Source: Thermoanaerobaculia bacterium (GTDB taxonomy: Bacteria; Acidobacteriota; Thermoanaerobaculia; UBA5066). Taken from it: a stretch of DNA of 59,983 bases. This document shows positions 1 to 59,983 of this stretch, piece by piece. Positions within the stretch are counted from its first letter, which is position 1, and each line of letters opens with the position of its first letter. The notes below the pieces were generated by a model. The model saw only the letters and a list, made by a program, of their open reading frames with translations, did not search any database and was not told the origin of the DNA. Where the stretch lies: contig DASVJU010000202.1 of NCBI GenBank assembly GCA_036385755.1, forward strand, positions 1 to 59,983, read 5' to 3'. The position numbers were made by a program, and so were the translations under genes.

Positions 1-215
1 TCGCTCTCGGTCGTCGCGACGACCGTGTCGATCGTGGCGAACTCGGCGAGGAGCGCCTCGGTCTTCGGGTGTTTCGGCGCCGTGCCGAAATAAGAGGCGA
101 GCCGCTTGCGGATCGACCGGGCCTTCCCGACGTAGAGGATCTTCCCTTTCGCGTCCTTGTAGAGATAGATCCCCGGCTGGTCGGGATAGAGGGAGAGATC
201 GGGAGACACGCCCAC
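1..215 (-). CDS. uvrC: excinuclease ABC subunit C (UvrC), N-terminal GIY-YIG fragment running off the left edge
   Basis: Not in the ORF track because it is edge-truncated. Manual reverse translation from GTG 215 gives VGVSPDLSLYPDQPGIYLYKDAKGKILYVGKARSIRKRLASYFGTAPKHPKTEALLAEFATIDTVVATTES, the canonical GIY...YVGKA...R..SYF nuclease motif. The start could be GTG 215 or GTG 209. Confidence 0.75.
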   Translation of the reverse strand, partial: MGVSPDLSLYPDQPGIYLYKDAKGKILYVGKARSIRKRLASYFGTAPKHPKTEALLAEFATIDTVVATTES

Positions 216-283
216 GGGTGCGATTCTACGGAGCGTGTCCGACTCCCGCTCCGGCGGATGTCCCGTCGGAGCGGCCGGGACCG

Positions 284-1930
284 CTAGAACACCTTGCCGA
301 GCCGCGAGGCGAGCGTCGAGACCTTCACGTAGCCGAAGAAGCGCCCGCTGCCGAGGAGACCGAGCGCGGCCGGGACCTTCGTCCGCGGGTCGTTCGAGTA
401 GAGGGTTCCGAACGCCCTCTTCGTGAAGGTGTGGAAAGCCGAGTCGTACGGATACCACCATGGCATGGCGGCGGCGTTGCCCATGTCCACGCTCACGTGC
501 TTGATGTTGACGAGCTCGTGGAGGCCGAAGGCCGCGTGGCTGCGCCCGACACCCGACTTCTTGACGCCGCCCCAGGTCGCCGTGGGCTCGCCGAACGAGA
601 ACAAGTGATCGTTGATGGTGACCGTGCCGGCGTGCAGCTCCTCGGCGAGGCGCCGCGCCGTCCGCCGCGAGCGCGTCCAGCCGGACGCCGTGAGGCCGAA
701 CTCCGATTCGTTCGCGAGGCGGATCGCCTCCTCGAGGGAATCGACGACCATGACGGGCAGGAGGGGGCCGAACGTCTCCTCGTGCATGCAGCGCATCGAG
801 TGGTCGACGTTCGTCAGGACGGTCGGCGGGTACCACCAGCCTTTCGCGCGCGGCCGCTGGCCGCCCGTCAGGATCTTCGCGCCCTTCGCCTTCGCGTCCG
901 CCACGTGGGCTTCGACGAGGGCGCGCTGCGCCTCCGTCGTGAGCGGGCCCATGTCGGTCGTGGACGAGAGCGGGTCGCCGAGCCTCAGCGCCTTCGCCTT
1001 CGCGACGACTTTTCCGAGGAACTCCTCGGCGACGTCCTTCACGACGTAGACGCGCTCGACGGACCCGCAGGCCTGCCCCGCGTTCACGAACGCGCCCCAG
1101 ACGAGGCCCGACGACGCGCGGTCGAGGTCTGCGTCCGCCGCGACGACGGCAGGGTCCTTGCCGCCGAGCTCGAGGACGACACTCGTGAGGTTCTTCGCGG
1201 CCCGTTGCATGACGCCGATTCCCGTCTCCACGGCACCCGTGAAGAGGACCTTCGAGATCCCCGCGTGCTCCACGAGGCGATTCGTGTCCTCGCCGCCCGC
1301 GGTCACGACGTTTACGACGCCGGGCGGGATGCCCGCGCGCCGGCAGAGGTCGCCGACGGCGAGGCCCGTGAGCGCGGTCGCCGAGGCGGGCTTGAGGACG
1401 ACCGTGTCCCCCGCCGCGAGGCACGCGGCCACCTCGACGAACGGAATCCCGAACGGGAAATTCCACGGCGTGACGATCGCGACGACGCCGAGAGGCTCAA
1501 ACCGGACGAGACCCGACTTGTGGGAGAAGAGGATCTGCGCGTAGTCAACCGACCGCTCGGCGAGGATCTTGCCCGCATGCCGCGAGAGGTACCGGAGCGT
1601 GTCCGCGGCCGGGACGATGTCCACGGCTCGCGCCTCGCCGACCGGCTTGCCCTGCTCGGTCGCGATGAGCCGGGCGACGTCCTCGTGCGATTTCCGGACC
1701 TCCTCGAGCAGGCGCGCGAGGAGGCGCTGGCGCACGGCAATGGGCGTCGTCGACCACGAGAGGAACGCCTTGCGGGCCGAGGCGACGGCGGCGTCGATCT
1801 CGGCGGGTCCGGCGCGGAAGACGTCCGCGAAGGGCTCGCCCGTCGCCGGGTTCACGGCCTTGAACGTCCTTCCGGTGTCGACGTCCCGCCCGTCGATGAT
1901 CGGCTTGTTCGTGAACGCGCGCTTCTTCAA
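284..1930 (-). CDS. aldehyde dehydrogenase family protein with an extended C-terminal tail
   Basis: 548-aa track ORF. ALDH motifs VTPWNFPF, VVLKPAS, ELGGKDP, catalytic-Cys segment NAGQACGSVERVYV and EETFGPLLPV. An extra ~60-aa tail (PWWYPYDSAFH...) follows. Confidence 0.9.
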   Translation of the reverse strand: MKKRAFTNKPIIDGRDVDTGRTFKAVNPATGEPFADVFRAGPAEIDAAVASARKAFLSWSTTPIAVRQRLLARLLEEVRKSHEDVARLIATEQGKPVGEARAVDIVPAADTLRYLSRHAGKILAERSVDYAQILFSHKSGLVRFEPLGVVAIVTPWNFPFGIPFVEVAACLAAGDTVVLKPASATALTGLAVGDLCRRAGIPPGVVNVVTAGGEDTNRLVEHAGISKVLFTGAVETGIGVMQRAAKNLTSVVLELGGKDPAVVAADADLDRASSGLVWGAFVNAGQACGSVERVYVVKDVAEEFLGKVVAKAKALRLGDPLSSTTDMGPLTTEAQRALVEAHVADAKAKGAKILTGGQRPRAKGWWYPPTVLTNVDHSMRCMHEETFGPLLPVMVVDSLEEAIRLANESEFGLTASGWTRSRRTARRLAEELHAGTVTINDHLFSFGEPTATWGGVKKSGVGRSHAAFGLHELVNIKHVSVDMGNAAAMPWWYPYDSAFHTFTKRAFGTLYSNDPRTKVPAALGLLGSGRFFGYVKVSTLASRLGKVF

Positions 1931-1940
1931 GGCATCGTCC

Positions 1941-3068
1941 TCAAATCATCGCTCCGCGCGTGATGGCGTCCTTCTTCGTGCGCCAGAACGCCACGAGGCA
2001 CTGGACGTAGTCGGCGAAAGGCGGGCAGGCGACGTCGAAGCGGGCGAGGTCCTTCGTGGCCTGCTTCGCTTCGTAGTGCACCGGATGATCGAAGTAGTCG
2101 AGTGACTGGACGGGCATTCCGAACGCCTTCTGGATCTGTTTCGGCGCGAAGAGCAGCTTCGCGACGAGGAGAGGCACCGGGATGTAAAGGAAGGACTTGC
2201 CGAGCGCCTTCGCGAACATCTCCTCGATCTCGAAGGCCGTCGCAGGGCGCGGGTCCGTCAGATGGTAGGTCTTTCCGATCGCGCCCGGCCACGTCGAGAG
2301 GCGGGCGATCGACTCGAGTACGAAGTCCACAGGAACGAGGTTCACCTCCGCGTCGCCCGTCCCCACCTTGATGAAGGCGCCGGGGGACGGGAGCACGCCC
2401 ATCGCGTTCAGGGAGAAGTAGGGGCCGTCGAACTTCGCCGTTTCCCCGGTCTTCGAGTTTCCAACCACGATTCCGGGACGGTAGATCGCGGCGGGAATCC
2501 CGCTCTCCTTGACGGCCACTTCGGCGAGGAACTTCGTCTCCTCGTAGAAATTCTTGAACTTCTGTCCGACGTCGAGGTCGGTTTCGCGATACGTCCCGAC
2601 GGCGGTGCCCGACACGTAGGCCGTCGAGACGTAGTCGAGGCGCTCGAAGGCGGAAGCGCCTCCGAGGAATTCCAGGACGTTCTTCGTGCCCTCGACGTTG
2701 ATCCGGAGACCCACGTCGCGCGCCACCGCCAGGTCGTAAACGGCGGCGAGGTGGAAGCAGCCCGCGAGATCCTTCAGGAGAGACTTCGCCTGGGACGCCG
2801 CGAGCCCGAGACCGGGCGACGTGATGTCGCCCGTCACGAGGCGGATGCGGCCCTTCGTGTGGGGGTGCGACGCGCCAAGCGCCGCGACCGAGGCGTCGGC
2901 GGCCGAGAGGAACTTCTCCTGGACGAGGCACTGGAAGGTCGCCTCGGGGCGGAGCTCGAGGAGGCGCGGAATGAGCCGGGCCCCGATGAAACCGGGAAAC
3001 CCGGTGAAGAGGATGGTCCCGCCGGTGGAGCGTTCGGAGGCGGGCTTCCGGGTCTTGCGCGTAGCCAT
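1941..3068 (-). CDS. NAD(P)-dependent extended SDR (epimerase / thioester-reductase-like)
   Basis: 375 aa. Rossmann motif ILFTGFPGFIGARL (GxxGxxG) and catalytic YxxxK (YEETK). ATG at 3066-3068. Lies 10 nt upstream of the ALDH gene. Confidence 0.8.
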   Translation of the reverse strand: MATRKTRKPASERSTGGTILFTGFPGFIGARLIPRLLELRPEATFQCLVQEKFLSAADASVAALGASHPHTKGRIRLVTGDITSPGLGLAASQAKSLLKDLAGCFHLAAVYDLAVARDVGLRINVEGTKNVLEFLGGASAFERLDYVSTAYVSGTAVGTYRETDLDVGQKFKNFYEETKFLAEVAVKESGIPAAIYRPGIVVGNSKTGETAKFDGPYFSLNAMGVLPSPGAFIKVGTGDAEVNLVPVDFVLESIARLSTWPGAIGKTYHLTDPRPATAFEIEEMFAKALGKSFLYIPVPLLVAKLLFAPKQIQKAFGMPVQSLDYFDHPVHYEAKQATKDLARFDVACPPFADYVQCLVAFWRTKKDAITRGAMI

Positions 3069-3136
3069 TTGGGTGGAAGTCTACTGCCGGCGCAGACGAG
3101 CCGTTTTCCCCCGCGTCTGCGACGGAGTCGCGCCGG

Positions 3137-4183
3137 TCAGCGCTTCGGCTCGGGCGCCGGTGCCGGCACCGCGGCGGCCGGAAGGGGCGCCTTGCCGAGC
3201 AGGAAGTTCACCATCTCGTTTACGTTCATCGTGGAGACGTTCGAACCCGGGACGATGAGGATCTTCTTCTGCGCGAACTGCCGCGCGACCTGCATCTTCA
3301 CGTACGCGTCGCCGCCGAGCTTGGAGAGCGCCTCGGCCTCCTTGCGGACGCCTTCGGCCTCCGCCTGAGCGACCGCGATCGTGGCCTTGGCCTGGTTCGT
3401 CTTCGTCTGGTAGTAGCCGTCCGCCTCGTTCCGGATGCGCCCGGCCTCGCCGAGAGCGTCCTCGAGGCGCTTGTTCCACTCGGAGCGCTTCCCTTCCAGC
3501 TCGCTCTGCTTCTGGACTGCCATGTTCTTCTGCTGCTCGATGAGCGTCTGGACGTCCGCCTCGGCCTGTTTCTGGGCGTTGATGGCGTCCTGGTACTCCT
3601 TGTCGAACCGGTGCTGCTGGACCTGGAGCTGGTCGATGAAGACCCCGAACGGAGCGAGCTCCTTCGAGAGCTGGTCCTTCGCGCTCGCGGCCATGCGGTT
3701 CTTCACCGTGACCTGGTAGTACTCCTCGCTCGTGATCTCGTTGAACACGTCCCGGATGATGGAGCGCGAGATCGGCCGGACGAGGCGCTCCTTGATCTCG
3801 AGCGCCGACTGTCCGATGTGCGAGATGAGGTAGTCCGCCTTCTTGGGGTCGATGCGCCACATGACGTTCACGTCGATGTAGACGTTGTTGCCGTCCTTCG
3901 TCTTGAACGTGATGTCGTCGCGGCCCAGCCGGTCGCCCTCGCTCGCGTTCGCGGTCATGAAGAGGTTCTGCTGCGAAATCGGGAGCGTGGCCCAGCTGTT
4001 GATGACGGGCAGGAAGAAGTAGACGCCGCCGGGCGGGTAGACCTCCTGCGTCCCGCGCTTTTCGAAGAACCAGACGAGGCGCGTGCGGACGCCGACTTCC
4101 GTCGAGGTCGTCGCCCCGCAGCCCGAGAGCGTGAAGGCGAGCACGAGCGCCGCCCCCGCGCGGAGAGACCGGGCGCGCGTCAC
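3137..4183 (-). CDS. SPFH/Band-7 domain lipoprotein (HflC-like)
   Basis: 348 aa. Lipobox LAFTLSGC, then an SPFH core (DDITFKTKDGNNVYIDVNVMWRI...) and a Q/A/E-rich coiled coil. The GTG start overlaps the upstream stop (GTGA, 4180-4183). Confidence 0.85.
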   Translation of the reverse strand: MTRARSLRAGAALVLAFTLSGCGATTSTEVGVRTRLVWFFEKRGTQEVYPPGGVYFFLPVINSWATLPISQQNLFMTANASEGDRLGRDDITFKTKDGNNVYIDVNVMWRIDPKKADYLISHIGQSALEIKERLVRPISRSIIRDVFNEITSEEYYQVTVKNRMAASAKDQLSKELAPFGVFIDQLQVQQHRFDKEYQDAINAQKQAEADVQTLIEQQKNMAVQKQSELEGKRSEWNKRLEDALGEAGRIRNEADGYYQTKTNQAKATIAVAQAEAEGVRKEAEALSKLGGDAYVKMQVARQFAQKKILIVPGSNVSTMNVNEMVNFLLGKAPLPAAAVPAPAPEPKR

Positions 4184-5280
4184 TTTCCACCCCCGGCCGG
4201 GGCGTTTCCCGGGTTGACGCCGATGACGCTCCAGGAGTTCCGGATGAACGCGATGTACTGCTCGGGCGTCATCACGGCGCCCTCGATGTTCTCGAACATT
4301 TTCGCCGTCTCGAGCGCGACGACGTAGCGCCCTCCCGAGGAGTTGAGCGCGTCGGCTTTCAGCCTTTTGGCCTCGGCGGCGGCGACGTTGATCTCCTTGT
4401 CGCCCTTCGAGCGCACCTGCGAGGAATAGAGCTCGGCCTCCGCGCGGATCTTCGAGATCTTCGCGCTCACCTCGGACTCGGCGATCGTGATCGCGGCGTT
4501 GCCCTTGGACTCGATCTGTCCGAGCTTCGCCTTCTCCTCGTTGACGAGGCTCTCCTTGCGGTTTTTCTCGGCGAGCTGGACGGCGACCTTCTTGTCGTGG
4601 AGCGACTTCTCGTAGGCCGGCACGTAGGCATAGTTCCGGAGGAGAAGCTTCTCGACCCGGAAGCCCCGCTCGGCGAAGCGCTCCTTGAGCGTCTTCTCCG
4701 CCTCGAGGACGGCCGCGATGCGGATCGCCTCGTTGTAGAAGGACTCGGCGTTCATTTTCCCGAGCGTCGTCAGGACGCCGTTCTGGAACGTGTTGATGAC
4801 GAACGCCTGGACGTAGAGCGTCCCCCAGCCGAACTCCTTCGCGACCTGCACGGGGTCCGCGATCGAGTAGAGGAGCGTGACGTCCGCGCTCACGGCGTAG
4901 CCGTCGGACGTCTGGACGTTGATCGCGTCGGTGGTCCGGTGCGTCTCGCGCCCGAGGACCTTCTCGCGGAGGCGCGCGCGCTCGCTGGACTCGCTCTGGG
5001 TGCCGGCCGCCTCGAGGACGTGCATCTCCCGCGAGAACGTGTGCATCGTGACGCCGGGCCCGACCACGTAGAGGCCCGGTCCGAACGTCTTCTCCACGAT
5101 TCCAACCTTGAAGCCGAACTTCCGCTGCTCGACCCCCATCTCGTTGGGAAGGACGCGGACCGTACAGGCCGTGTAGAGGAAGACCACGGCGACGACGCCG
5201 AGGACGCCCGTGATGCCGAGACGCTTCACGGACGTCTTGATCGCGTCGAGCGCGGTCCTCTTGCCGGAGACCTCCACCAT
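4180..5280 (-). CDS. membrane-anchored SPFH/Band-7 domain protein (HflK-like)
   Basis: Track ORF 4180..5586 trimmed to ATG 5280 (MVEVSGKRT...). The longer N-terminus is Arg/Gly-rich and overlaps the previous gene. Has an N-terminal TM (ITGVLGVVAVVFLYTA), an SPFH core and a C-terminal coiled coil. 366 aa. Confidence 0.85.
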   Translation of the reverse strand: MVEVSGKRTALDAIKTSVKRLGITGVLGVVAVVFLYTACTVRVLPNEMGVEQRKFGFKVGIVEKTFGPGLYVVGPGVTMHTFSREMHVLEAAGTQSESSERARLREKVLGRETHRTTDAINVQTSDGYAVSADVTLLYSIADPVQVAKEFGWGTLYVQAFVINTFQNGVLTTLGKMNAESFYNEAIRIAAVLEAEKTLKERFAERGFRVEKLLLRNYAYVPAYEKSLHDKKVAVQLAEKNRKESLVNEEKAKLGQIESKGNAAITIAESEVSAKISKIRAEAELYSSQVRSKGDKEINVAAAEAKRLKADALNSSGGRYVVALETAKMFENIEGAVMTPEQYIAFIRNSWSVIGVNPGNAPAGGGK

Positions 5281-5981
5281 CACGAGCCTCCCTCCATCGT
5301 CTTCTGAGCCCGCGACTGCGCCGCCCGGACGCCGGCGTCCGGCGCCGCGGTCTCGGCCGTTTCGCCGCCCGTCAGGTAGTGCGAGTCGATGCGGGCGATC
5401 TCGTCGTCGGCCCTTGCGACCACCCGGTTCAGCTCCCCTTCGTACTGCCGGACCACGAGGTACTTCCTCACGTTCGGGAAGACGAGGCCCGCGAGCATGA
5501 ACGGGATGATCCACTCCTTGGACCAGAGCGGGATGAACGGGGCGAGGATGACGAGCGCGCCGACGACGACGCCGGCGACCGCCCACCCGAAGCGCTCGAG
5601 CCCGTGAAACGGCTCGGCCGCGAGGTAGAAGTCGTTCCGCTCGCGGGGCGTGAACTTCGACGCGAGGCGCACGTATGCGGGGATCACGACCTTGCGGATC
5701 AGGTCGTCCACATTCCGGAAGAACGCGTCCCGGACGGGGGCGTCCAGGAGCGACTCCTCTCGGCGGATGACGTCCTTGAGGCGCGGGATCTCCTTTTCGT
5801 AGAGGCCCGTGAAGAACTCCTCCGGCGCCTCGCCCTGCACTCCGAGAAGCCGGTCGTTCAGCCCGGGCCGGCAGTTCTCGAAGGACTGTAGGAGCGAGTC
5901 CACGAACCCGTCCAGGGTCCGGATGGGGGCGGAGGGGCCGCGGGCCAGCATCCGCAGGGCGCGCGCGATCGTCGTGTTCAC
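5280..5981 (-). CDS. hypothetical two-TM membrane protein
   Basis: 233 aa. Soluble N-domain, hydrophobic segments WAVAGVVVGALVILAPFIPLW and IIPFMLAGLVFP, and a charged tail. No family recognised. Its stop shares 1 nt with the next start (TGATG). Confidence 0.7.
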   Translation of the reverse strand: MNTTIARALRMLARGPSAPIRTLDGFVDSLLQSFENCRPGLNDRLLGVQGEAPEEFFTGLYEKEIPRLKDVIRREESLLDAPVRDAFFRNVDDLIRKVVIPAYVRLASKFTPRERNDFYLAAEPFHGLERFGWAVAGVVVGALVILAPFIPLWSKEWIIPFMLAGLVFPNVRKYLVVRQYEGELNRVVARADDEIARIDSHYLTGGETAETAAPDAGVRAAQSRAQKTMEGGS

Positions 5982-6026
5982 GGTGCGGCGGATTCTATCG
6001 CCAGGACGTGAAGGAGGCGCGCCGTG

Positions 6027-7739
6027 TCAGCGACGGCTGCCGACGGTCGCTCGGAGGAGGCGCAGCCTCGCGTCCAGCTCCTCCGGGGTCATGTTCGCGT
6101 ACTTGGCGGGCAGGAGGCGGCGGCTGGAGGATTCGAACACCGCCAGCAATTCCATGTACTCCAGAAGCTCGACGTCGCGGCTCGGGAAGTAGTCGTGAGC
6201 GGCGTTCGTGAAGTGCTTTGCCTTCACTTCCGCGTCGCCACTCTGCTGCGGGGGCCCATTCGGAGCCCCCGCGCCCCCTGCCTCCTGCGCCGCGTCGTCG
6301 TTCGCCATCAGGATGACCGCCTCGACATCCGCGTTCGAGTAGCCCACGAGCTTTCTCGAGAAGTCCTCGCGCAGCGCCGTGAAGTCGACCTTCGTCGAGA
6401 TGTGGTTTTTCTTCACCTGCGCCCGAGCGACGTTCTCCACCTCCTCCGGCGTCTGCGAATAGAGGAAGGGGATCTTCTTGTCGAGGCGGCCGGCGCGCTT
6501 GAGGTCCACGTCCAGCTTGTCGGGACGGTTCGTCATGACGAGAAAAAGGATGCGTCCCCGGTTCGACGTGTCGGACATGAACTCCTTGATGCGCGCGATG
6601 ACGCGCGAGGAGGTGCCGCCGTCGGACTCGCCCTCGCCGGACCCGAACGCGCGGTCGCCCTCGTCGATGATGACGACGACCTGCCCGATGGCCTTGATGA
6701 CGTTCAGGATTTTCTCGAGGTTCCCCTCCGTCGCGCCCACCCACTTGCTGCGGAAGTTCTTCAGCTTGATGGTGGTGAGGCCGCACTCCTTCGCGAACGC
6801 CTCCGCCACGAACGTCTTGCCGGTGCCCATCGGCCCCGTGAAGAGGATGCCCATGGGCACACGGCTCGTCCGGCACTCGCGGATGTTCTCGGCGATGAGC
6901 ATGAGGTCTTTCTTGACCTCTTCCATTCCGCCCACGACCTCGAATCCGTGCTCGGGCACGACGAACTCCACGAGGCCGAAGCACTCGCGCTCGAGGATCT
7001 CGCGCTTCCGGATCCCGATGAGCCGGTCTGCCTCCTGCCGGTCGGCGTCCGTCATGCCGGCGGAGAGAAGGCTCGTGATCTGGATGGCCTTCAGCCCCGC
7101 GGTCTGGCCCGCATAGCGGTCCGCGTCTTTCTGGGAAAGATCGGGGTCCGCCTGCTTCGCCGCCTGGCCGCGAGTGGCCGCGTCCGGCATCGGGACTTCG
7201 ACCACGGCGACTTTGGGGTTGGAGAGGAGCTTCGGCGAGAGGTCCGTCAGGTTCTCCGCCACGAGGAGCACCACGTTGTCGCCCTTCTCGATCTCGGGCA
7301 GGAACGACCAACGGTGAAGCGTGACGAGCGCGGCGCGATCAGAGTCGCCCTGGAAGGCCGGATCGCCCGTGGGCGCGAGCGCCTCGGCGTACTCGAGGAC
7401 GACCGCCGTCTTGTTCGACGCCGAGAGGAGCTTCTCGAGGGCCGGCAGGACACGGTCCTTCTGCGTGACGCCGACGAGGTCGTCCATCGCGTCCGCAAAC
7501 TGCCCCCTCTTCGTGAACCGGACCCCGGTGGAGACGTTATAGAGCAGCACGGCGTCCTTCGAGTCTTTCAGGAGAACGTCCGTCAGGAAATTCGAGAGCG
7601 AGAGCATCTTCCCGCCGTACAGCACGACGTCGTAGACGTTCCCGTGCAGGACGAACATGGACGCCTCGTTCCGCAGGTACCGGCGGCGGAGGTCCTCGGC
7701 CCAGGCCGGGAGCACCCGCGCGGGCGAAGTCTCGACCAC
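6027..7739 (-). CDS. classical-clade AAA+ ATPase with a degenerate N-terminal AAA-like half; no TM or protease domain
   Basis: 570 aa. Walker A GPMGTGKT, Walker B VVIIDEGD and SRH region [22 protein letters not shown] in the C-terminal half. The N-terminal ~270 aa are fold-like but motif-less ([22 protein letters not shown]). Confidence 0.9.
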
Positions 7740-7740
7740 G

Positions 7741-8667
7741 TCACATCTCCCGTTCGACGCCCATGCCGTTCAGGATCTTCTCCGTGTCCTGTGCGGTCTG
7801 GCGTATGGCTTCGACGCCGTCGAGCAGCTCGTCGAGCTGGCCCGAGAGCTCCTGTGGCGATTGCATGGTGACGATCTGGTCCGCGATGAGCTGGAAGGAG
7901 TTCTCGATGAGGTCGAGCTGGCCGCGGGCCACGCTCAGGTAGCTCCGGATCTCCTGCACCTTTTCGAGCCGCCGCAAAACGACCGAGAGGTTCTTCTTCG
8001 CGATCGTGGTCCTGGGGTCGGTGGCATCGCCGCCCTTGGACGACTGCTCATACCGGCGGCGGTCCTTGTCCAGCGCGTCGGTGTCTATCGAGCCGAGGTA
8101 GGACTCGTAGCGCGCGCACGTGACTGCCATGTCCACGAACGCATCGACGAGCCGGTCGGTCTTCACGAGCTCGCTGCGAAGCAGATCTCCGGTGAAGGAC
8201 GGGTTCTGCGCCGCAAGGCGCCGGATCTCCTCCTGGCGCGCCACGAGCGCGTTGACGCGCTGGTGCTCCTCGTCGCCCACGGTGGCGAGTCGCCGCGCGC
8301 GCTCCTGTGCCTGCAGAGCGCTCTTGAGCTTCTCGAATTTCGGGTCCCAGAGGATGTGCTTCAGGCGCTCGTTGTCCGGCGCGTGGAGGAGCCACAGGCC
8401 TTCGAGGCCGAGCGCCACCACCGCGAGGACGGGATTCAGCGTGAGGCCCGCCGCGGCGAGCGCGCCGGTGAAGAGCGACAGGTTGTACGGGTTCGTGAAG
8501 GCCATCTTCAGGTAGGGATTCCTGTCGAGAACCGCGCCCTTCGCGAACTGGCGCGCGGCGTCGCCGATGCCTTCCTGCACCGAGGGCGCGACCGGGGCCG
8601 CCGCCGTTTTCGGCGCGGCTTTCACGGGCGTCTTCGGCGTTTCGATATTTCCCATGGGTCGACCCAA
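7741..8667 (-). CDS. hypothetical membrane-hairpin / coiled-coil protein
   Basis: 308 aa. A/P-rich N-tail, hydrophobic hairpin LSLFTGALAAAGLTLNPVLAVVALGLEGLWLL, then ~200 aa of helical, heptad-like sequence. Lies 1 nt upstream of the AAA+ gene. Confidence 0.7.
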   Translation of the reverse strand: MGRPMGNIETPKTPVKAAPKTAAAPVAPSVQEGIGDAARQFAKGAVLDRNPYLKMAFTNPYNLSLFTGALAAAGLTLNPVLAVVALGLEGLWLLHAPDNERLKHILWDPKFEKLKSALQAQERARRLATVGDEEHQRVNALVARQEEIRRLAAQNPSFTGDLLRSELVKTDRLVDAFVDMAVTCARYESYLGSIDTDALDKDRRRYEQSSKGGDATDPRTTIAKKNLSVVLRRLEKVQEIRSYLSVARGQLDLIENSFQLIADQIVTMQSPQELSGQLDELLDGVEAIRQTAQDTEKILNGMGVEREM

Positions 8668-8676
8668 TGATGCGCC

Positions 8677-9573
8677 CTAGGACGCCTGCGTATACAGAAG
8701 GTCGAGGAGCTTTTTCTCGACCGCCCGGAACTCGGGCGCCGACTTCAGCTCGATGTTCCGGACCTTGAAGTATGGAACGTCCACGCGGTGCAGGAGACGC
8801 GCGGGGCGCGAGGACAGGATGTAGACGGTGTCCGCGAGGTAAACGGCCTCGGAGACGTCGTGGGTCACGAAGAGGATCGTCGGGTCCTCGGTGCGCGAGA
8901 CGTCGAGGAGGAGCCCCTGCATCCCCCAGCGCGTCTGCGGGTCGAGCGCCCCGAACGGTTCGTCCATCAGGATGACGCGAGGCCGGTTGATGAGCGTGCG
9001 TGCGATGGCCACGCGCTGTTTCATGCCGCCCGAGAGGTCCTTCGGATACCGGTCGGCGAAGTCCGCGAGGCCCACGGCCTTGAGGTACTTGTCCGATCTC
9101 TCACGGCGCTCGGCCGCGGACTCGCCATGGAGCCTCAGGCCGTATTCCACGTTGTCGCGGACGGTCAGCCATCCGAAAGACGTGTAGGCCTGAAAGACCA
9201 TCCCGCGGTCGCGGCCCACACCTACCACGGGCTGCCCGTCCAGGAGGATCTCTCCGTTCGTGGGCGGGAGGAGTCCCGCGACCGCCTTCAGGATCGTGGA
9301 CTTCCCGCAGCCCGAAGGTCCGAGGAACACGACCACCTCGCCCACACCGGGCTTGTCCTCGACGTCGAAGGAGACGTCGCGCACGGCCTCGGTGCCGTCG
9401 CCGTCGCGGTTGATGTAGGTGACCGACAGGTCCTTCACGCGCAGCTTCGGCGCCGCGCCTTTCAGGTCGGCGCGATAGCTGGGTTTCTTTCCGCCCGCGG
9501 GACCGACGTCGACGGCGACAGTGCCCGGCTCGCCCGTCTGGGGCGCCGGCTTCGGCGCGTCATCCTCCGTCAC
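8677..9573 (-). CDS. ABC transporter ATP-binding protein (NitT/TauT type)
   Basis: Track ORF 8677..10272 trimmed to GTG 9573 (VTEDDAPK...), which forms a GTGA overlap with the permease stop. Walker A GPSGCGKST, signature LSGGMKQRV, Walker B ILMDEPFGALD, H-loop THD. Confidence 0.85.
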   Translation of the reverse strand: MTEDDAPKPAPQTGEPGTVAVDVGPAGGKKPSYRADLKGAAPKLRVKDLSVTYINRDGDGTEAVRDVSFDVEDKPGVGEVVVFLGPSGCGKSTILKAVAGLLPPTNGEILLDGQPVVGVGRDRGMVFQAYTSFGWLTVRDNVEYGLRLHGESAAERRERSDKYLKAVGLADFADRYPKDLSGGMKQRVAIARTLINRPRVILMDEPFGALDPQTRWGMQGLLLDVSRTEDPTILFVTHDVSEAVYLADTVYILSSRPARLLHRVDVPYFKVRNIELKSAPEFRAVEKKLLDLLYTQAS

Positions 9574-10382
9574 GCCTCGACCTCCCGCCACCGGAAGAGG
9601 ATCCGCGAGACGGTGCGGATGATGAAGTCCGTCAGAAGGCCGATGCCGCCGATGACGAGGAGTCCCGCGAAAGACCACGAGGCCTTCTGGTGCGTCCGCG
9701 CGAGCTCCACCATGTAGCCGAGGCCGTGCTCCGGGTTCACGGCCTCGGCGAGGATCACGTACGTCCAGGAGATGGCGTTCATCACGCGGAAGGAGTCGAA
9801 GATCTCGGGGAGGGCGGACGGAAGCAGCACCGTGCGCACGACCTGTACGCGCGACGCGCCCAGCGTGAGCGCCGTTTGCACCAGCTCCTCGGGCACCGCG
9901 CGAATCGCCGTCACGACGACCGGCAGGAGATAGACGAAGACCCCGAGAAACAGGAACGCGATCTTCTGCTTTTCGTAGATCCCGAACCAGAGGATGAGGA
10001 GCGGGATGAAAGCCGAGATCGGCATGTACCGGAGCGGCGCCACGACCGGCTCGAAGAACCGGTTGATGGGCTCGAAGGCCCCCATCAGGATGCCGAGCGG
10101 CAGCGCAAGGGAAGAAGCCAGAAGAAACGACAGGAGAATTCTCTTGGTGGAAACGAGGACCGCGCTGCCGAGGTCGTACTGAAGAAAAAGCTGCAGCGTG
10201 CCCTTGACCACCTCCGTCGGAGAGGGCAGGAAATCGGGCGGCGCGAGGCCGCCATACGAGGCGACACACCATGCACCGAGGACGAGCGCCGGCGCGACGA
10301 GGCCGAGCACGAACGCCGTCGAGCGCGGCAGCGGGGCGCGGAGGGCGAAGAGATCGCCCCGGCGCCCCTTCTTGTCACTCAC
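9570..10382 (-). CDS. ABC transporter permease (NitT/TauT type)
   Basis: 270 aa. Multi-TM binding-protein-dependent transport permease layout. The GTG start shares 1 nt with the upstream TAG (10380-10384). Confidence 0.85.
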   Translation of the reverse strand: MSDKKGRRGDLFALRAPLPRSTAFVLGLVAPALVLGAWCVASYGGLAPPDFLPSPTEVVKGTLQLFLQYDLGSAVLVSTKRILLSFLLASSLALPLGILMGAFEPINRFFEPVVAPLRYMPISAFIPLLILWFGIYEKQKIAFLFLGVFVYLLPVVVTAIRAVPEELVQTALTLGASRVQVVRTVLLPSALPEIFDSFRVMNAISWTYVILAEAVNPEHGLGYMVELARTHQKASWSFAGLLVIGGIGLLTDFIIRTVSRILFRWREVEA

Positions 10383-12028
10383 TATTCACTCGCCAGCACC
10401 ACCTTGATGTCGGTCCTGCGGTTGAGCTGGCGGCCCGACTCCGTCGTATTCGGGGCCACGGGCTGCGTCGAGCCGCGCCCGATCGTCTGGAAGCGCTGCG
10501 GCGGGATGTTCGGGAAGTTCTTCAGGACGTAGTTCTTCACGGCCAGGGCGCGCCGCTCGGAAAGCGTCATGTTCGAGGTCGGGTTGCCCGTGGCGTCCGT
10601 ATTCCCTTCCACGCGGAGATACGTGTTCCCGAAGGACGTCATCGTCTCGCCGAGAGCGTCGAGGACGAAGTTGGAGCCCGGCATGATCTCGTCCGAGCCC
10701 GGCGTGAAGTGAATCTGGATCTGCTTGTTGAGAATGGCGCGATCCGAGGAGGACGGCGCCTTCGCCGCGATCTTCTGCTCTTCCACTTTCTGCTGCGGGT
10801 AATTCCCCGCGAGGGCCGCGAGGAAGCGCGTGTCGGCCCAGTCCTTCGCTTCGACCGGCCGCGTCACGAGCCCTTTCTTCCGCCAGATGACGAAGGCCGT
10901 GTCGAAGAGCGTCTCGTAATGAGCCTTCCCGCCTGAAATGCCATAGAACTGCGCGTTGTCGGCGTAGGGAGTGAGCTTCAGGCCCGAAAGCATTCCCGAG
11001 ACCGTGTCCGTGTCGAGTTTCAACGCCTTGGCGACGACGGCATACGCCGCGTTCGGGTCGGACTTGATCATCTCGATGCCGTCGAACCAGCCATGGATGA
11101 AGTCACGCAGCGTGTCGGGAGCGCGATCGATGAGATCCTGCCGCGCGCAGAGCGTGTCCGCGATGATGTTCGTCGCCGCCGTCGTCGAGACGAGGACGTG
11201 CGCCTCGTCGCCCCGCGCCGTCACGGCCGCGGAAAGGTCGGGCTCCCACGTCACGGCCGCGTCCACCTGCTTTGCCTTGAACATGGCCGCGGCGGCCGGC
11301 GCGTCCTGCGTGAAGATGATGTTCTTTTCGAGGGCCGCACGGTCGTCGGAGGAGAGACCCGACTGCGCGAGAAGGTAGAGCAACAGGAAATGCGAGGGCG
11401 TGAACTGGGTGCAGGAAATCTTGTGGCCTTTGAGGCCTTCGACGGACTTGATCGACGACAGGGACACGATGCCGTCCCCGCCGCGCGACCAGTCCTGCAT
11501 CACGATGGACTTCGCCTTCTGGTTCTGCTCAGCGAGGATGGAAGCCTCGCGCGCCCAGTTGTCGACCGTGTTCCACATGATGTCGACGTCGCCCTTGCGG
11601 AAAGCCGCGAGCTTGGCGGCAGGGTCTTCCAGGAGGACGAACTTCACGTCGAGCCCATAGGTCTGCTTGTAGCGCGAGGTCGCGCCGCTCTCCATGCCGT
11701 TTGCGGCCACGATGCCCGGCGCGTGGCCGGCCCAGGTGTTGATCGCCACGACCAGCGGCCGGTTGAGCTTCCCGGAGCCGACGAGCGCCGCGCCCGACAC
11801 GCCCGCCGCGCCCTTGCCGCGTTCCGGGTCGGGCGGGGCGCTCCGGAGCGCGTTGAAGTCGTCGGATGAGACGGCGTTTCCGGACTTTGCTGCCGCTGTC
11901 CCGGCCGCGGTCTTGTCCGCGCCCGCCCACTTGCTGATGTCTCCGCCCTTGTAATGCCACAGGGCGTAGCCGATGACGCCGAGGATGACGACCGTGATGA
12001 AGAACTTGGCGAAAGGAGTGAGTTTCAT
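10382..12028 (-). CDS. TM-anchored ABC substrate-binding domain fused to a C-terminal OmpA-like peptidoglycan-binding domain
   Basis: 548 aa. N-terminal TM FAKFFITVVILGVIGYALW, a central NMT1/SsuA-like periplasmic binding region, and a C-terminal OmpA/MotB signature (LRVEGNTDATGNPTSNMTLSERRALAVKNYV...NRRTDIKV). Confidence 0.85.
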   Translation of the reverse strand: MKLTPFAKFFITVVILGVIGYALWHYKGGDISKWAGADKTAAGTAAAKSGNAVSSDDFNALRSAPPDPERGKGAAGVSGAALVGSGKLNRPLVVAINTWAGHAPGIVAANGMESGATSRYKQTYGLDVKFVLLEDPAAKLAAFRKGDVDIMWNTVDNWAREASILAEQNQKAKSIVMQDWSRGGDGIVSLSSIKSVEGLKGHKISCTQFTPSHFLLLYLLAQSGLSSDDRAALEKNIIFTQDAPAAAAMFKAKQVDAAVTWEPDLSAAVTARGDEAHVLVSTTAATNIIADTLCARQDLIDRAPDTLRDFIHGWFDGIEMIKSDPNAAYAVVAKALKLDTDTVSGMLSGLKLTPYADNAQFYGISGGKAHYETLFDTAFVIWRKKGLVTRPVEAKDWADTRFLAALAGNYPQQKVEEQKIAAKAPSSSDRAILNKQIQIHFTPGSDEIMPGSNFVLDALGETMTSFGNTYLRVEGNTDATGNPTSNMTLSERRALAVKNYVLKNFPNIPPQRFQTIGRGSTQPVAPNTTESGRQLNRRTDIKVVLASE

Positions 12029-12040
12029 GTTTCCTGTTCC

Positions 12041-12754
12041 TTACATGGTCTTCTGGGGTTGGGCCGCCTGCTGGGCGGCTTTTTTTGCCTTCAGCTCGGC
12101 GAGCTGCTGCTTCGCCTGGACGTCACCGGCCTGCGTCTTGAGGGCCGCGAGACGCGCGTCGAGCGAGCTTCCCGACAGTTCCTGCCCGAGGTTCGCCTCG
12201 GCGATCGTGTTCTTGATGTGCTCGCGCACGTTGTCGAGCGCCTTCACGTCGGCATCCACCGAGAGGCCGTCGAGCTGTTCCTGGATCCGGAGCCGCGCCT
12301 GCGCCGACATCATCCGCGCGAGCATGACGTCGCGCTCGGCCTTCAGCTTTCTGATCTCGCCCTGCACGTTGAGGAGCGACTGCTTCGCCGCGTCGGCGTC
12401 TTTGCTTGCCGTCCCGAGATCGCCCTGCAGCTCGGCAGCCTCGGCCGTGAGCGAGTTCTTCCGCTGGATGAGGACGACGGCCAGGTCGTCCTGGTTCGTC
12501 TCGACCGCGGCGTTCAGCTCGAGCTCGGTCTGCGCGAGATCCTTCGTGGACTTCTTCAGCCGCTCGTCGATGTCCTCGCGCCGACGGATGATGGCCGCGG
12601 TGGCGGATTTCAGCTTCGCGTACTTCTCCACCATGGAGTTGATGGCGTTCTCGTAGGCGATCTCCGGATGCTCCTTTTCGATGTCCGAGATCCAGATGGA
12701 CAGGAAACCCCGCCAGAGATTGCCGAGACGCTGAAAAAGACCGATTCCCGCCAT
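12041..12754 (-). CDS. pspA: PspA/IM30/Vipp1 family protein (ESCRT-III fold)
   Basis: Track ORF trimmed to ATG 12754, preceded by AAGGAAAGGA 6 nt upstream. 237 aa, all-helical. N-terminal amphipathic helix [19 protein letters not shown] and a heptad-rich body typical of PspA/IM30. Confidence 0.9.
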
Positions 12755-12770
12755 GTGATGTCCTTTCCTT

Positions 12771-13394
12771 TTACGGGCCCTGTGGCTCGACGAGCTTCGG
12801 CGAGTCGCGGACGACGCGCGCCACCTTCTCCTGCCCGAAGAACTCCAGGACCCTCTGGATTCCGAGTTTCTTTTCATTGCAGGCCTGGACGACCGCGAGC
12901 TGTTCCGCCGTCCGGCGCTCCATGACCGACTTGATCCGCCGGATTTCTTCCTCGAACTGCGTGATCCGCTTCTCCGACTCCTCGTGCACGTTCTGTGTGT
13001 CGGCGGCGCCCGCGCGGATATAGGCCTCGAGAGCCTGGATCTCCTGCACCGCCGCCTCGATGATCTTGTCGACCGGGACTCCGAAGGCCTTCAGCGAAGC
13101 CTCGACGATCTGCTTCTTCACCGCCGCGTCGGTCCCGGCGGGAAGGGCTTCGAGGAGCTCGGCGGCCTTTCCCACGCGGCCCTGCTCCTCGACGTCGATA
13201 CCCGCGGCTTCGTAGACCTTCGGGAAGTCCACGCGCCCTCCCGGCGCGGCCGGGGGCGCCGTGACGAAAGCGGGAGGCTCGGGCGCGGCCGGCGGGACGG
13301 CCTCGTCCGGAGAGGGCGCGGGAGCCGCCGTGTCGTCCTCCTGGACGACAAACCACCCCATCACGGTGGAACCCCAACTCTTCCTGTCGCTCAT
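12771..13394 (-). CDS. hypothetical protein (PspA-adjacent; hydrophobic N-tip, P/A linker, helical C-domain)
   Basis: Track ORF trimmed to ATG 13394 ([17 protein letters not shown]...). An alternative ATG lies 33 nt downstream. No family recognised. Lies 16 nt upstream of pspA. Confidence 0.6.
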
Positions 13395-13404
13395 GGAGCG
13401 GCAA

Positions 13405-13433
13405 ATCTTATCAAGCCGATCCGGGGGGCACAA
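13405..13433 (-). promoter_or_regulatory. candidate sigma70-like promoter for the pspA-containing array
   Basis: On the minus strand: TTGTGC (13433-13428), 17 nt spacer, TAAGAT (13410-13405), about 11 nt before ATG 13394. It sits in the only intergenic gap of 60 nt or more at the head of the array. Weak match. Confidence 0.25.
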
Positions 13434-13454
13434 AAAGGGAGGCGAAGGGTCAGT

Positions 13455-14249
13455 CTAGAGAGCGTGGGAGAGCGATGGATCGTGGAAGAGGCGATCGCGG
13501 AAGGCCCGGATCCGCACGAGCATTTCGGGGGGCTGGGCGCAGGGCATCCCGTCGAGCGAGAGGATCGGCGCCGCCGTCGTGAGGGAACCGAGAAGGACGC
13601 CCCCCTCCCGAAGATGCTCCCCGCCGATCGGGGCGACGGAGGCATGCCCTTCGAAGAAGGCGGCGGCCGTCACGCTCGGGAGGACGCCCTCCGGCGCGAG
13701 GACGGGCGTGCCTCCGTTCCACGCGGCGAGGCCTGTCGTCGTGCCCTCGAGGTATCGCCCGTCGTGGCCCCGGAAGAGGCCCTCGTCGGCGCCCGCCTTT
13801 TTTGCGAGACGCCCGCCCTGGATCGCGGCGAAGTAGCTCGTGGACTTCACCGCGGGCGTGTCGCGCTGGAGGTCGAGCGGGAGCGACACCGCACGCGAGC
13901 CGTCCCGGCGCGCGAGGCGGCTCTCGGGGATGGGGATCACGTATGCGTCGAGGCGCCACGACGCCGGATCCTCCACGTCCTCTCTCGCGGCGAGCCAGGT
14001 GAGGCGCAGGCCCGACTGGGTGTCGGCCCTCGGCGCGAGGCCGTCGACCGCCTTCCTTGCCGCCGCCTCCATCGTGTCGCGCGAAGGCGCGGGCAGCTCG
14101 AGTCTCTTGAGGCCCCGGAGGAGGCGGTCGACGTGCGGATCCCACAGGATCGCGCGCCGGCCGGCGAGAAGCGCGGTCTCGAAGAATCCGAAGCCGCGCT
14201 GCACCGCGGGCGAAAGAAACGGAACGGGGGCGTATTCAACGGCCATCAT
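13455..14249 (-). CDS. pabC: aminodeoxychorismate lyase / class IV aminotransferase family
   Basis: 264 aa. Fold-type IV layout (GFGFFETALL..., EGTTTGLAAWNGG). Overlaps the pabB stop by 14 nt. Confidence 0.7.
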   Translation of the reverse strand: MMAVEYAPVPFLSPAVQRGFGFFETALLAGRRAILWDPHVDRLLRGLKRLELPAPSRDTMEAAARKAVDGLAPRADTQSGLRLTWLAAREDVEDPASWRLDAYVIPIPESRLARRDGSRAVSLPLDLQRDTPAVKSTSYFAAIQGGRLAKKAGADEGLFRGHDGRYLEGTTTGLAAWNGGTPVLAPEGVLPSVTAAAFFEGHASVAPIGGEHLREGGVLLGSLTTAAPILSLDGMPCAQPPEMLVRIRAFRDRLFHDPSLSHAL

Positions 14250-15450
14250 TCACCTTCCCGGCGGCGAGCGCCGCCATGGCTGCGCCGAACTCCCGCGACT
14301 TCGATTCCATCTCGCTCCATTCGGCATCGGGCTGCGAGTCCCACACGATTCCGCCTCCGGCGTGGTAGTCCACTGTATCCCGGCCGACGAGCGCCGTGCG
14401 GATCGCCACGTTGAAGACGGCACGGCCGTCGCCGCGCACGAATCCGGCCACGCCGCAATAGGCACCGCGCGCGACGGGCTCGAGGTCGTGGATGAACCGA
14501 AGAGCCGCCCGCTTCGGCGCGCCCGTGATCGAGCCTCCGGGCAGCGTCGCGCGCAGGACGTCGGCGAGGCCCGTGCCGGGGCGGAGTCGGGCTTGCACGG
14601 CCGACTCGAGGTGATGGAGATGGCGGAACGATCGAAGCGCGCGGAGCGCCGTCGTCTCGACGGTCCCCGGTTCCGCCACCTTCCCGAGGTCGTTCCTCAG
14701 GAGGTCCACGATCATCACGTTTTCGGCGGCGTCTTTCGGGGAGCAGAGCAGGTCCGCGCGGCGGCGTGCGTCTCCTTCTTCGTCGGATGCGCGCGCGATC
14801 GTGCCCTTGATCGGCTTCGTGACGACACGCCGCGCCGCGAGATCGACGTCGAGGAAGAGCTCCGGAGAGTTCGACACGACGGCCCAGTCTCCCCCGCCGT
14901 CGGCGAGGGTCACCGCGAACGGCACGGGATTGTCGGTGTAGAGCGCGTCCGCGAGAGCGAAGGGGTCGACGCGCGACGCAAAACGCGTGCGGCGCGAGAG
15001 ATTGACCTGGTAGACGTCGCCGCGGGCGATGGCGTCACGGATGGCCTCCACGCCGCTTCCCCACCCGCTCGAAGAGAGCGACTGCTCCGCAGTCGCCGGT
15101 TCTTTGAAGGTGAAGAGAGAAGACGCTGCGGGCTGGCGTCGCGCGGCGACCGCAGCGGCTCCTCGGCGGGTGTCGAAGACGGAGAAATCCGCGAAAGGTA
15201 GAAATTCATGCTCGCGCACGAGGGACGTCGACCCTTCGAGGTAGACGCCCGCTTCGTAAGAGATGAATCCCGCGGCCAGCAGATTTGGGTTGCCGCTCGC
15301 GGCGATCTCGTCGAGAGCAGCGAGAACGCCGGACAACTGCTCCGGCCTCTCGGCGCATATTCTCTTCTCTTCACCCTCTAAGAAAATCTTCCCTCTTCTC
15401 TTTCCTCCCAGTCCCCAACCGTCCCCCCCGAATAAGACTTTCATCGGCAT
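14236..15450 (-). CDS. pabB: aminodeoxychorismate synthase component I (short form)
   Basis: 404 aa. Chorismate-binding core with PIKGT (the Lys is diagnostic for PabB versus TrpE PIAGT), plus SPKDAAENVMIVDLLRNDL, GGSITGAPK and GGGIVWDS. The N-terminal ~30 aa are encoded by a repeat copy. Confidence 0.85.
   Translation of the reverse strand: MPMKVLFGGDGWGLGGKRRGKIFLEGEEKRICAERPEQLSGVLAALDEIAASGNPNLLAAGFISYEAGVYLEGSTSLVREHEFLPFADFSVFDTRRGAAAVAARRQPAASSLFTFKEPATAEQSLSSSGWGSGVEAIRDAIARGDVYQVNLSRRTRFASRVDPFALADALYTDNPVPFAVTLADGGGDWAVVSNSPELFLDVDLAARRVVTKPIKGTIARASDEEGDARRRADLLCSPKDAAENVMIVDLLRNDLGKVAEPGTVETTALRALRSFRHLHHLESAVQARLRPGTGLADVLRATLPGGSITGAPKRAALRFIHDLEPVARGAYCGVAGFVRGDGRAVFNVAIRTALVGRDTVDYHAGGGIVWDSQPDAEWSEMESKSREFGAAMAALAAGKVNDGR
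15357..15409 (-). repeat. GA-arm / TTTC-N3-GAAA element, solo copy in the pabB 5' region
   Basis: The minus strand reads GGGAGGAAAGAGAAGAGGGAAGATTTTCTTAGAGGGTGAAGAGAAGAGAAT. It is translated in frame as GGKRRGKIFLEGEEKRI. Confidence 0.7.
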
Positions 15451-15460
15451 CGTCTAGTCT

Positions 15461-15895
15461 ATGGGGATCGTGCGCGACCCACACCCCGCCGTCGAGACGC
15501 CCATTCAGGTGCGCTACGCCGAGACCGACGCCCAGCGCGTCGTGTACCACGGCAACTACATCATCTGGTTCGAGGTCGCGCGCACGGCGTTCTGCGAACG
15601 CGCCGGGTACCCCTACCCGCGGATGGAGGCAGAGGGCTCCTTCATCACCGTCACCGAGGTGCATGTGCGGTATCGCCGCTCGGTGCGCTACGGCGACACG
15701 GTGGTGGTGCGGGCGCGGATGACCGCGCTGAAGAGCCGCGGATGCACCTTCGCCTACGAGGTCGTCCTGCCGGACGGCCAGCTCGCGGCCGAGGGCGAAA
15801 CGCAGCACCTCTTCCTCGACGACGCCGGCAAGCCGCGCACCGTTCCCGAGGCGATCGCGGACGCGTTTCGCTCGTTCGGCGGGCTTTCCGCCTAG
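15461..15895 (+). CDS. acyl-CoA thioesterase, 4HBT/YbgC-like hotdog fold
   Basis: 144 aa. VRYAETDAQRVVYHGNYIIWFEVARTAF matches the YbgC/4HBT catalytic Asp motif. Confidence 0.85.
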   Translation: MGIVRDPHPAVETPIQVRYAETDAQRVVYHGNYIIWFEVARTAFCERAGYPYPRMEAEGSFITVTEVHVRYRRSVRYGDTVVVRARMTALKSRGCTFAYEVVLPDGQLAAEGETQHLFLDDAGKPRTVPEAIADAFRSFGGLSA

Positions 15896-16380
15896 CCGCC
15901 GTTCGGGATCTTCTTCGAGAGGGCGCGCTGGACGAGGGCCGGAACGAGGCCCGCCACGTCTCCGCCGAGCTGATGGACCTGTTTGACGAGGCGGCTCGAC
16001 GTGTAGGAAAGCTCCTCCTTGGGCGTGAGGAACAGCGTCTCGATCTCCGGACCCAGGCGGCGGTTCATGAGGGCCATCTGGAACTCGTGCTCGAAGTCCG
16101 AGACGACGCGCAGCCCGCGCACGACGATGCGCGCTTTTTCCTTTCGCATGAACTTCACGAGGAGGCCCCTGAAGGATTTCACCTCGACCTTCGGCTCGCG
16201 CCGGAAGATCGCGCGAATCATGTGGAGCCGCTCCTCCACGGTGAAGAGGGGGGATTTGTCCGTGTTGATGAGGACCGCGATGAGCACCCGGTCGAAAAGG
16301 TGGCAGCCTCTCCGGATCAGGTCGACATGGCCGTTCGTCATGGGGTCGAACGTGCCCGGATAGACGGCGGTGCGCTTCAC
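15892..16380 (-). CDS. coaD: phosphopantetheine adenylyltransferase
   Basis: Track ORF 15892..17565 trimmed to GTG 16380 (GTGA overlap). VKRTAVYPGTFDPMTNGHVDLIRR carries the (T/H)xGH nucleotidyltransferase motif. 162 aa. Confidence 0.9.
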   Translation of the reverse strand: MKRTAVYPGTFDPMTNGHVDLIRRGCHLFDRVLIAVLINTDKSPLFTVEERLHMIRAIFRREPKVEVKSFRGLLVKFMRKEKARIVVRGLRVVSDFEHEFQMALMNRRLGPEIETLFLTPKEELSYTSSRLVKQVHQLGGDVAGLVPALVQRALSKKIPNGG

Positions 16381-17252
16381 GCGAGACGGGATTGTACGTC
16401 CCCGCGCCTTCCGAGGAACGCATCGCCGAGCCGGCGCGCCGAAAGGACGAGGAGGAACAGCGCGATGCCGGGCGGAAGGACACACCACCAGGCTCCCGGC
16501 AGGAGGTTGCGCGCCTCGGCCAGCGTGCGCCCCCAGGAGGCGGCCGGCGGCGGCGCCCCCAGCCCGAGGAAGGAAAGCCCGGCCTCGGTGAGCACCGCAG
16601 AGCCGAGCACGTAAGGCAGGGTCGCGAGCGCCGGCGGGAGCGCGTGCGGGAGCACGTGCACGAACAGGAGCCTGACGTCCGAGGCGCCCGAGGCACGGGC
16701 CGCATCCACGAAGGCTTCGTTTCTCAGGCGCTGCGTGCCGGCGCGCACGAGGCGCGCCGCGTCCGTCCAGCCCGTCAGGGCGATGAGAAGCGCGGCGATG
16801 AGGAACGACGGCTTCAGGAACGCCGCGCCCGCGATGACGAGGACGAGGGCCGGAAGCGCCTGGACGATCTGCAGCAGGAGGAGGACGGCTCGATCGACGC
16901 GGCCGCCCGCCCAGCCCGCGAGCGTCCCGAGCGCCGCTCCGAGCCCGAGCGCGAGCGCGGACGCCAGGAGTCCGGCCGCGACGGAGAGCCGTGCCCCATG
17001 GAGAACGCGTGCGAGCACGTCGCGGCCGAGCTCGTCCGTGCCGAGGAGATGCCGCCTCCCGGGAGACGCGAGGCGCCGGTCCAGATCCACGCCGTCCGGG
17101 TCGAAAGGCACCGGCGCGCCGAGAATCGTCTCTCCCGCCCGGCCGGAGACCCACGGCTTCTCGCGTGCGATGAGCGGAGCAAGGAGCGCGAGCAGCGGAA
17201 ACAGCGCGAAAGCGATCCCCGCGCGGCGGAGGGCGGCCGGGGCGCCCGTCAT
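16377..17252 (-). CDS. peptide/nickel ABC transporter permease (DppC/OppC-like)
   Basis: 291 aa multi-TM protein with N-terminal OppC-type motif LLGTDELGRDVLARVLHGARLS. Confidence 0.85.
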   Translation of the reverse strand: MTGAPAALRRAGIAFALFPLLALLAPLIAREKPWVSGRAGETILGAPVPFDPDGVDLDRRLASPGRRHLLGTDELGRDVLARVLHGARLSVAAGLLASALALGLGAALGTLAGWAGGRVDRAVLLLLQIVQALPALVLVIAGAAFLKPSFLIAALLIALTGWTDAARLVRAGTQRLRNEAFVDAARASGASDVRLLFVHVLPHALPPALATLPYVLGSAVLTEAGLSFLGLGAPPPAASWGRTLAEARNLLPGAWWCVLPPGIALFLLVLSARRLGDAFLGRRGDVQSRLA

Positions 17253-18232
17253 CCGGCGACTCCCTGCGGCAGGGCGTCGTCCGCGCGCGCGGTGCGGGGA
17301 TCGAGCGCGGCCGTGACGAGGTCTGCCGCCAGCGATGCGGCGACGACGACGGCGGCCGACAGAAGGGTGAGGGCGAGAACGGTCGGCAGGTCACGCGCGA
17401 AGACCGCCTCCGCGAGCAGGCCGCCCGCTCCGGGGAGCGAGAAGACGCGCTCCACGAGGATCGAGCCGGACACGACGGCCGGCACGAGCGCCGCCCCCAT
17501 CGCGGCGAAAGGAGCCGACGAACGGCGAAGGGCGCGCCGGATCTCCGCAGGCGGTCCTTCCCCACGGGCCCGCCCCGCGCGCGCCGCCGGATCGGCGAGC
17601 GCCGCGGCGACGCAGACTCTCACGAAGCGAGCCACGAGGGCGAGCGACGCGAGCGTCAGGGTGACGACGGGCAGCACGAAGCCGTTGAGACCGGTCTCCC
17701 TGTCGGCGAAGAAAGGCGTGACGCGCAGCCATCCGGAGAAGACGAGGAGAAGGAGGAGGCCGAGGACGAACGTCGGCGTCGCAAAGAGCGCATCGCAGAC
17801 GAATCCCGAGATCCGGTCCAGGTTCCCGCCCGGCCGGCGGGCCGCCCCGACTCCGAGCGGCACGCCGACGAGACAGGCCAGAAAAAGGGCGGCGAGGTTC
17901 AAGGCGAGCGTCGTGGGGAGCGCCCGGGCGACGCGGGCCGTCACGGGCTGGCCGTCCACGAGGGAACGACCGAAGTCGAAACGCAGCGCGCGCCAGGTCC
18001 ACGTGAGGAAGCGTTCGGCCACGGGGCGGTCGAGCCCATAGAGATGCCGGAAAGCCGCGAGCGCCTCGGGCGAGACCGAGACCGCGCGGTTCCCGCCTGC
18101 GCGGGCCGCGAGGGAAGCCGCGTCGCCGGGAGCGGCCGTTACCAGACCGAAGACGAGGACGTGGACACCAAGCAGCGTCAGGAGGGCCGAGGCCGCCCGG
18201 CGCAGCGCGAATCGGAGCATCGACGGGAGCAT
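17249..18232 (-). CDS. peptide/nickel ABC transporter permease (DppB/OppB-like)
   Basis: 327 aa multi-TM protein. ATGA overlap with the next permease gene. Confidence 0.85.
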   Translation of the reverse strand: MLPSMLRFALRRAASALLTLLGVHVLVFGLVTAAPGDAASLAARAGGNRAVSVSPEALAAFRHLYGLDRPVAERFLTWTWRALRFDFGRSLVDGQPVTARVARALPTTLALNLAALFLACLVGVPLGVGAARRPGGNLDRISGFVCDALFATPTFVLGLLLLLVFSGWLRVTPFFADRETGLNGFVLPVVTLTLASLALVARFVRVCVAAALADPAARAGRARGEGPPAEIRRALRRSSAPFAAMGAALVPAVVSGSILVERVFSLPGAGGLLAEAVFARDLPTVLALTLLSAAVVVAASLAADLVTAALDPRTARADDALPQGVAG

Positions 18233-18244
18233 GAAGAACAGATG

Positions 18245-19834
18245 TTACGAGATCGGACCTCTCGTCGCGCTCGTCCGCCAGCCGGCCCCTCCCGGCCAGA
18301 ACATGAAGAGGCCGATCGGCGACGTCTTCACGTTCGTCAGGCGCGAGGAGATGCCCCACTTGATCAGCGGAACGTTCAGGAATGTGACCGGCTCGTCCTC
18401 GTGGATCAGGGCCTGCACGCGCGCGAGCATCGTGCGCGTCTGCTCCCTGTCGAACGTCGTCTTGAGGCGGTCGAGGAGCGCGTCCACCTCGGGATTCCGG
18501 TAGAAGGCGGAGTTCAGGCCGGTCGGAGGCGTCTGGCTGGAGTGCCAGCTCACGGCGAGATCGGGGTTCGGGTCAAGGACCAGCGCGGCCGCCCAGGCGT
18601 CGCACTCTCCCGCGTCCATTTTCGCCCCGAAAGCCGCCCACTCCAGCGGCTGGATCGCCATCTCGATGCCCGCCTTTCGGAAGGATTGCTGTACCAGTTC
18701 CACGAGCTGGCGCTGGATGTCGCTGCCCATACCCAGCGAGAGCGTGAAGGCGAGGCGCACGTTCCCCTTCCGCCGCGTTCCGTCCGGGGCCTTTCGAAAG
18801 CCGGCCTCGTCGAGCAGCGCCTCGGCGGCCTTCGGGTCGTACGGCCACGGCGCGAGGGAGGCATCCCATGCCCAGTGCGCGGGCGGGAGAGGCCCGTTCG
18901 CGACTTTCGCGAGGCCCCCGAACAGGTTGCGGTTGATGCTTTCGCGGTCCACGAGCATCGTGAGGGCGCGCCTCACGCGGCGGTCGGCGAAGACCGGCAG
19001 CCGGTTGTTCCAGCCGAGATAGGAATACGAGAGCTCGTCGAACGTGACGACGCGCGGAGCGCCCGCCGTGCCCGCCTTCGCGTCCAGCTCCTTTTTCTGC
19101 GCCGCCGTCAGGCGCATCTCGTCGAGATCGCCGGTCTCGAGCGCCGCGTACGCGGGCGCTGTCTCGGAGACGACCCGGAAGATCACCTGCTCGGGGGCGG
19201 GCTTCTCGCCGAAGTACTGCGTGTTTCGCACGAGCGTCAGCCGGCCCGCCTCCCAGGATGCGAGGCGGTAGGGTCCGTTCGCGAGCGGGTTCCGGTTGCG
19301 CGGATGCGTCGCCGCGTCGCCGCCCGCCCACGCGGCAGCGGAGAGAAGCGGCAGGTTGAAGGCGTCGCGCCGGCCGCTGGCGGCCGTCCTGAAGACGACG
19401 CGCGCCGTCTCGGCATCCACGGCCTCCGCCCGCACGAAGCCGTCGAAAAGCGACCGGCGCGTGAGCGCGGGCGCCTTCGGGTCGAGGAGTGTCGTCAGCG
19501 TGAAGACGACGTCCGCGGAAGTGACGCGCGTGCCGTCCTCCCAGCGCGCATCCTTGCGGAGGCGGATCGTGTAGACGAGATGGTCGGGAGAGCCTTCGAC
19601 CTCCTCCGCGAGGCCCGGCACGAGGTTCAGCTTCTCGTCGTAATCGAGCAGGTTGCGCTCGAGCAGCGCGATGACGATCTGCTCTGGATCCAGCGTGGCG
19701 AGGATCGGGTTGAGTGTCTTCGGTTCGCCCTCGAGGCGGCGGCGGACGACGCTGTCCTGGCTCTTTCCGCGAACGCCGCAGGCGGCGAGGAGGATCGCGG
19801 CGGCGAGAAGCGCGAGCTTCTTCAAAACGGCCAC
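18245..19834 (-). CDS. ABC transporter substrate-binding lipoprotein, family 5 (peptide/nickel)
   Basis: 529 aa. Lipobox LLAAC. The length and layout fit an SBP_bac_5-like protein (WEDGTRVTSADVVFT...). Confidence 0.85.
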   Translation of the reverse strand: MAVLKKLALLAAAILLAACGVRGKSQDSVVRRRLEGEPKTLNPILATLDPEQIVIALLERNLLDYDEKLNLVPGLAEEVEGSPDHLVYTIRLRKDARWEDGTRVTSADVVFTLTTLLDPKAPALTRRSLFDGFVRAEAVDAETARVVFRTAASGRRDAFNLPLLSAAAWAGGDAATHPRNRNPLANGPYRLASWEAGRLTLVRNTQYFGEKPAPEQVIFRVVSETAPAYAALETGDLDEMRLTAAQKKELDAKAGTAGAPRVVTFDELSYSYLGWNNRLPVFADRRVRRALTMLVDRESINRNLFGGLAKVANGPLPPAHWAWDASLAPWPYDPKAAEALLDEAGFRKAPDGTRRKGNVRLAFTLSLGMGSDIQRQLVELVQQSFRKAGIEMAIQPLEWAAFGAKMDAGECDAWAAALVLDPNPDLAVSWHSSQTPPTGLNSAFYRNPEVDALLDRLKTTFDREQTRTMLARVQALIHEDEPVTFLNVPLIKWGISSRLTNVKTSPIGLFMFWPGGAGWRTSATRGPIS

Positions 19835-22044
19835 TCCACGGAAACCGCCGCGACGTTGCCCATCGCATCGAGCACACGCACCGACAGGACCGCCGGCCCC
19901 GGCGGTTTCGGGACCCGGAAGACGAAGCGTTCGATCGGAGAGTCCGCCGCGCCGTCCTCGGCGGGCAGGAAGCGCCAGCGGTCCGCGTTGACGGCGCCTT
20001 CGGCCTTCGTGACCGGGGAAACTGCATCGACGGCGAGAACCGACACGACGATCGAGTCCCCTTCGACCTTTTTCGACTCCACTTTCAGGACGGGCGGCGT
20101 GTTGTCGATGAGGACGACGCCGGATTCCTCACGCGCCGTGAGCGCTTCGCTCTCGGGCTGCGAGAGGCGGTCCGACGCCGTGACCCGAAAGCGGTACCGT
20201 CCGTCGGAGAGAGCCGTCGTGTCGAAGGACAGGTACGTGTCTTCGAGGTCCTTGCGGACCGGAAACCACGTCGAACCCTCTTCCCGGCGCGCCTCGATCT
20301 CGTAACGCAGGATGTCCCCGTTAGGGTCGGTGCCCTTCCACGTGAGTGTCCGGTAGCCCTTCCGGAAAAGCCGCTTCCCGGGCCCCTCCCCCGGGCCGTC
20401 GCGCGGGGTTTCGAGCCCGGAATAGATCCCGGATTCGTCGGGATTTGCGACGGAAAGGACGCCCACGCCCGTTCCGCCGCGGGCGAAGACCGCTCCCGGC
20501 TCGAGGAGAGTGAGATTCTCGAGAACCGGGCGGGCATTACGTTCGGCGTAAGAGAGCTCCAGGCGCTCGAGGACCGGGGACGCCCCCTTCGGCGAAGCTC
20601 TCAGGTCCGCTTTCCACTGGAAAAAGCGGGCGACAGGCGGGCGTGCGCCTCCGTCGGCACCGACCGGCATCCAGGCCGACCACGTGGCGTCCGGCTTGTC
20701 CGAGTTTCCGGTCCGCACGGAGAGCGACAGGGCCGCTCCCGCGGGTACCTGCCCCTCCCAGCGGAGGCGCCCGAACGTCGACAGGCGCGAGGCGTCCTTT
20801 ACGGCAGACGTGAACGTACCCGCGGGCAGGCTCCCGGCGTCGGGTCTCAGGATTCCCGCCGCGCCCATCGTCACGACGGCGAATCCCGATCCCACGGCCG
20901 GAACCGCGAGCGCGAGCTTCTCGCCGGTCGAAGCCACGAGGCGGACGCGCCGGTCTTTCCACTCGTAGACGCGCCCTCGCGGGCCGGTCGCGACGAGGAG
21001 GGCGCCGTTCGAGTCCAACCTCATGCCGAGGATCGACTCCTCCGGAAAGAGCCAGCCGGGCTCCACGAAGCCGTCCGGCTGAATGACGGCGATCTCGGAG
21101 CTGCTCGCCGAGCGGAGCTCGACCGGCGGCCGAACCGTGGTCGTGGAGGCGGACACGGACACCGAGCCGCGCGGCGCTTCCTCCGTTCCCGCGGGCGGCG
21201 GCGTCGGCGTGGGGGTGGGCCGGAGCCGCAGGTCCGTCAGCGCGAGCCGGCCCGAGGACGGATCGAGCTGCGAGGCCGCCGCGTAGAGGACGCCCCGTGC
21301 GTCCACGGCGAGGCCCGTGACCTCGGGGCGGGAGAAATCGTGAAGTGTGCGCGGACTACCCTGAACCGGAAATGCGACCACGAGACCGCGATCGGAGGTG
21401 CCTGCATAAACGGTCCCGTCCGGGCCGACCGCGAGCGTGCGGATGTGAACGTCCTCGATCTCGTGGAAGAGCTCGAGCGGGCCCGACGGAGTCTTGCGAT
21501 AGATGCGGCCCTTGTTTCCCGTCCCCGCGTAAAGCGTGCCGTCCTTCGCGAAAGCGAGCGCCCAGATGGCGGCCTCTTTCGGGTCGCCGACGACCGTTCC
21601 GGACTTCGCCGCATCCGTGACCTTCGGGTCGACGCGATAGATCTTCCCGTTAGGGGAAGACGCGCACACGACCGCGCCGTCCGGAGCCACCGCGACCGCC
21701 GTGATGTTCGATTCGGGCGCGGTGAAAAGGAGCCTCACGTCCGCGCCGCTGGAGACAAAGAGCCGGCCCAGGCCGCCTCCCGTCGCCACGAAGACGCGGC
21801 CTGAGCCGTCGGCCGCCGCGGCGAAGACGGCGGCATCGGCCGCATCGTCGGGCCACGCGCGCGCCGCGAACGCTGCGCCGAGCGTGAGCCGTCCGTCGGC
21901 GGAGACGGCGATGCCCTTTGCGTCGCCCGCGAGGAAGTCGCGCGCTCCCGCCGTCACGACGATGCGGGAAGTTCCGCCGGCGAGACGTGGCGCGACGAGG
22001 GCGGCGGCGGCGACAACGGCGAAGGCCAGCGGGGTACGTCGCAT
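19822..22044 (-). CDS. secreted beta-propeller-like repeat protein with C-terminal Ig/Fn3-like region
   Basis: 740 aa with a signal peptide. Repeated DG(T/A)(L/V)YAGT..G.(I/V)Y blades and a C-terminal beta-sandwich-like region. ATG 22044 shares 1 nt with the upstream TGA. Confidence 0.65.
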   Translation of the reverse strand: MRRTPLAFAVVAAAALVAPRLAGGTSRIVVTAGARDFLAGDAKGIAVSADGRLTLGAAFAARAWPDDAADAAVFAAAADGSGRVFVATGGGLGRLFVSSGADVRLLFTAPESNITAVAVAPDGAVVCASSPNGKIYRVDPKVTDAAKSGTVVGDPKEAAIWALAFAKDGTLYAGTGNKGRIYRKTPSGPLELFHEIEDVHIRTLAVGPDGTVYAGTSDRGLVVAFPVQGSPRTLHDFSRPEVTGLAVDARGVLYAAASQLDPSSGRLALTDLRLRPTPTPTPPPAGTEEAPRGSVSVSASTTTVRPPVELRSASSSEIAVIQPDGFVEPGWLFPEESILGMRLDSNGALLVATGPRGRVYEWKDRRVRLVASTGEKLALAVPAVGSGFAVVTMGAAGILRPDAGSLPAGTFTSAVKDASRLSTFGRLRWEGQVPAGAALSLSVRTGNSDKPDATWSAWMPVGADGGARPPVARFFQWKADLRASPKGASPVLERLELSYAERNARPVLENLTLLEPGAVFARGGTGVGVLSVANPDESGIYSGLETPRDGPGEGPGKRLFRKGYRTLTWKGTDPNGDILRYEIEARREEGSTWFPVRKDLEDTYLSFDTTALSDGRYRFRVTASDRLSQPESEALTAREESGVVLIDNTPPVLKVESKKVEGDSIVVSVLAVDAVSPVTKAEGAVNADRWRFLPAEDGAADSPIERFVFRVPKPPGPAVLSVRVLDAMGNVAAVSVEWPF

Positions 22045-23909
22045 CAGGAACGGGGCCTTTCTATCTCGAGCTCGAGGCGCACGGAACCGGACGCGGGCCG
22101 GTCGAGGACGAGGATCTCTTCGGCGAGGATGCGGGACGGAACGGAAGGGCGCGGGTTTCCCTCGCTGCCCTCGGTCAGGACCATCGCGAAGGAAGGGGGA
22201 AGCGCCGTCAGGGTGCCGTCCCCCGTCGTTGCCCCGCGCGCGGGCACGAGAAGCAGCGCCGCGAGCCGGTCCGCGGGAACGAGCCGTGCAATCGCGGCGC
22301 GCAGACCCGCGAGGCTGCGCGGCTCGGACGGCTCGGCCGCGAGACGCGCGCCGGAGGCCGCGTTGCCGTCGCCGACGAGCACGATCGCGCGGCCTTCGGG
22401 CGTCTCCTTCGGCACGGTGAGGAACAGGACCCGAGTCTGCTCGGCGCCGCGGCGGTCGACAAGGCGCACGGCGGCATGTAGCGTTTCGCCCGGCGCGGCC
22501 TTCCGCGTGGAGAGAGCCGCCTCCACGATCCGGAGCCTCTTCTCACCGGGAGTGCTCACGATCGAGACGTCCACGCCGGTGATCCCCGGGTCCTCGTACT
22601 CATTCTGGGCGACGAGACCGGTCAGGACGTTCGCGGTCATGAGGGCGAGCTCCTTGGCGCGCGGACCCGTCATCTGGTCGGCGTAGACGAAGGGCCCGAT
22701 CTTCGTGTCGACGGCCACCACGAGGCGAAGCGTCCGGTCGACGGGTGTCGCGTCGAGCGTCGTGAGCGCCGCGTCCAGGGAGACCGAGAGGAGGAGCGGG
22801 AGCAGCGCCGTCTCGCGCGCCACGCCCCACGACAACGTTCGGACGCTTCCGCCACCCGACTCGAGCCGGAACCGCACGGGAACGAGGGGCACGGTACGGT
22901 CCGTGCGCCCGGCCACGCCGCTGTCGCGGTCGTGCGTCAGGCGATACGCCGGCGCGAGGGCGTAGGCCAGCTTGAACGAGAGATTCGCACTCGGGAAGAC
23001 CGTCACGACTTCCGCCGGAGCGACCGGCAGTTCGATCGTTCCCGCTCCGAGGAACGCGTGCCCGAACGCGAGAAACCGTCCCTCTCCGTCCACCCGCGTC
23101 ACGGTCCCGGTCGCGCCGAGTTGAAGGTCGCCGTCGATGAGGAGGGCCGTCATGGCGGAACCGGGCGCGAGCGGCGCAGCGGGGCGCGCCCGTTCGGCCG
23201 CCTGCAGGGCGGTTCCCGGGAGAGCGGGCAGCGTTCCCGACGCGAGAGGAATCCCGAGGCGCGAGAGGTCGTCGCTCCATCGCCCGAGTGTGTCGACCGG
23301 GAAACCCGTGGAGACCGGAGTCAGGAGCGAGGAAGGCGCGTGGGCGGGCCATCCCGGACGCGCGTCGACGATGCCGTGCAGCACCGCGAGCCTTTGGTCG
23401 TCGGGAAGCGCGAGGGACGCGGCGAAGTCTCCGAATCCGGGGGAGGCCGTAACCCGCGAGCCCCGTTCCGTTCCCGCGCCGGCCTCCGGGCCCTTCTCGC
23501 CCTCGCCGACGTCGATCGCGAGCATCGACTCGATCGGCGTGACCGCGCCGACGGGCTCCTTCGCGAACCCCCACGTGGAGGCCACGGCCCCGGCGAGCCG
23601 GCCCTCGAAATAGACGGGGCTGCCGCTCATTCCAGCGAGAATCCCCGTCTTTTCGAGGCCGAGTCCGCCGACACGCACGATGATCTGCGAGCGCCCGAGG
23701 GTGTTCGGCACGATCCCGAGGACTTCGACGTCGAAACGCTCCACGAGGGAGCCGCGAAGCACGGTCAGACCGTAACCCTTCATCCCCGCCCGGACGGCCG
23801 AGAGCGGCAGGATGTCGGCCGGGAGTGACGCGGCCCGGGCGGGCCCGCAAAGGCTCGCGACGAGTAGCGCGACCGCCCGCCAACGCTTTGACCCGCTTGA
23901 AGATTCCAT
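22044..23909 (-). CDS. SpoIVB-type peptidase S55 domain protein
   Basis: Track ORF trimmed to ATG 23909 (MESSSGSKRW... with a signal peptide). S55 hallmark GILAGMSGSPVYFEGRLAGAV after the GYGLTVL..VERFDVEVLG region. 621 aa. Confidence 0.75.
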   Translation of the reverse strand: MESSSGSKRWRAVALLVASLCGPARAASLPADILPLSAVRAGMKGYGLTVLRGSLVERFDVEVLGIVPNTLGRSQIIVRVGGLGLEKTGILAGMSGSPVYFEGRLAGAVASTWGFAKEPVGAVTPIESMLAIDVGEGEKGPEAGAGTERGSRVTASPGFGDFAASLALPDDQRLAVLHGIVDARPGWPAHAPSSLLTPVSTGFPVDTLGRWSDDLSRLGIPLASGTLPALPGTALQAAERARPAAPLAPGSAMTALLIDGDLQLGATGTVTRVDGEGRFLAFGHAFLGAGTIELPVAPAEVVTVFPSANLSFKLAYALAPAYRLTHDRDSGVAGRTDRTVPLVPVRFRLESGGGSVRTLSWGVARETALLPLLLSVSLDAALTTLDATPVDRTLRLVVAVDTKIGPFVYADQMTGPRAKELALMTANVLTGLVAQNEYEDPGITGVDVSIVSTPGEKRLRIVEAALSTRKAAPGETLHAAVRLVDRRGAEQTRVLFLTVPKETPEGRAIVLVGDGNAASGARLAAEPSEPRSLAGLRAAIARLVPADRLAALLLVPARGATTGDGTLTALPPSFAMVLTEGSEGNPRPSVPSRILAEEILVLDRPASGSVRLELEIERPRS

Positions 23910-23979
23910 GCTACCTTGACGGGACGGCCCGAGACGGGTCCGTCGCGGAACGCATCCCGAGAGGGAGTCACGAGAACCC

Positions 23980-24675
23980 ATGACGGAAACCGGCGGCTCG
24001 AACATTGTCCAGCTCTTCGCTTCAGCGGGACCGACGGCCAAGGCCGTCCTGCTCGTCCTCGCGTTCTTCTCCCTGGTGTCGTGGGCGATCATAATCGGCA
24101 GGCTGTGGAGTTTCTCACGCGCCGCATCCGACTCGCGGGCGTTCCTGGGCCACTTCCGAAAGAGCCGGAAGTTCGCCGACGTTCTCGGGATCTGCGACAA
24201 GTGCGAAGCGAGTCCGCTCGTCGGCATCTTCCGCGCGGGCTACGCCGAGCTGGACCAGCAGGTGAAGGACGGCCGCGAGGTGGCGCCCGCCGACACGGGC
24301 CGCCTCTTCGTCAAGAGCCTCGCGTCGATCGAGCGCGCCCTCGAGCGCGCGGCCGGCGTCGAGACGACGCGCCTCACCCGCGGGCTGCCTTTCCTCGCGA
24401 CCACGGCCTCCGCGACACCCTTCATCGGCCTCTTCGGCACCGTGGTGGGCATCATGATGGCGTTCTCGCAGATCGCCCAGAAGGGCTCGACGTCGATCGT
24501 CGTCGTGGCGCCCGGCATCGCCGAGGCCCTCATCAACACCGCTGCCGGCCTCGTGGCGGCCGTGCCGGCGCTCATCGCGTACAACAACTTTGGCGGAAAA
24601 ATGCGCATCGCGCGCGCGGAAATGCGCGACTTCGCCCTCGAGTTCATGAACCTGGCCGAGCGCCACTTCACCTAG
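23980..24675 (+). CDS. tolQ: Tol-Pal system protein TolQ (MotA/TolQ/ExbB proton channel)
   Basis: 231 aa with three TMs. Motif LATTASATPFIGLFGTVVGIMMAF. First gene of the tol cluster. Confidence 0.9.
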   Translation: MTETGGSNIVQLFASAGPTAKAVLLVLAFFSLVSWAIIIGRLWSFSRAASDSRAFLGHFRKSRKFADVLGICDKCEASPLVGIFRAGYAELDQQVKDGREVAPADTGRLFVKSLASIERALERAAGVETTRLTRGLPFLATTASATPFIGLFGTVVGIMMAFSQIAQKGSTSIVVVAPGIAEALINTAAGLVAAVPALIAYNNFGGKMRIARAEMRDFALEFMNLAERHFT

Positions 24676-24695
24676 AGAAGTAAAGAGAGCGGAAC

Positions 24696-25118
24696 GTGGC
24701 TTTCAAGCTCGACGACGACGCGGACGCCTTCTCGGACATCAACGTGACGCCGCTTGTCGACGTCATGCTCGTCCTCCTCGTCATCTTCATGGTCACCGCG
24801 CCCCTCCTGCACCAGGGCGTCGAGGTCCAGCTCCCGAAGTCGGTCGCCCAGAACCTTCCGAAGACGCCCGAAGACCCGCTCATCCTCTCGATCACGAAGA
24901 ACGGGAACTACTATCTGAACGAGACCCCCATTCCGAAGACGCAGCTCAAGGAAAGGCTTCAGCTCATCCTCTCGCGCCGCCGCGACAAAGCCGTGTACCT
25001 GAAGGCCGACCGCAACCTCGCGTACGGCGTCGTGGTGGAGACGATGGACACGCTGAACCGGCTCGGCGTCGAGAGCCTCGGCATGGTGACCGAGCTCAGG
25101 AGCGAGGGGGCTCCTTGA
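24696..25118 (+). CDS. tolR: TolR/ExbD family protein
   Basis: 140 aa. GTG start after AAAGAGAG. Motif INVTPLVDVMLVLLVIFMV with the conserved Asp in the TM. Confidence 0.9.
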   Translation: MAFKLDDDADAFSDINVTPLVDVMLVLLVIFMVTAPLLHQGVEVQLPKSVAQNLPKTPEDPLILSITKNGNYYLNETPIPKTQLKERLQLILSRRRDKAVYLKADRNLAYGVVVETMDTLNRLGVESLGMVTELRSEGAP

Positions 25119-25894
25119 CGACGCCCGCGGCAGCGCTGCCCGGGCCGCCGACCGTTTCGGACATCCTCGAGCGGCGCGCAGAGGGCGGGCGCGCCCCGCG
25201 TGGCCTGACGGCGGCCGTTTCCGTCCTCGCGCACGCGGGCTTCCTTGCGTTTCTTCTCCTCGTGGGCCGCCCCCGGAAGGCGCCCGTGTTCGTGCCGATG
25301 TCCCTTCCCGTCCGCGTCGTGAGCCCGGCCTCTCTGGGCCGGCCCGAGGCGGCGCCCGCCCCCGCGCCGGTGGCGGCGCCCGCGGAACCGCTGCCCGCAC
25401 CGAAGGCGAAGCCCGTCATCGAGAAGCCCTCGGAGAAGATCCTTCCGTCGGCCAAGGCGATGCCCGAAGCGAAGAAACCCGCGAAGGCGGAAAAGGCGAA
25501 GCCGGCGGCCGCCGCGGTCAAGCCTTCCGGGCCCGCTCTGGAGCTTCCGAGCGCCGGCGCCGCGAACGGCGCCATGTCGGGCGCCGGCATCTCCTTCGGA
25601 GCGTCGGTCACGTCCTTCGACGCCGACTTCCCTTTCGCCTATTACGTCGAACAGCTCCTCTCCCTCATCGGCGCGAACTGGTTCAAGCCGGAGTCGGCCG
25701 AAGGCACGAACTGCGTCGTCTCTTTTCGCGTCCTGCGCTCCGGACAGGTGACGGACGTCAAGGTCGATTCCACGTCGGGCGTGAGCTACTACGACCGGGC
25801 CGCGGCGCGTGCCGTGTACGCCGCGAACCCGCTGCCGCCCTTGCCGCCTGACTACCGCAACGATTCGCTCGGCGTACACCTGAAATTCCAGTGA
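25115..25894 (+). CDS. TolA-like energy transducer with a TonB-C-type C-terminal domain
   Basis: 259 aa. TTG start (TTGA overlap), N-terminal TM, P/A/K-rich linker, and a TonB_C-like end (YYVEQLLSLIGANWFKP...AANPLPPLP). Occupies the TolA slot in the cluster. Confidence 0.75.
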   Translation: MTTPAAALPGPPTVSDILERRAEGGRAPRGLTAAVSVLAHAGFLAFLLLVGRPRKAPVFVPMSLPVRVVSPASLGRPEAAPAPAPVAAPAEPLPAPKAKPVIEKPSEKILPSAKAMPEAKKPAKAEKAKPAAAAVKPSGPALELPSAGAANGAMSGAGISFGASVTSFDADFPFAYYVEQLLSLIGANWFKPESAEGTNCVVSFRVLRSGQVTDVKVDSTSGVSYYDRAAARAVYAANPLPPLPPDYRNDSLGVHLKFQ

Positions 25895-27351
25895 AGGGGA
25901 ACTCCTTGCAAGAAGAAACAGAAGAAGAAAAGAAGATTTCTTTGAAGGGAAAAGGAAGAGAAGAGAAGAACTGCTTCAGGGGAAGCGTCGCGCTTCTGGC
26001 TGCCGCTGCCCTCCTCCGGGTCGCCCCGGTTCTCGGGCAGACGCCGAGGCCCGTGACTCCCCTGTCGCCACCCTCCACCGCGACCGCTCCCTCCGGATTC
26101 CAACAGGCCTCCAACATCGACCTTTCCATCACGGGCAGCTCCAATGCGCGCCGCCCGCTCGCGATCCCGGTGACGATCGCGCCGCTCCTGCCGGAGCTCC
26201 AGACGAAGGCCGTCGATCCGTTCTACACGACCCTGGCCGACGACCTCGCGGGCTCGGGTGTCTTCGTCGTGGCCGATCCGGCGCTCTACCCGAAGGGGAT
26301 GCGCCCGCCGCAGAACCGCGAAGAGGGTGACATGTGGAAAGCCACGTCGGCCCAGTTCCTTCTCGATACGCGGCTGTCGCCGGAGGGCGGGAACGTGGTC
26401 GTCGAGGCGTCTCTGTGGGACCTCGGCACGCTGAAGTCCATCCTGAGCAAGAAATACACCGGCGAGCCCCGTGCGGCGCGCCGCATCGCCCACACCCTGG
26501 CGAGCGACCTCGTGCGCCAGTTCACCGGCAAGCCCGGCCCGTTCCTCACGAAGCTCGCCTTTTCCTCCGACCGCGACGAGCCGCGCGTGAAGGAGATCTA
26601 CACGATGGACTTCGACGGCGAGAGCCAGCGGCGGATCACATATTCCCGCACGCTGTCACTCGCTCCCGACTGGTCGCCGGACGGCACGAAGATCGTGTAT
26701 CAGTCCTACGAGAAGGACACGCCGGGGCTGTGGCTCATCGGAAAGGACGGGACCGAAAAGCGGCCCATTCCCGTTCCGACCCAGCTCAACGCATCTCCGT
26801 CGTTCTCACCGGACGGCAGGACGGTTGCGTTCTGCGGCAGCGTCCGGGGCAACACGGAGATCTTCACCGTCCAGACGGACGGTTCCTCTCTGAAACGCCT
26901 CACCGAAAACGCGGCGATCGACTCGACGCCCCGCTGGTCCCCGAACGGCCGCGAGCTCGCGTTCACGTCCAACCGCCAAGGCACGCCCCAGATCTTCATG
27001 ATGGACCTCGAAGGCGCGAATGTGAGGCGCGTGACGCTGGCGGGCAACTGGAACGACGAGGCCGCGTTCTCGCCCGACGGCGGGCGCCTGGCGTTCGCCT
27101 GCCGGAACGAGGGCGATTTCCAGATCTGCGTGATGGATCTCCTTTCAGGCCGGACCGTGCAGATTTCGAGCGGGTCCGGCGCCCACGAAGGACCAACGTG
27201 GTCCCCCGACGGCACGAAGATCGCCTGGGAGGTGCAGCACGGCAGCTCGACCCAGATCGCCATCGGGAACGCCGACGGCAGTGGAACGGCGCGTATCGTG
27301 ACGTCTTCCGGGAACAATTATTCCCCCTCGTGGATCAAGACGCTAGAATAG
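25891..27351 (+). CDS. tolB: Tol-Pal system beta-propeller protein TolB
   Basis: 486 aa. WD40-like PD40 repeats (SPDGTKIVY, SPDGRTVAF, SPNGRELAF, SPDGGRLAF, SPDGTKIAW). GTG 25891 (GTGA overlap). The first ~27 codons are a repeat copy. An alternative TTG start lies at 25942. Confidence 0.9.
   Translation: MKGNSLQEETEEEKKISLKGKGREEKNCFRGSVALLAAAALLRVAPVLGQTPRPVTPLSPPSTATAPSGFQQASNIDLSITGSSNARRPLAIPVTIAPLLPELQTKAVDPFYTTLADDLAGSGVFVVADPALYPKGMRPPQNREEGDMWKATSAQFLLDTRLSPEGGNVVVEASLWDLGTLKSILSKKYTGEPRAARRIAHTLASDLVRQFTGKPGPFLTKLAFSSDRDEPRVKEIYTMDFDGESQRRITYSRTLSLAPDWSPDGTKIVYQSYEKDTPGLWLIGKDGTEKRPIPVPTQLNASPSFSPDGRTVAFCGSVRGNTEIFTVQTDGSSLKRLTENAAIDSTPRWSPNGRELAFTSNRQGTPQIFMMDLEGANVRRVTLAGNWNDEAAFSPDGGRLAFACRNEGDFQICVMDLLSGRTVQISSGSGAHEGPTWSPDGTKIAWEVQHGSSTQIAIGNADGSGTARIVTSSGNNYSPSWIKTLE
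25894..25970 (+). repeat. GA-arm / TTTC-N3-GAAA element, solo copy forming the first codons of tolB
   Basis: ...CAAGAAGAAACAGAAGAAGAAAAGAAGATTTCTTTGAAGGGAAAAGGAAGAGAAGAGAAGAA. The 18-mer GAAGATTTCTTTGAAGGG (25932-25949) is identical to the reverse complement of 36197-36214. Confidence 0.8.
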
Positions 27352-27412
27352 TCATTCCACGGGGAGCGCCGTCCGGCTTATCCCCAACCCGCAACCAACG
27401 GAGGCTCGTTCC

Positions 27413-27967
27413 ATGAAGCAGTTCCTCAAGACCGGTTCCATCACCCTCGCTGCCGTCGCGTTCGTCGTGGCGTGTTCCAACAAGCCACCGGCCGCGCCGC
27501 CGCCTGCGCCGACACCCGCGCCGGTTTCGACGCCCACCGTCGTCACGATCGAACCGGTCGCCACGCCCACGCCGGCGCCGGCTCCCCGCGTGGATGACAG
27601 CATCGCGAACCAGCCGCTCAACGTGCTGAGCGGCAATCTCAAGCCCGCGTTCTTCGACTACGACAAGGCGGACATTCGTAGCGACGCGCGCGACGTCCTC
27701 GCCACGAATGCGAGCTGGTTGAAGAAGTACCCCTCCGTCCAGTTCACGATCGAGGGCCACACCGACGAGCGCGGCACGGCACAGTACAACCTCGCCCTCG
27801 GCGACCGCCGCGCGAACGCCGCGAAGGACTATCTCGTCTCCCTCGGCGTCGACGCGTCCCGGGTCAAGACCGTTTCGTACGGCAAGGAGCGTCCTTTCGC
27901 CACCGGACAGGACGAAGAGTCGTGGCAGAAGAACCGCCGCGCCCACTTCGTCGTCACCGGTAAATGA
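27413..27967 (+). CDS. pal: peptidoglycan-associated lipoprotein Pal (OmpA family)
   Basis: 184 aa. Lipobox VVAC. OmpA_C motif FDYDKADIRSDA...IEGHTDERGTAQYNLALGDRRA. Confidence 0.9.
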   Translation: MKQFLKTGSITLAAVAFVVACSNKPPAAPPPAPTPAPVSTPTVVTIEPVATPTPAPAPRVDDSIANQPLNVLSGNLKPAFFDYDKADIRSDARDVLATNASWLKKYPSVQFTIEGHTDERGTAQYNLALGDRRANAAKDYLVSLGVDASRVKTVSYGKERPFATGQDEESWQKNRRAHFVVTGK

Positions 27968-28860
27968 TCGGGGAGGAAGTGAACGGGGAGCGCGCCTCGC
28001 GCGCCATTCGTTCCGTCGCCGCCGCGGGGTTTCTCGCGGCGGCCGTCGGCTGCGTCAGCGGAAGCGATATCGACGGGCTTCACAAGCACCTTTCGACGGT
28101 CGAGAAGGAAGTCGATGTCGTCGCGAAGCAATCGTCGTCCAAGGACGAGGTCGCGAAGCTGAGCGAGAGACTCGCAAAGCAGGCGGAGACACTGCTGCGC
28201 TCGAATGCCGATCTCGGCACGAAATTCGACGACCTGACGCGCGAGATGCAGGCGCTCGCGGGCAAGCTCGAGGACGCCAATCGGCGCCTGACGCAGCTCT
28301 CGCAGCAAATCGCCGAGTCGCAGACGCACGCGGGCGCCGTCACAGGCAACCCGTCCGCCCCCGCTTCCGCGCCGCTGACCTCTCCGGCACCCGGCGGAAC
28401 GCCGGCCGGCGCGAGTCCGGGCGCCGTCGCGGCCTCCGGCGCCGCAGCCGGGGCAACGCCGCGCGCCGGAGGCATCACGCCCGCCGACCTCTTCGCGCAG
28501 GCGACGGCCGACTACCAGCGCGGCCGGTACGATCTCTCCCGGCAGGGCTTCGAGGACTACGCCGAGAAGTTCCCGCGCACCGACCTGTCGGACGACGCCC
28601 TCTATTGGGCCGGCGAATGCTGGTCGGCGCAGAAGAAGCCCCGCGAAGCGATCGCGGTCTTCGACAAGCTCTTCCGTTCCTATCCTCAGAGCGACAAGGC
28701 CCCGGCCGCTCACCTCAAGAAGGGCATCGCTCACCTCGAGCTGGGCGAGAAGGCTCAGGCCATGGTCGAGCTGAATTTCGTCGTCAACCAGTTTCCCGGC
28801 TCCGACGAGGCGAAGAGCGCGCGTCAGCGCCTCAAGTCTCTCGGCGGCGACTCGCGCTGA
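27964..28860 (+). CDS. cpoB: Tol-Pal system protein YbgF/CpoB (coiled coil plus TPR)
   Basis: 298 aa. N-terminal coiled coil and a C-terminal TPR block (YQRGRYDLSRQGFEDYAEKFPRTDLSDDALYWAGEC...). ATGA overlap with pal. Confidence 0.8.
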   Translation: MIGEEVNGERASRAIRSVAAAGFLAAAVGCVSGSDIDGLHKHLSTVEKEVDVVAKQSSSKDEVAKLSERLAKQAETLLRSNADLGTKFDDLTREMQALAGKLEDANRRLTQLSQQIAESQTHAGAVTGNPSAPASAPLTSPAPGGTPAGASPGAVAASGAAAGATPRAGGITPADLFAQATADYQRGRYDLSRQGFEDYAEKFPRTDLSDDALYWAGECWSAQKKPREAIAVFDKLFRSYPQSDKAPAAHLKKGIAHLELGEKAQAMVELNFVVNQFPGSDEAKSARQRLKSLGGDSR

Positions 28861-28890
28861 ATCTAGAGAGAAAGGCACACCCGAACCCCC

Positions 28891-29160
28891 ATGGCCAACA
28901 CCAAGCAAGCGAAGAAGCGCGCCGCGCAGAGCGATCGCCGGCGCGTCCGCAACCGCTCCGTCGTGACGAAGGTCCGCAACGTCGTGAAGAACCTGCGCAA
29001 GACGGCGGAGACCGAGGCCGCGAAAGTCGGCGCCCTCCTGTCGAACGCGGTCTCCGACCTCGACGTCGCCGTCCGCAAGGGCGTCCTCCACAGGAAGACG
29101 GCCTCCCGCCTGAAGTCGCGGATCTCGAAGACCGTGAACAAGGCGCAGAAGGCGAAGTGA
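28891..29160 (+). CDS. rpsT: 30S ribosomal protein S20
   Basis: 89 aa. MANTKQAKKRAAQSDRRRVRNRS... is the typical S20 N-terminus. Confidence 0.95.
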   Translation: MANTKQAKKRAAQSDRRRVRNRSVVTKVRNVVKNLRKTAETEAAKVGALLSNAVSDLDVAVRKGVLHRKTASRLKSRISKTVNKAQKAK

Positions 29161-29167
29161 GGTCCGG

Positions 29168-29791
29168 CTAGAACCCTTCCAGGATCGTCGTGACGAGGTT
29201 CTGGGCGAACGGGCGGGCCATGGCGTCGATGGCCTCCCGTTCGCGGTCGTAATACGAGCTCGCGCTCGACGGCACGGTATAGGGCTGCCGGAACAGGTAC
29301 GCGGGCTCCGCGAAGATCGGCTTGTCCGTCGCCTTCTCCGTGAGGACGAGTTTTCCCGTCACGGTCACCTGGTACTCGACCGCGATTCCGTTCGCATCGA
29401 AGCGCACGGGCGCGACGTTGCAGGACGTCAGATGCCCGGCAAGCTCCGCGTCCGCCGCCGACCGGTCGGAAACCGGCTTCAGGCGGCCGCGCGCTGACAG
29501 CTCGCGGATGACGGCGTCCGTGAGGCGCTGCTCGAGTCCGACGACCGTGGTGTCGTTGATGAACTGCGCCACGTAAACGGTCTTCACGGTCGCGGGGAGC
29601 GCGCTCGACCCTGTTCCCACCAGGGTGTACCCGCAACCGAAGAAACCGAAGACGAGAGAGAGACAAGAGGAGAAGAGAGAGATTTCTTTGAAAGGGAAAG
29701 AGTCACGGGCGCGGCACGGGCGCTTCGGCGCGGCGGCCGCTTGCCCGCGCCCGTTCGAAGAAATTCCCTTGTCCGAAATCTCTCTTCTCAC
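29168..29791 (-). CDS. lptE: LptE-like LPS-assembly lipoprotein (start uncertain)
   Basis: Lies immediately downstream of leuS, which is conserved leuS-lptE synteny. Lipobox-like FFGC followed by GYTL. About 155 aa mature size. The only in-frame start after the leuS stop is GTG 29791 (GTGA overlap), which gives an unusually long 52-aa pre-Cys leader encoded entirely by a repeat element. Confidence 0.55.
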
Positions 29792-29797
29792 TTCGCC
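29641..29797. repeat. complete inverted-pair element spanning the leuS stop and lptE start
   Basis: Plus arm 29641-29704 (GA arm plus GATTTCTTTGAAAGGGAAAGAG), a 49-nt GC-rich interior, and minus arm 29754-29797 (reverse complement GAAGTGAGAAGAGAGATTTCGGACAAGGGAATTTCTTCGAA). Confidence 0.8.
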
Positions 29798-32358
29798 ACG
29801 ATGTTCAGCAACCGATCCTGGACCCAGATGATCTTGACGCGTTGCTTGCCCTCGAGCCACTTCGCGATGACCGGATTCGCTTCCGCGGCCGACAATGCTT
29901 CTTTCTCATCCGCGCCTCTTCGAAGCTTGATCTCGGCCCGAACCTTCCCGGATACCTGCACGGCGATGGAGGCGACTTCCATCTCGGCGAGAGCCGGGTC
30001 ATACGCGGGCCAGCCCGAAACGAGGAGGCTCTTCTTGCCGCCCATCCTCTCGTTCAGCTCCTCCGAGAGGTGAGGCGCGATGGGATGGAGAAGCGTGACG
30101 AGCGTCCGAAGTGACGTCGCGGTCTCCCCCGGGTCCGCGCCCGCATCGCCGACGAGAGTCGTCGCATGGTTGAGGAACTCCATGAGGTGCGCCACGGCGG
30201 TGTGGAACGAGAACGCCCGGAAGTCCTCCGTGACCCTCTTCACGGCCATGTGGCGCGCGCGCGCCGCGGGCGTGTCGGCCGCCCCAGGCTGTCCCTGCGG
30301 ATCGGCGCCCGTCTGAAGGAACCGGTCGACCGTGGAGCGAACCCGCCAGAGGAAACGCTCGGGGCCGCTGATCCCCTCGTCGCTCCACTCGGCGTCCTTC
30401 TCCGGCGGTCCGAGGAAGAGCACGAACGCGCGGACGGCGTCGGCGCCCTTCTCGGCGATGAGCGGATCGAGGGATACGGCGTTGCCGCGCGACTTGGACA
30501 TCTTCTCGATGCGCCCGGTCGGAGACTGGCGGGTGATCATCCCCTGGTTGAAGAGCGCGGAGAACGGCTCCTCGAACGGCACGAGGCCGAGGTCCTTCAG
30601 GATTCGCGCGAAGAAGCGCGCGTACAGGAGATGGAGGATGGCGTGCTCGATCCCGCCGATATACTGGTCGACGGGTGTCCACTCTTTCGCGATCGCGGCG
30701 TCGAAGGGCGCCCGATCGTTCTTCGGGTCGACGTACCTCAGGTAGTACCAGGACGAGTCCACGAAGGTGTCCATCGTGTCCGTCTCGCGGCGCGCGGGGC
30801 CGGCGCACCTGGGGCACGTCGTGTTCACGAACGAGGCGACCTTCTCGAGGGGATTTCCGCCCTTGCCCGTGAACGGCGCGTCGGGAGGCAGGACGACGGG
30901 CAGGTCCTTCTCGGGCACCGGCACCCAGCCGTCCTTCTCGCAGTGGATCATCGGGATCGGCGTTCCCCAGTAGCGCTGGCGCGAGATCAGCCAGTCGCGG
31001 AGCCGGTACCGGATGCGCGGCCCGCCGATCCCGCGGCGGGCGGCCTCGGCTGAAATGAGTTCGCGGGCAGAGGAAGAAGATTCTGCTGAGAATGGGCCAG
31101 AGGCGACGAGGTTGCCTTCGCCCGTATATGCGGCCGACGGAGCACCGGCAATGCCAGGAGCGCCGCCCTGCCCCTCATCCCTTCTAAGAAAATCCGCGGT
31201 TTCCTCTTCTTCCTCTTTCCGAAGCAAATCCTTCTTCTCTTCTTCGATGACCTTGACGATCGGAATCCCGTACTTCTTCGCGAAGTCGAAATCGCGTGTG
31301 TCATGCGCGGGCACTGCCATGAGCGCGCCCGTGCCGTAATCGGCGATGACAAAGTTCGCGAGCCATACGGGCACTTCCCGACCGGTGAAGGGATTGATCG
31401 CCTTGCGGCCGGTGTCGCGGCCGTCCTTCTCGGCGCCCTCGGCCTCACGCACGATCCGCTCCTGGCTGCGGACGGACGCGACCCATGCCTCGAGTTCGGC
31501 CCTCTTCGGGTTCCCCTCGAGGAGGCGCGGGACGAGCGCATGCTCGGGGGCGAGGATGAGCGCCGTCGCGCCGAAGACGGTGTCCGGACGCGTCGTGAAC
31601 ACGCGCACCGTTTCCCCGAGCGACGGGATCGCGAAGTCGAGATCGGCGCCCGTGGACTTGCCGATCCAGTTGCGCTGCATCGTGACGACCTTGTCGGGCC
31701 ACTTGCCGAGCGTGTCGAGGCCTTCCAGCAGCCGCTCTGCATAGTCGGTGATCTTCAGGAACCATTGCTCCAGCTCGCGTGGGACCACGGGTGTGTTGCA
31801 GCGTTCGCAGACGCCCCCCTCGGCCTGCTCGTTCGCGAGCACGGTGAGGCACGAGGGGCACCAGTTGACCGCCGATTTCTTCCGGACGGCGAGGCCCTTC
31901 TCGAGGAGCCTGAGGAAGAACCACTGGTTCCAGCGGTAGTACTCGGGTTCGCAGGTCGTGACTTCCTTCGTCCAGTCGTAGAGGACGCCCCACGAGCGGA
32001 ATTGCTCCTTCATGGCCGCGATGTTCGCGAGCGTGGACGTGCGGGGATGGATTCCCTTCTGGATCGCGTAGTTCTCGGCGGGAAGGCCGAACGCGTCCCA
32101 GCCCATTGGGCAGAACACGGTCACGCCGGTCTGCCGGAGGAAGCGGTGGAGCGCGTCGGTCAGGAAGTAGGTCCGGGCGTGCCCCACGTGCAGGCGGTCG
32201 CCCGACGGGTACGGGAGCATGACGAGGAGGTACGTGCCTTCGCCCGCGGGCTTCTCGGTATCCACGAAGGCGGCCCGATCCGCTTCCCAGCGCTCGCGCC
32301 ACTTGGCCTCTATCCGGAGGATTTCGTCGCTCTTCGTCGTCGGCGTCACACTGCTCAT
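29788..32358 (-). CDS. leuS: leucine--tRNA ligase
   Basis: 856 aa. HVGHARTY (HIGH), KMSKSRGN (KMSKS), [18 protein letters not shown]. Confidence 0.95.
31068..31245. repeat. inward-facing pair of element arms inside leuS
   Basis: Plus arm 31068-31096 (GCAGAGGAAGAAGATTCTGCTGAGAATGGG). Minus arm 31171-31245 carries two cores (reverse complement GGATTTGCTTCGGAAAGAGG and GGATTTTCTTAGAAGGGATGAGGGG). Confidence 0.7.
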
Positions 32359-32395
32359 CGCAGCCGGCGAGTGTAAACGACCCGAAGGCCGCTCG

Positions 32396-33295
32396 TCAGC
32401 GCCGCGGGGGCGCCGCGAGAGCGCGGGGATCGAGGGGCGCGCCCTCGACGGCCTCCACGACGTTCGCGCCGCGCGGCCGATACAGGGTCAGGCCGCCCTC
32501 GGCCGTCTCGAGGACGGGCCGCTTCAACTCGGCCGAACGGTCCGCGACATCCACGTGAAAGCCCGCGGGCGGCTGCCGGTCCAGCGCGAGATGCCGTGCC
32601 GTTACCGTGTTCGCGAGGCCCCCGGGATCCGACGGGATCCAGCCCAGCCCGGGGACGAAGACCTCGATCCACCGATGACGAACGCCGCCGAGCTCCGGAT
32701 TGAATACGCTTCGGGATTCGGGGGTGAGCTCCCGGGCGCGCCGGGCGGCGAGGATGCCCGTGACCTGCCGGGCGGGAACCCCCGCCCGGAGGAGCAGCTC
32801 GGCCGCGAGGAGCGACCGCCCCACGCAGGAGCCCTGGCGGGCGCGGAGCGTGGCCGCAGCCGTCTCGGAAGATCCGTCGGGCAGCGCGTAGCGGATGCGG
32901 CGGGCCGTGAAGGCGATCACGCGCTCGACGGCTTCGAGAACCGTCTTCGTGTCTTTGAGAAGCCGCCGGGACAGTGAATCGAGCTCGGCATCCTCCGGGA
33001 GGGGATCCGCGAGCACGGCCCGCGCCTCGGTGGAAAGGGCTGCCGGTGAGGGAGGGAAGGCGGCATCCACGGTGAGGGGCGCAGCCGGAATCTCGACGCG
33101 CGCTTCCAGAGAACGCCCGTCCGGCGAGGAGAGCGCGATGCGATAGCCGGCTCCCTCGACCGGGCGCGCATAGCGCCAGGGCGCGGGCCCCTCGAGGCGA
33201 TAGCGGGCCCACTCTCCCGGAGACGGACCTTCCTGCGCCGCGGCCACGCCGGCACACGCGAGTGCGAAGGCGCAAAGCAACAAGCGGCGGCTCAT
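32396..33295 (-). CDS. secreted transglutaminase-like cysteine peptidase domain protein
   Basis: 299 aa with a signal peptide. Cys-His-Asp arrangement: QGSCVGRS ... HRWIEVF ... PSDP. Confidence 0.75.
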
Positions 33296-33732
33296 TCCGC
33301 GCCCTCTCCGGCGGGAACGCGCGGGCCGAACGTGGCGCGGCGGATGGCATCGAGCACGCCGTTCACGAACGGACCGGAGGACGGAGTCGAGAACTTCTTC
33401 GCGATCTCGACGGCCTCGTCGATGACCACGGCGTCCGGGATGTCCTCTTCGAAGAGAAGCTCATAGAGCGCGAGTCGCAGGAGGTTGCGGTCGACCGCCG
33501 CCATCCGGCCGAGCCTCCAGTGTTCGGACCGCTCGGACAGCTTCGCGTCCAATTCGTCGCGCCGTGCGAGCGTCCCCAGGACGAGGCGTTGGGCGTATTC
33601 CTGGACCTCGGGACGCGCAAGGACGTATTCCTCCGTCCGGACGAACATTTCCTCGGGCACTGTTCCCGCGAGGTCGTTCTGGTAGAGAAGCTGAAGAGCC
33701 AGCTCTCGAGACTTTCGCCGGCGGCCGCTCAC
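33292..33732 (-). CDS. nusB: transcription antitermination factor NusB
   Basis: 146 aa. RELALQLLYQ, DRNLLRLALYELLF, AVEIAKKF. Lies downstream of ribH, the classical operon arrangement. Confidence 0.9.
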   Translation of the reverse strand: MSGRRRKSRELALQLLYQNDLAGTVPEEMFVRTEEYVLARPEVQEYAQRLVLGTLARRDELDAKLSERSEHWRLGRMAAVDRNLLRLALYELLFEEDIPDAVVIDEAVEIAKKFSTPSSGPFVNGVLDAIRRATFGPRVPAGEGAE

Positions 33733-33754
33733 ACGCGTCCCGTCCGCCCGGCCG

Positions 33755-34252
33755 TCAGCGCGCGGATCGCGAAGACTTGGCCGGAGCCTTCTTCAGGTTC
33801 GCGCGGAGGTCGGCGGCCTCGACGGCGGCCATGGCCGCCTCGAAGCCCTTGTTTCCACCCTTGGCGCCGGAGCGCTCCAGCGCCTGCTCGAGCGTGTCGC
33901 AGGTGAGGACGCCGAAAGCGACGGGAAGATCGAGCTCGAGGGAGACCTGGAAGACGCCCTTGGCCGTCTCTCCCGCCACATACTCGAAATGCGGCGTGCC
34001 TCCGCGCACGACGGCGCCGAGCGCCACGAGCGCGTCGAACCTGCCCGAGCGCGCGAGGTCGCGGAGGGCGAGCGGGATCTCCCAGGCGCCCGGCGCGCGC
34101 ACGAGAACGACATCCTCGTCGGCGGCGCCGGTCCGGCGGAACGCATCGAGGGCGCCATCGACGAGGCGCGACACGACGAGGTCGTTCGTCCGCGCGGCGA
34201 CGATGCCGAAGCGGCGTCCTCTGGAGGAAAGGTGGCCTTCGATCACGTTCAT
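33755..34252 (-). CDS. ribH: 6,7-dimethyl-8-ribityllumazine synthase
   Basis: Track ORF trimmed to ATG 34252 (MNVIEGHL...). VRAPGAWEIPLA, GAVVRGGTPHFEYV. 165 aa. Confidence 0.9.
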   Translation of the reverse strand: MNVIEGHLSSRGRRFGIVAARTNDLVVSRLVDGALDAFRRTGAADEDVVLVRAPGAWEIPLALRDLARSGRFDALVALGAVVRGGTPHFEYVAGETAKGVFQVSLELDLPVAFGVLTCDTLEQALERSGAKGGNKGFEAAMAAVEAADLRANLKKAPAKSSRSAR

Positions 34253-34274
34253 GGGACCGGAGAGTGTACCAGCC

Positions 34275-35285
34275 TCAGCGGGGCAGGAGCTCGCGGACGC
34301 GCGCGTGGGGACCTTCGGAGCCGAAATTCTCGTGATAGCGCGCGACGAAGTCCGCGATCGCGTAGCGCGGGGGCTGCGGACCGAGGGCTTCGAGGGTGTA
34401 GACGGCGGCCACGCTCCCGACACGCCCCGCGACTTCCCACGGCAGCCCGTAGTGCCGGGCCGCGAGGAGTCCGCCCCGGAAGGCATCGCCCACGCCCGTC
34501 GGGTCCACCGCGGGACCGCGCAGGCGGGCGGGCGGGATCCGGAAGCTGTTCGCGCCCTCGTGAGCCTCGGGTTGTCCGGCCTGCAGGCTGATCGTGGAGC
34601 CTTCGGCGCCGCGCGTCACGATGAGGACGGGCACCTCCTCGAGCATCTGGGCCTCCGAAAGACCCGTCTTCTTTTCGATGACGCCGAACTCGTACTCGTT
34701 CGCGATCAGGAGCACTGCGCCCCTCAGTCCGGCGAGGAGGTCGCTGCCAGAGAGTCGCGCGACCTGCTGGCTCGGATCGTAGACATAGGCGATGTGCAGC
34801 TCGCGACACTCCTTCGCGTACTTCGCCATCGCTTCGGGGTCGTTCGGCGAGATGACGGCGAGGCTCACGGCGCTCAGGGAGAGATCGCGGAAGGAGAGCG
34901 TCGTCGCGCGCGCCATGGCCCCCGTGTAGAACGTCGCGATCTGGTTCTGGCTCTGGTCCGTCGAGACGAAGAACGAGGCCGTGTAGAGGTCGTCGCAGAT
35001 GTGGAGAGCCGACGTGTCCACGCCCTGCTCGGCCAGCCAGCGGCTGTAGTCGAGCGCGTCGACTCCCGCAGTCGCCATGATGACGGGCTTGAGGCCGAGG
35101 AGCGCGAGCGTGTAGGCGATGTTCGGGGCCACGCCGCCCCGAACTTTCCGCATCGAATCCACGAGAAAGGAGACGGAGAGGCGTTCCATGCGGTCGGGCA
35201 CGACGACGTCGAGGAACTTCCCCGGGAACGTCATGAGGTAGTCGTAGGCGACGGAACCCGTGACGACGATGCGGCGTGCGGTCAT
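34275..35285 (-). CDS. PfkB-family carbohydrate/nucleoside kinase
   Basis: Trimmed to ATG 35285 (MTARRIVVTGS...), preceded by GAAAGAGGG. PfkB signature DPTGVGDAFRGG near the C-terminus. 336 aa. Confidence 0.8.
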   Translation of the reverse strand: MTARRIVVTGSVAYDYLMTFPGKFLDVVVPDRMERLSVSFLVDSMRKVRGGVAPNIAYTLALLGLKPVIMATAGVDALDYSRWLAEQGVDTSALHICDDLYTASFFVSTDQSQNQIATFYTGAMARATTLSFRDLSLSAVSLAVISPNDPEAMAKYAKECRELHIAYVYDPSQQVARLSGSDLLAGLRGAVLLIANEYEFGVIEKKTGLSEAQMLEEVPVLIVTRGAEGSTISLQAGQPEAHEGANSFRIPPARLRGPAVDPTGVGDAFRGGLLAARHYGLPWEVAGRVGSVAAVYTLEALGPQPPRYAIADFVARYHENFGSEGPHARVRELLPR

Positions 35286-35319
35286 CTGCCCTCTTTCTTC
35301 ACTCTTCAATCGTGGTTCT

Positions 35320-36267
35320 TCAGTTCTTCAGGAACAGCGCCAGGCGCCTTGCCGCGGCGGGAGAAATGCGTTCTTTCGCCGTGAGGACGGCCGACGCGAG
35401 AGCGTCCGCGCAATCGCTCGGTCGATCGGGATCGAGATGCCGCACGGCATTCGCGAGGACGCGATTCGCGGTGCTCGCATTCTGCCTGAGGACGGCGAGG
35501 ACGGCCTCCACCGACACCGCGGCCTCCTCCTCGTGCCAGCAGTCATAGTCGGTGACGAGGGCCATGGAGGCGTAGCCGATTCCGGCCTCCCGGCAGAGCT
35601 TCGCTTCGGTGGCGTTCGTCATGCCGATCACATCGGCGCCCCACGAGCGGTAGAGGGACGACTCGGCCTTGGTGGAGAACTGCGGCCCCTCCATGCAGAC
35701 GTACGTCCCGCCCCGGTGGCACACGGCGCCCTCGGCTTTCGCGGCCGAAGCGAGCGCATCGAGGAGGACGGCCGAGACCGGGTGCGCGAACGAGACGTGC
35801 CCCACGCAACCGCCGCCGAAGAACGTCGAGACGCGGTGCTTCGCGAGGTCGATGAACTGGTCCGGAAGGACGATGTCGGTCGGCTTGTACGCCTCCTTCA
35901 TCGAGCCGCAGGCCGAAGCCGAGAGCAGCCATGAACAACCGAGTTTCCGGAAGCCCCAGATGTTCGCGCGGTAGTTCACCTCGGTGGGGAGGAACGAGTG
36001 GTGGCGCCCGTGCCGCGCGAGAAACGCGACGGGGACCGAAGAAAGAGTTCCGAGAAGGTAGGAGTCGGAGGGAGCGCCGAAGGGAGTGCGAAGCGCGACC
36101 TCGTCCGTGATCTTCAGTCCGGGAAGCGAATACAGGCCCGATCCACCGACGAGACCAATGCGACGGAGAAGCGAAGAAGTAGATTTCTTACTCTTACCCT
36201 TCAAAGAAATCTTCGTCTTCTCTTTCGCTCTTTCGTTTCTCCTCCGAGCAAGTTCTTCTTTCTTCAT
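35320..36267 (-). CDS. mtnP: S-methyl-5'-thioadenosine phosphorylase (PNP/MTAP family)
   Basis: Track ORF 35320..37179 trimmed to ATG 36267 (ATGA overlap). The conserved core starts at IGLVGGSGLY. Also GVCHRGGTYVCMEGPQFST and MTNATEAKLCREAG. The first ~36 codons are a repeat copy. An alternative TTG start lies at 36204. Confidence 0.85.
   Translation of the reverse strand: MKKEELARRRNERAKEKTKISLKGKSKKSTSSLLRRIGLVGGSGLYSLPGLKITDEVALRTPFGAPSDSYLLGTLSSVPVAFLARHGRHHSFLPTEVNYRANIWGFRKLGCSWLLSASACGSMKEAYKPTDIVLPDQFIDLAKHRVSTFFGGGCVGHVSFAHPVSAVLLDALASAAKAEGAVCHRGGTYVCMEGPQFSTKAESSLYRSWGADVIGMTNATEAKLCREAGIGYASMALVTDYDCWHEEEAAVSVEAVLAVLRQNASTANRVLANAVRHLDPDRPSDCADALASAVLTAKERISPAAARRLALFLKN
36165..36267. 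repeat. compact palindromic element forming the first ~34 codons of the MTAP gene
   Basis: The minus strand reads ATGAAGAAAGAAG...GAGAAGACGAAGATTTCTT-TGAAGGGTAAGAG-TAAGAAATCTACTTCTTCGCTTCTC. The two arms are self-complementary with a ~14-nt loop. Confidence 0.8.
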
Positions 36268-37208
36268 CTCCCGCGTCCCATCTCCTCGAGGATGTCGAGC
36301 GCGAGCTTCAGCGCCGCGCGGCCCGCCTCTCCGGTGACTTCCGGTTCGCTGCGCTCGGCGCAGGCCTTCAGGAACGCCGCATCCTCGGCGGTGAGGGCGT
36401 CTGCGGGCTCGACCGTCACGGGCCAGGGCACGATGCGCGGCGGGCCGCTCAGCCGGTCGAGACGGAAGGCCGTCACGTCGCGCTTCTGCGTGTCGATCGA
36501 AAAATACCAGTCGGGCTGGAAGAACCGGAACTTCCGGGTCTTCTCCTGGGAGACCCGCGAGGCCGTCAGGTTCGCCACGCAGCCGCCTTCGAACGACAGC
36601 CGCACCGATGCGATGTCGATCTTCTCGCTCAGGATCGGCACGCCGACCGCCCGGATTTCGACGACCGGCCGGCCCACGAGGTCGAGCGCGATGTCGAGGT
36701 CGTGCACGAGGAGGTCGAGGACCACGTCCACGTCGAGGGCTCGCGGCACGAACACCCCGAGGCGGTGCGCCTCGATGAACTTCACGTCGGTCACGAGCGG
36801 GCGCACGGCGACGACGGCCGGGTTGAAACGCTCGATGTGGCCCACCTGCAGGACGCGTCCCTTCGCCCTCGCGAGGGCCACGAGCCGGTCGGCCTCGGCG
36901 AGCGTCACAGTGATGGGCTTTTCGACCATCACGTCGGCGCCTCCGGCCAGGAGTTCCTCCGCCACCTCCGCGTGCGTGGAGGTCGGCGACGCGACGACGA
37001 CCGCGCGGGCGCCCGCGTCGAGAAGCTCCTTCACGGAGCGTCTCCTCACGAGGCCCTTGCTTCCGTACGCGGCCTCGATCGCCGCGGCCGCGGCGTCGTC
37101 CGCGTCGACGAAGCCCACCGGCTCGGAGCCGGCGAGCTCGGTCAGGATCCGAGCGTGGTGCCGGCCGAGATAGCCGCACCCGACGATGGCTGTCCGGATC
37201 CTCGTCAT
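36264..37208 (-). CDS. Gfo/Idh/MocA family oxidoreductase
   Basis: 314 aa. N-terminal Rossmann motif IRTAIVGCGYLGRHHA plus the family EKP motif (VMVEKPI). Confidence 0.85.
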   Translation of the reverse strand: MTRIRTAIVGCGYLGRHHARILTELAGSEPVGFVDADDAAAAAIEAAYGSKGLVRRRSVKELLDAGARAVVVASPTSTHAEVAEELLAGGADVMVEKPITVTLAEADRLVALARAKGRVLQVGHIERFNPAVVAVRPLVTDVKFIEAHRLGVFVPRALDVDVVLDLLVHDLDIALDLVGRPVVEIRAVGVPILSEKIDIASVRLSFEGGCVANLTASRVSQEKTRKFRFFQPDWYFSIDTQKRDVTAFRLDRLSGPPRIVPWPVTVEPADALTAEDAAFLKACAERSEPEVTGEAGRAALKLALDILEEMGRGR

Positions 37209-37255
37209 GCGGGCCGCAGTCTAAAGGATGGCATGCGGCGGCACGGCGGAGCGCT

Positions 37256-37699
37256 TCACGCGGCGACGCTTTCCTTGACCGTGAGCACCGGGCACGGCGC
37301 CGTGCAGACGAGGCGCCCGGCGACGCTTCCCATGACCATGCGCGAGACGCCCGTGCGCCCGTTCGTCCCCAGGACGAGCATGGTCGCGTGCGCCCGTTCG
37401 GCGGCCTCCGCGAGCGCGTCCTCCGGGGAGCCGGCGAGAAGCTCTGTTCGGGCCGGGACTCCCGCGCGATCGGCCCGGCGGCGCAGGGCCTCGAGCCGCA
37501 TGCCCTTTTCTTCGCGGATCCGGTTCTCCACCTCTCTCGCGATGTCGCCGACGCCGTAGCCGAGCACCCCGGGAGTGTCGATGACGTGCCCCACCACCAG
37601 CTCCGCGCCTCGCATCCTCGCCATCTCGAGCGCCACGTCGAACGCCCGCTCCGAAGCCGGCGAAAAGTCCGTCCCGACGTAAATCGTTCGTCCGGTCAT
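37256..37699 (-). CDS. universal stress protein (UspA family)
   Basis: Track ORF 37256..38950 trimmed to ATG 37699 (MTGRTIYVGTDFS...). C-terminal ATP motif GTNGRTGVSRMVMGSVA. 147 aa. Confidence 0.85.
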   Translation of the reverse strand: MTGRTIYVGTDFSPASERAFDVALEMARMRGAELVVGHVIDTPGVLGYGVGDIAREVENRIREEKGMRLEALRRRADRAGVPARTELLAGSPEDALAEAAERAHATMLVLGTNGRTGVSRMVMGSVAGRLVCTAPCPVLTVKESVAA

Positions 37700-37822
37700 A
37701 GGGACCTCCCCGGAAAATCCGTCCGGACCGAATTCCCCGAATGAAGTTCGCGCCACGCGTGCGCCGGCGACATGATCCATTTGAATCAAACGGTGCATCG
37801 TGCGGGGTGTAGATTCGCGCGC

Positions 37823-38803
37823 ATGAAGAAGACGATGCTCGCCCTGACGATGATCCTCCTCGCAGCGGGCCTGGCCGCCGCCGCCGATTCGAAAACGAAC
37901 GTCTTCGCACAGGAAGAGGGCTTCGTCGACGCGCACGGCGTCCTCGTCTACTGGAAGTCGATCGGGCGGGGCGCGCCCCTCTTCGTCGTGCATGGCGGTC
38001 CCGGCGCCTCGCACGACTACTTCCTCCCCCACCTCCTCCCGCTCGCGCGCACGAACCGGCTCGTCTTCATCGACGAGAGGGGATCGGGCCGGTCCGAGCG
38101 CCTTGAGGACCCGAAGCTCTACACCGTCGCCGCCATGGTCGAGGACATGGAAGCCGTCCGGAAGGCGCTCGGCCTCGGGAAGGTGAACCTCCTCGGCCAT
38201 TCGTTCGGCGGGGTCCTGGCGCAGGCGTACGCCTTCACGTACCCGCAGAACCTCTCGACCCTGATCCTTTGTTCGACGTTCCACACGACGAAGGCGATCA
38301 ACAAGGCCCTCGCCGACATGAAGGCCGCGATGGCCCCGGAGCTTCGCGCTCGGATCGATAAAATGGAGAAAGAGGGCCTCTACGGGAAGGGCCTGCCGTG
38401 GCAATGGGGCCGGTACCCGGACGAATACATGAAGGCCGCGTGGGCGGAGGGCTACTTCCCCTACCTTTACCAAAGCCGGCCCGACGCGAACTACGACCCG
38501 GCCCCTGGCCCCAACATGGGATGGGAGGTCTATCGCGAGATGTGGGGCTCCACGGGCGAGTACGTCGTGGACGGAAACCTCACCGGCCTCGACTACGCCG
38601 AGCAACTGAGAACAGTTCGCGTTCCGACTCTTGTGACCGTCGGCGATCACGACGAGAGCGCGCCTTGGATCGCCGGGGAGATGGCGAAGCTCGTGCCCGG
38701 CGCGACGCTCGTCGTCTTCCCGAAGAGCGGCCACATGACGTTCGTCGACCAGCCGGCGCTGTTCCGCAAGGTGGTCGACGATTTCGTTCACGGGCGGAAG
38801 TAG
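37823..38803 (+). CDS. secreted alpha/beta hydrolase (proline iminopeptidase-like)
   Basis: Trimmed to ATG 37823 ([16 protein letters not shown]... signal peptide). HGGPG oxyanion motif and nucleophile elbow GHSFGG. 326 aa. Confidence 0.8.
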
Positions 38804-38862
38804 CCGCGCGTCCCGCCGCCGGTTGCCGCGCGCGGAGCGACCGCGTAACCTCCGCGGCTCAC

Positions 38863-41823
38863 ATGAGCGGACGCGACTGGAAATCCACTCTCCTCCTCCC
38901 GAAGACGGAGTTCCCCATGCGGGCGGACCTCCCGAAGCGGGAGCCCGCACGCCTCGCGCGCTGGCGGGACGAAGACCTCTACGGCCGCATCCGCGCCGCG
39001 CGCAAAGGCGCCCCCCGATTCCTCCTGCACGACGGGCCGCCCTACGCGAACGGCCGGATCCACATGGGGACGGCGATGAACAAGATCCTCAAGGATCTCG
39101 TCGTCCGCAGCAAGACGCTGGCCGGTTTCGATGCGCCTTACGTGCCGGGGTGGGACTGTCACGGCCTGCCCATCGAACTCAAGGTCGACAAGGAGCTGGG
39201 GCCGAAACGGCGCGAGATGACGGACGTCTCGTTCCGGGACGCCTGCCGCGCCTACGCCGAGAAGTGGATCGACGTCCAGCGGACCGACTTCATGCGCCTC
39301 GGCGTCCTCGGGGCGTGGCAGGCGCCGTACCGGACGATGGACTTCTCTTACCAGTCCGAAATCGCCCGCGCGTTCGGCCAGTTCGTGGAGAACGGCCTCG
39401 TCTCTTTCGGTTTCAAGGCCGTCCTCTGGTGCGTCCACGACCGCACGGCTCTCGCCGAGGCGGAGATCGAGTACGAGGACAAGACGGACTGGTCGATCTA
39501 CGTGGCGATGCCGATAAGAGTGGACGACGCGGCGCAATCCGTCTGGGATCCGGCGCCTCTTGGGATCGATTCGATCTATGCCGTGATCTGGACGACTACG
39601 CCGTGGACCTTGCCCGCGAATCGGGCGATTTCCCTCGGGGCGAACATCGAATACATTCTTCTTAGAAAGGAAGAGGGAGCGCGAGACGCGTATCTGGTCG
39701 CCGAAGCGCTGGTGCCGCAGGTGACGGCCGCGCTCGGCTGGACGCGCGCCATCCCCCTTCCCCTTTCTAGGAAAAGCGGCCGTGACATCGCCAACAGGCT
39801 GCTGAAACTGCGCTACGCCCGCCCCTTCGCGTCCGACCCATTCGACAATTTTGGTTTCCTTCTCGGCGAGCACGTCTCGACTTCGGACGGCACCGGTCTC
39901 GTTCACACGGCTCCCGGCCATGGCCGCGACGATTACGAGGTTGTGAGGCGCGCCGGATTCAAGGTCGACGACCCGGCCCTCTGCCCGGTGGACGAGGGCG
40001 GGTACTACGACGCGAACGCTCCCGAGCAACTTCGCGGGAAGCGCGTCGTGACGCCGAAGACGCCGGGAGACGACGCGAGTGGGGCGGTTCTCGAGGCGTT
40101 GAAAGCTGGAGACGCTTCGGGCGCTCTTCTCCTCCATTCGCAGAAATCTCCTCATTCGTATCCCCATTGCTGGCGCTGCAAGAACCCGGTCATCTTCCGG
40201 GCGACGCACCAGTGGTTCATCGACCTCGGAGCCCTGCGCGATCGCGCGATGGCGGAGATCCGAGGCCGCGTCGCGTGGATCCCGTCCTACAGCGAGAACC
40301 GCATCGGCGCGATGGTCGACAACCGCCTCGAGTGGACGATCTCCCGGCAACGCCGCTGGGGCTCGCCGATCACGTTCCTGCGCTGCGTCGACTGCAAGGA
40401 GAAGGGCGTCGTGAGCCACTTCCCCAGAGTCGAGGGGAACGTGGGAGAAAAGGAGAAGAGAGAAAGAGAGGATTTCTTTGAAAGGGTAAGAGAGGCTTTC
40501 CGTGAACACGGAGCGAACGCCTGGTACGACGATGCTTTCCCCCCGTCTTACTTTCTAAGCAAATCTTCCTCTTCTTCTTCCTCTCCAGCCTCCTGTTCTT
40601 CCTGCGGCGGAACGAACTTCGAGAAGCTGAAGGACATCCTGGACGTGTGGTTCGACTCCGGCGTTTCGCACGCGGCGGTCCTCCGCTCCGGCGACTACGG
40701 CCTCGCGGATCCTTACACGGCGCAGCCGCCCGTCCCGGTCATGTACCTCGAGGGCCACGACCAGCACCGCGGATGGTTTCAGTCCTCGCTCCTCACGTCC
40801 GTCGCGCTGACCGGCCGAGCGCCGTACGACACCGTCCTGACCCATGGTTTCGTCGTCGCGGGCGACGGCCACAAAATGTCGAAGTCCCTCGGCAATACGA
40901 TCGAGCCGCAGGACCTCCTCAAGACCGACGGCGCGGACGTGATCCGCCTCTGGGTCGCCTCGCTCGACTACACGAACGACGACCCGCTTTCGAAGGAGAT
41001 CCTCCAGCGCACCGCCGAGGCCTACCGGAAGATCCGGAACACGGCACGCTTCCTCCTGTCGAACCTCTTCGATTTCGACCCGGCAACGGATGCCGTGCCG
41101 GAAGCAAGGCTCGAACCGCTCGACCGCTGGGTGCTCGACGCCGCCGCGCGCTTCGCGGTCGAGGCTCGGGACGCATACGCGCGCTACGAGTTCCACGCCG
41201 TCGCGCGCCGGCTGCTCGACCTCGTCACGACCGATCTCTCGGCGTTCTGGTGTGATGCGCGCAAGGACGCTTTCTACGTCCTCGCGGCGAACGATCCCGT
41301 GCGCCGGTCGGCGCAGACGGCGGCCTGGAGGCTCGTCGAGACGATCGCGATCGCGCTCTCCCCGATCTGCCCATTTACGGCGGAAGAGATATGGGAATCG
41401 ATACCGGGGCATGCGACGGACCCCTCTTCGCTGGTCCTGAAGAGCTGGGACGAACTCAAGGTTCCGGGGATTTCTTCGAATGAGAAAGAGGCTTGGGGCC
41501 ACGTCCTCGCTCTTCGAGCGGAATTTCTGCAGGCCCTCGAGCCGCTGCGCCGCGACGGGTCGGTGGGCTCCGCCGCGCAAGCTGAGGCAGTGGTCGGACG
41601 CGCCGTCGGGCTCGACGAGGCGCTCCGGACTCTTTCCCTTTCAGAAGAAAAACTCGCCGAGGTGCTCGCCGTACCGTCCGTCATGCGGGATGTCGGCGCC
41701 GACGGAATTCTCGTCCGCCCCGCCGAAGGCGCGAAGTGCCCGCGGTGCTGGCAGGTCCGCAAGGACGTGGAACCCGGAGACGACGGCCTCTGCGCGCGCT
41801 GCCGCGCGGTCGTCGGCGAGTAG
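38863..41823 (+). CDS. ileS: isoleucine--tRNA ligase (type 1)
   Basis: Track ORF trimmed to ATG 38863 ([21 protein letters not shown]...). [11 protein letters not shown] (HIGH-type), [17 protein letters not shown], and a C-terminal zinc knuckle CPRCW...CARC. 986 aa. Confidence 0.95.
39649..39776. repeat. inward-facing pair in ileS (pair 1)
   Basis: Plus core ATTCTTCTTAGAAAGGAAGAGGGAG (39655-39679). Minus core at 39751-39776 (reverse complement GCTTTTCCTAGAAAGGGGAAGGGGGAT). 70-nt GC-rich interior. Confidence 0.65.
40444..40586. repeat. inward-facing pair in ileS (pair 2)
   Basis: Plus arm GGAGAAAAGGAGAAGAGAGAAAGAGAGGATTTCTTTGAAAGGGTAAGAGAGG (the 16-mer at 40471-40486 is identical to 29681-29696). 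Minus arm 40546-40586 (reverse complement GGAGAGGAAGAAGAAGAGGAAGATTTGCTTAGAAAGTAAGAC). About 50-nt interior. Confidence 0.8.
41468..41655. repeat. inward-facing pair in ileS (pair 3, more diverged)
   Basis: Plus core GGATTTCTTCGAATGAGAAAGAGG (41468-41491). Minus core 41630-41655 (reverse complement GAGTTTTTCTTCTGAAAGGGAAAGAG). 138-nt interior. Confidence 0.5.
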
Positions 41824-41833
41824 AATCCCCCTC

Positions 41834-42334
41834 GTGCCGCGCCGGCTCGTCTATTTCGCGATTTCTCTCGCCGTCGTGGCTCTGGACCAGCTCACGAAGG
41901 CGATCGTGTCCGCGCGCATCCCGCTGCACGACACGATCCCGGTGATTCGGGGGTTCTTCGACCTGACGCACGTGAAGAACACGGGCGCGGCATTCGGCAT
42001 CTTCGCGTCCTTCAGCTCGCCCGCGCGCGCGATGATCCTGACGCTCGTCGCCAGCGGCGTCTTTCTCGCCGTCCTCGCCTGGTCGCTGTCGTCGCCTGTG
42101 ACGCTCACGCGGCTCCAGACGGCGCTCGCGCTCGTTCTCGGCGGGGCCGTCGGGAACCTGATCGACCGCGTGCGCTTTGATTCCGTCACGGATTTCCTGC
42201 GCTTTTACGTTGCCAGCTGGGAGTGGCCGTCGTTCAACGTAGCCGACAGCGCGATCAGCGTGGGCGTCGTCCTTCTCGCCTGGGATATCTGGCGGCATCC
42301 GGAGAAACAGCCCGAGACATGCACCCAGAACTGA
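41834..42334 (+). CDS. lspA: lipoprotein signal peptidase II
   Basis: GTG 41834. LDQLTKAIV, VKNTGAAFGI, GGAVGNLIDR, FNVADSAI. 166 aa. Classical ileS-lspA linkage. Confidence 0.9.
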   Translation: MPRRLVYFAISLAVVALDQLTKAIVSARIPLHDTIPVIRGFFDLTHVKNTGAAFGIFASFSSPARAMILTLVASGVFLAVLAWSLSSPVTLTRLQTALALVLGGAVGNLIDRVRFDSVTDFLRFYVASWEWPSFNVADSAISVGVVLLAWDIWRHPEKQPETCTQN

Positions 42335-43110
42335 TCCACATCGGCTCTTTCGCGCTGCCGAGCTACGGCCTGATGATGGCCCTCGGCTTCCTCGCGGCTC
42401 TGTGGCTCCTGAGGAGGCGGGCGCCCGCATTCGGGATCGCGTCGGACGCCGCGTCGGACGTCGGAATCTGGCTTCTTCTGTCGGGTCTCGTGGGCGCGAA
42501 ACTCCTGCTCGTCATCGTCGAGTGGCCGCACTACGTGTCGTCCTGGGACGGTCTCAAGGATCTCGCGCGCGCAGGCGGCGTTTTCTACGGCGGATTGATC
42601 GGTGCAACGGTGGGCACGGCGATCCTCCTTCGGAAACGCCGGATTCCGTTCTTCACATTCGCCGACGGCGCGGCGCCGTCGATTGCGCTTGGGCAGTGCC
42701 TGGGCCGCGTGGGCTGCCTCCTCGCGGGCTGCTGCTGGGGCCGCCAGTGCGCGCTGCCCTGGGCGATCACGTTCTCCGACCCGCGGGCGAACGAGAACGT
42801 CGGCGTCCCCCTGGGAATTCCGCTTCATCCCACTCAGATCTACGAGGCCGTCGGCACGCTCGTTCTCTGCATCCTCCTCCTCGTCTTCGAGCGCCGCCGG
42901 TACTCCGGGGAGACATTCGTGCGGTACCTCTTCGGGTACGCCGTCCTGCGTTTCACGATCGAGATCTTCCGCGGCGACCCGCGCGGCTCGGTCTTCGGCG
43001 CGATGTCGACTTCGCAGTTCATCGCGCTCGGCCTCGCCGCAGCGGCGGTCGCGATCTGGGCCCTGCGCCGCAAGACGGCGCCTGCGCCGGCTGCCGTTCG
43101 AGCGGCGTGA
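42319..43110 (+). CDS. lgt: prolipoprotein diacylglyceryl transferase
   Basis: Trimmed to ATG 42319 (MHPELIHIGSFALPSYGLMMALGF...). Motifs GRVGCLLAGCCWG and HPTQIYE. 263 aa. Overlaps lspA by 16 nt. Confidence 0.9.
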   Translation: MHPELIHIGSFALPSYGLMMALGFLAALWLLRRRAPAFGIASDAASDVGIWLLLSGLVGAKLLLVIVEWPHYVSSWDGLKDLARAGGVFYGGLIGATVGTAILLRKRRIPFFTFADGAAPSIALGQCLGRVGCLLAGCCWGRQCALPWAITFSDPRANENVGVPLGIPLHPTQIYEAVGTLVLCILLLVFERRRYSGETFVRYLFGYAVLRFTIEIFRGDPRGSVFGAMSTSQFIALGLAAAAVAIWALRRKTAPAPAAVRAA

Positions 43111-44099
43111 GCGACGCGCCCCGGCCCCGGCGCACGTTCCGCGCCGACCGTGGTGACGCCGGCGAGCGCATCGACCGCGTCCTGCTCCGGCACCTCAACG
43201 ACCTGCCCGAAGCCTCGCGAACGAAGATCCAGGAGTGGATCGATGGCGGATTCGTCTCCATCGAAGGGAGAAGATCGAAGAAGAGCTCGGAGAAGGTGAA
43301 GACGGGAGAGGAGATCGCCGTCGAGCTGCCTCCGCCTCCGGCCCCTCGCCCCGACATCCTGGCTCAGGACATCCCTCTCTCCGTCCTCTTCGAAGACTCC
43401 GAGATCCTCGTCCTCGACAAGCCCCCAGGCCTCGTCGTGCACCCGGCCGTCGGCCATCGGGACGGGACGCTCGTGAATGCGCTCCTCCACCGCTCCAAGG
43501 ACTGGGCGGGCCCCGCCGACCGCCCCGGGCTCGTTCACCGGCTCGACAAGGACACGTCGGGGGTGCTCGTGATCGCGAAGACCGAGCGGGCCATGGCGGT
43601 GCTCGGGAAGGCGATGAAAGAGAGATCCTTGGAAAAGGAATACCTGGCGGTCGTCTACGGACACCCACCCGTTCGCAAGGGAAAAATCGAGATGGGCATC
43701 TTGCGCGACACGAAGGACCGCAAGCGCATGGCCGCCTCGAAGACCGAGGGGCGGCCGTCGACCACCTTCTATGAAATCCTCTCCGAATCTTCCGGCCTTC
43801 TCTCGGGTCTCTCGCTCCTGAAATGCCGGCTCGTCACCGGCCGGACGCACCAGATCCGCGTGCACCTCAAGGCGATGAACCTGCCCATCGTCGGCGATCC
43901 CGTCTACGGCTCGCCCCGCTGGAAGGGGTTGAAGGACGGCGCGCTCGTGGAGGCCTGCAAGGCTTTTCCGCGCCAGGCCCTCCACGCCTGGCGCCTCGGG
44001 ATTCGCCACCCGGCGACGGGCGAGGCAATGACGTTCACGGCTCCCGTGCCGGGAGATCTAAAGGCCCTGTTTCTGGCCGCTCGGATACCCGTGCCGTAA
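43107..44099 (+). CDS. rluD: RluA-family 23S rRNA pseudouridine synthase (RluD-like, S4 domain plus catalytic domain)
   Basis: GTG 43107 (GTGA overlap). Catalytic motif HRLDKDTSGVLVIAK. Also KEYLAVVYG and GRTHQIRVHL. 330 aa. Confidence 0.85.
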   Translation: MSDAPRPRRTFRADRGDAGERIDRVLLRHLNDLPEASRTKIQEWIDGGFVSIEGRRSKKSSEKVKTGEEIAVELPPPPAPRPDILAQDIPLSVLFEDSEILVLDKPPGLVVHPAVGHRDGTLVNALLHRSKDWAGPADRPGLVHRLDKDTSGVLVIAKTERAMAVLGKAMKERSLEKEYLAVVYGHPPVRKGKIEMGILRDTKDRKRMAASKTEGRPSTTFYEILSESSGLLSGLSLLKCRLVTGRTHQIRVHLKAMNLPIVGDPVYGSPRWKGLKDGALVEACKAFPRQALHAWRLGIRHPATGEAMTFTAPVPGDLKALFLAARIPVP

Positions 44100-44130
44100 A
44101 CCGATCTCCCCCGAGAGACGTCAATACGTC

Positions 44131-45765
44131 ATGCGAATCGCTCTCCCTGGCGCGGCCACCTTCGTCGCGTCGGCCCTGATGGCTTCTTCCGCCCGGGCCG
44201 GCCTCGTCGAGCACGATGTGCTGCCTCAGCAGACCGACCCCGCCGTCAGCACGAATCTGGATTTCCACGTCGCGTACGTCGACACGTCGGCCCCCTCGAA
44301 CGGCCGCCTCTTCGTTTTCCTGCCCGGCACACAAGGGCTTCCCCGCTTCTACAAGCTCATCGTGCAGGAAGCCGCGAAGAGCGGATTCCTCGCGATCGGC
44401 CTGACGTATCCGAACGACAAGGCCGAGGGAGTCGTCTGCGCGGGCTCCCCGGACGTCGACTGCGCGGAGAAGTTTCACGTCGAGACCCTCACGGGACTGG
44501 ACGTCAGCACGCTCATCTCGGTCGCACCCGCCGACGCGATCGAGAACAGGCTCCTGAAGGCGCTGCAATTTCTCGCGAACCGGTATCCGTCCGAGGGCTG
44601 GGGGGACTTCGTGGACGGGAACGTCCTCCGGTGGGGAAAGATCCGCGTGGGCGGCCACTCTCAGGGCGGCGGGCACGCGGCGTTCATGGGGAAGGACCTC
44701 GTTCTCGACGGCATCACCTGCCTCTCGAGCCCGGACGACTGGGACACCCGGCTCAACGCGCCTTCGGCCTGGATCGCGAAGCCCCGGGCGACGCCTGCTT
44801 CCCGCATGTGGGGCTTCGGGAACGTGAACGACGATCTGGTGCCGTTCGCGCACGCGACAGCCAACTGGAACCTCTTCGGAATGGGCGCCTTCGGCGCGAC
44901 GTCCTCGGTGGATTCGGGGAGCGCTCCGTGGGGAAACGGATCGCACGAATTGTCGACCGCTCTGAACATAGGCACGTCGTCCCACAACATGCCTGCGGTC
45001 GACGTTGCGACGCCGAAGGCCGCGGACGGGAGCGCCTTTTTCGCACCCGTCTGGCGCCAGATCGCCTTCACCGTCGCGGCCGAAACGACGTGGATCCTGC
45101 CGTCTTCGGCGCACGCAGCCGGAGCGGGAGGCGCGTTCTACACGACGGATCTCCTCGTCGCGAATCCGGACGCGCTCGACACAACGTTCGTTCTGAAGTT
45201 CCTCGGGCACGACAGGGACGGGCGGACCGGAACCGAAAGGGCCTTCACGCTCGGCGCTGGCCGGTCGGTGACGTACACGGACGTCCTCGGGAGCGTCTTC
45301 GGCGCCTCGAACGACTACGGCCCGATTCAGATTCGCTCGACCACCTCGTCCCTTCTCGTCTCGTCAGAGACCTCGACCCCGAGCGCGTCCGGAGGCACGT
45401 TCGGCCAGTCGGTCCCTGCCTTCGCGGCAGCGGATCTGATCGGGATCGTCCCGAGGACCATTCTCGGGGCGCGCGAGGATGCCTCGTTCCGCACGAATCT
45501 CATTCTCGCGAACGCGACGGAGGCGGGCATCGACGTCCTCGTGCGCTGGTACGACGTGAACGGGGCTCTCGCCGCCTCTCGCACCGCGACGCTCGCACCC
45601 CTCGGCATGACACAGATGACGCGCGTCCTGGCGACGCTCGGGGTGTCGCCGGCCGCCGGCGGACGGCTCACGGTCTGTTCGGCGACGGCCGGGGTCTCCT
45701 TCGCGGCGTACGCGTCGGTCATCGACGAGGCGACAAACGACCCGCGCACACTTCTGCCCCGGTGA
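44131..45765 (+). CDS. secreted two-domain protein: N-terminal alpha/beta-hydrolase-like (GHSQGG) plus an unknown C-terminal beta-rich domain
   Basis: 544 aa. Signal peptide MRIALPGAATFVASALMASSARA. Nucleophile-elbow-like RVGGHSQGGGHAAFMG. The C-terminal ~240 aa match no family I recognise. Confidence 0.65.
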   Translation: MRIALPGAATFVASALMASSARAGLVEHDVLPQQTDPAVSTNLDFHVAYVDTSAPSNGRLFVFLPGTQGLPRFYKLIVQEAAKSGFLAIGLTYPNDKAEGVVCAGSPDVDCAEKFHVETLTGLDVSTLISVAPADAIENRLLKALQFLANRYPSEGWGDFVDGNVLRWGKIRVGGHSQGGGHAAFMGKDLVLDGITCLSSPDDWDTRLNAPSAWIAKPRATPASRMWGFGNVNDDLVPFAHATANWNLFGMGAFGATSSVDSGSAPWGNGSHELSTALNIGTSSHNMPAVDVATPKAADGSAFFAPVWRQIAFTVAAETTWILPSSAHAAGAGGAFYTTDLLVANPDALDTTFVLKFLGHDRDGRTGTERAFTLGAGRSVTYTDVLGSVFGASNDYGPIQIRSTTSSLLVSSETSTPSASGGTFGQSVPAFAAADLIGIVPRTILGAREDASFRTNLILANATEAGIDVLVRWYDVNGALAASRTATLAPLGMTQMTRVLATLGVSPAAGGRLTVCSATAGVSFAAYASVIDEATNDPRTLLPR

Positions 45766-45810
45766 TGGGAAGATGCCTCGAGGCTCCCGGCCTTTGCTAA
45801 TCTGACCCTC

Positions 45811-47034
45811 ATGAGCGTCATTCGAACCTCCGCCCGGGTCTCCGCGCGCGGACTCGCCATGCCGGCCTCCCCTATCCGCAAGCTCATGCCTCTCGCGGAC
45901 GAGGCGAAGAAGCGCGGCGTGAAGGTCTATCACCTCAACATCGGCCAGCCCGACCTCGAGACGCCGGAACCCATGCGCCGTCGACTGGCGACGCTGAAGG
46001 ACAAGACCTACGCGTACTCGCCCTCGAACGGGACGCCGGAATACCTCGATTTTCTCCACGCGTACTACGCGAAGCTCGGCCTCGCGCTGAAAAGGGGCGA
46101 GATCCTCGCGACGACGGGCGGAAGCGAGGCGCTCCTGTTCGCTTTCATGGCCTGCGCCGATGCGGGGTCAGAGATCCTGACGGTGGAGCCGCTCTACACG
46201 AACTACCGCTCTTTCGCGGCGATGGCGGGGCTCAGCCTTCGCCCGATCGTGACGCGCGGCGAGGACGGTTTCCACCTTCCGGCGCGCACGGAATGGGAAA
46301 AGGCGCTGACGCCGAAGACGCGGCTCGTCCTCCTCTGCAACCCGAACAATCCGACCGGAACCGTCTACTCGAAGGACGAGATCGTGCGCGCGGCGGAGTT
46401 CTGCCGCGACCACGGCCTCTTCTTCGTGTCCGACGAGGTCTACCGGGAGTTTCTCTACGACGGCCGGGAATCCGTCAGCGCGCTCTCGCTCGCGGGATTC
46501 GAGGAGCAGGTCGTCGTGGTGGATTCCCTCTCCAAGCGGTTCTCGGCCTGCGGCATCCGGCTCGGCGCGCTCGTCACGCGCAATGCCGACGTCGCGGGGG
46601 CGTGCAACCGCATGGCCCAGGGCCGCCTCTCGCCGCCGGGACTGGCCCAGCACATCGCGCCCGGAGCGCTCGAGCTGGGGCCCGAGTACTACCAGGGCAT
46701 CATCCGCGAGTATCAGAAGAGGCGCGACACGCTCTACGACGGGCTCTCGAAGATCCCCGGCGTCTTCCTCCGCAAGCCCGAAGGGGCCTTTTACTTCGTG
46801 GCGCGCGTGCCCGTTCAGGACAGCGACGATTTCGCGGCGTGGCTCCTTTCGGACTTCGCTCTCGACGGGAAGACCGTCATGGTCGCCCCCGCGAGCGGTT
46901 TCTACGTCACCCAGGGCCTGGGGCTCGACGAGATCCGCATCGCGTACGTCCTGAAAGAGGACGACCTGAACGCGGCCGTCGAAATTCTCGCGCAGGCGAT
47001 TCCGGCGTACCGAAAAGCAAGAGGCCTCGACTGA
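45811..47034 (+). CDS. pyridoxal-phosphate-dependent aminotransferase, class I (aspartate/aromatic type)
   Basis: 407 aa. NPNNPTG, DEVYREF, and PLP-Lys motif SLSKRFSACGIRLG. Confidence 0.9.
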   Translation: MSVIRTSARVSARGLAMPASPIRKLMPLADEAKKRGVKVYHLNIGQPDLETPEPMRRRLATLKDKTYAYSPSNGTPEYLDFLHAYYAKLGLALKRGEILATTGGSEALLFAFMACADAGSEILTVEPLYTNYRSFAAMAGLSLRPIVTRGEDGFHLPARTEWEKALTPKTRLVLLCNPNNPTGTVYSKDEIVRAAEFCRDHGLFFVSDEVYREFLYDGRESVSALSLAGFEEQVVVVDSLSKRFSACGIRLGALVTRNADVAGACNRMAQGRLSPPGLAQHIAPGALELGPEYYQGIIREYQKRRDTLYDGLSKIPGVFLRKPEGAFYFVARVPVQDSDDFAAWLLSDFALDGKTVMVAPASGFYVTQGLGLDEIRIAYVLKEDDLNAAVEILAQAIPAYRKARGLD

Positions 47035-47090
47035 TCGAGGCCTCCGCTCCCAATACCTTCTAAGAAAAACCTACTTCTTCTTTTTCTTCG
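47007..47090. repeat. inverted-pair element at the convergent aminotransferase/ALDH junction, enclosing the terminator hairpin
   Basis: Plus arm GTACCGAAAAGCAAGAGG (47007-47024). Minus arm 47045-47090 (reverse complement CGAAGAAAAAGAAGAAGTAGGTTTTTCTTAGAAGGTATTGGGAGCG). Both stop codons lie inside the element. Confidence 0.6.
47021..47044. terminator. perfect 10-bp GC-rich hairpin between convergent genes (candidate bidirectional terminator)
   Basis: GAGGCCTCGA (47021-47030), loop CTGA, TCGAGGCCTC (47035-47044). The aminotransferase TGA lies in the loop. The hairpin is flanked by the two arms of a repeat element. No clean U-tract. Confidence 0.5.
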
Positions 47091-48609
47091 CGGACGCCTC
47101 GCCCGCGGGCACGTCGATCTGCGCCTTCTGGATCGTCCCGGAGTAGTCGACGTAGATCGACTTCCACTCGCTGAAGACGTCGAGAGCGGCCAGTCCCGCC
47201 TCGCGGTGGCCGTTCCCCGTCTTCTTCGTGCCGCCGAACGGCAGGTGCGTCTCGGCGCCGATCGTCGGGAGATTCACGTAGAAGATTCCGGCTTCGAGGT
47301 CGCGCATCGCCACGAAGGCCTTGTTCACGTCCTGAGTGAAAATCGCCGACGACAGGCCGTATTCGCTGTCGTTCGCGACGTCGATCGCCTCTTCGAGGGA
47401 CGAGACCGGGAGGATGGACGTGACGGGGCCGAAGATCTCCTCGCGCGCCACCCGCATCCCGCGGTGGCAGTCGGCGAAGACGGTCGGGGCCACGAACCAG
47501 CCCTTCTCGTGGGCCTTGCCCGCGAGCCGCCGGCCGCCGGCGACGCACTTCGCGCCTTCGGCCTTGCCGATCGAAATGTAGTCGAGAACCGTGTCGAGCT
47601 GGCTCTCGTTGATGGAGGGGCCCATCTCGTTCTTTTCGTCGAGTCCGCTGCCGACCCGAAGGGCGTTCGCGCGCTCGGCGAGCATCGCGGTGAACTTCCG
47701 CGCGACCTTCTTGTGCACGAGGAGCCGGGAGGACGCGGTGCAACGCTGTCCGCTCGTCCCGAAGGCGCCCCAGATCGACCCGTCGACGGCCAGCTCCAGG
47801 TTTGCGTCGTCCATCACGATGATCGGGTTCTTGCCGCCCATCTCGAGGTGGACGTGCTTGAAGGAAGGGGCGCACGCCTCGTTGATCGTCTGCCCGACCG
47901 ACGTCGAGCCGGTGAACGACACGACCTTGACGCGCGGGTCCTTGAGAAGCGGCATCCCCACCTTCGAGCCGCTGCCGGAGACCACGTTGAAGACGCCGGG
48001 GGGAAGGCCTGCATCCTCGAGCGCGCGCGCGAAATTCACGACCGAGAGAGGCGTGTCCGTGGCGGGTTTGATGACGACGGTGTTGCCGCAGACGAGGGCC
48101 GCGGTCGTCTTCCAGGCGGGAATCGCCATCGGGAAGTTCCACGGCGTGATGAACGCGCAGACCCCGATCGGCGACCGCACGGACATCGCGAACTTGTTCG
48201 GCAGCTCCGACGGCGTCGTCTGCCCGTGCAGGCGGCGGCCCTCGCCGCCCATCAGGAACGCCATGTCGATGGCTTCCTGGACGTCTCCGCGGGCCTCTTT
48301 GAGGACCTTCCCCATCTCGCGCGTCATGTCGCGGGCGTACTGCTCCTTGCGGTCGCGCAGGATCTCGCCGAGGCGGTACAGGATCTCGCCGCGCTGCGGG
48401 CCCGGCACGAGCCGCCATGATCTGTAGGCTTCGGCCGCGACGTCGACGGCGTCCTTCGCGTCGCGCTCGTCCGAGTCGGCGAACCGGCCGATCAGGTCGG
48501 TGACGTCCGCCGGGTTGCGGTTCTCGAACGTCCGGCCCGAGCGGGCCGGCGTCCATTTTCCAGCGATCCAGTTTCCGTGAACGGGTGCGGACGAGGCCGA
48601 CGAAACCAT
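47071..48609 (-). CDS. aldehyde dehydrogenase family protein
   Basis: 512 aa. [27 protein letters not shown], catalytic-Cys segment [21 protein letters not shown]. The C-terminal AKKKKK and the TAG stop are encoded by a repeat arm. Confidence 0.9.
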
Positions 48610-48634
48610 GTGATGCGTTCCTTTCGCTTGCGGG

Positions 48635-49033
48635 TCAGCGCGACGGCGACGGGGTTTCGGCCCCGCTGCTCATGTCGATGCGCCCCGTGAATCGTGCCCC
48701 CTCGCCGATGACGATGCGGGGAGCGTGAATGTCGCCTTCGAGAATTCCGGTTGGAAGGAGCTCGACGCGTTCGGCGGCGCGCACGTTCCCGACGACGCGT
48801 CCCGCGATGGCGACGGTCGCGGCGGCCACCTCGGCCAGGACGACGCCGCCGAGAGCGACCCGAAATGCCTTCGAGACCTCGACGCGGCCCTCCACGCGGC
48901 CCTCAACGAGAATGTCCTCGTCTCCCAGAAGCTCACCCTGGATGCGCGTCCTCGAACCGATGAAGGAGGACCTGGGAGCGGGCTCTCCGAAGCCGTCGGG
49001 CGCCGGACCGCCCCTCTTTCCGAAGATCGCCAT
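48635..49033 (-). CDS. bactofilin family cytoskeletal protein
   Basis: Trimmed to ATG 49033 (MAIFGKRGG...). Beta-helical repeats of the G.V.G.V type ([13 protein letters not shown]..., [11 protein letters not shown]..., [20 protein letters not shown]). 132 aa. Confidence 0.85.
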
Positions 49034-49142
49034 CGCGCGCCCGGAGTCTAACCGGCGGGAGGCGAAGCCGCCACCGGCCGGAAAAGAGAAGGGCCGGGCG
49101 GGAGTTCCCGCCCGGCCCATGGGTCACGAGGGAACGAGGCCG

Positions 49143-50765
49143 TCAGACCTCTTCGTGGATCTTGACGTCCTTCGTCTCGCGGAGGAACAGGCCGCCGATG
49201 ACGACCGTGATGACCGAGACGATGATCGGGTACCAGAGCCCCTGGTAGATGTTGCCCGACGCGGCGACCCAGGCCGTCGCGATGAGCGGGAGCATGCCGC
49301 CGAACCAGCCGTTCCCGATGTGATACGGCAGCGACATCGACGTGTATCGGATGTTCGCCGGGAACAACTCGACGAGGAACGCCGCGATCGGCCCGTACAC
49401 CATGGTCACGTAGATGACCATGATGAAGAGGATCAGGAGCACCATCCCGAAGTTCATCTCGTCCTTCTTGAACGCCGGGCTCGGATAACCCGTCGTCTTC
49501 AGGGCCTCCTTGAGCTTCGCTTCGTCGTAGCCCTTGATCTCGACGCTGCCGATCTTCACGACGACGTCGTCGCTCTGGGCCGGGAGTTTCGTGAACGAGA
49601 GGCCCTGCTTCGCGATGAAGTCCTGCGCCTTGTCGCAGGCCGAGAACTTCGTGAACGGCGTCACGAAGATGTGCATCTTGCAGTTCGTCCCCGCGATAAA
49701 GACCTTGCCCGAGTCCGAGTCCTGGTACTTCTCGAGGGACGGGTTCCCGTAGTGCGTGAGGCCCTTGAAGAGCGGAATGTACGTGACCGCCGCGATCAGG
49801 CAACCCGCGAGGATGATCTTCAGGCGGCCGATCTTGTCCGAGAGCGCGCCGAACACGATGAAGAATCCCGTCCCGAGGAGCAGAGACAGCGCGATGAGGG
49901 TATAGGCGGTCTGCCAGTCCATCTTGAGCGTGATCGTGAGGAAGAAGAGCGCGTAGAACTGGCCCGTGTACCAGACGACGCCCTGGCCCGCGGTGGCGCC
50001 AAAAAGGGCGAGAGCCGCGTACTTGTTGTTCGGGTACTTGAAGAAGCTGTCCTTGATGGGCGACTTCGAGCGCTTCCCCTGCGCCTTGAGGCGCTGGAAA
50101 ATCGGCGATTCCTGCAGCTTGAGCCGGATGTAGATGGAAATCGCGAGGAGCACCAGCGAGAGGATGAACGGGATGCGCCATCCCCAGTTGGCGAAGTCCG
50201 CCGGCGAGATCCACGCCCGGCAGGCGTAAATGATGAGAAGGGCCATGAAGAACCCGACGGTCGCCGTCGTCTGGATCCAGCTCGTCGCGTAGCCGCGGCG
50301 GTGGTCGGGGGCGTGCTCGGCGACGTACGTCGCGGCGCCGCCGTACTCGCCGCCGAGGGCGAGGCCCTGCAGGAGGCGGAGGGTCACGAGCATCGCGGGC
50401 GCGAACCAGCCGACGGACTTGAACGTCGGGAGGAAGCCGACGGCCGCCGTCGCACCACCCATGACGGCAATCGTCACGAGGAACGTGTATTTCCTGCCGA
50501 CGAGGTCGCCGATCCGGCCGAAGATCAGGGCGCCGAACGGACGGACGAGGAAGCCGGCGGCGTAGGTGACGAACGCCGACAGGAGGGCCGCCGTCGCATT
50601 ACCCGAAGGGAAGAAGAGGGTCGCGAAGAACGGAGCCAGGGTGGCGTAGAGGTAGAAGTCGTACCACTCGAAGACCGTGCCGACCGACGACGCGACGATG
50701 ACGCGTCTTTCCTCAGCCCGTGAGATGGTCCGTTCGCCGGTTTCCGCGGGTGCCGCAGTACTCAT
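49143..50765 (-). CDS. MFS transporter (metabolite:H+ symporter-like) with a ~100-aa inserted soluble domain
   Basis: Trimmed to ATG 50765 (MSTAAPAETGE...). MHS-type motifs GTVFEWYDFYLY and GRIGDLVGRK. An insert (SLEKYQDSDSGKVF...KTTGYPSPAF) precedes the last two TMs. 540 aa. Confidence 0.85.
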   Translation of the reverse strand: MSTAAPAETGERTISRAEERRVIVASSVGTVFEWYDFYLYATLAPFFATLFFPSGNATAALLSAFVTYAAGFLVRPFGALIFGRIGDLVGRKYTFLVTIAVMGGATAAVGFLPTFKSVGWFAPAMLVTLRLLQGLALGGEYGGAATYVAEHAPDHRRGYATSWIQTTATVGFFMALLIIYACRAWISPADFANWGWRIPFILSLVLLAISIYIRLKLQESPIFQRLKAQGKRSKSPIKDSFFKYPNNKYAALALFGATAGQGVVWYTGQFYALFFLTITLKMDWQTAYTLIALSLLLGTGFFIVFGALSDKIGRLKIILAGCLIAAVTYIPLFKGLTHYGNPSLEKYQDSDSGKVFIAGTNCKMHIFVTPFTKFSACDKAQDFIAKQGLSFTKLPAQSDDVVVKIGSVEIKGYDEAKLKEALKTTGYPSPAFKKDEMNFGMVLLILFIMVIYVTMVYGPIAAFLVELFPANIRYTSMSLPYHIGNGWFGGMLPLIATAWVAASGNIYQGLWYPIIVSVITVVIGGLFLRETKDVKIHEEV

Positions 50766-51012
50766 CGATTCCCTCCATGCTGTGGCCTTTCGGCCGTTTG
50801 AGTTCGAAGGACACCCCGTATTGTGTGACGGACGGCACCGGCCTTCGGCGAGGCTGAGGCGCCGCGGCACCCTCGTGCGGAGCGGACTCCGAAACCTGAT
50901 TTCGGTCGAAGCAGAACTTGGTGAAAGTCTTTCAGACTCTGGCCCCAAGTCAAGCGAAAAACCCGGCGCCGGTGTTAACGCAAGTGCATCAGCGGCCGGA
51001 AGCAGATTCCTG

Positions 51013-51040
51013 TTGACGGGGAATCCTCCTCATGTATCGT
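51013..51040 (+). promoter_or_regulatory. candidate sigma70-like promoter upstream of the porin gene
   Basis: TTGACG (51013-51018), 16 nt spacer, TATCGT (51035-51040), about 60 nt upstream of GTG 51102. Lies in a 336-nt divergent intergenic region. Confidence 0.3.
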
Positions 51041-51101
51041 TTTGACATAAATGCGCTCCGGTCGTGCCGCTCATTGGCGTGCTGACGTGAAGGAGGAAGG
51101 T

Positions 51102-52265
51102 GTGCGTTCAAGGATCAGACTGAATCGCTTCGTTCTCGTTTCCCTTGCCCTGCTCATCGCGATTTCGCCGGGAATCGCGAGTGCCCAGGCCATCATCAAG
51201 GTGAACGACACCGTCAACTTCCGGCTCGGCATCCTGCTGCAGGGCTGGGCGGACTGGAACGGCCAGTCGGACGCCGCAGGGAAAACGGCCGGGTTCCAGC
51301 AGAACCTGTTCCTGCGCCGAGCCCGCTTTTTTGTCGGGGGTCAGGTCGCGAAGGACGTCTCGTTCTTCTTCATGACCGACAACCCGAACCTCGGCAAGTC
51401 GACCCAGACCCTGACGAGCGGGACGACGGGCGTCAAGGCCCCGGGGACCGGCTTCATCATCCAGGACGCCTATCTCGAGTGGAAGATCGCGAACGAGTTC
51501 CAGATCCAGAGCGGCCTCATCCTCGTGCCGCTCTGCCGTAACTGCAACTCGAGCGCGGCGAGCCTCCTCACGATCGACTACGGCACGTGGCAGTTTCAGG
51601 AGAGCGCCTCGACGCAGTCGTCGGTCGGCCGCGACACGGGCTTCCAGGCCAAGGGGTACCTCGGGGGCGACCACCTCGAGTACCGCGCGGGCGTCTATTC
51701 CGGCTTCCGCGCTCCCGGCGTGAAGAACTCGTTCCGGTTCACGGGGCGCGTGCAGTACGACGTGTTCGACGTCGAGAAGGTCCAGTTCTACCCGGGCACG
51801 TACTTCGGCAAGAAGAAGATCCTCTCGATCGGCGGCAGCTACGACACCCAGAGCGACTATTCGGCCTACGCGGGCGACGTCTTCTTCGACTGGCCGGTCG
51901 GCAAGACCGACGGCATCACGGCGCAAGTGGATTACATCCACTACGACGGCGGCCTCACGTTCCCGACGGCGGCCCTCTTCAAGCAGAGCGACGTCTACGC
52001 GGAGGCGGGCTACTACCTCGGCGGCGTCAAGGTCCAGCCGTTCCTGAGGTACGAACAGCAGCGCTATTCCCAGGGCACGACCGGCTGCCCGGCCGCCGGC
52101 TGCAACTCTCTGGACAAGACCTTTTATCAGGTCGGTCTCGGCTGGTACCCGTATGGCTCGAACTTCAACATCAAGGCGGCGTACTGGCGGAAGGAACTTC
52201 CGAACGACCCGAAGACGGCGACGACGAACCAGTACACCGTTCAGTTCCAGGTTTTCTACTACTGA
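51102..52265 (+). CDS. outer-membrane beta-barrel porin (OprO/P-like)
   Basis: Trimmed to GTG 51102 after GAAGGAGGAAGG. Signal peptide ...ISPGIASAQA, alternating beta-strand pattern, terminal aromatic residues ...FQVFYY. 387 aa. Confidence 0.7.
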   Translation: MRSRIRLNRFVLVSLALLIAISPGIASAQAIIKVNDTVNFRLGILLQGWADWNGQSDAAGKTAGFQQNLFLRRARFFVGGQVAKDVSFFFMTDNPNLGKSTQTLTSGTTGVKAPGTGFIIQDAYLEWKIANEFQIQSGLILVPLCRNCNSSAASLLTIDYGTWQFQESASTQSSVGRDTGFQAKGYLGGDHLEYRAGVYSGFRAPGVKNSFRFTGRVQYDVFDVEKVQFYPGTYFGKKKILSIGGSYDTQSDYSAYAGDVFFDWPVGKTDGITAQVDYIHYDGGLTFPTAALFKQSDVYAEAGYYLGGVKVQPFLRYEQQRYSQGTTGCPAAGCNSLDKTFYQVGLGWYPYGSNFNIKAAYWRKELPNDPKTATTNQYTVQFQVFYY

Positions 52266-52283
52266 CACATCTCCGCGTGGCTC

Positions 52284-52306
52284 CGCGGGGCGCTCGGCGC
52301 CCCGCG
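52284..52306 (+). terminator. GC-rich hairpin after the porin gene
   Basis: CGCGGGGCGC (52284-52293), loop TCG, GCGCCCCGCG (52297-52306). Lies 19 nt after the porin TGA. No U-tract follows. Confidence 0.4.
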
Positions 52307-52351
52307 TGAGCCCGGAGTGCCTTCAATTCCCAGCGCGAACCCCGAAGGAGC

Positions 52352-54364
<2,013 letters not shown>

Positions 54365-54386
54365 ACGGAACGACGAGCGGCCCGGG

Positions 54387-54405
54387 GCCGGCCTCTCAGG
54401 CCGGC
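54387..54405. terminator. short GC hairpin between convergent acs and the DUF4388-like gene
   Basis: GCCGGCC (54387-54393), loop TCTCA, GGCCGGC (54399-54405). It overlaps the minus-strand stop codon at 54396-54398. Confidence 0.35.
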
Positions 54406-55064
54406 TTCAGGCTTCCGTCCTCGACCCACCGCGCGAGCAGCCTCCGGACCCGGAACGAGTCGGCGACGACCGCCACTTCGATCGCGCGCGCGGCCAGCCC
54501 TGACACCGCTTTCGCCCAGACTCCCTGCTGAAACGAGGCGTCCGGTTCTTCCGGCTCCGGAGTGGGCTTCGATTTCGTCTGTTTGAGAACGGTCTCGTCG
54601 GGAACGAGCGCGCAGAACCGCTGGAATTCGTCGTAGCGGCGCATGCCTTCGAGCAGGACCGAAACCACCTCGCGGGCCGGCGGGTCGCCTTCGGCGCCGG
54701 CCGGCAGGTTCGGCTGCTTCATGAACGCGAACGTTCCTCCGCCGGGGCGCTCGAAGAGCTGGTAGACCGCCTCGTCCCCGCGAAGGGCGCCGCTCTCCGC
54801 GGATCGAATCCGACCGGATTCGATCAGAAGGCGAGCCGTGACGGCGCCGGGAGCGTTCCGGAGGGTCAGCGTCCCCGTGACCTCCGAGGCCGCGAGGCTC
54901 TGCAGGAGGGACGGCAGCTCGAATGTGTCGAGGTCGCCCGAAAGGCTCGCGGCCGCGCCCGCATCCGCCTTGGGCGCGTCGAACCCTGCGAGCGTCCGCA
55001 CCGCGGCCTTCGCATAGTCGGTTCCGGGATGGCGCTCGACGACCTCTTCGAGGGCCTTCCGCAC
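54396..55064 (-). CDS. DUF4388 (PATAN)-like domain protein; possibly the C-terminal part of the upstream ORF
   Basis: 222 aa from GTG 55064. GDLDTFELPSLLQSLAASEVTGTLTL matches the DUF4388 signature. It is in the same frame as 55125..57032, separated by one TAG plus 20 sense codons. Confidence 0.6.
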   Translation of the reverse strand: MRKALEEVVERHPGTDYAKAAVRTLAGFDAPKADAGAAASLSGDLDTFELPSLLQSLAASEVTGTLTLRNAPGAVTARLLIESGRIRSAESGALRGDEAVYQLFERPGGGTFAFMKQPNLPAGAEGDPPAREVVSVLLEGMRRYDEFQRFCALVPDETVLKQTKSKPTPEPEEPDASFQQGVWAKAVSGLAARAIEVAVVADSFRVRRLLARWVEDGSLKPA

Positions 55065-55124
55065 CTGGGGCAGCGGCGTCGAGGAGAGTGCCTCGATGAT
55101 CGGCCCGATCTTGTCGTCCCGCTT

Positions 55125-57032
55125 CTAGAGCGTGAGCCCGAACACCTTGAAGGGAAGTTCCGCGCGAAGACTCTTGAGGAGGACGGCGACGAGATCGGCG
55201 TCCTCGGAAAGATCCTGTCCCGACAACTCGGCGAGACGCGCCCCGGCGTCTCCGAGGCCTCCCTTTCGCCGGAGGCCGTGTTCCACGACCATCCGGCGCG
55301 ACGTGGCGCTTCCGAAACGCGCCAGCGCCGAGACGGCGCGATCGAGGAGAGGCTGCAGCTCGGCTTCGTCGAAGGGCGCATCGACCTTCTTCGCGAGCAT
55401 CGCTTCGAGCCCCTGAACGATCGTGGCGAGCGCCGCCTCCGCTTTCTCGTGGCGGGCCGTTCCGAGGCCCGCGATGGCCTCCTTCACGAGCGGTGGAGGC
55501 AGCGCGGGGTTGGCCAGGGCGACGAGCACGTCGAGCTCGGTGTCCGTCGGCTCCTCGGTGGCGCGCGGGATGCGCCGGACGAGGTACAGGAGGTTTCTCT
55601 TGAAATGCCAGTCGTGGGCGGGATCGCCCGTCCGCTGCTCGTCCAGAAGGGCGAGAGCCGTCGCACGCGCCTCCGCGCCTTGAATCTCGAGGAGGGAAAG
55701 CAGCAGGCGGCGGCGCTCGCGCTTCTCCTCGCCATGCAGTTCCTCGATCAGCCGGCCCGGGCTGAAGCCGGGAAAAAACGACAGGATCCGGCCGAGAGCC
55801 TCGTGGTTCCGCGGGTCCTCTCCGAGGGAGCGCACGTGCTCAAGGTCCACGGTGTCCTGCGACCTGCGGCGCACGCTCTCGGCCGTTCCGGCGTCGACAT
55901 GGTTCTCGGAGACGATCTTCTCGGCCACGTCGAGCATGCGGGACGCCCGCGCGAGGGAGCCCTGATTGAGCTGCTCGATGGCCGCGCCCACCATCTCGCT
56001 GAATCGGCGCCCGATTTCCTCCGGATTGTCCGGGAGAGTGACGACGCGCCGCATCGCCGCTGTCGGCGCGCCTTTCGCATTCGCGAGTGCCTGCTCGAGC
56101 GGCGTCGAAGGAGACGAGACCGGCCACTGGGGAACGGAGCGTCCGAGCGTGCGAAAGAGCTCGGAGGTTGGGACGTCGATCCCGAGAGTCCGAAGCTTCT
56201 CGAGGGCGGCACGCAGTTCGCCGTCGGTTCGGGCTGCCATGGCGGCCACGGAGAGAATCTGCGAAAGGAGGACGTCGCGCCTTTCCGCGCTGGCTCCCGG
56301 AAGCGCGCTCGTGGCTGCACCTTCGACGAGCGCGGCACCGGCAGCGGCCACCGCGGCGCCCGAGGCACGCCCCGCGAGAATTCCGGCAGGAGCGGATCCG
56401 CCCGCGCCCACCGGCCCGGGGAAGCCGCCCGAGCCCAGCAGAGGCCCGAGGCGCTCGATGAGGAGCGAGAGTTCCTGCAGATGGGAAGCCCCCGGGGCGA
56501 ACCCCTGGCCGCCGCGGCTCGCCGTCACGTTCTCGCCGCCGGCGAGGCCTGCCTGCCGCCTCAGGATCTCGACCGGCGCCGACAAAGTGCTCTCCGCCGT
56601 GCCGAGGCGACCGAGGTTCTGCGCCAAAAGGGCCCTGTCGGCAGGCGGACAGACCTCGAGGACGAGGGGCTTGAGGTCCTCGAGGTAGCGCAGGAGCGAA
56701 TCCTTCGGAACGAGCTGGTAGTGGCCCATCGCGTGGATTTTCTGGACGGCGTGGTAGAGGTAGTCCGAGACCGCCGCCGGCTTCGCGCTCCGAAACTGCG
56801 CGGTCATCCAAATCTGAATCTCGTTCGCCGCCAGATCGGCGGGATAGTCGAGGAGAAGGTTGATCGCGTCGGAAACCATCAGCGGCGCGAGGCTGTCGGA
56901 CAGATACCGCTGGAGCTCCAAGAGCGCCTCCCGGACGTCCGGATCGAGTGGCTGCTGGTCGTCTTCCCTAGACAAGTTGGAGAGCTCCCCCGGCGCCCCG
57001 TGCCGCGGAGACACTTCATGCTCCTTCGTCAA
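55125..57032 (-). CDS. large helical-repeat hypothetical protein (ends at an in-frame TAG)
   Basis: 635 aa, helix-rich with G/A-rich linkers and HEAT-like C-terminal repeats. No catalytic motif recognised. Confidence 0.6.
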   Translation of the reverse strand: MTKEHEVSPRHGAPGELSNLSREDDQQPLDPDVREALLELQRYLSDSLAPLMVSDAINLLLDYPADLAANEIQIWMTAQFRSAKPAAVSDYLYHAVQKIHAMGHYQLVPKDSLLRYLEDLKPLVLEVCPPADRALLAQNLGRLGTAESTLSAPVEILRRQAGLAGGENVTASRGGQGFAPGASHLQELSLLIERLGPLLGSGGFPGPVGAGGSAPAGILAGRASGAAVAAAGAALVEGAATSALPGASAERRDVLLSQILSVAAMAARTDGELRAALEKLRTLGIDVPTSELFRTLGRSVPQWPVSSPSTPLEQALANAKGAPTAAMRRVVTLPDNPEEIGRRFSEMVGAAIEQLNQGSLARASRMLDVAEKIVSENHVDAGTAESVRRRSQDTVDLEHVRSLGEDPRNHEALGRILSFFPGFSPGRLIEELHGEEKRERRRLLLSLLEIQGAEARATALALLDEQRTGDPAHDWHFKRNLLYLVRRIPRATEEPTDTELDVLVALANPALPPPLVKEAIAGLGTARHEKAEAALATIVQGLEAMLAKKVDAPFDEAELQPLLDRAVSALARFGSATSRRMVVEHGLRRKGGLGDAGARLAELSGQDLSEDADLVAVLLKSLRAELPFKVFGLTL

Positions 57033-57197
57033 CGAAATCCGCAGTCATGCTAGCACGCGGATGGGCGATCCCCGGCGGCTCACCCGTCTCCGGGGGACGG
57101 TTCGCGCCGCCCTTTTTCGCGCCGGGAGGCTTCCCTCGACCGCCCGAAAAATTGCTCTGCGATGAAGTGCCGGGTCTTCCCGGCGTCGCTCGACAGA

Positions 57198-57218
57198 CAC
57201 GAACGATCGTGCTATTAT
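57198..57218 (+). promoter_or_regulatory. inverted repeat plus -10-like box immediately upstream of the TetR gene (candidate operator and leaderless promoter)
   Basis: CACGA-ACGA-TCGTG (57198-57211), followed by TATTAT (57213-57218), which ends 6 nt before ATG 57225. No SD sequence in between. Confidence 0.3.
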
Positions 57219-57224
57219 TCTGCC

Positions 57225-57824
57225 ATGGGCAAAGGCGAGATCACCCGGCAGGCCATTCTCGACCACTCGGTCTCGGTCGCGAGCACCGTGGGCCTCGACG
57301 GGCTCACGATCGGACGTCTCGCCGGGGAGATGGCCCTCTCGAAAAGTGGCCTCTTCTCCCATTTCCGGTCGAAGGAGTCGCTCCAGATCCAGACGCTGGA
57401 ACACGCCGCCGCCCGCTTCGCGGATCTCGTGATCCGTCCGGCGCTCGCGGCTCACCGCGGAGAGCCCCGGATCCGCGCCGCATTCCGGCGCTGGATGGAC
57501 TGGCCGAAAAAGAGCGGGATGCCCGGAGGCTGTCTTTTCGTGGCCGCGGCCGTGGAACTCGACGATCAGCCCGGAGCCGCGCGCGACCATCTCGTCGCGC
57601 AACAGAGGCAGTGGCTCGCGCTGCTCGCGAACGTGGTTCGAGGCGCCGTCACGGAGGGTCACTTCCGCGCGGAAGTCGAACCCGAACAATTCGCACAAGA
57701 CCTCTACGGCGTCATGCTCTCGTGTTTTTTCTCCCATCGTCTTCTCGAAGATCCGGACGCGGGCCGCCGCGCCCGCGCAGCTTTCGAGAATCTCGTCATG
57801 GCCGCACGGATTCCCCAGGCCTGA
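57225..57824 (+). CDS. TetR/AcrR family transcriptional regulator
   Basis: Trimmed to ATG 57225 (MGKGEITRQAILDH...). HTH LTIGRLAGEMALSKSGLFSHFRSKE. 199 aa. Confidence 0.85.
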   Translation: MGKGEITRQAILDHSVSVASTVGLDGLTIGRLAGEMALSKSGLFSHFRSKESLQIQTLEHAAARFADLVIRPALAAHRGEPRIRAAFRRWMDWPKKSGMPGGCLFVAAAVELDDQPGAARDHLVAQQRQWLALLANVVRGAVTEGHFRAEVEPEQFAQDLYGVMLSCFFSHRLLEDPDAGRRARAAFENLVMAARIPQA

Positions 57825-57836
57825 CCCTGAAGGCAC

Positions 57837-58790
57837 ATGTCGCACGCCCTCGCTCCCCCACCGCGCCGACGCGCTCCCCTTTCCCGCAGGCTTCTGATCC
57901 CGTCGGTTCGCCTCCTCGGCGCTGTCAGCCCGGCGCTCGCTTCCCGGGCCGCAGAGCGTCTCTTCTTCACGCCGAGGCGGCGGCGTGCGCCTGCGCGCGA
58001 GCGCGCCGTCCTCGGGACCGCGGCACGCGAGTGGGTCGAGTTCCGGAGAAAGCGCATCGCCGTCTGGCGCTGGGGCCATGGCCCGGCGGTCCTTCTCGCC
58101 CACGGTTGGTCGGGCGGAGGCGGGCAGCTCACCGCTTTCGTCGAGCCTTTCGTCTCCGCGGGGTTCTCGGTCCTGACCTGGGATGCTCCCGGCCACGGCC
58201 GCAGTCAGGGTAAACGATCGGACCTCCTCGAATTCGCGGCCCTGATCGACGTGCTGGCCCGACGCGAAGGCCGGGTTCGGGCCATCGTCGGACACTCTCT
58301 CGGCGGCGCCGCAACGGTGATCGCGTGCGCCGGAGGCGCGCCGGCCGAGCGCGTCGTCCTCATCGGGGCGGCGGCGGATCCGACGGACTTCTTCCGCTGG
58401 TTCCTCGACATCGTGGGGTTCGACGACGTCAGGCGCGCTACGACGATGGCCCGGCTCGAGCGAAAGTTCGCGTTCCGCTGGGCCGAGGCGAACGTCGCGA
58501 GGGCGGCCTCCTCGCTCGAGCACATCCCTGCCCTCGTCGTGCACGACCGCGACGACGCCGAGGTCCCCATTGCCGACGCGGAGGAGATCGTGCGTTCGTG
58601 GCCCGGCGCGCGCCTCCACGCCACGTCGGGGCTCGGACATCGCCGCGTCCTGTGCGAGCCCAGCGTCGTCACGACAGTCGGCCGCTTCCTGACCGAGGGG
58701 ACGGGGCAGGAGTTTCATTCAGAGGCGGAGAACCTCGAGTCGGATCTCTGGGATCGCCGCACGCGCTGGCAGCCCACACCGGCGGTCTGA
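57837..58790 (+). CDS. alpha/beta hydrolase
   Basis: 317 aa. HGWSGG, nucleophile elbow GHSLGG, and a late HD..D/H region (VVHDRDDAEV...GLGHRR). Confidence 0.8.
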   Translation: MSHALAPPPRRRAPLSRRLLIPSVRLLGAVSPALASRAAERLFFTPRRRRAPARERAVLGTAAREWVEFRRKRIAVWRWGHGPAVLLAHGWSGGGGQLTAFVEPFVSAGFSVLTWDAPGHGRSQGKRSDLLEFAALIDVLARREGRVRAIVGHSLGGAATVIACAGGAPAERVVLIGAAADPTDFFRWFLDIVGFDDVRRATTMARLERKFAFRWAEANVARAASSLEHIPALVVHDRDDAEVPIADAEEIVRSWPGARLHATSGLGHRRVLCEPSVVTTVGRFLTEGTGQEFHSEAENLESDLWDRRTRWQPTPAV

Positions 58791-58841
58791 CCCGCAGCGA
58801 ACACTGGAAACCGGGCGCTCCGCCCCGTATCGTGGGGGTGG

Positions 58842-59983
58842 ATGGCCCTCGAGGAATATCGCCGGAAGCGCCGCTTCGACGTGACGAAGGAGCCCGCCGG
58901 CGCGAAGACACCGGCGAAGCGCCGAGCGTCGCGCCGGGCTCTCGCCTATGTCGTCCAGAAGCACAGGGCGACGGCCCTCCACTACGACTTCCGGCTCGAA
59001 TGGAACGGGGTGCTTCTCTCGTGGGCGATTCCCAAGGGCCCGTCGCTCGATCCGGCCGTCAAGCGCATGGCCTCCCACGTCGAGGACCATCCGCTGGAGT
59101 ACGCGCCCTTCGAAGGAATCATCCCGGCCGGTGAATACGGTGGCGGCACGGTGATGGTCTGGGACCGCGGCACGTGGACGCCCGAGACACCCGACGTGGA
59201 TGCGGCGCTCGCGAAAGGCGATCTCAAGTTCACTCTTCAGGGCGAGAAGCTCAAGGGGTCGTGGGTCCTCGTCCGCACGAAAGGCTGGGGCTCGTCGAAG
59301 AAGCCGTCCTGGCTCCTCATCAAGCATCGCGACGCCTTCGCGTCCGACGAGGACGTCGCGGAGTCGCGCCCGCGGTCCGCCGTCTCGAACCGCCTCCTGA
59401 CGGAGATCGCGCTCGACGAGGGCGGCGACGTCGAGAAAGCCTCGACGGGCGATCCGGTCGGCGAGGTGGAGAAGCTTCTCGCTGACCCGAAAAGGCTCCA
59501 GCGAAAACAGAACGCGATTCCCGCGGTCTGGCACTCCAAGGTTCGAAAAGCAGGGTCCGAAGAGCACCAAGAAAATATTGCTTCGAAAGGTAAGAGGGGC
59601 GCCGCGGTGGCACCGCAGAAGCCGGGTCGGTCGCCGCGCGGCGCAGCCGAAGCCCAGCCCCTTTCTAAGAAATCTCCGTCTTCCTCTTTTCCCGTCCCCG
59701 TCTCTAATCCGAGCAAAATCTTCTGGCCCGAAGAGGGCTGGACGAAGAGCGACCTCATCGCCTTCTATGCGGGGGTGTTTCCCAGGCTGAAGCCGTACGT
59801 CGACAACCGGCCGCTTTCTCTGGAGCGCGCGCCCGACGGAATCCTCGGCGAGCCTTTCTACCAGAAGGAGAAGCCCGCTTCGATGCCGCGGGACACGCCG
59901 ACCGTGGCGGTGCGGCACGGCAAGGACCGGAAGGTCACGAACACCGTGGTCGGAGGAAAGCTCGAGACGCAGCTCGCCCTCGC
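58842..59983 (+). CDS. ligD: DNA ligase D fragment: 3'-phosphoesterase domain, linker, then the start of the polymerase/primase domain; runs off the right edge
   Basis: Not in the ORF track because it is edge-truncated. Manual translation from ATG 58842 gives MALEEYRRKRRFDVTKEP...VVQKHRATALHYDFRLE...LLSWAIPKGPSLDP...HVEDHPLEYAPFEGIIPAGEYGGGTVMVWDRGTW (PE domain). Later comes VSNPSKIFWPEEGWTKSDLIAFYAGVFPRLKPYVDNRPLSLERAPDG, which is a LigD Pol-type N-terminus. Confidence 0.85.
   Translation, partial: MALEEYRRKRRFDVTKEPAGAKTPAKRRASRRALAYVVQKHRATALHYDFRLEWNGVLLSWAIPKGPSLDPAVKRMASHVEDHPLEYAPFEGIIPAGEYGGGTVMVWDRGTWTPETPDVDAALAKGDLKFTLQGEKLKGSWVLVRTKGWGSSKKPSWLLIKHRDAFASDEDVAESRPRSAVSNRLLTEIALDEGGDVEKASTGDPVGEVEKLLADPKRLQRKQNAIPAVWHSKVRKAGSEEHQENIASKGKRGAAVAPQKPGRSPRGAAEAQPLSKKSPSSSFPVPVSNPSKIFWPEEGWTKSDLIAFYAGVFPRLKPYVDNRPLSLERAPDGILGEPFYQKEKPASMPRDTPTVAVRHGKDRKVTNTVVGGKLETQLAL
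59557..59693. repeat. inward-facing pair in the ligD interdomain linker
   Basis: Plus arm CCGAAGAGCACCAAGAAAATATTGCTTCGAAAGGTAAGAGGGG (59557-59599). Minus arm 59658-59693 (reverse complement GGGAAAAGAGGAAGACGGAGATTTCTTAGAAAGGGG). 58-nt GC-rich interior. Confidence 0.75.

Follow-up and report, generated by a model that had tools for sequence, protein, structure and literature searches.

A ten-gene array of a Thermoanaerobaculia bacterium probably joins two conserved modules, one of them encoding PspA and a tandem AAA+ ATPase

A PspA homologue, a classical-clade AAA+ ATPase, an ABC importer and two SPFH proteins are encoded side by side on contig DASVJU010000202.1 of a Thermoanaerobaculia bacterium, which raises the question of whether they work as one membrane-maintenance machine. 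We analysed the window, that is, the whole stretch of 59,983 nucleotides, in which ten tightly packed ORFs (g1 to g10, Table 1) follow one another on the minus strand from 13394 to 3137. The junctions, recomputed here, are in order +16, +12, -1, -4, +21 (or +9), +1, +45, -1 (or -4) and -4 nt, with overlaps of 1 nt between g3 and g4 and of 4 nt between g4 and g5 and between g9 and g10. The succession of ORFs described in the first-pass annotation is thus real, and Pfam searches with all ten products matched every one of its domain assignments and gave no family for the 207-, 308- and 233-aa proteins (g1, g6 and g8). The absence of PspBC and PspF that it had reported also held, as no PspB, PspC, PspF, LiaI or LiaF domain was found among the ten products with Pfam and NCBIfam. 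The tightly spaced same-strand run extends past the ten genes in both directions, upstream into a class-IV aminotransferase and a chorismate-binding enzyme and downstream into an NAD_binding_4 reductase and an aldehyde dehydrogenase, so that same-strand packing delimits no unit here. We favour as the probable reading that the array consists of two juxtaposed conserved modules, A (g1 to g7), with a membrane-remodelling mechanism, and B (g8 to g10), separate from it. The widest of the junctions, that between g7 and g8, coincides with this comparative split.

Table 1. Features of the ten-gene array in the window.
Feature	Coordinates	Strand	Basis or remark
g1, first gene of module A, 207 aa, no known family	12771..13394	-	ORF, translation
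g2, PspA/IM30 (ESCRT-III superfamily), 237 aa	12041..12754	-	PF04012, E = 1.4e-19, residues 5-225
g3, NitT/TauT (SsuA/NMT1)-type substrate-binding protein + OmpA-like domain, 548 aa	10382..12028	-	Pfam
g4, ABC permease (TauC/SsuC/SaoP-like), 270 aa	9570..10382	-	BPD_transp_1, 3e-20
g5, ABC ATPase (TauB-like), 298 aa	8677..9573	-	ABC_tran, 4e-33
g6, putative hub of module A, 304 aa (308 aa from TTG at 8667)	7741..8655	-	no known family
g7, tandem AAA+ ATPase, 570 aa	6027..7739	-	PF00004, 9.5e-27, residues 298-425
Spacer g7/g8 (module A/B boundary)	5982..6026	-	45 nt, TAGAAT hexamer
g8, first gene of module B, 233 aa	5280..5981	-	no Pfam, NCBIfam or PADLOC family
g9, SPFH/Band_7, N-terminal TM anchor, 366 aa	4180..5280	-	PF01145, 2e-15
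g10, SPFH/Band_7 lipoprotein, 348 aa	3137..4183	-	PF01145, 3e-25

Comparison of the species-level Acidobacteriota loci that are centred on g6 and have sufficient flank (53 loci) showed that g1 to g7 are colinear in 41-42 of them, drawn from four acidobacterial groups, and an order that recurs this often is far beyond chance. The gene located 3' of g7 in Acidobacteriota loci is variable and usually convergent. Module A is conserved by vertical descent across acidobacterial classes, in housekeeping surroundings that stay the same, which argues against an anti-phage defence island built of AAA+, OmpA/MotB-like and SPFH parts. The weak PADLOC matches that suggest such an island (ZorB/MotB to the OmpA domain and IetA/TRIP13 to the AAA+ cassette) are generic domain matches, the locus holds no defence-specific component, and this already disfavoured reading is extremely improbable.

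The coupling of all ten genes into one unit, as first proposed, therefore stood for g1 to g7 and failed for g8 to g10, which form an independent triad missing from 52 of the 53 loci. The triad was found within 10 kb of g6 only in L001, where it lies upstream of g1 (B-then-A), and the A-then-B order of the window is common only to the near-identical relatives L086 and L088. In six other contigs (L081, L082/L083, L084/L085 and L087) the triad stands alone, and in GCA_046331465.1 it lies on a different contig (L082) from module A (L077). Synteny of the whole array across relatives, on which the one-unit claim had been staked, was thus not observed. On this distribution, g8-g9-g10 appears to be an independent conserved unit that lies next to module A only in a narrow Thermoanaerobaculia lineage. 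Among close relatives the two modules touch in two arrangements, a weak hint of functional linkage.

In the protein encoded by g8, a soluble domain at the N-terminus precedes a hydrophobic membrane region (about residues 130-175), which a short C-terminal tail follows; the protein had been described as a two-TM protein, and the membrane region was recovered, with a single segment (134-152) passing the hydropathy scan. Its homologues number 461, and two Band_7 genes lie directly 3' of g8 in every context read. The most likely start of g9 is the ATG at 5280, which gives the 366 aa called in homologues and overlaps the g8 stop codon. Since g9 carries one TM helix (residues 26-44, hydropathy scan) and g10 a lipobox (LSGC, from sequence), both SPFH domains are predicted to lie on the periplasmic side. 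The match of g10 to HflK is weak (2e-6, 27 bits against a cut-off of 159). Module B may accordingly be compared with the HflK/HflC pair of the HflK/HflC-FtsH system, with which it has in common two adjacent, overlapping SPFH genes, the inferred periplasmic orientation and the weak HflK similarity, but it differs in having one lipoprotein partner instead of a TM-anchored one, in the lack of an adjacent FtsH and in its third conserved partner, the uncharacterised membrane protein g8. Module B would form a scaffold of the HflK/C kind on the periplasmic side, and its partner is likely to be g8.

An alternative is that all ten genes encode one membrane-maintenance machine in which the SPFH pair scaffolds or cages the AAA+ ATPase and/or anchors PspA, by analogy with HflK/C-FtsH and YdjI-PspA. 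The modules are on the same strand, adjacent and separated by the 45-nt gap, and a scan of this spacer gave neither a full promoter nor a minus-strand terminator, so that co-transcription of g7 and g8 is possible in this organism. The A-B adjacency is kept in L086 and L088, the triad abuts module A on its other side in L001, PspA-SPFH links are documented in B. subtilis, and one archaeal ESCRT locus type carries an SPFH gene (PMC10936438). However, the triad occurs without module A and module A without the triad, as described above, and the inferred periplasmic SPFH domains do not fit a caging of PspA, which lies at the cytoplasmic face, or of an AAA+ protein with no TM segment, signal peptide or peptidase domain match. 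The two analogies thus rest on a lineage-specific adjacency, and the single machine, already disfavoured by the missing synteny, is improbable.

We then considered the parts of module A. In the g1 product a variable linker rich in Pro and Ala joins a conserved N-terminal hydrophobic/aromatic motif of 11 letters to a helical domain of about 130 aa that is also conserved. NCBIfam, like Pfam, gave no family for it; the one weak match, to RdfA (E = 3e-3), was not seen again in five orthologues. Among the 61 tabulated loci with sufficient flank, 56 have g1 upstream of the gene for PspA or for the substrate-binding protein, and loci of a divergent clade without PspA are among them. Across 57 orthologues the C-terminal motif [ED]SSLDxRLxxL[KR] of g2 varies little or not at all, and the score of g2 with TIGR02977 was far under the cut-off, so it was not retained as an equivalog of E. 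coli PspA. A single N-terminal TM helix (residues 6-24, hydropathy scan) of g3 is followed by NMT1, Phosphonate-bd and NMT1_2 matches at about 123-333 and by a C-terminal OmpA-like peptidoglycan-binding domain (PF00691, 2e-16, residues 441-537). The matches of g3 to SsuA_fam (1.5e-23), of g4 to SaoP (5e-38) and TauC (5e-36) and of g5 to the taurine ABC ATPase model (1.4e-63) were all under the cut-offs.

The g7 product begins with a degenerate N-terminal cassette (about 12-250), whose strand ends in LHGNVYD without the P-loop lysine. The active classical-clade cassette that follows (about 260-490) shows in its sequence the Walker A motif GPMGTGKT, the Walker B motif VVIIDEGD and the pore loop SKWVG, and the C-terminal region after it is helical and conserved. 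The best PDB sequence matches, which concern the active cassette, were the D2 domains of Cdc48/p97 (1e-42), and for the whole protein Foldseek aligned 565-600 columns to D1-D2 of p97/VCP/Cdc48 (about 1e-21); the hydropathy scan and Pfam gave no TM segment and no peptidase domain. As in the ESCRT-III/Vps4 systems (archaeal CdvB/CdvC; eukaryotic CHMPs and Vps4), an ESCRT-III-superfamily polymer former is encoded with a classical-clade AAA+ protein that has an aromatic pore loop 1 (KWMG in Vps4), and the expected logic would be an ATP-driven extraction of subunits. We rejected g7 as a Vps4 orthologue because it has two p97-like cassettes, whereas Vps4 has one, and no MIT domain, so that any recognition of PspA must differ from that of Vps4.

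The most likely start of g6 is the ATG at 8655, as in most homologues. After a conserved motif at its N-terminus come a TM hairpin and an all-helical cytoplasmic domain of about 200 aa; in the AF2 model the hairpin is formed by helices 60-76 and 79-95 and precedes four long helices (pLDDT 80-90 over residues 120-270). The family comprises 636 clusters at 50% identity (E <= 1e-3) and matched none in Pfam and NCBIfam. Proteins of this type were labelled "TM+Snf7" by Ravi et al. 2024 (PMC11237479), an assignment that we did not reproduce by Foldseek (best E = 0.078, no ESCRT-III protein among the top 50), Pfam (no relevant match at E <= 10), a diverse profile against PDB sequences (no relevant match) or hhalign against PspA (probability 0.3%). 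The g6 of the divergent clade is homologous to the main g6 (hhalign probability 100%). Kept in every one of the tabulated variants, g6 appears to be the hub of module A.

Comparison of these variants bears on two further readings. In the first, the functional core would be the solute importer encoded by g3-g5, which g1 and g6 serve exclusively, as accessory or regulatory subunits. PspA and the AAA+ ATPase would then be neighbours in certain lineages, responsive to a shared stress (e.g. osmotic) but not working physically with g6 or the transporter. In 7 metagenome loci with sufficient flank, and in many shorter ones, the divergent clade retains g1, the ABC genes (with the fused substrate-binding protein/OmpA) and g6 but neither PspA nor AAA+, so the core function may be transport and not membrane remodelling; wherever a transporter is present, g6 lies directly 3' of the ABC ATPase gene, and its near-invariant polar residues, including a Glu within TM2, fit the pattern of a specific subunit interface better than that of ESCRT-III polymers. 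However, g6 also keeps company with PspA without the transporter, in the bare PspA-g6 dyad of L089, whose coding regions abut without a spacer, in the g1-PspA-g6-AAA+ loci L049, where an amine oxidase replaces the ABC genes, and L061, with the same gene pattern, and in the Archangium PspA-PBPB-TM/Snf7 locus listed by Ravi et al. (PMC11237479). We consider this reading rather unlikely, and propose that g1-ABC-g6 is the older core and that PspA and AAA+ are facultative additions.

The second reading makes the AAA+ ATPase a counterpart of Msp1 or Cdc48, an extractase of membrane proteins or an unfoldase for quality control, whose substrates would be g6, the transporter or other membrane proteins instead of PspA. 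Its p97/Cdc48-like architecture and intact pore loop agree with this, as do four acidobacterial loci in which g6 is followed by g7 and our filters found no PspA in the 6 kb upstream; the loci L025 and L059 lack PspA altogether, and in L030 and L044 it lies further upstream, behind insertions. However, PspA and AAA+ occur together in 47 of the 53 acidobacterial loci and are jointly missing in the divergent clade, a co-occurrence that rests on essentially two clades and not on many independent events, and Ravi et al. list a separate PspA-tandem-AAA+ dyad in Firmicutes (PMC11237479). An extractase unrelated to PspA is decidedly improbable, and the early suggestion that PspA is linked with a classical-clade AAA+ gained support.

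In the two-module reading, g6 would be a membrane-embedded hub that, with g1, brings PspA to the cytoplasmic face of the inner membrane, where PspA would polymerise and stabilise or repair stressed membrane. Through its single active cassette and aromatic pore loop, g7 might pull subunits from the PspA and/or g6 assembly and so recycle them, as Vps4 does for ESCRT-III. The NitT/TauT-type importer, its binding protein pinned to the inner membrane and to peptidoglycan, may tie the system to the uptake of a small solute (possibly an osmoprotectant) or sense envelope geometry. In the Psp system of E. coli (PspF-PspABC) and the Lia system of B. subtilis (LiaI-LiaH) a PspA homologue is likewise encoded with a small membrane protein, a possible anchor, PspB/C or LiaI having this role there; the window differs in lacking their domains, in the unrelated family of g6 and in the addition of an ABC importer and a non-regulatory AAA+.

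The archaeal Meth_adaptin ESCRT loci combine ESCRT-III and AAA+ with an SPFH protein and the osmoprotectant ABC substrate-binding protein ProX (Makarova et al. 2024, PMC10936438), a combination of themes that parallels the window, but they are archaeal, have a true Vps4 and adaptin-like proteins, and their substrate-binding protein is of another family; the resemblance is thematic and not a homology of loci. The array had been thought to match no described system, yet the g1-g7 order (X, PspA, TM/signal + SBP + OmpA, permease, ABC ATPase, TM + helical protein, inactive-AAA + AAA) was already listed for a Candidatus Handelsmanbacteria locus (OGG56892.1) by Ravi et al. 2024 (mSystems, PMC11237479), as one example in a work of comparative genomics without experiments. 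The window differs in phylum (Acidobacteriota, class Thermoanaerobaculia), and neither the g1-ABC-g6 core without PspA and AAA+ nor the adjoining SPFH triad is in that paper. We found no experimental study of the module A neighbourhood in the literature, and it is known so far from computational work only. Module A represents, in Acidobacteriota, a PspA-centred envelope module that had already been catalogued in silico.

Ten tightly packed minus-strand ORFs were confirmed between 13394 and 3137 of the window (GC content about 66%), and the Pfam searches also confirmed all of the domains named in the first-pass annotation. No family of Pfam or NCBIfam was found for g1, g6 or g8. The junctions from g1 to g10 measure +16, +12, -1, -4, +21, +1, +45, -1 and -4 nt, and slightly downstream start codons, which match those of the homologues, were better for g6 (at 8655) and g9 (at 5280). 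The co-directional run exceeds these ten genes, since the genes of both flanks continue on the same strand, so that strand and spacing alone do not define the unit. The largest internal gap separates g7 from g8; a scan of this spacer gave neither a full sigma70-type promoter nor a terminator, and a TAGAAT hexamer is located about 10 nt upstream of the GTG of g8. The promoter and terminator scan was uninformative, with no sigma70-like site and with terminator counts at background. Scans of the 60-kb window (1-59983) for tRNA genes and for Rfam families (at gathering score) were both negative.

Features of the array, of its flanks and of the homologous loci compared with it
Feature	Location	Coordinates	Strand	Assignment or remark	Source
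pabB-like and pabC-like genes	window	within 13455-15895	same as array	chorismate-binding enzyme and class-IV aminotransferase; upstream flank	
Thioesterase gene	window	15461-15895		4HBT; first strand switch beside the array	
g1	window		minus	207 aa	
g2	window		minus	PspA_IM30 (PF04012)	Pfam
g2 C-terminus	window	12041-12160	minus	conserved motif	
g3	window		minus	NMT1/Phosphonate-bd + OmpA; TM helix 6-24	Pfam, hydropathy scan
g4	window		minus	BPD_transp_1	Pfam
g5	window		minus	ABC_tran	Pfam
g6	window	7741-8655	minus	TM-hairpin protein	
g7	window		minus	AAA (PF00004)	Pfam
g7-g8 spacer	window	5982-6026		45 nt	
g8	window	5280-5981	minus	233 aa	
g9	window	4180-5280	minus	Band_7; TM-anchored	Pfam
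g10	window	3137-4183	minus	Band_7; lipobox LSGC	Pfam
Reductase and dehydrogenase genes	window	284-3068	same as array	NAD_binding_4 reductase and aldehyde dehydrogenase; downstream flank	
g8-SPFH-SPFH triad	L001	2418-5283		directly upstream of g1	
Flavin amine oxidase gene	L049	7137-9932	opposite	931 aa; fills the ABC gap	
NitT/TauT-type ABC transporter	L050, L059	about 6500-9000	opposite	replaces g3-g5	

We then scanned a g6 alignment against one genome per species and obtained 197 relatives. The best 80 of these 197 belonged to the Acidobacteriota (Thermoanaerobaculia, Vicinamibacteria, Pyrinomonadaceae and Holophagales), one differently labelled contig apart. This g6-bearing contig of 4.3 kb (L027) is labelled Stellaceae (Alphaproteobacteria), the remaining 79 matches being acidobacterial, and its label is probably a binning error. 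Synteny was determined by tblastn of the window proteins against the loci of these best 80, and counts were made on the 53 loci with enough flank. The first seven genes (g1 to g7, module A) were colinear in 41-42 of the 53 loci, and the location of g1 directly upstream of g2, as in the window, was kept in 48 of the 53 acidobacterial loci. The gene after g7 was mostly on the opposite strand and depended on the lineage, and the genes before g1 were variable too.

The last three genes (g8 to g10, module B) behaved differently and were found in only one of the 53 g6-centred loci, that of the closest species-level relative (L001), in which the triad lies before g1 and not after g7. In a single narrow lineage the modules thus adjoin each other in two ways, which is, at best, a weak hint of linkage. 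The exact arrangement of the window, including its flanking genes, recurred only in loci L086 and L088, whose g8 is 88% and 96% identical to that of the window. In L081, L082/L083, L084/L085 and L087 the triad occurs by itself, and neither a PspA nor an AAA+ gene lies within 10 kb; in one case it is carried by contig JAXLQV010000001.1 of assembly GCA_046331465.1 (L082) and a PspA module by contig JAXLQV010000003.1 (L077) of the same assembly, as judged by the shared accession prefix. The first-pass annotation had proposed a single ten-gene unit and had itself named non-synteny as the result that would speak against it; this is what was obtained for g8-g10. Its interpretation is partly supported: the array is a seven-gene module with an unrelated neighbouring SPFH module, and not a ten-gene unit.

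A search with g8 gave 461 homologues, and g8 with two Band_7 genes forms a triad (3137-5981 in the window) that is conserved in Acidobacteriota in varied genomic contexts (L081-L088). The TM-anchored SPFH and lipoprotein SPFH genes were always preceded by g8. Because of the TM anchor of g9 and the lipobox of g10, both SPFH domains are predicted to face the periplasm. The triad seems not to have been characterised so far; it may consist of an HflK/C-like pair and a membrane partner dedicated to it. Its likeness to HflK/C is only loose (HflK score of 27 bits, with a cut-off of 159). The analogy with HflK/HflC-FtsH that had been drawn earlier was not sustained, as the SPFH pair is present without an FtsH partner, g7 has neither a TM segment in the hydropathy scan nor a match to a peptidase domain, as opposed to the membrane-bound AAA+ zinc protease, and the SPFH-AAA+ adjacency is missing in 52 of the 53 loci. 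The proposed link of PspA to SPFH of the YdjI type fared no better: in the PspA-YdjGHI system of B. subtilis, the TPM/YdjH and YdjG partners are conserved with the SPFH gene in the pspA operon, whereas no TPM or zinc-ribbon partner was found by Pfam among the ten products and the SPFH adjacency is lineage-specific. A thematic parallel to the window is provided by the Meth_adaptin ESCRT loci of archaea, which carry a substrate-binding protein (SBP; ProX) and an SPFH gene (PMC10936438).

Comparison of module A with published neighbourhoods showed that a gene string in Table S3 of Ravi et al. 2024 (PMC11237479) corresponds to g1 to g7 in the same order. An uncharacterised gene (X) precedes PspA in that neighbourhood, as g1 precedes g2 here; g3-g5 match the membrane-anchored SBP fused to OmpA and the permease and ABC ATPase that come after it, and g7 matches the AAA+ protein, whose N-terminal cassette is inactive and whose C-terminal classical cassette is active. 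The locus adds a member to a neighbourhood that has been described by computation alone to date, and the earlier statement that it could not be matched to a described system no longer holds. Our literature searches found no experimental study of this neighbourhood or of a PspA-associated classical AAA+. It differs from the classical Psp system (PspF-PspABC), which has the membrane partners PspB and PspC and the sigma54 activator PspF, as no such family was found by Pfam and NCBIfam among the ten products, in agreement with the first-pass annotation. A role in defence was also considered and rejected, PADLOC having given generic domain matches only.

A hydrophobic/aromatic motif is conserved at the N-terminus of the g1 product, the C-domain of which is helical; a weak match of g1 to RdfA was not reproduced in the orthologues and was attributed to chance. 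The C-terminus of g2 carries the motif [ED]SSLDxRLxxL[KR], which varies little or not at all among 57 orthologues and resembles the MIM1 (MIT-interacting motif) consensus of Vps2-type ESCRT-III. We regard this motif as a curiosity only, since g7 lacks an MIT domain and a related sequence occupies the same place in E. coli PspA. With respect to an ESCRT-III-fold polymerising subunit, g2 matches PspA_IM30, and PspA belongs to the ESCRT-III superfamily (PMC7619361).

The g6 family is moderately large (636 clusters at 50% identity), and g6 carries a conserved motif at its N-terminus; its AF2 model and hydropathy indicate a TM hairpin together with four long helices on the cytoplasmic side. Among 50 diverse members (alignment A3), R233 was invariant and N62, E89 (within TM2), N226 and D263 were near-invariant; this pattern of polar residues would fit a specific interface or a role in charge sensing better than a generic coiled coil. 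We could not reproduce the Snf7 assignment of g6 by Ravi et al. 2024, although a membrane hairpin and long helices do occur. No match to Snf7, PspA or ESCRT-III was obtained by Pfam with 27 members (E <= 10), by profile searches of the PDB with close and diverse alignments, or by Foldseek of the AF2 model against the PDB, and hhalign of g6 against the PspA alignment was negative.

The Walker A (GPMGTGKT) and Walker B (VVIIDEGD) motifs of g7 are present only in its C-terminal cassette, which also has an aromatic pore loop (SKWVG), while the N-domain has LHGNVYD, without the P-loop lysine. The active cassette (residues 260-486) was most similar, among PDB sequences, to the D2 domains of Cdc48/p97 (E = 1e-42). 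In the AF2 model (mean pLDDT of 67, with N-domain blocks mostly at 70-88), the N-terminal 250 residues form a beta-alpha-beta, AAA-like domain, and Foldseek aligned 565-600 columns of the 570-residue g7 to the D1-D2 of p97/VCP/Cdc48 (about 1e-21). Comparison of the N-terminal and C-terminal halves by hhalign was negative, with a profile of low diversity, and the degenerate-AAA nature of the N-domain was settled by structure rather than by hhalign. The model supports a predicted "inactive AAA + AAA" architecture. A Vps4-type ATPase has an N-terminal MIT domain and a single AAA cassette, and g7 has neither arrangement; an MIT-domain Vps4 was excluded, since the N-domain is AAA-like, p97/Cdc48 is the best match and CdvC (4.6e-15) is far below the cut-off.

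A divergent sub-clade of g6, about 39% identical to the g6 of the window and homologous to it (hhalign probability of 100%), was used to scan metagenome contigs and gave 34 loci. The gene order in this clade is g1, SBP-OmpA, permease, ATPase and g6 (seven flank-sufficient loci and many shorter ones) and, where flanks allow, g1 and the SBP gene are not separated by PspA and g6 is not followed by AAA+. A convergent gene for an OmpA-like domain was seen right after g6 in L090, L092, L097-L100, L105, L108, L114, L115, L119 and L120 of this clade. PspA and AAA+ were both present in 47 loci, both missing in 8 and mixed in 6; in this sample they were gained or lost together, essentially as two clades and not by many independent events.

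This PspA-less clade favours the main rival explanation, according to which the module is centred on the transporter and PspA and AAA+ are only stress-linked neighbours. Variants of the reverse kind argue against it. The g1-PspA and g6-AAA+ pairs are kept and the ABC genes are missing in two acidobacterial loci (L049 and L061), and L089 has PspA followed by g6 only, with coding regions that abut without a spacer. The amine oxidase of L049 brings to mind the links between PspA and polyamines that Ravi et al. discuss (PMC11237479). The transporter that takes the place of g3-g5 in L050 and L059 is a different, distantly related one (25-39% identity). Judged by gene content, module A has a modular build of its own, and g6 is its invariant hub.

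In the mechanism that we propose for module A, g6, perhaps with g1, would act as an adaptor in the membrane and recruit PspA to the inner membrane, where PspA would polymerise and the membrane would be protected or repaired; the p97-like g7 would then extract and recycle the subunits by threading. The ABC importer, with its SBP tied to both inner membrane and peptidoglycan, would import a small solute of the taurine/sulfonate/nitrate-family type or sense envelope geometry. That module A is a genuine equivalent of ESCRT-III/Vps4 in bacteria, with g6 as nucleator, PspA as polymer, g7 as motor and the importer coupling the dynamics of the polymer to turgor or to the spacing of the envelope, we hold to be possible but doubtful. 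If true, it would overturn the statement that bacteria have no Vps4-like partner of PspA, a Vps4-like ATPase being said in a 2025 review to "appear[s] absent in bacteria" (PMC7619361), and it would supply the missing disassembly factor.

The neighbourhood is already in the literature (Ravi et al. 2024); what is added here is a parts list of seven genes rather than ten, the recognition of g6 as hub, and natural variants without the transporter, or without both PspA and AAA+, which are a guide to the pairs to test first. Module A is widespread in soil Acidobacteriota, with a g6 relative in 197 species-level genomes. How bacterial PspA/Vipp1 polymers are disassembled is a question that it could address, and the pairing of PspA with a pore-loop-competent classical AAA+ makes this question directly testable; the module is a good experimental entry point to it.

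Follow-up and report, generated by a model that had tools for sequence, protein, structure and literature searches.

A clade-specific DNA word arranged as facing half-sites within genes of Thermoanaerobaculia and its putative role as a recognition sequence

What is an AT-rich, purine-biased repeat doing inside the protein-coding genes of a high-GC bacterium? The question is raised by a 59,983-nt window that comprises a complete contig of a Thermoanaerobaculia (Acidobacteriota) MAG, in which an initial annotation had described a dispersed repeat family. This family is real: its core, GATTTCTTWGAARGGG, has six matches with at most two mismatches in the window versus none in 100 shuffles, and an nhmmer profile built from 40 half-sites identified 16 half-sites scoring 5 bits or more, spanning 15.3-59.7 kb. 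The positions given for two shared words, an 18-mer at 25932-25949 (+) and 36197-36214 (-) and a 16-mer at 29681-29696 and 40471-40486, were verified. That copies lie in or next to coding sequences, in a frame avoiding embedded stop codons, is also correct, but this is expected because the genome is intact and roughly 90% coding, and is not independent evidence. About half of the copies occur at gene junctions, and their spacing is very uneven, with four pairs crowded into 2 kb of ileS and none at 1-15 kb and 48-59 kb.

Each half-site is an asymmetric, AT-rich word of approximately 22 bases with the consensus GATTTC-TTN-GAAGGG-WAAGAG(GGG), in which the central TTC-N3-GAA dyad is near-invariant and the base at its centre can be T, A, or C, as set by the reading frame. 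A homopurine arm precedes the core 5' where local sequence permits; the GA-only arm formerly ascribed to every core is found where the protein tolerates a long one, but is absent at ileS pairs 1 and 3. The window contains 17 homopurine or homopyrimidine stretches of 14 nt or longer, compared to 4.3 expected, and 12 of them adjoin cores. These genomes have a GC content of 67-72%, and AT-rich patches are confined to the cores. Most half-sites come as facing pairs, whose copies lie 15-175 bp apart, centre to centre, with no helical phasing found in these distances, and enclose unique, often native coding sequence. Among neighbours no more than 400 nt apart, in the window and 40 independent metagenome contigs, 29 are convergent, 3 divergent, and 1 direct, such that inward-facing GGG ends are the rule; the three divergent cases represent one orthologous ileS locus that resolves to a weak convergent pair. 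Eight facing pairs had been listed, six of which are clear (29681/29765, 36182/36211, 39656/39776, 40471/40565, 41469/41652, and 59576/59674), while those at 31068-31245 and 47007-47090 have a convincing minus copy but no convincing plus copy. One weak pair (~40024/40148) can be added.

The ileS gene is informative as to how the word arose. In orthologue alignments, five of the seven IleS half-sites involve no change in length, and cores align with native residues (FFERV, SKKSG). Pair 1 consists of an armless, length-neutral left half at 39654-39680 (+; YILLRKEEG), identified from consensus score, protein alignment, and codon table, and a right half at 39752-39776 (-; PLPLSRKSG; 17/22 consensus positions, with protein series and codon table), where most of the clade has SKKSG and the sister clade SRRSG or TRRTG. 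The left half of pair 2 (40443-40492, +) joins a 28-nt GA arm, encoding GEKEKRERE and adding six residues relative to the sister clade, to a perfect core (22/22) that encodes native DFFERVRE. This core is identical in six of eight aligned clade sequences, with one to three changes in L202 and L204, and the outgroup sequence at its position, CGCTTCTTCGAGAAGGTG, scores in the top 0.1%, forming the series CGCTTCTTCGAGAAGGTG to GAGTTCTTCAAGAGCGTC to GATTTCTTTGAAAGGGTA. Alignments of relatives show the right half (40543-40587, -) to have a core of native (P)SYFLSK and a CT arm read as a poly-Ser tract, which varies from 0 to 25 residues; L103 and L201 lack the arm altogether yet keep the cores. Neither half of pair 3, at 41465-41491 (+; 19/22) and 41628-41655 (-; TLSLSEEKL; 17/22), alters the length of the aligned protein. 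The same is true of a right-type half at 40127-40150 (-; LLLHSQKSP; 15/22; 6-11 bits in the window, L130, and L203), whose very degenerate left partner at 40024-40045 (+), read directly from the sequence, is better defined in L202 and L204 (GAGTTTCTCCGGGGCAAGAGAG). The interiors of the ileS pairs are essential native coding sequence, conserved in orthologues and in one orientation in all eight assemblies. For several IleS sites, no near match was found in the outgroups, and 5-9 changes within 15 nt would be required.

Other loci are more reminiscent of insertion, namely the LeuS loop and the MTAP and LptE N-termini. At the leuS/lptE junction, a left half (29641-29702, +; 22/22; 27 bits), with a perfect core at 29681-29702, faces a degenerate right half (29744-29797, -; 15/22; ~3 bits) composed of AATTTCTTCGAACGGG, GATTTCGGACAAGGG, and an arm, with a TTCGAAGAA centre at 29758. 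The GC-rich, self-complementary interior (29703-29743) differs in sequence in L203 and L204 and returned only a weak, below-threshold Rfam match to SAM-Chlorobi. Read as its reverse complement, the GA arm of the left half encodes the h-region of the LptE signal peptide: compared with L205, MRR-LLTSAAFALALAGCG of this lipoprotein signal peptide has been recoded into a CT-only arm, with some 34 residues inserted. Within leuS, a long-armed half-site (31172-31245, -; 17/22; 12 bits) lies in a clade-specific loop insertion of 30-55 residues that is absent from L205 and contains both halves in L203 and L204, and the plus partner claimed at 31068-31100 is weak, native sequence. The MTAP N-terminal extension, absent from outgroups, carries an abutting pair (36165-36245; 29 and 9 bits), with a truncated plus half at 36165-36190 and a minus core at 36190-36211 whose arm extends to 36245. 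Among relatives, L203 and L204 share a conserved single half, L201 has an abutting pair, and L189, L202, and L207 have pairs with interiors of 60-150 nt, a series indicating stepwise growth from a single half.

The remaining copies are mostly single. One lies in the 5' coding region of a pabB-like gene (PF00425), in a divergent promoter region (15367-15409, -; 16/22; 6 bits), with its core at 15367-15388, a plus-strand CT run at 15387-15409, and an orthologue in L212 at 2123+. Another, at the 5' end of tolB (25908-25970, +; 23 bits; TolB Pfam match), has a GA arm at 25908-25934, a core at 25935-25956, and a second GA run downstream, and shares the 18-mer with 36197-36214. A weak half-site within rluD (43757-43778, -; TTFYEILSES; 16/22; 6 bits) is kept in L201, L203, and L204, which show low-GC patches there. 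At the 3' end of an aldehyde dehydrogenase gene (47045-47094, -; 7 bits), the arm encodes an AKKKKK tail and the core lies directly beyond the stop codon, next to a terminator-like hairpin (47020-47045) and a weak left partner (47007-47030). Lastly, an ORF read by eye as LigD-like, rather than by family match, contains a pair in an inter-domain stretch, with halves at 59557-59600 (+; QENIASKGKRG; 15/22; 8 bits) and 59653-59693 (-; PLSKKSPSSS, with a CT arm; exact core match; 21 bits).

Enrichment beyond the window, the lack of which the annotation had listed among its refuting outcomes, was found both in relatives and in metagenome contigs. Five syntenic relatives hold 40 half-sites in 111 kb (0.30-0.44 per kb), the same extended consensus occurs on approximately 41 high-GC metagenome contigs, and there are no half-sites in ~164 kb of sister and outgroup loci (L205, L206, L001-L007). 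Half-sites occupy the same orthologous positions clade-wide, down to ~74% IleS identity, and locus-specific variants are kept in the clade's genomes. Moreover, the patch-encoded peptides (DFFERV..PPSYFL, EISSNE..LSLSEE) occur in nearly all of 38 aligned IleS clusters of at least 68% identity, whereas the sister clade (61-66% identity) lacks them. Sequence comparison reveals a clade-specific, high-copy DNA word, putatively one that is recognized, and shows that it entered genes and spacers mostly through recoding in place rather than by means of a jumping element. It did so by point substitutions (R-to-K type, rare A/T-ending codons), conversion of neighbouring codons to GA-only or CT-only ones, and small arm indels, and the clade has since kept it at these orthologous positions.

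Two further properties distinguish a constraint on DNA from one on RNA. Codons ending in A or T are retained at 68-95% in cores versus 19-41% elsewhere (p 1e-5 to 1e-9), and this ending is kept in all six genomes at 15/37 core codons versus 8/131 elsewhere; only this test was significant, the all-codon test of synonymous identity (38% vs 34%) not being so. Identity within pairs (0.50) is no greater than between pairs (0.53; p = 0.9), and each half follows the shared consensus independently of its partner. Of the two possibilities that had been left side by side, this favors a DNA-level site selected inside genes over an mRNA stem. We consider it improbable that the halves form a long-range stem enclosing the interior, whether in RNA, where it would affect processing, stability, or termination of the mRNA, or in single-stranded DNA of the lagging strand or entering the cell, even though the cores pair with each other in every minimum-free-energy fold, pairs lie at operon junctions (leuS/lptE, GFO/MTAP, convergent 3' ends), and the CT arms would form G-poor, C-rich RNA tracts. 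Folding is strong for 29640-29800 (z -3.4, -5.1) but weak for coding pairs (-0.1 to -1.4). Left halves match reverse-complemented right halves at ~60-65% of aligned positions (~34/54), equally well between pairs; G·U-compatible mismatches (55 sense, 48 antisense) and unpaired halves (14 sense, 10 antisense) show no strand bias; single halves are conserved, and cores are present in L103 and L201 although the right arm is missing. A search of Rfam families gave no match, and the terminator-like sites at pairs amount to one native hairpin. An origin of pairs by local duplication is likewise disfavored, the halves being no more complementary within a pair than to unrelated halves.

The MITE-like, in-frame element first suggested, for which Rickettsia RPEs are the precedent, suits LeuS, MTAP, and LptE, but not the native IleS cores, the unique or native interiors, or the fixed positions, and no autonomous element was found. 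Its strongest form, an ancient burst of RPE/MITE/REPIN-like palindromes in the clade ancestor, later immobilized and partly domesticated, with IleS insertions masked by compensating deletions, we regard as rather unlikely. Such a burst would explain why pair and GC-rich hairpin interior are missing together from L205 and L206 at the three insertion-like loci, and it accords with units of 100-250 bp with terminal inverted repeats, with the frequency of gene-junction copies, and with the well-folding intergenic copy. Yet five of seven IleS half-sites are length-neutral over conserved residues, paired halves are not especially alike, MTAP grew stepwise, no turnover is seen among genomes at 74-100% IleS identity, no transposase was found between distant facing sites, and unconstrained cores would have decayed at synonymous sites. 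A regulon of invertons, in which one site-specific recombinase flips interiors to yield phase-variable isoforms or knock-outs, is very improbable. A shared inverted-repeat consensus around unique DNA is the signature of inverton families, and intragenic invertons exist (10.1101/2023.03.11.532203), but in-silico inversion leaves the frame open in only 7/17 coding pairs versus 63% of same-length controls, the essential IleS interiors are identically oriented in all assemblies, many interiors are merely 15-80 bp, and no recombinase was found among 30 ORFs of the window. Stem, duplication, and inversion are thus disfavored by the lack of pair-specific complementarity, the lack of G·U bias, and the stops that inversion usually creates.

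We tentatively favor, at somewhat less than an even chance, a clade-specific word whose halves are each recognized by a protein and which, evolving in place, is kept by selection or by a drive similar to that of uptake sequences. A putative sequence-specific protein, probably bound as a dimer to the TTC-N3-GAA dyad, would read each half as duplex DNA; facing halves may act together by synapsis or looping, and a recognition-dependent bias, e.g. preferential DNA uptake with recombination, may have multiplied the word and maintain it. To our knowledge, USS/DUS-guided uptake and recombination is the sole documented process with such a bias. The same anatomy and in-place evolution could instead serve the host as a chromosomal site, which is unlikely but deserves some weight; such a site might be bound by a putative nucleoid or bridging protein, act as a Chi-like recombination signal that pairing frees from orientation, or absorb supercoiling through its AT-rich and homopurine elements. 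Long-term conservation of position and rare codons, independent adherence of halves to the consensus, the confinement of AT-richness to cores, and an arrangement that reads alike from both directions agree with this. However, distances lack helical phasing, and with ~20 conserved positions and a cost borne by essential proteins, the word goes far beyond the requirements of known architectural sites. Its irregular clustering is easier to reconcile with a recognition-dependent bias than with a housekeeping role at regular spacing.

The favored recognition word also has weaknesses. Insertions of whole pair and interior, as the LeuS loop and the MTAP and LptE N-termini appear to be, count against it, 5-9 changes within 15 nt at several IleS sites are a lot for stepwise drive, and the homopurine arms and strict convergent rule do not follow from an uptake-like model. 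Known uptake sequences have 9-12 bp cores, without such arms or an obligatory facing partner at variable distance. The documented cases of sequence-specific uptake come mainly from Pasteurellaceae and Neisseriaceae, which gives this reading a low prior.

The annotation's view that no equivalent had been described was close to right but passed over USS/DUS, a near behavioural equivalent, and the pattern of the word in genes appears otherwise known mainly from DNA-uptake sequences. USS/DUS number 1,471-1,892 per genome (~0.8 per kb), 34-65% of them within ORFs; they are positioned where residues are poorly conserved and do not occur in genes that lack close homologues (PMC2817400). A stop codon in one reading frame restricts where DUS can be placed, and in Simonsiella some DUS form dyad-symmetric pairs (PMC3630211). 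The word is similarly missing from the lineage-specific gene at 44131-45765 and from the PspA-ABC-AAA block, which lacks half-sites in the window, has hardly any in L211 and L212, and whose AAA protein falls directly from ~87% to ~70% identity in Pyrinomonadaceae. At 0.27-0.44 per kb, half-sites approach the density of USS/DUS, and if this density holds genome-wide, their number in a genome of 3.7-3.9 Mb would be of the order of a thousand.

Against a GC content of 67%, a few patches of the window are sharply AT- or purine-rich. The unit that recurs in them, here called a half-site, consists of a core of about 22 nt, optionally preceded by a homopurine arm, and two half-sites whose GGG ends face inward make up a pair around an interior. 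Within this word we singled out the TTC-N3-GAA dyad and GGGTAAGAG. A profile made from 40 half-sites, applied at a cut-off of at least 5 bits, identified 16 half-sites in the window, all within 15.3-59.7 kb. The core reported in the initial annotation, GATTTCTTWGAARGGG, was recovered six times at two or fewer mismatches against zero times in 100 shuffles, and the repeated 18-mer and 16-mer described there are both exact; six of its eight facing pairs are clear, the other two have only a weak plus-strand partner, and one additional weak pair lies within ileS. We counted 17 homopurine or homopyrimidine runs of 14 nt or more versus 4.3 expected, with 12 of the 17 adjoining a core. The genes of the window are ordinary housekeeping genes (by Pfam: pabB-like, tolR/tolB/pal/ybgF, lptE, leuS, MTAP, ileS, lgt, rluD, aldehyde dehydrogenases, and bactofilin), and the ORF at 58791-59981, read by eye, we take to be ligD-like; an exact look-up of the LeuS product returned no record. 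Spacing of the word is very uneven, with four pairs in ileS and none over stretches of 11-15 kb elsewhere, and the rare codons AGA, AGG, TTT, CTA, and GTA are fixed in its patches in a genome whose GC at third codon positions is 88%.

The word is also found well beyond the window. A metagenome scan returned at least 120 loci, and approximately 41 among the matches listed are contigs of at least 66% GC with the same extended consensus, a GA arm followed by GATTTCTTAGAAGGGTAAGAGGGG; nearly all of these high-GC contigs carry the facing partner, CCCTTCTAAGAAATC followed by a CT arm, 20-190 nt downstream. IleS homologues grade from 92% to ~68% identity, followed by a sister group at 59-66% and then by sequences at ~49%. 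Half-site density is 0.27 per kb in the window, 0.30-0.44 per kb in five syntenic relatives (74-92% IleS identity), and zero over ~164 kb of L205 (67%), L206 (64%), L001 (62%), and five more Acidobacteriota loci, while the outgroup loci have essentially no low-GC patches of any kind. In the sampled regions of six genomes of the word-bearing clade, the word is over-represented, and it is absent from those ~164 kb of sister and outgroup loci; its half-sites occupy the same orthologous positions in the window and all five syntenic relatives (L201, L202, L203, L204, and L207). This pattern is real and reproducible across independent assemblies. Matches in a scan of viral contigs with the word were limited to three chance occurrences (29-60% GC, without arms or partners) in unrelated contexts, and phage were rejected as carriers of the word on that basis. 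An intergenic pair, read from the sequence of one metagenome contig (L176, ~1590-1900), stands directly upstream of a tRNA-like gene. Our search of the literature on the sequence itself and on Acidobacteria/Thermoanaerobaculia repeats found no description of it.

A common feature of the word is the orientation of its halves. Neighboring half-sites up to 400 nt apart in the window and metagenome contigs are convergent in 29 cases, divergent in three, and direct in one, the three divergent cases being a single ileS locus at which the real partner is a degenerate left half. Centre-to-centre distances within pairs range from 15 to 175 nt, with neither helical phasing nor a modulo 3 preference. About two thirds of pairs reside inside long ORFs of high GC3, and the reading frame stays open through the patches, leaving the IleS, LeuS, and TolB ORFs intact. 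Such an arrangement could in principle serve as an RNA or single-stranded DNA stem, and the cores of a pair do pair with each other in predicted folds. However, z-scores are weak except at the intergenic leuS/lptE element; left halves agree with their reverse-complemented right halves at about 34 of 54 aligned positions (~60-65%), and identity within pairs is 0.50 versus 0.53 between unrelated pairs (permutation p = 0.9). Mismatches compatible with G·U pairing show no sense bias (55 on the sense versus 48 on the antisense strand), nor do single halves show a transcript-strand bias (14 versus 10). Furthermore, arms have been lost and cores retained in two related loci (L103 and L201), and single halves are conserved among relatives. 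Taken together, these observations argue for a consensus that is read independently in each half and make a stem very unlikely; selection for a stem and local inverted duplication were both rejected for want of pair-specific complementarity. No Rfam family matched the window at its gathering score, and a sub-threshold SAM-Chlorobi match at 29701-29776 (19.7 bits versus a gathering score of 35, E = 0.19), which falls on a GC-rich hairpin within the leuS/lptE pair, was dismissed as chance. Between 28.5 and 48.4 kb we found no sigma-70 promoters, and terminator-like sites there are fewer than expected from shuffles and are not located at pairs.

At the level of sequence comparison, the IleS alignment is decisive as to whether the word was inserted or recoded from what was already there. 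Five of the seven IleS half-sites involve no length change, and IleS cores align to native FFERV, DFLP, and SRRSG; the change is zero in pair 1 (39654-39776), pair 3 (41465-41655), and the half-site at 40127-40150. In pair 2 (40443-40587), the left core GAT TTC TTT GAA AGG GTA (D-F-F-E-R-V) aligns to the FFE[RK]V of every orthologue, and TAC TTT CTA AGC on the right aligns to native DFLP. The corresponding DNA series for the left half passes from CGCTTCTTCGAGAAGGTG in the outgroup through GAGTTCTTCAAGAGCGTC in L205 to GATTTCTTTGAAAGGGTA in the clade, and that for the right half from TCCTTCCTCCCC through TCTTTCTTTCTC to TCTTACTTTCTA. Within this pair only the arms gained length, by six residues on the left and by a poly-Ser tract on the right (40564-40590) that varies from 0 to ~25 residues among relatives at 75-92% identity, close ones included; this arm behaves like a hypervariable trinucleotide tract. 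KEGG or KGGG replaces the tract in some relatives. Further examples of recoding in ileS include YVLARRA to YVLLRRE, SRRSG to SKKSG, PDLPLEAHAAW to PEISSNEREAW, and TGLDEARLAEL to an 11-residue clade peptide. Only for the left half of pair 2 did the outgroups already contain a strong near match (top 0.1%). The 67% relative, L205 (10680-10937 and other ileS positions), has no detectable half-sites and yet shows intermediate sequences at four of the seven ileS positions, representing either a precursor state or a lineage with a decaying word; it also shares the 18-nt left-arm insertion.

True gains in length were identified in other proteins. LeuS has a loop of 30-55 residues with both halves inside it in L203 and L204. 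The N-terminus of MTAP (36120-36270, minus strand) differs among relatives: outgroups lack any extension, L203 and L204 carry one half-site, the window and L201 carry an abutting pair, and L189, L202, and L207 have pairs whose interiors span 60-150 nt. No ATG, GTG, or TTG separates the patch from the conserved IGLVGGSG, so the start codon must be the ATG overlapping the upstream GFO/IDH/MocA stop (ATGA), and the patch is read as an N-terminal extension of ~30 residues. In lptE of L205, MRRLLTSAAFALALAGCG directly follows the GTGA overlap with the leuS stop, while in the clade MRR is followed by ~34 residues (the pair and a GC hairpin) and then by a recoded stretch of 16 residues, a comparison indicating that a working signal peptide was recoded into CT-only codons to form the arm. 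The overlap of the lptE GTG start with the leuS TGA stop (29785-29792, minus strand) is kept in L205 and L203. In clade LptE the n-region is unusually long, with ~40 residues ahead of the h-region and lipobox of the lipoprotein. On the 3.67-Mb contig of L207 (ERZ25039517 contig_20948), ileS, rluD, and one aldehyde dehydrogenase gene all appear as two separate ORFs (8924-11899, 13194-14193, and 15493-17024), most likely as a result of frameshift errors in long-read assembly rather than of biology.

Codon usage in the cores points to constraint on the DNA itself. In a codon alignment of ileS from six genomes, A/T-ending codons of the window are kept in relatives at 68-95% in cores versus 19-41% elsewhere (p 1e-5 to 1e-9), and an A/T ending is kept in all six genomes at 15 of 37 core codons versus 8 of 131 elsewhere (p = 1.5e-6). 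This test took the place of an all-codon test of synonymous identity, which is cruder and was not significant. Variants specific to a locus (TTT, TTA, or TTC) persist in orthologous copies, which argues against homogenization by ectopic conversion, and concerted evolution by that route was rejected accordingly. The word is a clade-specific, high-copy, high-information sequence that combines a TTC-N3-GAA dyad, optional homopurine arms, and facing pairs; it arose for the most part in situ, in coding and non-coding DNA alike, where it is maintained under DNA-level constraint. Of the two readings proposed in the initial annotation, a site selected inside genes is borne out at the DNA level by the retention of A/T-ending codons in cores, while a MITE-like element proves mostly wrong given the absence of length change at five of seven IleS half-sites, though the gains at LeuS, MTAP, and LptE agree with it.

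Some genes lack the word. The block at 1-15300 (aldehyde dehydrogenase, SDR, SPFH, AAA ATPase, ABC transporter, and PspA) has no half-sites versus ~5 expected, and almost none occur in the same PspA-ABC-AAA block of two other loci (L212 2200-20000 and L211 700-21400). Identity of the block's AAA protein falls from ~87% within the sub-clade straight to ~70% in Pyrinomonadaceae, a profile that suggests a horizontal origin and later acquisition. The ORF at 44131-45765 (plus strand; 544 aa), between rluD and an aminotransferase, has no Pfam match and no half-site; its position is occupied by nothing in L202 and by a 165-aa ORF in L201, and it looks like a lineage-specific insertion.

To our knowledge, the accumulation of DNA uptake sequences is the only documented process that gives such an evolutionary pattern. 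Because in-place origin is documented for uptake sequences only, and because spacing is so uneven, we rank first, with less than even confidence, an in-place recognition word that would have spread by an uptake-like drive, in which each half would be recognized by a sequence-specific protein and facing halves would be used together. We know of neither competence nor an uptake receptor in Acidobacteriota, and the window and relative loci contain no genes for a type IV pilus, ComEA, ComEC, or DprA. The USS of Pasteurellaceae and DUS of Neisseriaceae occur at 765-1,892 copies per genome (~0.8 per kb at 1,471-1,892), are 34-65% within ORFs, favor poorly conserved residues, and are missing from genes without close homologues (PMC2817400). 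A stop codon in one reading frame restricts where they can be placed, and dyad-symmetric pairs exist in Simonsiella (PMC3630211). Our word is likewise clade-specific and rich in information, with a sampled density (0.27-0.44 per kb) that approaches theirs (PMC2817400); it also lies both in ORFs and between them, has a stop codon in one frame that restricts its placement, arises in place by substitution at tolerant or near-matching codons, keeps its positions among relatives, and forms dyad pairs (PMC2817400, PMC3630211). USS and DUS are scarce in recently acquired genes, and the lack of our word in the PspA-ABC-AAA block of the window and in the 44131-45765 ORF is consistent with that pattern. 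Unlike USS and DUS, the word has a core twice as long with optional arms of 15-40 nt, nearly obligatory facing partners at 15-175 bp even in coding sequence, and visible effects on proteins (loops rich in EK or in Ser, and a signal peptide that was recoded). None of the readings ranked here accounts for the facing rule or for the purine-only growth of arms beside cores. In a still more radical variant, a template at facing nicks may direct the writing of patches of ~20-50 nt in a single step, and this would account for the facing arrangement as well as for the large number of simultaneous changes.

A chromosomal site that benefits the host is an unlikely alternative to uptake-like drive, since the very uneven spacing fits drive better than a spaced architectural function. 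The palindromic RPEs of Rickettsia are read in frame inside housekeeping genes, to which they add surface peptides, and our word resembles these and in-frame MITEs in being a palindromic family read through in frame, with copies in LeuS, MTAP, and LptE that look like insertions. An ancient, domesticated element of this kind is nevertheless also unlikely: a unit missing from orthologues is found at those three genes only, most copies in IleS arose by recoding of what was native there, the interiors (unique DNA or native coding sequence) lie outside the repeat, and copies have no full-length homology, the halves of one pair being no more alike than unrelated halves. Moreover, constraint acts on the cores at the DNA level, orthologous sites show no presence/absence turnover in the sampled regions of six clade genomes, and between distant facing sites we found no transposase or autonomous element, only PnrA-like, ApbE, and heptosyltransferase genes. 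REPs lie outside genes, are tagged with GTAG or CGTC, and keep a spacer length particular to each family; the word shares with REP, BIME, and REPIN families its short imperfect palindromes in inverted doublets, high copy number, vertical persistence, and lineage specificity, but is mostly intragenic, lacks either tag in its consensus, and is spaced at 15-175 bp, and no RAYT (Y1 HUH) gene appears among Pfam calls for the window and relative loci. Inverton families, including intragenic ones, also place a common inverted-repeat consensus around unique DNA, yet we regard them as exceedingly improbable here, as interiors are essential and many too short, no invertase lies near the pairs, orientation at the ileS pairs is identical in eight of eight assemblies, and in-silico inversion, which mostly adds stop codons, leaves 7 of 17 coding pairs open versus 63% of controls. 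Several other likenesses were dropped: splice-site-like GTAAGAG...AG ends, because interiors are translated native protein; a prfB/Ty1-like +1 frameshift site (CUU UGA / CUU AGA), as the frame concerned is the avoided one; Noc, parS, and CodY boxes, for wrong spacing and the asymmetry of the word; and PARCEL repeats, which are tandem 25-residue units (PMC2996958).

It is possible, if doubtful, that the sequence represents the first uptake-signal-like 'self' word outside the Proteobacteria, a composite and paired one whose accumulation would have rewritten essential proteins in Thermoanaerobaculia by producing EK-rich and Ser-rich loops in IleS and LeuS, a recoded lipoprotein signal peptide, and longer N-termini. 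USS and DUS are, as far as we know, essentially the sole examples so far of a genome-wide word evolving in place, and ours would be a third, independent and different in architecture. The word explains the odd low-complexity inserts in proteins of the clade and provides a sharp taxonomic marker for binning its genomes. It also offers a natural experiment in how far DNA-level pressure can override constraints of protein sequence and codon usage, as in a signal peptide remade with codons for Ser, Leu, and Phe. If the 'self' word reading is true, it would imply that Acidobacteriota exchange DNA in a sequence-specific way or have some other transmission bias that depends on recognition. Should the reading ranked first hold, gene exchange, or else a new chromosomal recognition system, would become directly accessible to study in a phylum for which there is almost no genetics, and a DNA-level recognition system would have shaped the sequences of essential enzymes throughout a clade of Acidobacteriota that is widespread in soil and sediment.

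Follow-up and report, generated by a model that had tools for sequence, protein, structure and literature searches.

In the window, a stretch of 59,983 nucleotides from an uncultured Thermoanaerobaculia bacterium (Acidobacteriota), leuS and lptE follow each other on the minus strand. The leuS gene (32358..29788) encodes a product of 856 aa with the Pfam tRNA-synt_1, editing and anticodon-binding domains. Its C-terminus, ..LLNIVAK, stands directly before the TGA and is full length without any contribution from the repeat element described below. The downstream ORF had been taken for lptE in an earlier reading made from the letters alone (the sequence-only reading), and this was borne out by a match to PF04390 with E=5.7e-16 and 59.7 bits, where the cut-off is 23; in the maximal ORF, the match spans residues 92-225. 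Moreover, C53-G54-Y55 is invariant among 22 homologs, and leuS was found directly upstream of lptE in nearly all of the 49 loci that we compared.

The stop codon of leuS (29788-29790) and the GTG of lptE (29789-29791) overlap as GTGA. Between this GTG and the codon of the lipobox Cys, the frame contains no further ATG, GTG or TTG; a GTG at 29860, within leuS, is the one other canonical candidate before the Cys. Counted from the GTG of the overlap, the leader before the Cys has 52 aa and the Cys is position 53. In all these points, the coordinates of both codons, the lack of another start and the unusual length of the leader, we found the sequence-only reading to be accurate. Four-nucleotide overlaps of the type ATGA or GTGA are a standard motif of translational coupling, and the one at lptE is a probable termination-reinitiation site. 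A promoter and terminator scan of 29100-30300 detected no promoter-like or terminator-like sites, so that there is no sign of the element supplying either. The automatic gene call for LptE in the window (P0019, 150 aa) begins 3' of the Cys and is almost certainly a mis-start; in the relative L007, the start chosen by PGAP (P0001, 'LptE family protein', 209 aa) is the same GTG. The features of the junction are as follows.

29790..29788, minus strand: leuS stop codon TGA (leuS ORF 29788..32358), outside the element; the same AAG-TGA end occurs in element-free outgroups
29791..29789, minus strand: start codon of lptE, a GTG that shares GTGA with the leuS stop and is in frame with the Cys codon
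29750..29787, minus strand: purine-rich proximal arm, which reads GAAGAGAGATTTCGGACAAGGGAATTTCTTCGAACGGG in lptE sense; leader residues ~2-14; inverted repeats I1, I2 and I3; placed by nhmmer and ortholog alignments
29703..29749, minus strand: GC-rich centre with inner stem-loop, encoding 16 residues, the basic part of the n-region; inverted repeat I5 (ACGGGCGCGG/CCGCGCCCGT); RNA and DNA folds
29648..29702, minus strand: distal CT-rich arm, in lptE sense CTCTTTCCCTTTCAAAGAAATC and then a CT tail; encodes SFPFKE (end of the n-region) and 12 residues that make up most of the h-region
29633..29647, minus strand: end of the signal peptide, GFFG with the lipobox Cys (ggtttcttcggt tgc); aligns with outgroups and close relatives
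29635..29633, minus strand: codon TGC of the lipobox Cys, which is the Cys of the invariant C-G-Y motif
29168..29632, minus strand: mature LptE (GYTLVG...ILEGF) and its stop codon; Pfam PF04390, 180 homologs, strong coding constraint

The palindromic element and its dispersed copies

Comparison with orthologs and paralogs places an element of ~140 nt at ~29648-29787, directly 3' of the GTGA. A complete repeat had been proposed for 29641-29797; the palindromic repeat is real, but its extent is narrower. Its arms form inverted termini, GAAGAG.AAGATTCTTCGA.TGG and CC.TTCAAAGAAATCTTCCTCTTC, and with only ~140 nt it has no coding capacity for a transposase. The complementarity of the arms ends at about the TGA, and in the inverted repeat I1 five of the eight outer positions, which cover AAGTGAG, match. 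Matching at 5/8 over AAGTGAG is ordinary for purine-rich sequence.

The blocks GGTCGCGGGCGG and GCCGCGC in the centre are common to the paralogs. In the distal arm of the lptE copy, the core motif matches at 29680-29699 and the CT tail behind CTCTTTCCCTTTCAAAGAAATC reads TCTCTCTTCTCCTCTTGTCTCTCTCTCGTCTTC; core and tail together encode 18 residues. The right boundary at 29648 is approximate, because ~35 nt that belonged to the n- and h-region of the ancestor have been lost or are unrecognisable, and the h-region could in part be old sequence whose composition drifted towards CT. At this old insertion no target-site duplication is recognisable. We also considered that two arms flank an ancestral centre at lptE. 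We rejected this, since the sub-terminal blocks TGGTCGCGGGCGG and GCGC...CTCTT.CC.TTC are also present in the copies in leuS and in the LigD-like gene.

The repeat is not confined to lptE. When up to 3 mismatches are allowed, the window contains its core, AGATTTCTTTGAAAGGGAAA, four times, against an expectation of 0.00. Using nhmmer with a profile of the lptE copies from orthologous loci, we found paralogs on both strands, in the window as well as in related genomes. The family shares one architecture: a purine-rich tail of ~25-30 nt leads into GATT(T)CTTCGA(A/G)NGG; next comes a centre of ~40-60 nt that is rich in GC; the last part is CCNTTC(A/T)AAGAAATC, behind which stands a CT-rich tail of at least ~25-30 nt. 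Besides the copy at lptE, the following were located in the window.

40439-40604, 40113-40165, 41468-41519 and 41614-41650: copies in ileS (nhmmer profile)
59565-59693: copy in the linker of a LigD-like ORF, which stays open through the copy
31132-31219: copy in a loop of the LeuRS editing domain (nhmmer profile)
36151-36234: copy in a 35-aa N-terminal extension of a PNP_UDP_1 phosphorylase (nhmmer profile)
25921-25954: copy at the 5' end of tolB (nhmmer profile)

All copies in the 60-kb window sit within ORFs and not between genes, and in each orientation the copies use two or more reading frames. The IleRS that carries copies has 1141 aa and its ORF is open. The match at 40439-40604 in ileS was dropped as a clean complete element, since its apparent centre (12 residues) aligns with native IleRS in solved structures; two arms that lie apart on either side of native sequence, or a rearranged copy around it, are the better reading. 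The distribution of the copies differs among relatives: the leuS copy is missing from most outgroups (with the exception of L036) and from L006, while the tolB copy is restricted to the near subclade. As neither a target-site duplication nor an autonomous partner was identified, mobility of the family rests on this dispersal and on the patterns of presence and absence.

Age of the stop/start overlap and history of the junction

A scan of species-representative genomes with a degenerate pattern gave 49 syntenic leuS-lptE loci, all from uncultured Thermoanaerobaculia, Holophagales and other Acidobacteriota, and in each of them we located the leuS stop and the Cys codon of LptE. A scan of metagenomes contributed 7 extra loci, including a deletion intermediate (L052) and two long forms in frame. 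As outgroups we used ~25 element-free loci from Holophagales and Thermoanaerobaculia MAGs, with LptE 52-62% identical. The repeat at lptE is absent from all of these outgroup loci. Their leuS ends in ...GTGGTGAAG TGA, the gap from the stop to the Cys is 44-59 nt (mostly 47), and their leaders start at the GTG of GTGA and have 14-21 aa, typically 17, as in V-RRRAALAALLAAGLAG-C. The GTG of the overlap stands at the same position in nearly all 49 loci.

Since the element-free outgroups share AAG-TGA/GTG at this position, the overlap is ancestral and older than the element, which landed immediately 3' of the GTGA. This answers the main claim of the sequence-only reading, according to which both codons lie inside the repeat and are supplied by it. 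The comparison of the junction in related genomes that it had proposed as a check has now been made on 49 loci, and it shows the GTGA overlap to predate the element; the claim of a repeat-supplied stop and start fails on the ~25 element-free loci, and the codons also lie outside the element by its own symmetry, with the complementarity ending at about the TGA.

The underlying idea, that the element itself carries the TGA of leuS and the GTG of lptE and that both genes depend on repeat codons in the manner of a MIRU, is nevertheless understandable. In this genome, the pairing of the purine arm can be carried on over AAGTGAG (I1), and two other copies in the window directly follow a four-nucleotide stop/start overlap, caGTGA at tolB and agATGA at the phosphorylase gene. 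Yet the outer 8 nt are complementary at 5/8 only, LeuRS reaches its full length (..LLNIVAK) with no contribution from the element, and the TGA upstream of tolB is likewise present in element-free outgroups, which have a separate Shine-Dalgarno sequence and ATG there. Together with the outgroup junctions, these points make a repeat-supplied stop and start extremely improbable.

In an NJ tree of the LeuRS C-terminus and mature LptE, the element-bearing loci form one clade with two subclades, and long forms are found in both. Junctions of only 38-77 nt occur as tips nested within this clade (L005, L006, L009, L010, L012, L013, L017, L019 and L029). Most of the short forms keep a footprint of the arm (VKPFKEILLFSFLLGLLGC, VKKEIFLFSSLLGLLGC, VRRTSGSFPFKEILLF..), which at the protein level persists as FKEI(F/S)LF. 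In L052, both outer ends of the element are present (AAATCAGAGAT joined to CTTC...) and the body of the hairpin is gone. A single old insertion, with at least six independent deletions of the hairpin after it, makes the simplest history. Even very close relatives differ in the state of the junction: it measures 152 nt in the window and 134 nt in L001, and 50 nt in L006, L050 and L051 at 97-98% LptE identity. These differences indicate that the long n-region is dispensable, while the core from the CT arm persists.

The deletions also bear on a possible function of the hairpin as RNA. The region is predicted to fold into one long hairpin of -76.1 kcal/mol with GUGA at its base (z=-3.7; none of 200 shuffles was as good), and the DNA fold gave z=-3.4. 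It might be argued that the hairpin is kept mainly for a role in the RNA, by sequestering the GUG or stabilising the mRNA, with its translation incidental. This would be compatible with the explanation that we prefer, an insertion behind an existing overlap. In its favour, besides the strong predicted fold, the nucleotide blocks CTTCGA, GCCGCGC and TTCAAAGAAAT are invariant at all three codon positions, and a clade whose LptE proteins are just ~71-76% identical has kept the element. On the other hand, at least six lineages have lost the hairpin and kept the CT arm alone, which argues that the stem is dispensable. Compensatory covariation is almost lacking: on 14 orthologous copies, RNAalifold recovered only the inner pairing of the arms, with compensatory change in 3 of 21 pairs, a result that does not separate constraint on the RNA from constraint on the DNA. 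The element moreover has copies in protein loops, for which a role of this kind does not apply. We therefore consider it unlikely that the hairpin is kept mainly as RNA. At the gathering threshold, no Rfam family matched anywhere in the window, and no tRNA or tmRNA genes were found.

Probable translation of the leader and origin of the signal core

Sixteen element-bearing junctions were available, 14 from genomes (the window included) and 2 from metagenome contigs. In 14 of them the GTG is in frame with the Cys codon. The in-frame gaps measure 131, 134, 140, 143, 146, 152, 158, 161 and 167 nt, all of which are 2 mod 3; the binomial probability is P=1.2e-5 by junctions and P=1.4e-3 by distinct lengths (9/11). 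Out of frame are L003, at 148 nt, and L008, whose 238 nt include a further, unrelated insertion; both have internal in-frame GTG or ATG starts. The 52-aa leader is thus probably translated. Its amino acid sequence follows a different pattern: the entropy at the three codon positions is 0.82/0.63/0.77 in the element, compared with 0.34/0.21/0.80 in mature LptE of the same genomes. A frame kept over nine lengths together with near-equal entropy at the three positions shows that selection holds the frame open and hardly constrains the leader peptide, which is what one would expect of a passenger tolerated in a leader that is cut off.

One could also regard the element as an untranslated spacer, with LptE made from a non-canonical start such as the ATC at KE-I-SLF, or without a signal from a GTG after the Cys. 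The automatic call of the 150-aa P0019 would fit such a view, as would the unusual length of a 52-aa lipoprotein leader and amino acids that show no coding-type constraint. However, a spacer leaves the frame from GTG to Cys, kept over nine distinct lengths, without a reason, and nothing like a Shine-Dalgarno sequence stands in front of the ATC or ATT codons. A start after the Cys would remove the lipidation site, although Cys-Gly-Tyr is invariant in 22 homologs, and the short-junction relatives start at the same GTGA GTG with leaders of 14-18 aa. We judge an untranslated spacer to be very unlikely, and return to the translated leader.

Lipoprotein signals typically have their Cys in about the first 15-35 residues and a lipobox of the form [LVI][ASTVI][GAS]C (PROSITE PS51257). 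With its Cys at position 53 and the lipobox F-F-G-C, which has Phe at -3 and -2, the LptE leader falls outside this description. In its general build it resembles its relatives. By hand calculation, the leader in the window has an n-region of net charge +5, an h-region of 16 aa with a mean hydropathy of 1.86, and Gly at -1; over all leaders, the n-region has a net charge of +1 to +8 and the uncharged h-region 12-18 aa with a mean Kyte-Doolittle value of 1.8-3.0, and the outgroups are similar. Though atypical, this length and lipobox may still allow function. A Tat signal was rejected: the leader begins with V-R-R, and by eye the rest of the twin-arginine motif is missing.

The composition of the h-region changes from Ala/Leu-rich, with GC-rich codons, in the outgroups to Phe/Leu/Ser-rich (TTC, CTC, TCT) in the element-bearing clade. 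The paralogs have the same core as the distal arm at lptE, and AAGAAATC is followed in them by a CT tail of 25-30 nt or longer. The final 12 nt before the Cys codon (ggtttcttcggt, encoding GFFG) align with ggtctcgccggc TGC of the outgroups and with ggtcttctcggc TGC of close relatives; at the protein level, the outgroup GGTCTCGCCGGC aligns with these last four residues. That the hydrophobic core is the translated CT-rich strand of the repeat thus appears largely right for its front, the 12 residues that share the CT tail of the paralogs, but not for GFFG, which looks ancestral from its alignment with the outgroups. The sequence-only reading had further concluded that LptE depends on the repeat for both initiation and export. 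As regards initiation this does not hold, because the GTG is ancestral; as regards export, the evidence supports such a dependence for the distal CT arm alone.

Proposed course of events and comparison with known systems

Taken together, we regard it as likely that an ancestral GTGA received an in-frame palindromic insertion directly behind it, that the insertion is read through to give a 52-aa signal peptide, and that the footprint of the CT arm has outlasted deletion of the hairpin. Before the repeat arrived, leuS and lptE would have been an overlapping, translationally coupled pair in these uncultured Thermoanaerobaculia. In the ancestor of one clade, a non-coding MITE-like palindrome of ~110-145 nt would then have inserted in frame immediately after the GTGA. 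A ribosome that ends leuS at the UGA would reinitiate at the overlapping GUG, as the overlap leads us to infer for initiation and coupling, and read on through the element to make a prolipoprotein with a 52-aa signal peptide. The purine arm and the centre would provide its long basic n-region and the CT arm most of its h-region, with an ancestral lipobox end.

Lgt and LspA would remove the whole leader at the lipobox Cys and leave mature LptE unchanged; this presumed course of export and cleavage would explain why lptE, an essential gene, tolerates the insertion. The hairpin in the mRNA might, speculatively, tie translation of lptE more strictly to that of leuS, and as the stem has repeatedly been lost, a role of this kind would be non-essential. 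Later deletion of the hairpin in several sublineages would have left the CT-arm footprint (K-E-I-F-L-F...) as a working h-region.

In a broader view, an RPE-like family not described before may have colonised housekeeping ORFs of Thermoanaerobaculia, and at lptE its CT arm may have been exapted as the core of the signal peptide, where it replaced the Ala/Leu core and outlived deletions of the element. We put this forward as a possibility that falls somewhat short of probable. If true, it would be a documented case of selfish DNA turned into a working export signal. The locus offers a comparative example of an essential gene that tolerates a selfish palindrome placed in the part that is cleaved off, and it points to the CT-rich arms of repeats as sequences from which cores of signal peptides can be recruited. 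It also has a practical side for annotation: gene callers mis-start such genes, and LptE was here called with 150 aa and its lipobox omitted.

The gene order leuS-lptE (rlpB) is known from operons of Proteobacteria. Both this order and the type of overlap are alike here; the overlap is ordinary, and only the insertion behind it is unusual. MIRUs are direct repeats at operon junctions; each contains a small ORF, which overlaps the flanking genes and so provides the overlapping codons itself. The lptE repeat resembles them in its position at a gene junction within an operon, with an overlapping stop and start that implies translational coupling. It differs in being a palindrome rather than a direct repeat and in that the GTGA predates it. 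A repeat of the MIRU type was rejected on the defining feature, since the GTGA overlap is present in element-free outgroups. The tempting reading that the repeat created the stop/start overlap is thereby corrected.

Bacterial MITEs such as ERIC, Correia/NEMIS, RUP and BOX are small, non-autonomous, multi-copy elements with terminal inverted repeats, and occasionally form in-frame fusions with ORFs. The family described here is similar in that it is small, has inverted termini and multiple copies, and is polymorphic in presence and absence at lptE, leuS and tolB. In contrast to them, neither a target-site duplication nor an insertion sequence with the same termini was identified, and the copies in the window are all intra-ORF.

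The closest parallel in behaviour is found in Rickettsia. In a literature search of incomplete coverage, we found no report of Rickettsia palindromic elements (RPEs) in signal peptides or of in-frame MITEs in Acidobacteria. RPEs are hairpin repeats of ~100-150 bp without a transposase, present in many dispersed copies and inserted in frame in unrelated housekeeping ORFs (PMC10969869). Our element is likewise a palindrome of ~140 nt without a transposase, with in-frame copies in leuS, ileS, tolB, lptE, the phosphorylase and LigD-like genes. Unlike the RPEs, it resides in a GC-rich member of the Acidobacteriota (Thermoanaerobaculia) and not in a reduced intracellular genome, its arms are strongly asymmetric in purines and pyrimidines, at least two reading frames per orientation are used rather than one conserved peptide, and the copy at lptE lies in a cleavable signal peptide instead of the mature protein. 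By this analogy we would call the element RPE-like in its behaviour; we do not claim it as a member of the RPE family, and a relationship in sequence is not expected. In-frame palindromic repeats in housekeeping genes are thereby extended beyond Rickettsia to a free-living, GC-rich phylum.

Repeat copies at the 5' ends of tolB and a phosphorylase gene

The repeat that supplies most of the LptE leader also lies at the start of two other genes in the window:

25891-25990, plus strand: tolB 5' end, single arm of the lptE-type repeat
36151-36267, minus strand: N-terminus of a PNP_UDP_1 (MTA/purine phosphorylase-like) gene

At tolB, the arm follows the TGA (caGTGA) that ends the upstream TonB_2/TolA-like gene and precedes the TolB signal-peptide core; the junction translates as ..EEEKKISLKGKGREEKNCFRG-SVALLAAAALL... 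Among the relatives compared, this copy is limited to the nearer subclade, and repeat-free relatives have an ordinary spacer upstream of tolB, with GGAGG followed by ATG. The frame is identical in seven of the eight tolB junctions with the repeat, and in two relatives TAA replaces TGA at the position of the upstream stop. In the window, tolB may in fact begin at the TTG that follows AAGGGGAA and not at the GTG of the overlap.

The phosphorylase gene start overlaps the upstream gene as ATGA. Its protein carries an N-terminal extension of 35 aa (MKKEELARRRNERAKEKTKISLKGKSKKSTSS..) that consists of two adjoining repeat arms, the GC-rich centre being absent, and the Pfam match starts at residue 36.

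Repeat copies inside genes

Further copies lie in frame within coding sequences:

31080-31250, minus strand: repeat insertion within leuS, in a LeuRS editing-domain loop
40113-40165, 40439-40604, 41468-41519 and 41614-41650, plus strand: repeat arms within ileS (38398..41823)
59565-59693, plus strand: full arm-centre-arm copy in a LigD-like ORF

Most outgroups have only EVIR-RPEG-ADASIAC at the LeuRS loop site. The insertion is also absent from the LeuRS of one related locus (L006), and other relatives carry a longer arm-centre-arm form (..EDFLRREEG..ARDHSKKSPS..). Since one outgroup, L036, has a similar LeuRS insertion, the range of the repeat family may reach outside the clade.

IleRS, 1141 aa in length, contains several in-frame repeat arms. 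At 40439-40604, a stretch of 12 aa between two inverted arms aligns with native IleRS of solved structures, which rules out a simple insertion of the whole element at this site. The arms may insert or persist independently of each other. The LigD-like copy (..ENIASKGKRGAAV..AQPLSKKSPSSS..KIFWPEEGWTKSDL..) looks to be situated in an inter-domain linker; the ORF itself is incomplete and extends past the window end.

LptE leaders and start calls

A different additional leader sequence, encoding M(R)RRLLMQPP... and RALDTG.PRA, was found repeatedly in several LptE leaders: upstream of the lptE Cys at the related loci L004 and L008, and in the proteins P0010, P0022 and P0033. It may represent a second repeat family or a product of rearrangement. 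Two further features concern LptE:

L044:3882-4012: LptE leader of an outgroup Holophagales MAG, with a GC-rich in-frame expansion of 84 nt (gap 131 nt)
29168-29620, minus strand: P0019, the LptE gene call in the window, 150 aa, starting at a GTG past the lipobox Cys

The L044 expansion is unrelated to the lptE repeat. The n-region of the LptE signal peptide seems to tolerate insertions broadly. The call for P0029, from a relative, is truncated as in P0019; leaders that carry the repeat lead to systematically mis-annotated LptE starts.

Reading frames of the copies

Read in the purine-first orientation, all copies in the window use two frames only: lptE, tolB and the phosphorylase gene share ATT-TCT, and the ileS and leuS copies are read as GAT-TTC. 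Translation in the remaining frame, TTT-CTT-TGA, would run into a stop in copies with the TTTGAAAGG core. This frame usage fits selection that sieves intragenic repeat copies by frame.

Follow-up and report, generated by a model that had tools for sequence, protein, structure and literature searches.

The window analysed here is a 59,983-nt stretch of DNA from a Thermoanaerobaculia bacterium (GCA_036385755.1, DASVJU010000202.1), and all coordinates are counted from its first nucleotide. It contains ileS on the plus strand (38863-41823), which by its open reading frame (ORF) and translation encodes an isoleucyl-tRNA synthetase (IleRS) of 986 amino acids with intact HMGT/KMSKS and C-terminal Cys motifs. 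The protein matches solved IleRS structures over its whole length (8c9e, E 3.6e-203; also 1ffy), and its homologues (47-92% identity) are named Thermoanaerobaculia or Acidobacteriota. On a background of 65-67% GC, the gene carries low-GC patches at 39639-39679, at 40442-40500 and 40541-40585, and at 41466-41495 and 41627-41657. Seven repeat arms lie in ileS, six of them as three inward-facing pairs and one solo. A preliminary description of this DNA had reported the three pairs with their positions and peptides, and translation and a repeat finder bore both out. The seventh arm and the wider repeat family described below do not appear in that text.

Pair 1 has a 5' purine-type arm (39656-39680, +) that encodes ILLRKEEGA by recoded native codons and a 3' pyrimidine-type arm (39752-39776, +) that encodes IPLPLSRKS, both without change of length. 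The repeat finder delimits it as 19-nt arms, 79% complementary and 77 nt apart. The 5' arm of pair 2 (40444-40497, +) is a purine tract followed by GATTTCTTTGAAAGGGTAAGAG and matches the arm profile with 26 bits; in the codon alignment its six upstream codons are extra and FF..V is native. The interior (40498-40540, +) is a native IleS segment, homologous in all outgroups and in the IleRS of the PDB. The 3' arm (40541-40592, -; 22 bits) is a reverse-complement copy (PPSYFLSK) with a poly-Ser pyrimidine tract of variable length. Pair 3 consists of a 5' arm (41466-41492, +; GISSNEKEA) and a 3' arm (41628-41654, -; RTLSLSEEK), again without change of length. The solo arm (40124-40160, -) is degenerate, has the pyrimidine orientation on the sense strand and gives weak profile and pattern matches at 40134-40157. 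The same position in the orthologues of the relatives L003 and L097 holds a clear copy, AGATTTCTTCGAAAGG.

The gene was compared among relatives by a codon alignment (1044 columns) that covers nine lineages at 75-92% IleS identity. A metagenome search with an ileS-specific degenerate pattern gave 7 loci, which proved useful. Generic IleS peptide patterns run against species-representative genomes returned mainly distant IleS; among the matches listed there was one useful locus (L006). A scan of plain synonymous differences was dominated by conserved two-fold GC-ending codons. Because that scan is confounded by the strong GC3 codon bias, we used columns with A or T at the third position in all but at most two lineages. 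Such columns number 38 of 1044, and 30 of the 38 fall in six clusters that coincide with the six paired arms. Clusters of these conserved codons lie at 39649-39672 in the 5' arm of pair 1, at 39754-39759 and 39763-39774 in its 3' arm, at 40462-40491 in the 5' arm of pair 2, and at 41470-41487 and 41629-41649 in the 5' and 3' arms of pair 3.

Against motif-free outgroups, pairs 1 and 3 add no codons and pair 2 adds six codons and the poly-Ser tract, which ranges from 0 to 13 codons among lineages and is absent in L001, L089 and L091, the last of which represents the near-identical L093 and L095 too. The net change of protein length is 0, about +14 and 0 amino acids for pairs 1, 2 and 3. The left arm of pair 1 differs from L004 by synonymous C/G-to-A/T changes only. 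In pair 2, both FF..V and FREHGA[DN]AWYDD are native in all IleS, solved structures included, and the 24-nt core of the left arm is identical across lineages down to 75% IleS identity. This agrees with the preliminary description, which had recognised native residues in the interior and left arm of pair 2 and had argued for arms that flank or recode native codons, against a simple insertion bounded by them. Pairs 1 and 3 lack indels, and the interiors are native. The ileS arms have replaced native codons mostly by substitution, in pair 2 also with a few inserted codons and a Ser tract prone to slippage, and therefore bracket conserved native segments. Where the outgroups have VVAV, motif-bearing IleS has VRE[AT]: here the motif prevails over the conservation of amino acids.

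The resemblance among the arms might have been coincidental had these stretches been ancestral, with ordinary GC-rich codons in sister genomes. The outgroups do have ordinary GC-rich codons at the homologous positions, but coincidence fails as an account because the sister genomes keep the low-GC codons together with the motif, and the nucleotide motif recurs at other loci. In pair 3, L096 has lost both arms, L098 retains just the 3' arm and L004 just a portion of the left one. Every lineage with the family at other loci keeps each arm at the nucleotide level; where the family is absent the arms decay independently. Inteins, introns, DGR and frameshifting were considered separately and rejected, since the frame runs on uninterrupted and native sequence fills the interiors.

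The units of ileS occupy weakly constrained segments of the protein. Arm columns are the least conserved of IleS (0.47 vs 0.68, p = 3e-8), whereas the interior of pair 2 scores 0.74 against a gene mean of 0.66 in 12 motif-free homologues. The preliminary description had asked where the patches fall on the structure, and in the AlphaFold model the arms map to turns, helix ends or a disordered loop. The 5' arm of pair 1 is placed at a strand end and beta-turn of the editing domain, that of pair 2 is modelled within helix 529-549, and residues 568-573, in the region of the 3' arm of pair 2, have pLDDT below 50.

The arms belong to a dispersed family with the consensus AAGGAAGAAGAAGATTTCTTTGAAAGGGAAAGAG. 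The unit is a purine tract of variable length, then an 11-nt palindromic core, TTTCTTTGAAA, then GGGWAAGAG, and measures about 35-50 nt including its slippage-prone tracts. Conservation lies in the inner part of the arms, which run out into purine or pyrimidine tracts of differing length. The consensus mini-palindrome, TTTC-TTT-GAAA, is a stem of only 4 bp, and GTAG occurs in just two copies (36163, 47054). The unit also resembles the 16S 3' end/Shine-Dalgarno sequence, CodY, parS and IHF sites and CRISPR repeat ends, which we take to be coincidence through purine-richness or partial matches. With up to 2 mismatches the 15-nt core GATTTCTTNGAARGG occurs 13 times in the window against 0.60 +/- 0.78 expected, and none of 100 shuffles reached 13. 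An arm profile finds about 19 copies at about 10 loci of the window, unevenly spread, with none at 1-15 kb, 16-25 kb or 48-59 kb. The units sit both inside and between genes; most window arms lie within ORFs with Pfam domains (ileS, leuS, a chorismate-binding enzyme, LigD).

The units almost always form inverted doublets of fixed polarity, the purine arm lying 5' on either strand, at spacings of 14-285 nt. Of the 31 strong arms in the window and its relatives, an inward-facing partner of 5 bits or more lies within 400 nt of 19 and an outward one of 3, counts that are not independent because orthologous sites are counted repeatedly. What lies between the arms is native coding sequence peculiar to the locus or an unrelated GC-rich hairpin, 14-285 nt in length. 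Every locus of the clade has 0.7-4.4 profile matches per 10 kb; seven outgroup loci have none, eight distant controls give one weak match, and viral contigs scanned for the core motif give no match. Pfam domains identify only housekeeping genes in the window and no mobile-element or recombinase gene. No genome-specific variants common to paralogous copies were seen, so that the copies give no sign of gene conversion still going on between them.

The window contains 121 pairs of inverted repeats, many of them GC-rich and due to chance, and each ileS inverted repeat taken singly is no stronger than these. This is the one point in favour of dismissing the pairs as chance or an assembly artefact, a reading that is scarcely credible given the excess of the motif (13 vs 0.6) and the recurrence of the same arms at orthologous sites of assemblies that are independent of each other (JGI, ENA and NCBI). 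The ileS pairs stand above chance by their shared motif, conserved rare codons, polarity and restricted distribution.

Copies at the other loci of the window vary in arrangement and among lineages. At the GFO/PNP gene junction (36163-36245, -) there is a hairpin with a 14-nt loop; among relatives, L003, L097 and L007 have a solo arm at this junction and L002 a GC-rich interior of 110 nt. In leuS (31060-31255, -) a native interior is enclosed by two tandem purine arms, which are inserted, and by a pyrimidine arm in which native residues have been recoded; the insertion varies from 0 to 57 amino acids among lineages. The hairpin at the leuS/lptE junction (29650-29800, -) is about 150 nt long and has a GC-rich interior of its own; the hydrophobic core of the LptE signal peptide is encoded in its 3' arm. 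This site is empty in L004 and filled in L097, L003 and the window, about 45 nt of the empty site being replaced by about 170 nt. No direct repeat flanks it, which at a single old site is weak evidence on target-site duplication. A further pair encloses about 230 nt of native N-terminal coding sequence in the gene of the chorismate-binding enzyme (15090-15412, -), and another lies in the interdomain linker of LigD (59555-59695, +). Solo arms occur as a purine arm at the 5' end of tolB (25905-25975, +) and at the 3' end of an aldehyde dehydrogenase gene (47045-47095, -), the latter with orthologous copies in L001, L002 and L007.

The reading frame of the unit is the same in ileS (DFFERVRE) and leuS (DLLRK, DFLRR). 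The copies at the GFO/PNP junction and tolB would read KISLKGKS if translated, which is uncertain because the true start codons possibly lie further downstream. The motif thus seems to work at the nucleotide and not the peptide level, as suggested by the other frame of the junction copy, if it is translated, and by the non-coding junction copies.

The preliminary description had further proposed that each pair could form a long imperfect stem in the mRNA. Such hairpins might be selected for stability or processing (e.g. by RNase III), for hiding a C-rich Rho-loading stretch or for pacing ribosomes, with the motif as the site of an RNA-binding factor. As a thermodynamic prediction the stem holds, since the arms are paired in the minimum-free-energy folds of all three pairs. 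The fixed inward polarity, the 15-pair closing stem kept in pair 1 and the junction copies, which lie where terminator or processing hairpins would be, also fit selected hairpins. So does the consensus stem of pair 2, with 40 pairs and 90% of cells paired in seven lineages, whose 7 double changes are a weak excess over the 3.9 +/- 1.4 expected (reached by 20 of 500 shuffles). As the explanation of the pairs, however, the stem is not supported. Comparison of minimum free energy with shuffled controls, which the preliminary description had suggested, gave z-scores that are not significant (-1.49, -0.82 and -1.26), a comparison made uninformative by GC-rich interiors that form stable folds even when shuffled. 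Compensatory changes are absent from pair 1. Duplex energies show that arms bind their own partner no better than the arms of other loci, and no locus-specific complementarity emerges from these cross-locus energies except for pair 1. The stem mismatches are mostly transversions (29, with 11 A·C and 8 G·U), so that there is no sense-strand excess of G·U over A·C. Where the pyrimidine tract of pair 2 is deleted (L001, L089, L091) the purine arm stays, and solo arms are conserved. An Rfam scan of 35500-42500 returned three sub-threshold chance matches, none at the arms. An RNA stem is physically possible, yet pairing appears not to be the selected property, and we regard selected mRNA hairpins as an unlikely explanation of the pairs.

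On balance the ileS pairs are probably members of a lineage-specific, non-autonomous dispersed repeat of the REPIN/RPE kind that is recognised arm by arm and spreads by overwriting, a reading that we hold with middling confidence. Single arms would be recognised as sequence, most likely DNA, by a trans-acting factor restricted to the clade. The preference for DNA over RNA is one that we infer from the negative RNA-structure tests on small samples. The factor might be a HUH/tyrosine transposase of the RAYT/TIRYT kind that has been domesticated, or some other protein that binds DNA. New copies would arise by copy-and-overwrite, not cut-and-paste, perhaps through ectopic gene conversion or template switching at motif-like sites such as TTCTTCGAG, which encodes FFE. 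This mechanism is read from end states only, and no recent copy gain was caught between close relatives. Hairpin potential would be a consequence of the doublet arrangement and not itself selected; copies in genes would persist because they are tolerated on the protein surface; and the family would be maintained where it is active and decay elsewhere. Turnover is evident at other loci in the 0-57 amino acids of leuS, in the filled and empty leuS/lptE sites, and at the GFO/PNP junction, which has a solo arm or a short or long hairpin.

Orthologous copies, non-coding ones included, are conserved over deep divergence. This is more than a purely selfish element would require and suggests a function at host level or an addictive one. 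A less probable but serious alternative is a non-insertional motif of about 35 nt, mobile or maintained by the host, that is copied over, or selected into, existing similar sites as inward-facing pairs, these being under purifying selection for a chromosome or transcript function so far undescribed in bacteria. A clade-specific factor would then recode even conserved IleRS and LeuS residues and contribute coding sequence, for example that of the LptE signal peptide.

Other explanations account for parts of the pattern. Molecular drive of the uptake-signal kind, or sites of a chromosome-organising protein, could build the motif by point substitution with biased recombination or selection, and would explain the replacement of native codons without change of length. 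The substitutions in weakly constrained codons, the lineage-specific over-representation in genes and at gene ends and the decay in lineages without the family are as expected, and DUS and USS occur in coding regions and as inverted pairs in terminators. We consider it improbable, since fixed-polarity inverted doublets are the rule here even within genes, the units are long (about 35-50 nt) with slippage-prone tracts, real insertions reach 57 amino acids, hairpins reach about 150 nt and density is uneven. Conserved rare-codon clusters could instead slow translation for co-translational folding of IleRS, the inverted repeats being incidental. The arms are the sole places in ileS with conserved rare A/T-ending codons, and in the structural model they adjoin boundaries of secondary-structure elements. 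The same motif, however, recurs on both strands, in non-coding junctions and, if the GFO/PNP copy is translated, in another frame; the arms form complementary pairs with fixed polarity, and amino acids are altered to fit the motif. The occurrence of the shared motif outside coding frames largely refutes this account, to which we give very little credence.

The bracketed segments could also be intragenic invertons, flipped reversibly by a clade-specific invertase into recoded or inactive IleRS variants. Intragenic recoding invertons are documented (PMC10028968), and inverted repeats of shared motif around 14-285-nt segments in many genes resemble invertase regulons. Inversion within the arms leaves ileS free of stops for all three pairs, which weighs little because it is expected at 67% GC and from arm symmetry. 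Against this, the inverted products would put Arg-rich sequence in place of highly conserved residues of an essential single-copy enzyme. The native orientation is found in 14 of 14 motif-bearing assembled ileS sequences (about 12 distinct), and with spacings down to 14 nt and interiors that are palindromic and GC-rich, a flip would achieve nothing or be sterically unlikely. There is no recombinase gene within the 60-kb window. Invertons are highly improbable here.

In-gene repeats of bacteria are generally taken for insertions that the host tolerates. In this family a motif at the nucleotide level has replaced native codons in genes of essential aminoacyl-tRNA synthetases and is held across lineages in which synonymous sites elsewhere differ freely. 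If the overwriting mechanism or a host function is confirmed, the family would be a clear case of a DNA- or RNA-level signal shaping the protein evolution of core genes. It would also bring uncultured Acidobacteriota (Thermoanaerobaculia) within the REPIN/RPE concept and provide a marker of the lineage along with a supply of new coding sequence, as in the LptE signal-peptide core encoded by a repeat arm. The patches can also mislead gene callers, through N-terminal extensions at the PNP, LptE and TolB starts, as well as scans for selection or horizontal transfer in high-GC genomes.

The Rickettsia palindromic elements (RPEs; Ogata et al. 2000) are in-frame palindromic repeats in housekeeping genes whose products they do not destroy; they are inserted as entire elements of about 100-150 bp, with a conserved peptide encoded by each family (PMC10969869). 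The family described here is similarly found in frame in unrelated housekeeping genes, kept in lineage orthologues and placed where the fold tolerates it. It differs in that the ileS interiors are native and the arms mostly substitutions, whole-element insertion being seen only at leuS/lptE and partly in leuS, and in that the motif also occurs in non-coding DNA and, if the junction copy is translated, in another frame.

REPINs are inverted REP doublets (PMC3116915, PMC3337134). The REP unit is a 5-13-bp stem-loop tagged by GTAG or CGTC; intragenic REP dimers encoding 20-30 amino acids are described, head-to-head dimers predominate, and an Acidobacteria-specific group of TIR-associated tyrosine transposases includes some with dispersed TIR repeat families (PMC3733652). 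Our units share with these elements their shortness, the preponderance of inverted doublets with a preferred polarity that are able to form larger hairpins, and a lineage-specific, vertically inherited and long-lived distribution. They differ in being mostly intragenic within the window and not extragenic, and in having the 4-bp mini-palindrome in place of a classical stem-loop and lacking the GTAG/CGTC tag. Whereas a REPIN includes its spacer, which is alike from copy to copy, the DNA between our arms (14-285 nt) is native to each locus and no part of a mobile unit. RAYTs are single-copy genes flanked by their units; the 60-kb window holds no such tyrosine (HUH) transposase gene.

Bacterial MITEs (Correia/NEMIS, ERIC, BOX) are likewise non-autonomous, dispersed and bounded by inverted repeats, with occasional in-frame ORF fusion (PMC10969869). 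In our family no target-site duplication was seen at the one old site, there is no shared internal sequence, and the inner end of the arm is conserved while the outer end is a variable low-complexity tract; in MITEs it is the outer ends of the terminal inverted repeats that are conserved and related to an autonomous IS. Intragenic invertons are comparable in having in-gene inverted repeats around a short segment whose inversion recodes without frameshift (PMC10028968). Here neither a flipped orientation nor an invertase is seen, the spacing can be too short, and the segments are conserved in essential enzymes.

DNA uptake sequences share with the present family an over-represented lineage-specific motif, substitution into weakly constrained coding positions and inverted pairs at gene ends. 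They are for the most part single, in either orientation, and paired mainly at terminators. The units here are longer, almost always in fixed-polarity pairs inside genes too, and sometimes true insertions. The small dispersed repeats of Nostoc, from the work of Elhai and colleagues in 2008, belong to another phylum and have another motif; reportedly they are very short, turn up inside conserved sequence, where complementary copies often make up the arms of a hairpin, and seem to replace and not lengthen their target. The ileS repeats are best regarded as an unusual relative of the in-gene palindromic repeats known from other bacteria.

The 986-aa product of ileS (38863-41823, + strand) can be aligned with solved IleRS structures along its whole length (8c9e, E 3.6e-203), with the catalytic and zinc-binding motifs intact. 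The nearest relatives of this IleS range from 92% down to about 60% identity and come from metagenome bins named Thermoanaerobaculia or Acidobacteriota. The chromosomal DNA of the window has a GC content of 65-72%, and Pfam searches of about 30 of its ORFs indicate ordinary core-genome surroundings. The neighbours include Tol-Pal genes, lptE, leuS, a purine nucleoside phosphorylase family gene, aldehyde dehydrogenase, acetyl-CoA synthetase and ligD, among others, and the genes 3' of ileS (lspA, lgt and a pseudouridine synthase gene) were assigned by synteny with relatives. No transposase, recombinase or reverse transcriptase gene was found among the ORFs searched. Some stop-free antisense ORFs are very long, among them 588 codons opposite ileS (38791-40554, - strand) and 35998-37173 (+ strand). 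Such ORFs are typical of high-GC DNA, and they advise caution in taking frames that stay open after a hypothetical inversion as evidence.

Three inward-facing repeat pairs lie within ileS (about 39656-39776, 40444-40592 and 41466-41654), each with a 5' purine arm and a 3' pyrimidine arm, and the low-GC patches and peptides of the preliminary description are present where it placed them. Each pair alone is unremarkable; a shared motif, conserved rare codons, polarity and clade restriction set the pairs well above chance. For pair 1 a repeat finder reports arms of 19 nt, 79% complementarity and a spacing of 77 nt, and the window holds 121 inverted repeats of similar size. A clear consensus emerges from the alignment of six arms of different loci, and a profile search of the window recovers about 19 copies spread over about 10 loci. 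With at most 2 mismatches allowed, the window contains 13 matches to the 15-nt core GATTTCTTNGAARGG, compared with 0.60 +/- 0.78 in shuffles. Chance or artefact is excluded by this enrichment together with the independent assemblies.

The arms are maintained at the nucleotide level. A codon alignment of ileS was built from nine lineages with 75-92% protein identity, using DNA from the encoding contigs and one metagenome pattern scan. A codon ending in A or T is kept in all but at most 2 lineages at 38 of 1044 columns, and 30 of these 38 fall in six clusters that are exactly the six ileS arms. An inward-facing partner lies within 400 nt for 19 of 31 strong arms and an outward-facing one for 3 of 31; orthologous, non-independent sites are included here, as in the conservation counts. 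The family is restricted to a clade. In lineages whose IleS identity is about 75% or higher, all loci carry profile hits, at 0.7-4.4 per 10 kb, and there are none in seven loci of more distant Thermoanaerobaculia and Acidobacteriota. Eight distant control loci gave one weak hit in total, and a scan of viral contigs gave no match to the repeat.

The preliminary description had argued that the arms flank or recode native codons rather than delimit a simple insertion. A protein alignment of 36 IleS homologues and the codon alignments settle this in its favour. Pairs 1 and 3 carry no indel relative to the motif-free outgroup loci L005, L006 and L008. The sister-lineage locus L004 and the left arm of pair 1 both read VLLRRES, with only synonymous differences (CTC to CTT, CGA to AGA, CGG to AGG, GAG to GAA). 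The interior of pair 2 (FREHGA[DN]AWYDD) and the FF..V of its left arm, suspected earlier of being native, are shared by every IleS, solved structures included. What pair 2 adds is six codons on the left, also present in L004 and in the relative's locus L098, and on the right a poly-Ser tract of 0-13 codons among lineages, which is missing in L001, L089 and L091 (L093 and L095 are near-identical to L091). In the same pair, conservation of the protein gives way to the repeat motif, the outgroup VVAV having become VRE[AT] to spell GTAAGAGAG.

A seventh ileS arm (40124-40160) is solo and degenerate, with pyrimidine orientation on the sense strand, and has a clear copy at the orthologous site of two relatives (L003 11251-11266, L097 10896-10915). 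Both relatives carry a 13-aa insertion (NPAEASSFRGRPEK) just upstream of it.

Judged on 12 motif-free homologues, no part of IleS is less conserved than the arm columns (0.47 vs 0.68, p = 3e-8), and the interior bracketed by pair 2 is conserved above the gene average. An AlphaFold model of IleS (mean pLDDT 80.8) places the arms of pair 1 at a strand end with a beta-turn and in a loop of the editing domain, those of pair 2 in a long helix and a disordered Ser loop, and those of pair 3 at the ends of helices in the C-terminal junction region; secondary structure and conservation served as the guide to surface exposure. The ileS arms are overwrite-type end states tolerated at weakly constrained sites of the protein.

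The same repeat architecture is present in leuS (29791-32487, - strand), where two tandem purine arms and a Ser-rich pyrimidine arm span 31060-31255 (- strand). The tandem purine arms are a true insertion in a variable loop, with 0-57 aa extra among lineages. The pyrimidine arm downstream recodes native residues, and the interior is native. At the leuS/lptE junction a hairpin of about 150 nt that has a GC-rich interior of its own (window 29650-29800; L003 2280-2470; L097 1700-1900) occupies a site that is empty in L004 (1900-2000), where the leuS stop and the lptE start overlap by 4 nt. The pyrimidine arm of this hairpin now supplies the codons for the hydrophobic core of the LptE signal peptide, as far as the lipobox; repeat DNA has been recruited here as coding sequence. 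In L003 an extra ORF of 174 aa lies between rpsT and lptE (1242-1838) and has no recorded Pfam hit. A solo purine arm stands 5' of it, directly after the rpsT stop codon, and the core-like sequence TTTCTAGAA at its far end overlaps the lptE stop.

The junction between the GFO-family oxidoreductase and PNP-family phosphorylase genes (window 36163-36245; L002 7720-7930; L003 8820-8920; L097 8280-8400; L007 8930-9000) differs among lineages: L003, L097 and L007 have a solo arm, the window and L001 have a hairpin with a 14-nt loop, and L002 has a hairpin with a 110-nt GC-rich interior. Gene callers stretch the phosphorylase N-terminus through this repeat, giving 285 to 354 aa across records. This copy, if translated, would be read in another frame (KISLKGKS, compared with DFFERVRE in ileS), and further copies sit in non-coding junctions. 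To judge from such copies, the motif evidently works at the nucleotide level.

The widest spacing seen is that of a pair in a chorismate-binding (PabB/TrpE-like) enzyme gene (15090-15412, - strand), with about 230 nt of native coding sequence for the N-terminus between its arms. Another pair (59555-59695) lies in ligD, in the linker that joins the phosphoesterase domain to the primase-polymerase domain. A solo purine arm stands 5' of tolB (25905-25975), after the upstream Tol gene. Its core holds a TTG that shares the reading frame of the TolB signal peptide (MKGKGREEKNCFRGSVALLAAAALL...) and the purine tract lies 5' at Shine-Dalgarno-like spacing, so this unit might supply the tolB start site. 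A solo arm at the 3' end of the aldehyde dehydrogenase gene (47045-47095) encodes the C-terminal AKKKKK tail and is conserved in L001, L002 and L007; a GC-rich terminator-like hairpin follows directly. A possible weak pair lies in the pseudouridine synthase gene, with a purine patch at 43612-43646 and a pyrimidine patch at 43764-43793 (GATTTCATAGAAGGT on the - strand). Density is very uneven: about ten sites fall in the 18 kb around leuS-ileS (29000-47000), and there are none in three window stretches of 9-15 kb (1-15000, 16000-25000 and 48000-59000).

Insertions, recoded arms and variable junction forms indicate that the family both inserts and overwrites, and that its copies turn over. In inactive lineages, which lack the family, the ileS arms decay independently of one another. 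Of pair 3, L096 retains neither arm, L098 the right arm alone and L004 no more than part of the left arm.

The preliminary description also proposed that each pair could form a long imperfect stem in the mRNA. Minimum free energy folds do pair the arms in all three ileS pairs, which favours selected mRNA hairpins, but the stability of the folds does not significantly exceed that of dinucleotide shuffles (z = -1.49, -0.82, -1.26). RNA-structure tests covered eight pairs and 7-10 lineages. The 15-pair consensus stem of pair 1 is conserved with zero compensatory changes. The 40-pair stem of pair 2 is 90% paired in seven lineages and shows a small excess of double changes (7 vs 3.9 +/- 1.4, reached in 20 of 500 shuffles), located in low-complexity tracts in which every purine run can pair with every pyrimidine run. 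By duplex energy left arms pair equally well with right arms of other loci, their own partner ranking 1-6 of 8. Stem mismatches in eight window pairs, with arms aligned by a strand-symmetric criterion, comprise 29 transversions, 8 sense-strand G·U and 11 A·C, with neither wobble enrichment nor strand asymmetry. Loss of the pyrimidine tract does not entail loss of the purine arm, and solo arms are conserved. Five tests thus argue that the hairpin is not the selected property, and we consider selected hairpins unlikely; conservation attaches to each arm's own sequence and to the inward orientation of the pairs.

An uptake-signal-like drive or a protein-binding site would fit the substitutional origin of the arms, but fits poorly with obligatory doublets and true insertions, and we regard it as quite improbable. 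Intragenic invertons have been described (PMC10028968), and the geometry and the frame that stays open after inversion suit them. However, open antisense frames are expected at such GC, and inversion would cost the protein conserved residues. The native orientation is seen in all 14 motif-bearing sequences read, and arms 14 nt apart cannot invert the DNA between them. We regard invertons as very improbable. Pausing at rare codons is scarcely credible, the same motif being found on both strands and in non-coding DNA. On balance, the ileS pairs probably belong to a lineage-specific, non-autonomous repeat whose copies are arranged in inverted doublets. Individual arms would be recognised, probably as DNA, by a putative clade-specific factor, and copies may spread by gene conversion or template switching at sites already resembling the motif.

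Precedents exist: in-frame RPEs are known in Rickettsia (PMC10969869), and REPINs are long-lived inverted doublets (PMC3116915, PMC3337134). Intragenic REP dimers and a predominance of head-to-head dimers have been documented, as has an Acidobacteria-specific group of TIR-associated tyrosine transposases with dispersed TIR repeats (PMC3733652). The repeat described here differs from these classes. There is no whole-element insertion in ileS, and a single reading frame is not demonstrable, since ileS and leuS share one and the copies in other frames may be untranslated. The majority of copies are not extragenic, the units are without a GTAG/CGTC-tagged stem-loop, no spacer is common to the copies and no target duplication was seen. 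Because it departs from each known class in several defining properties, we do not count this repeat family as a member of any of them.
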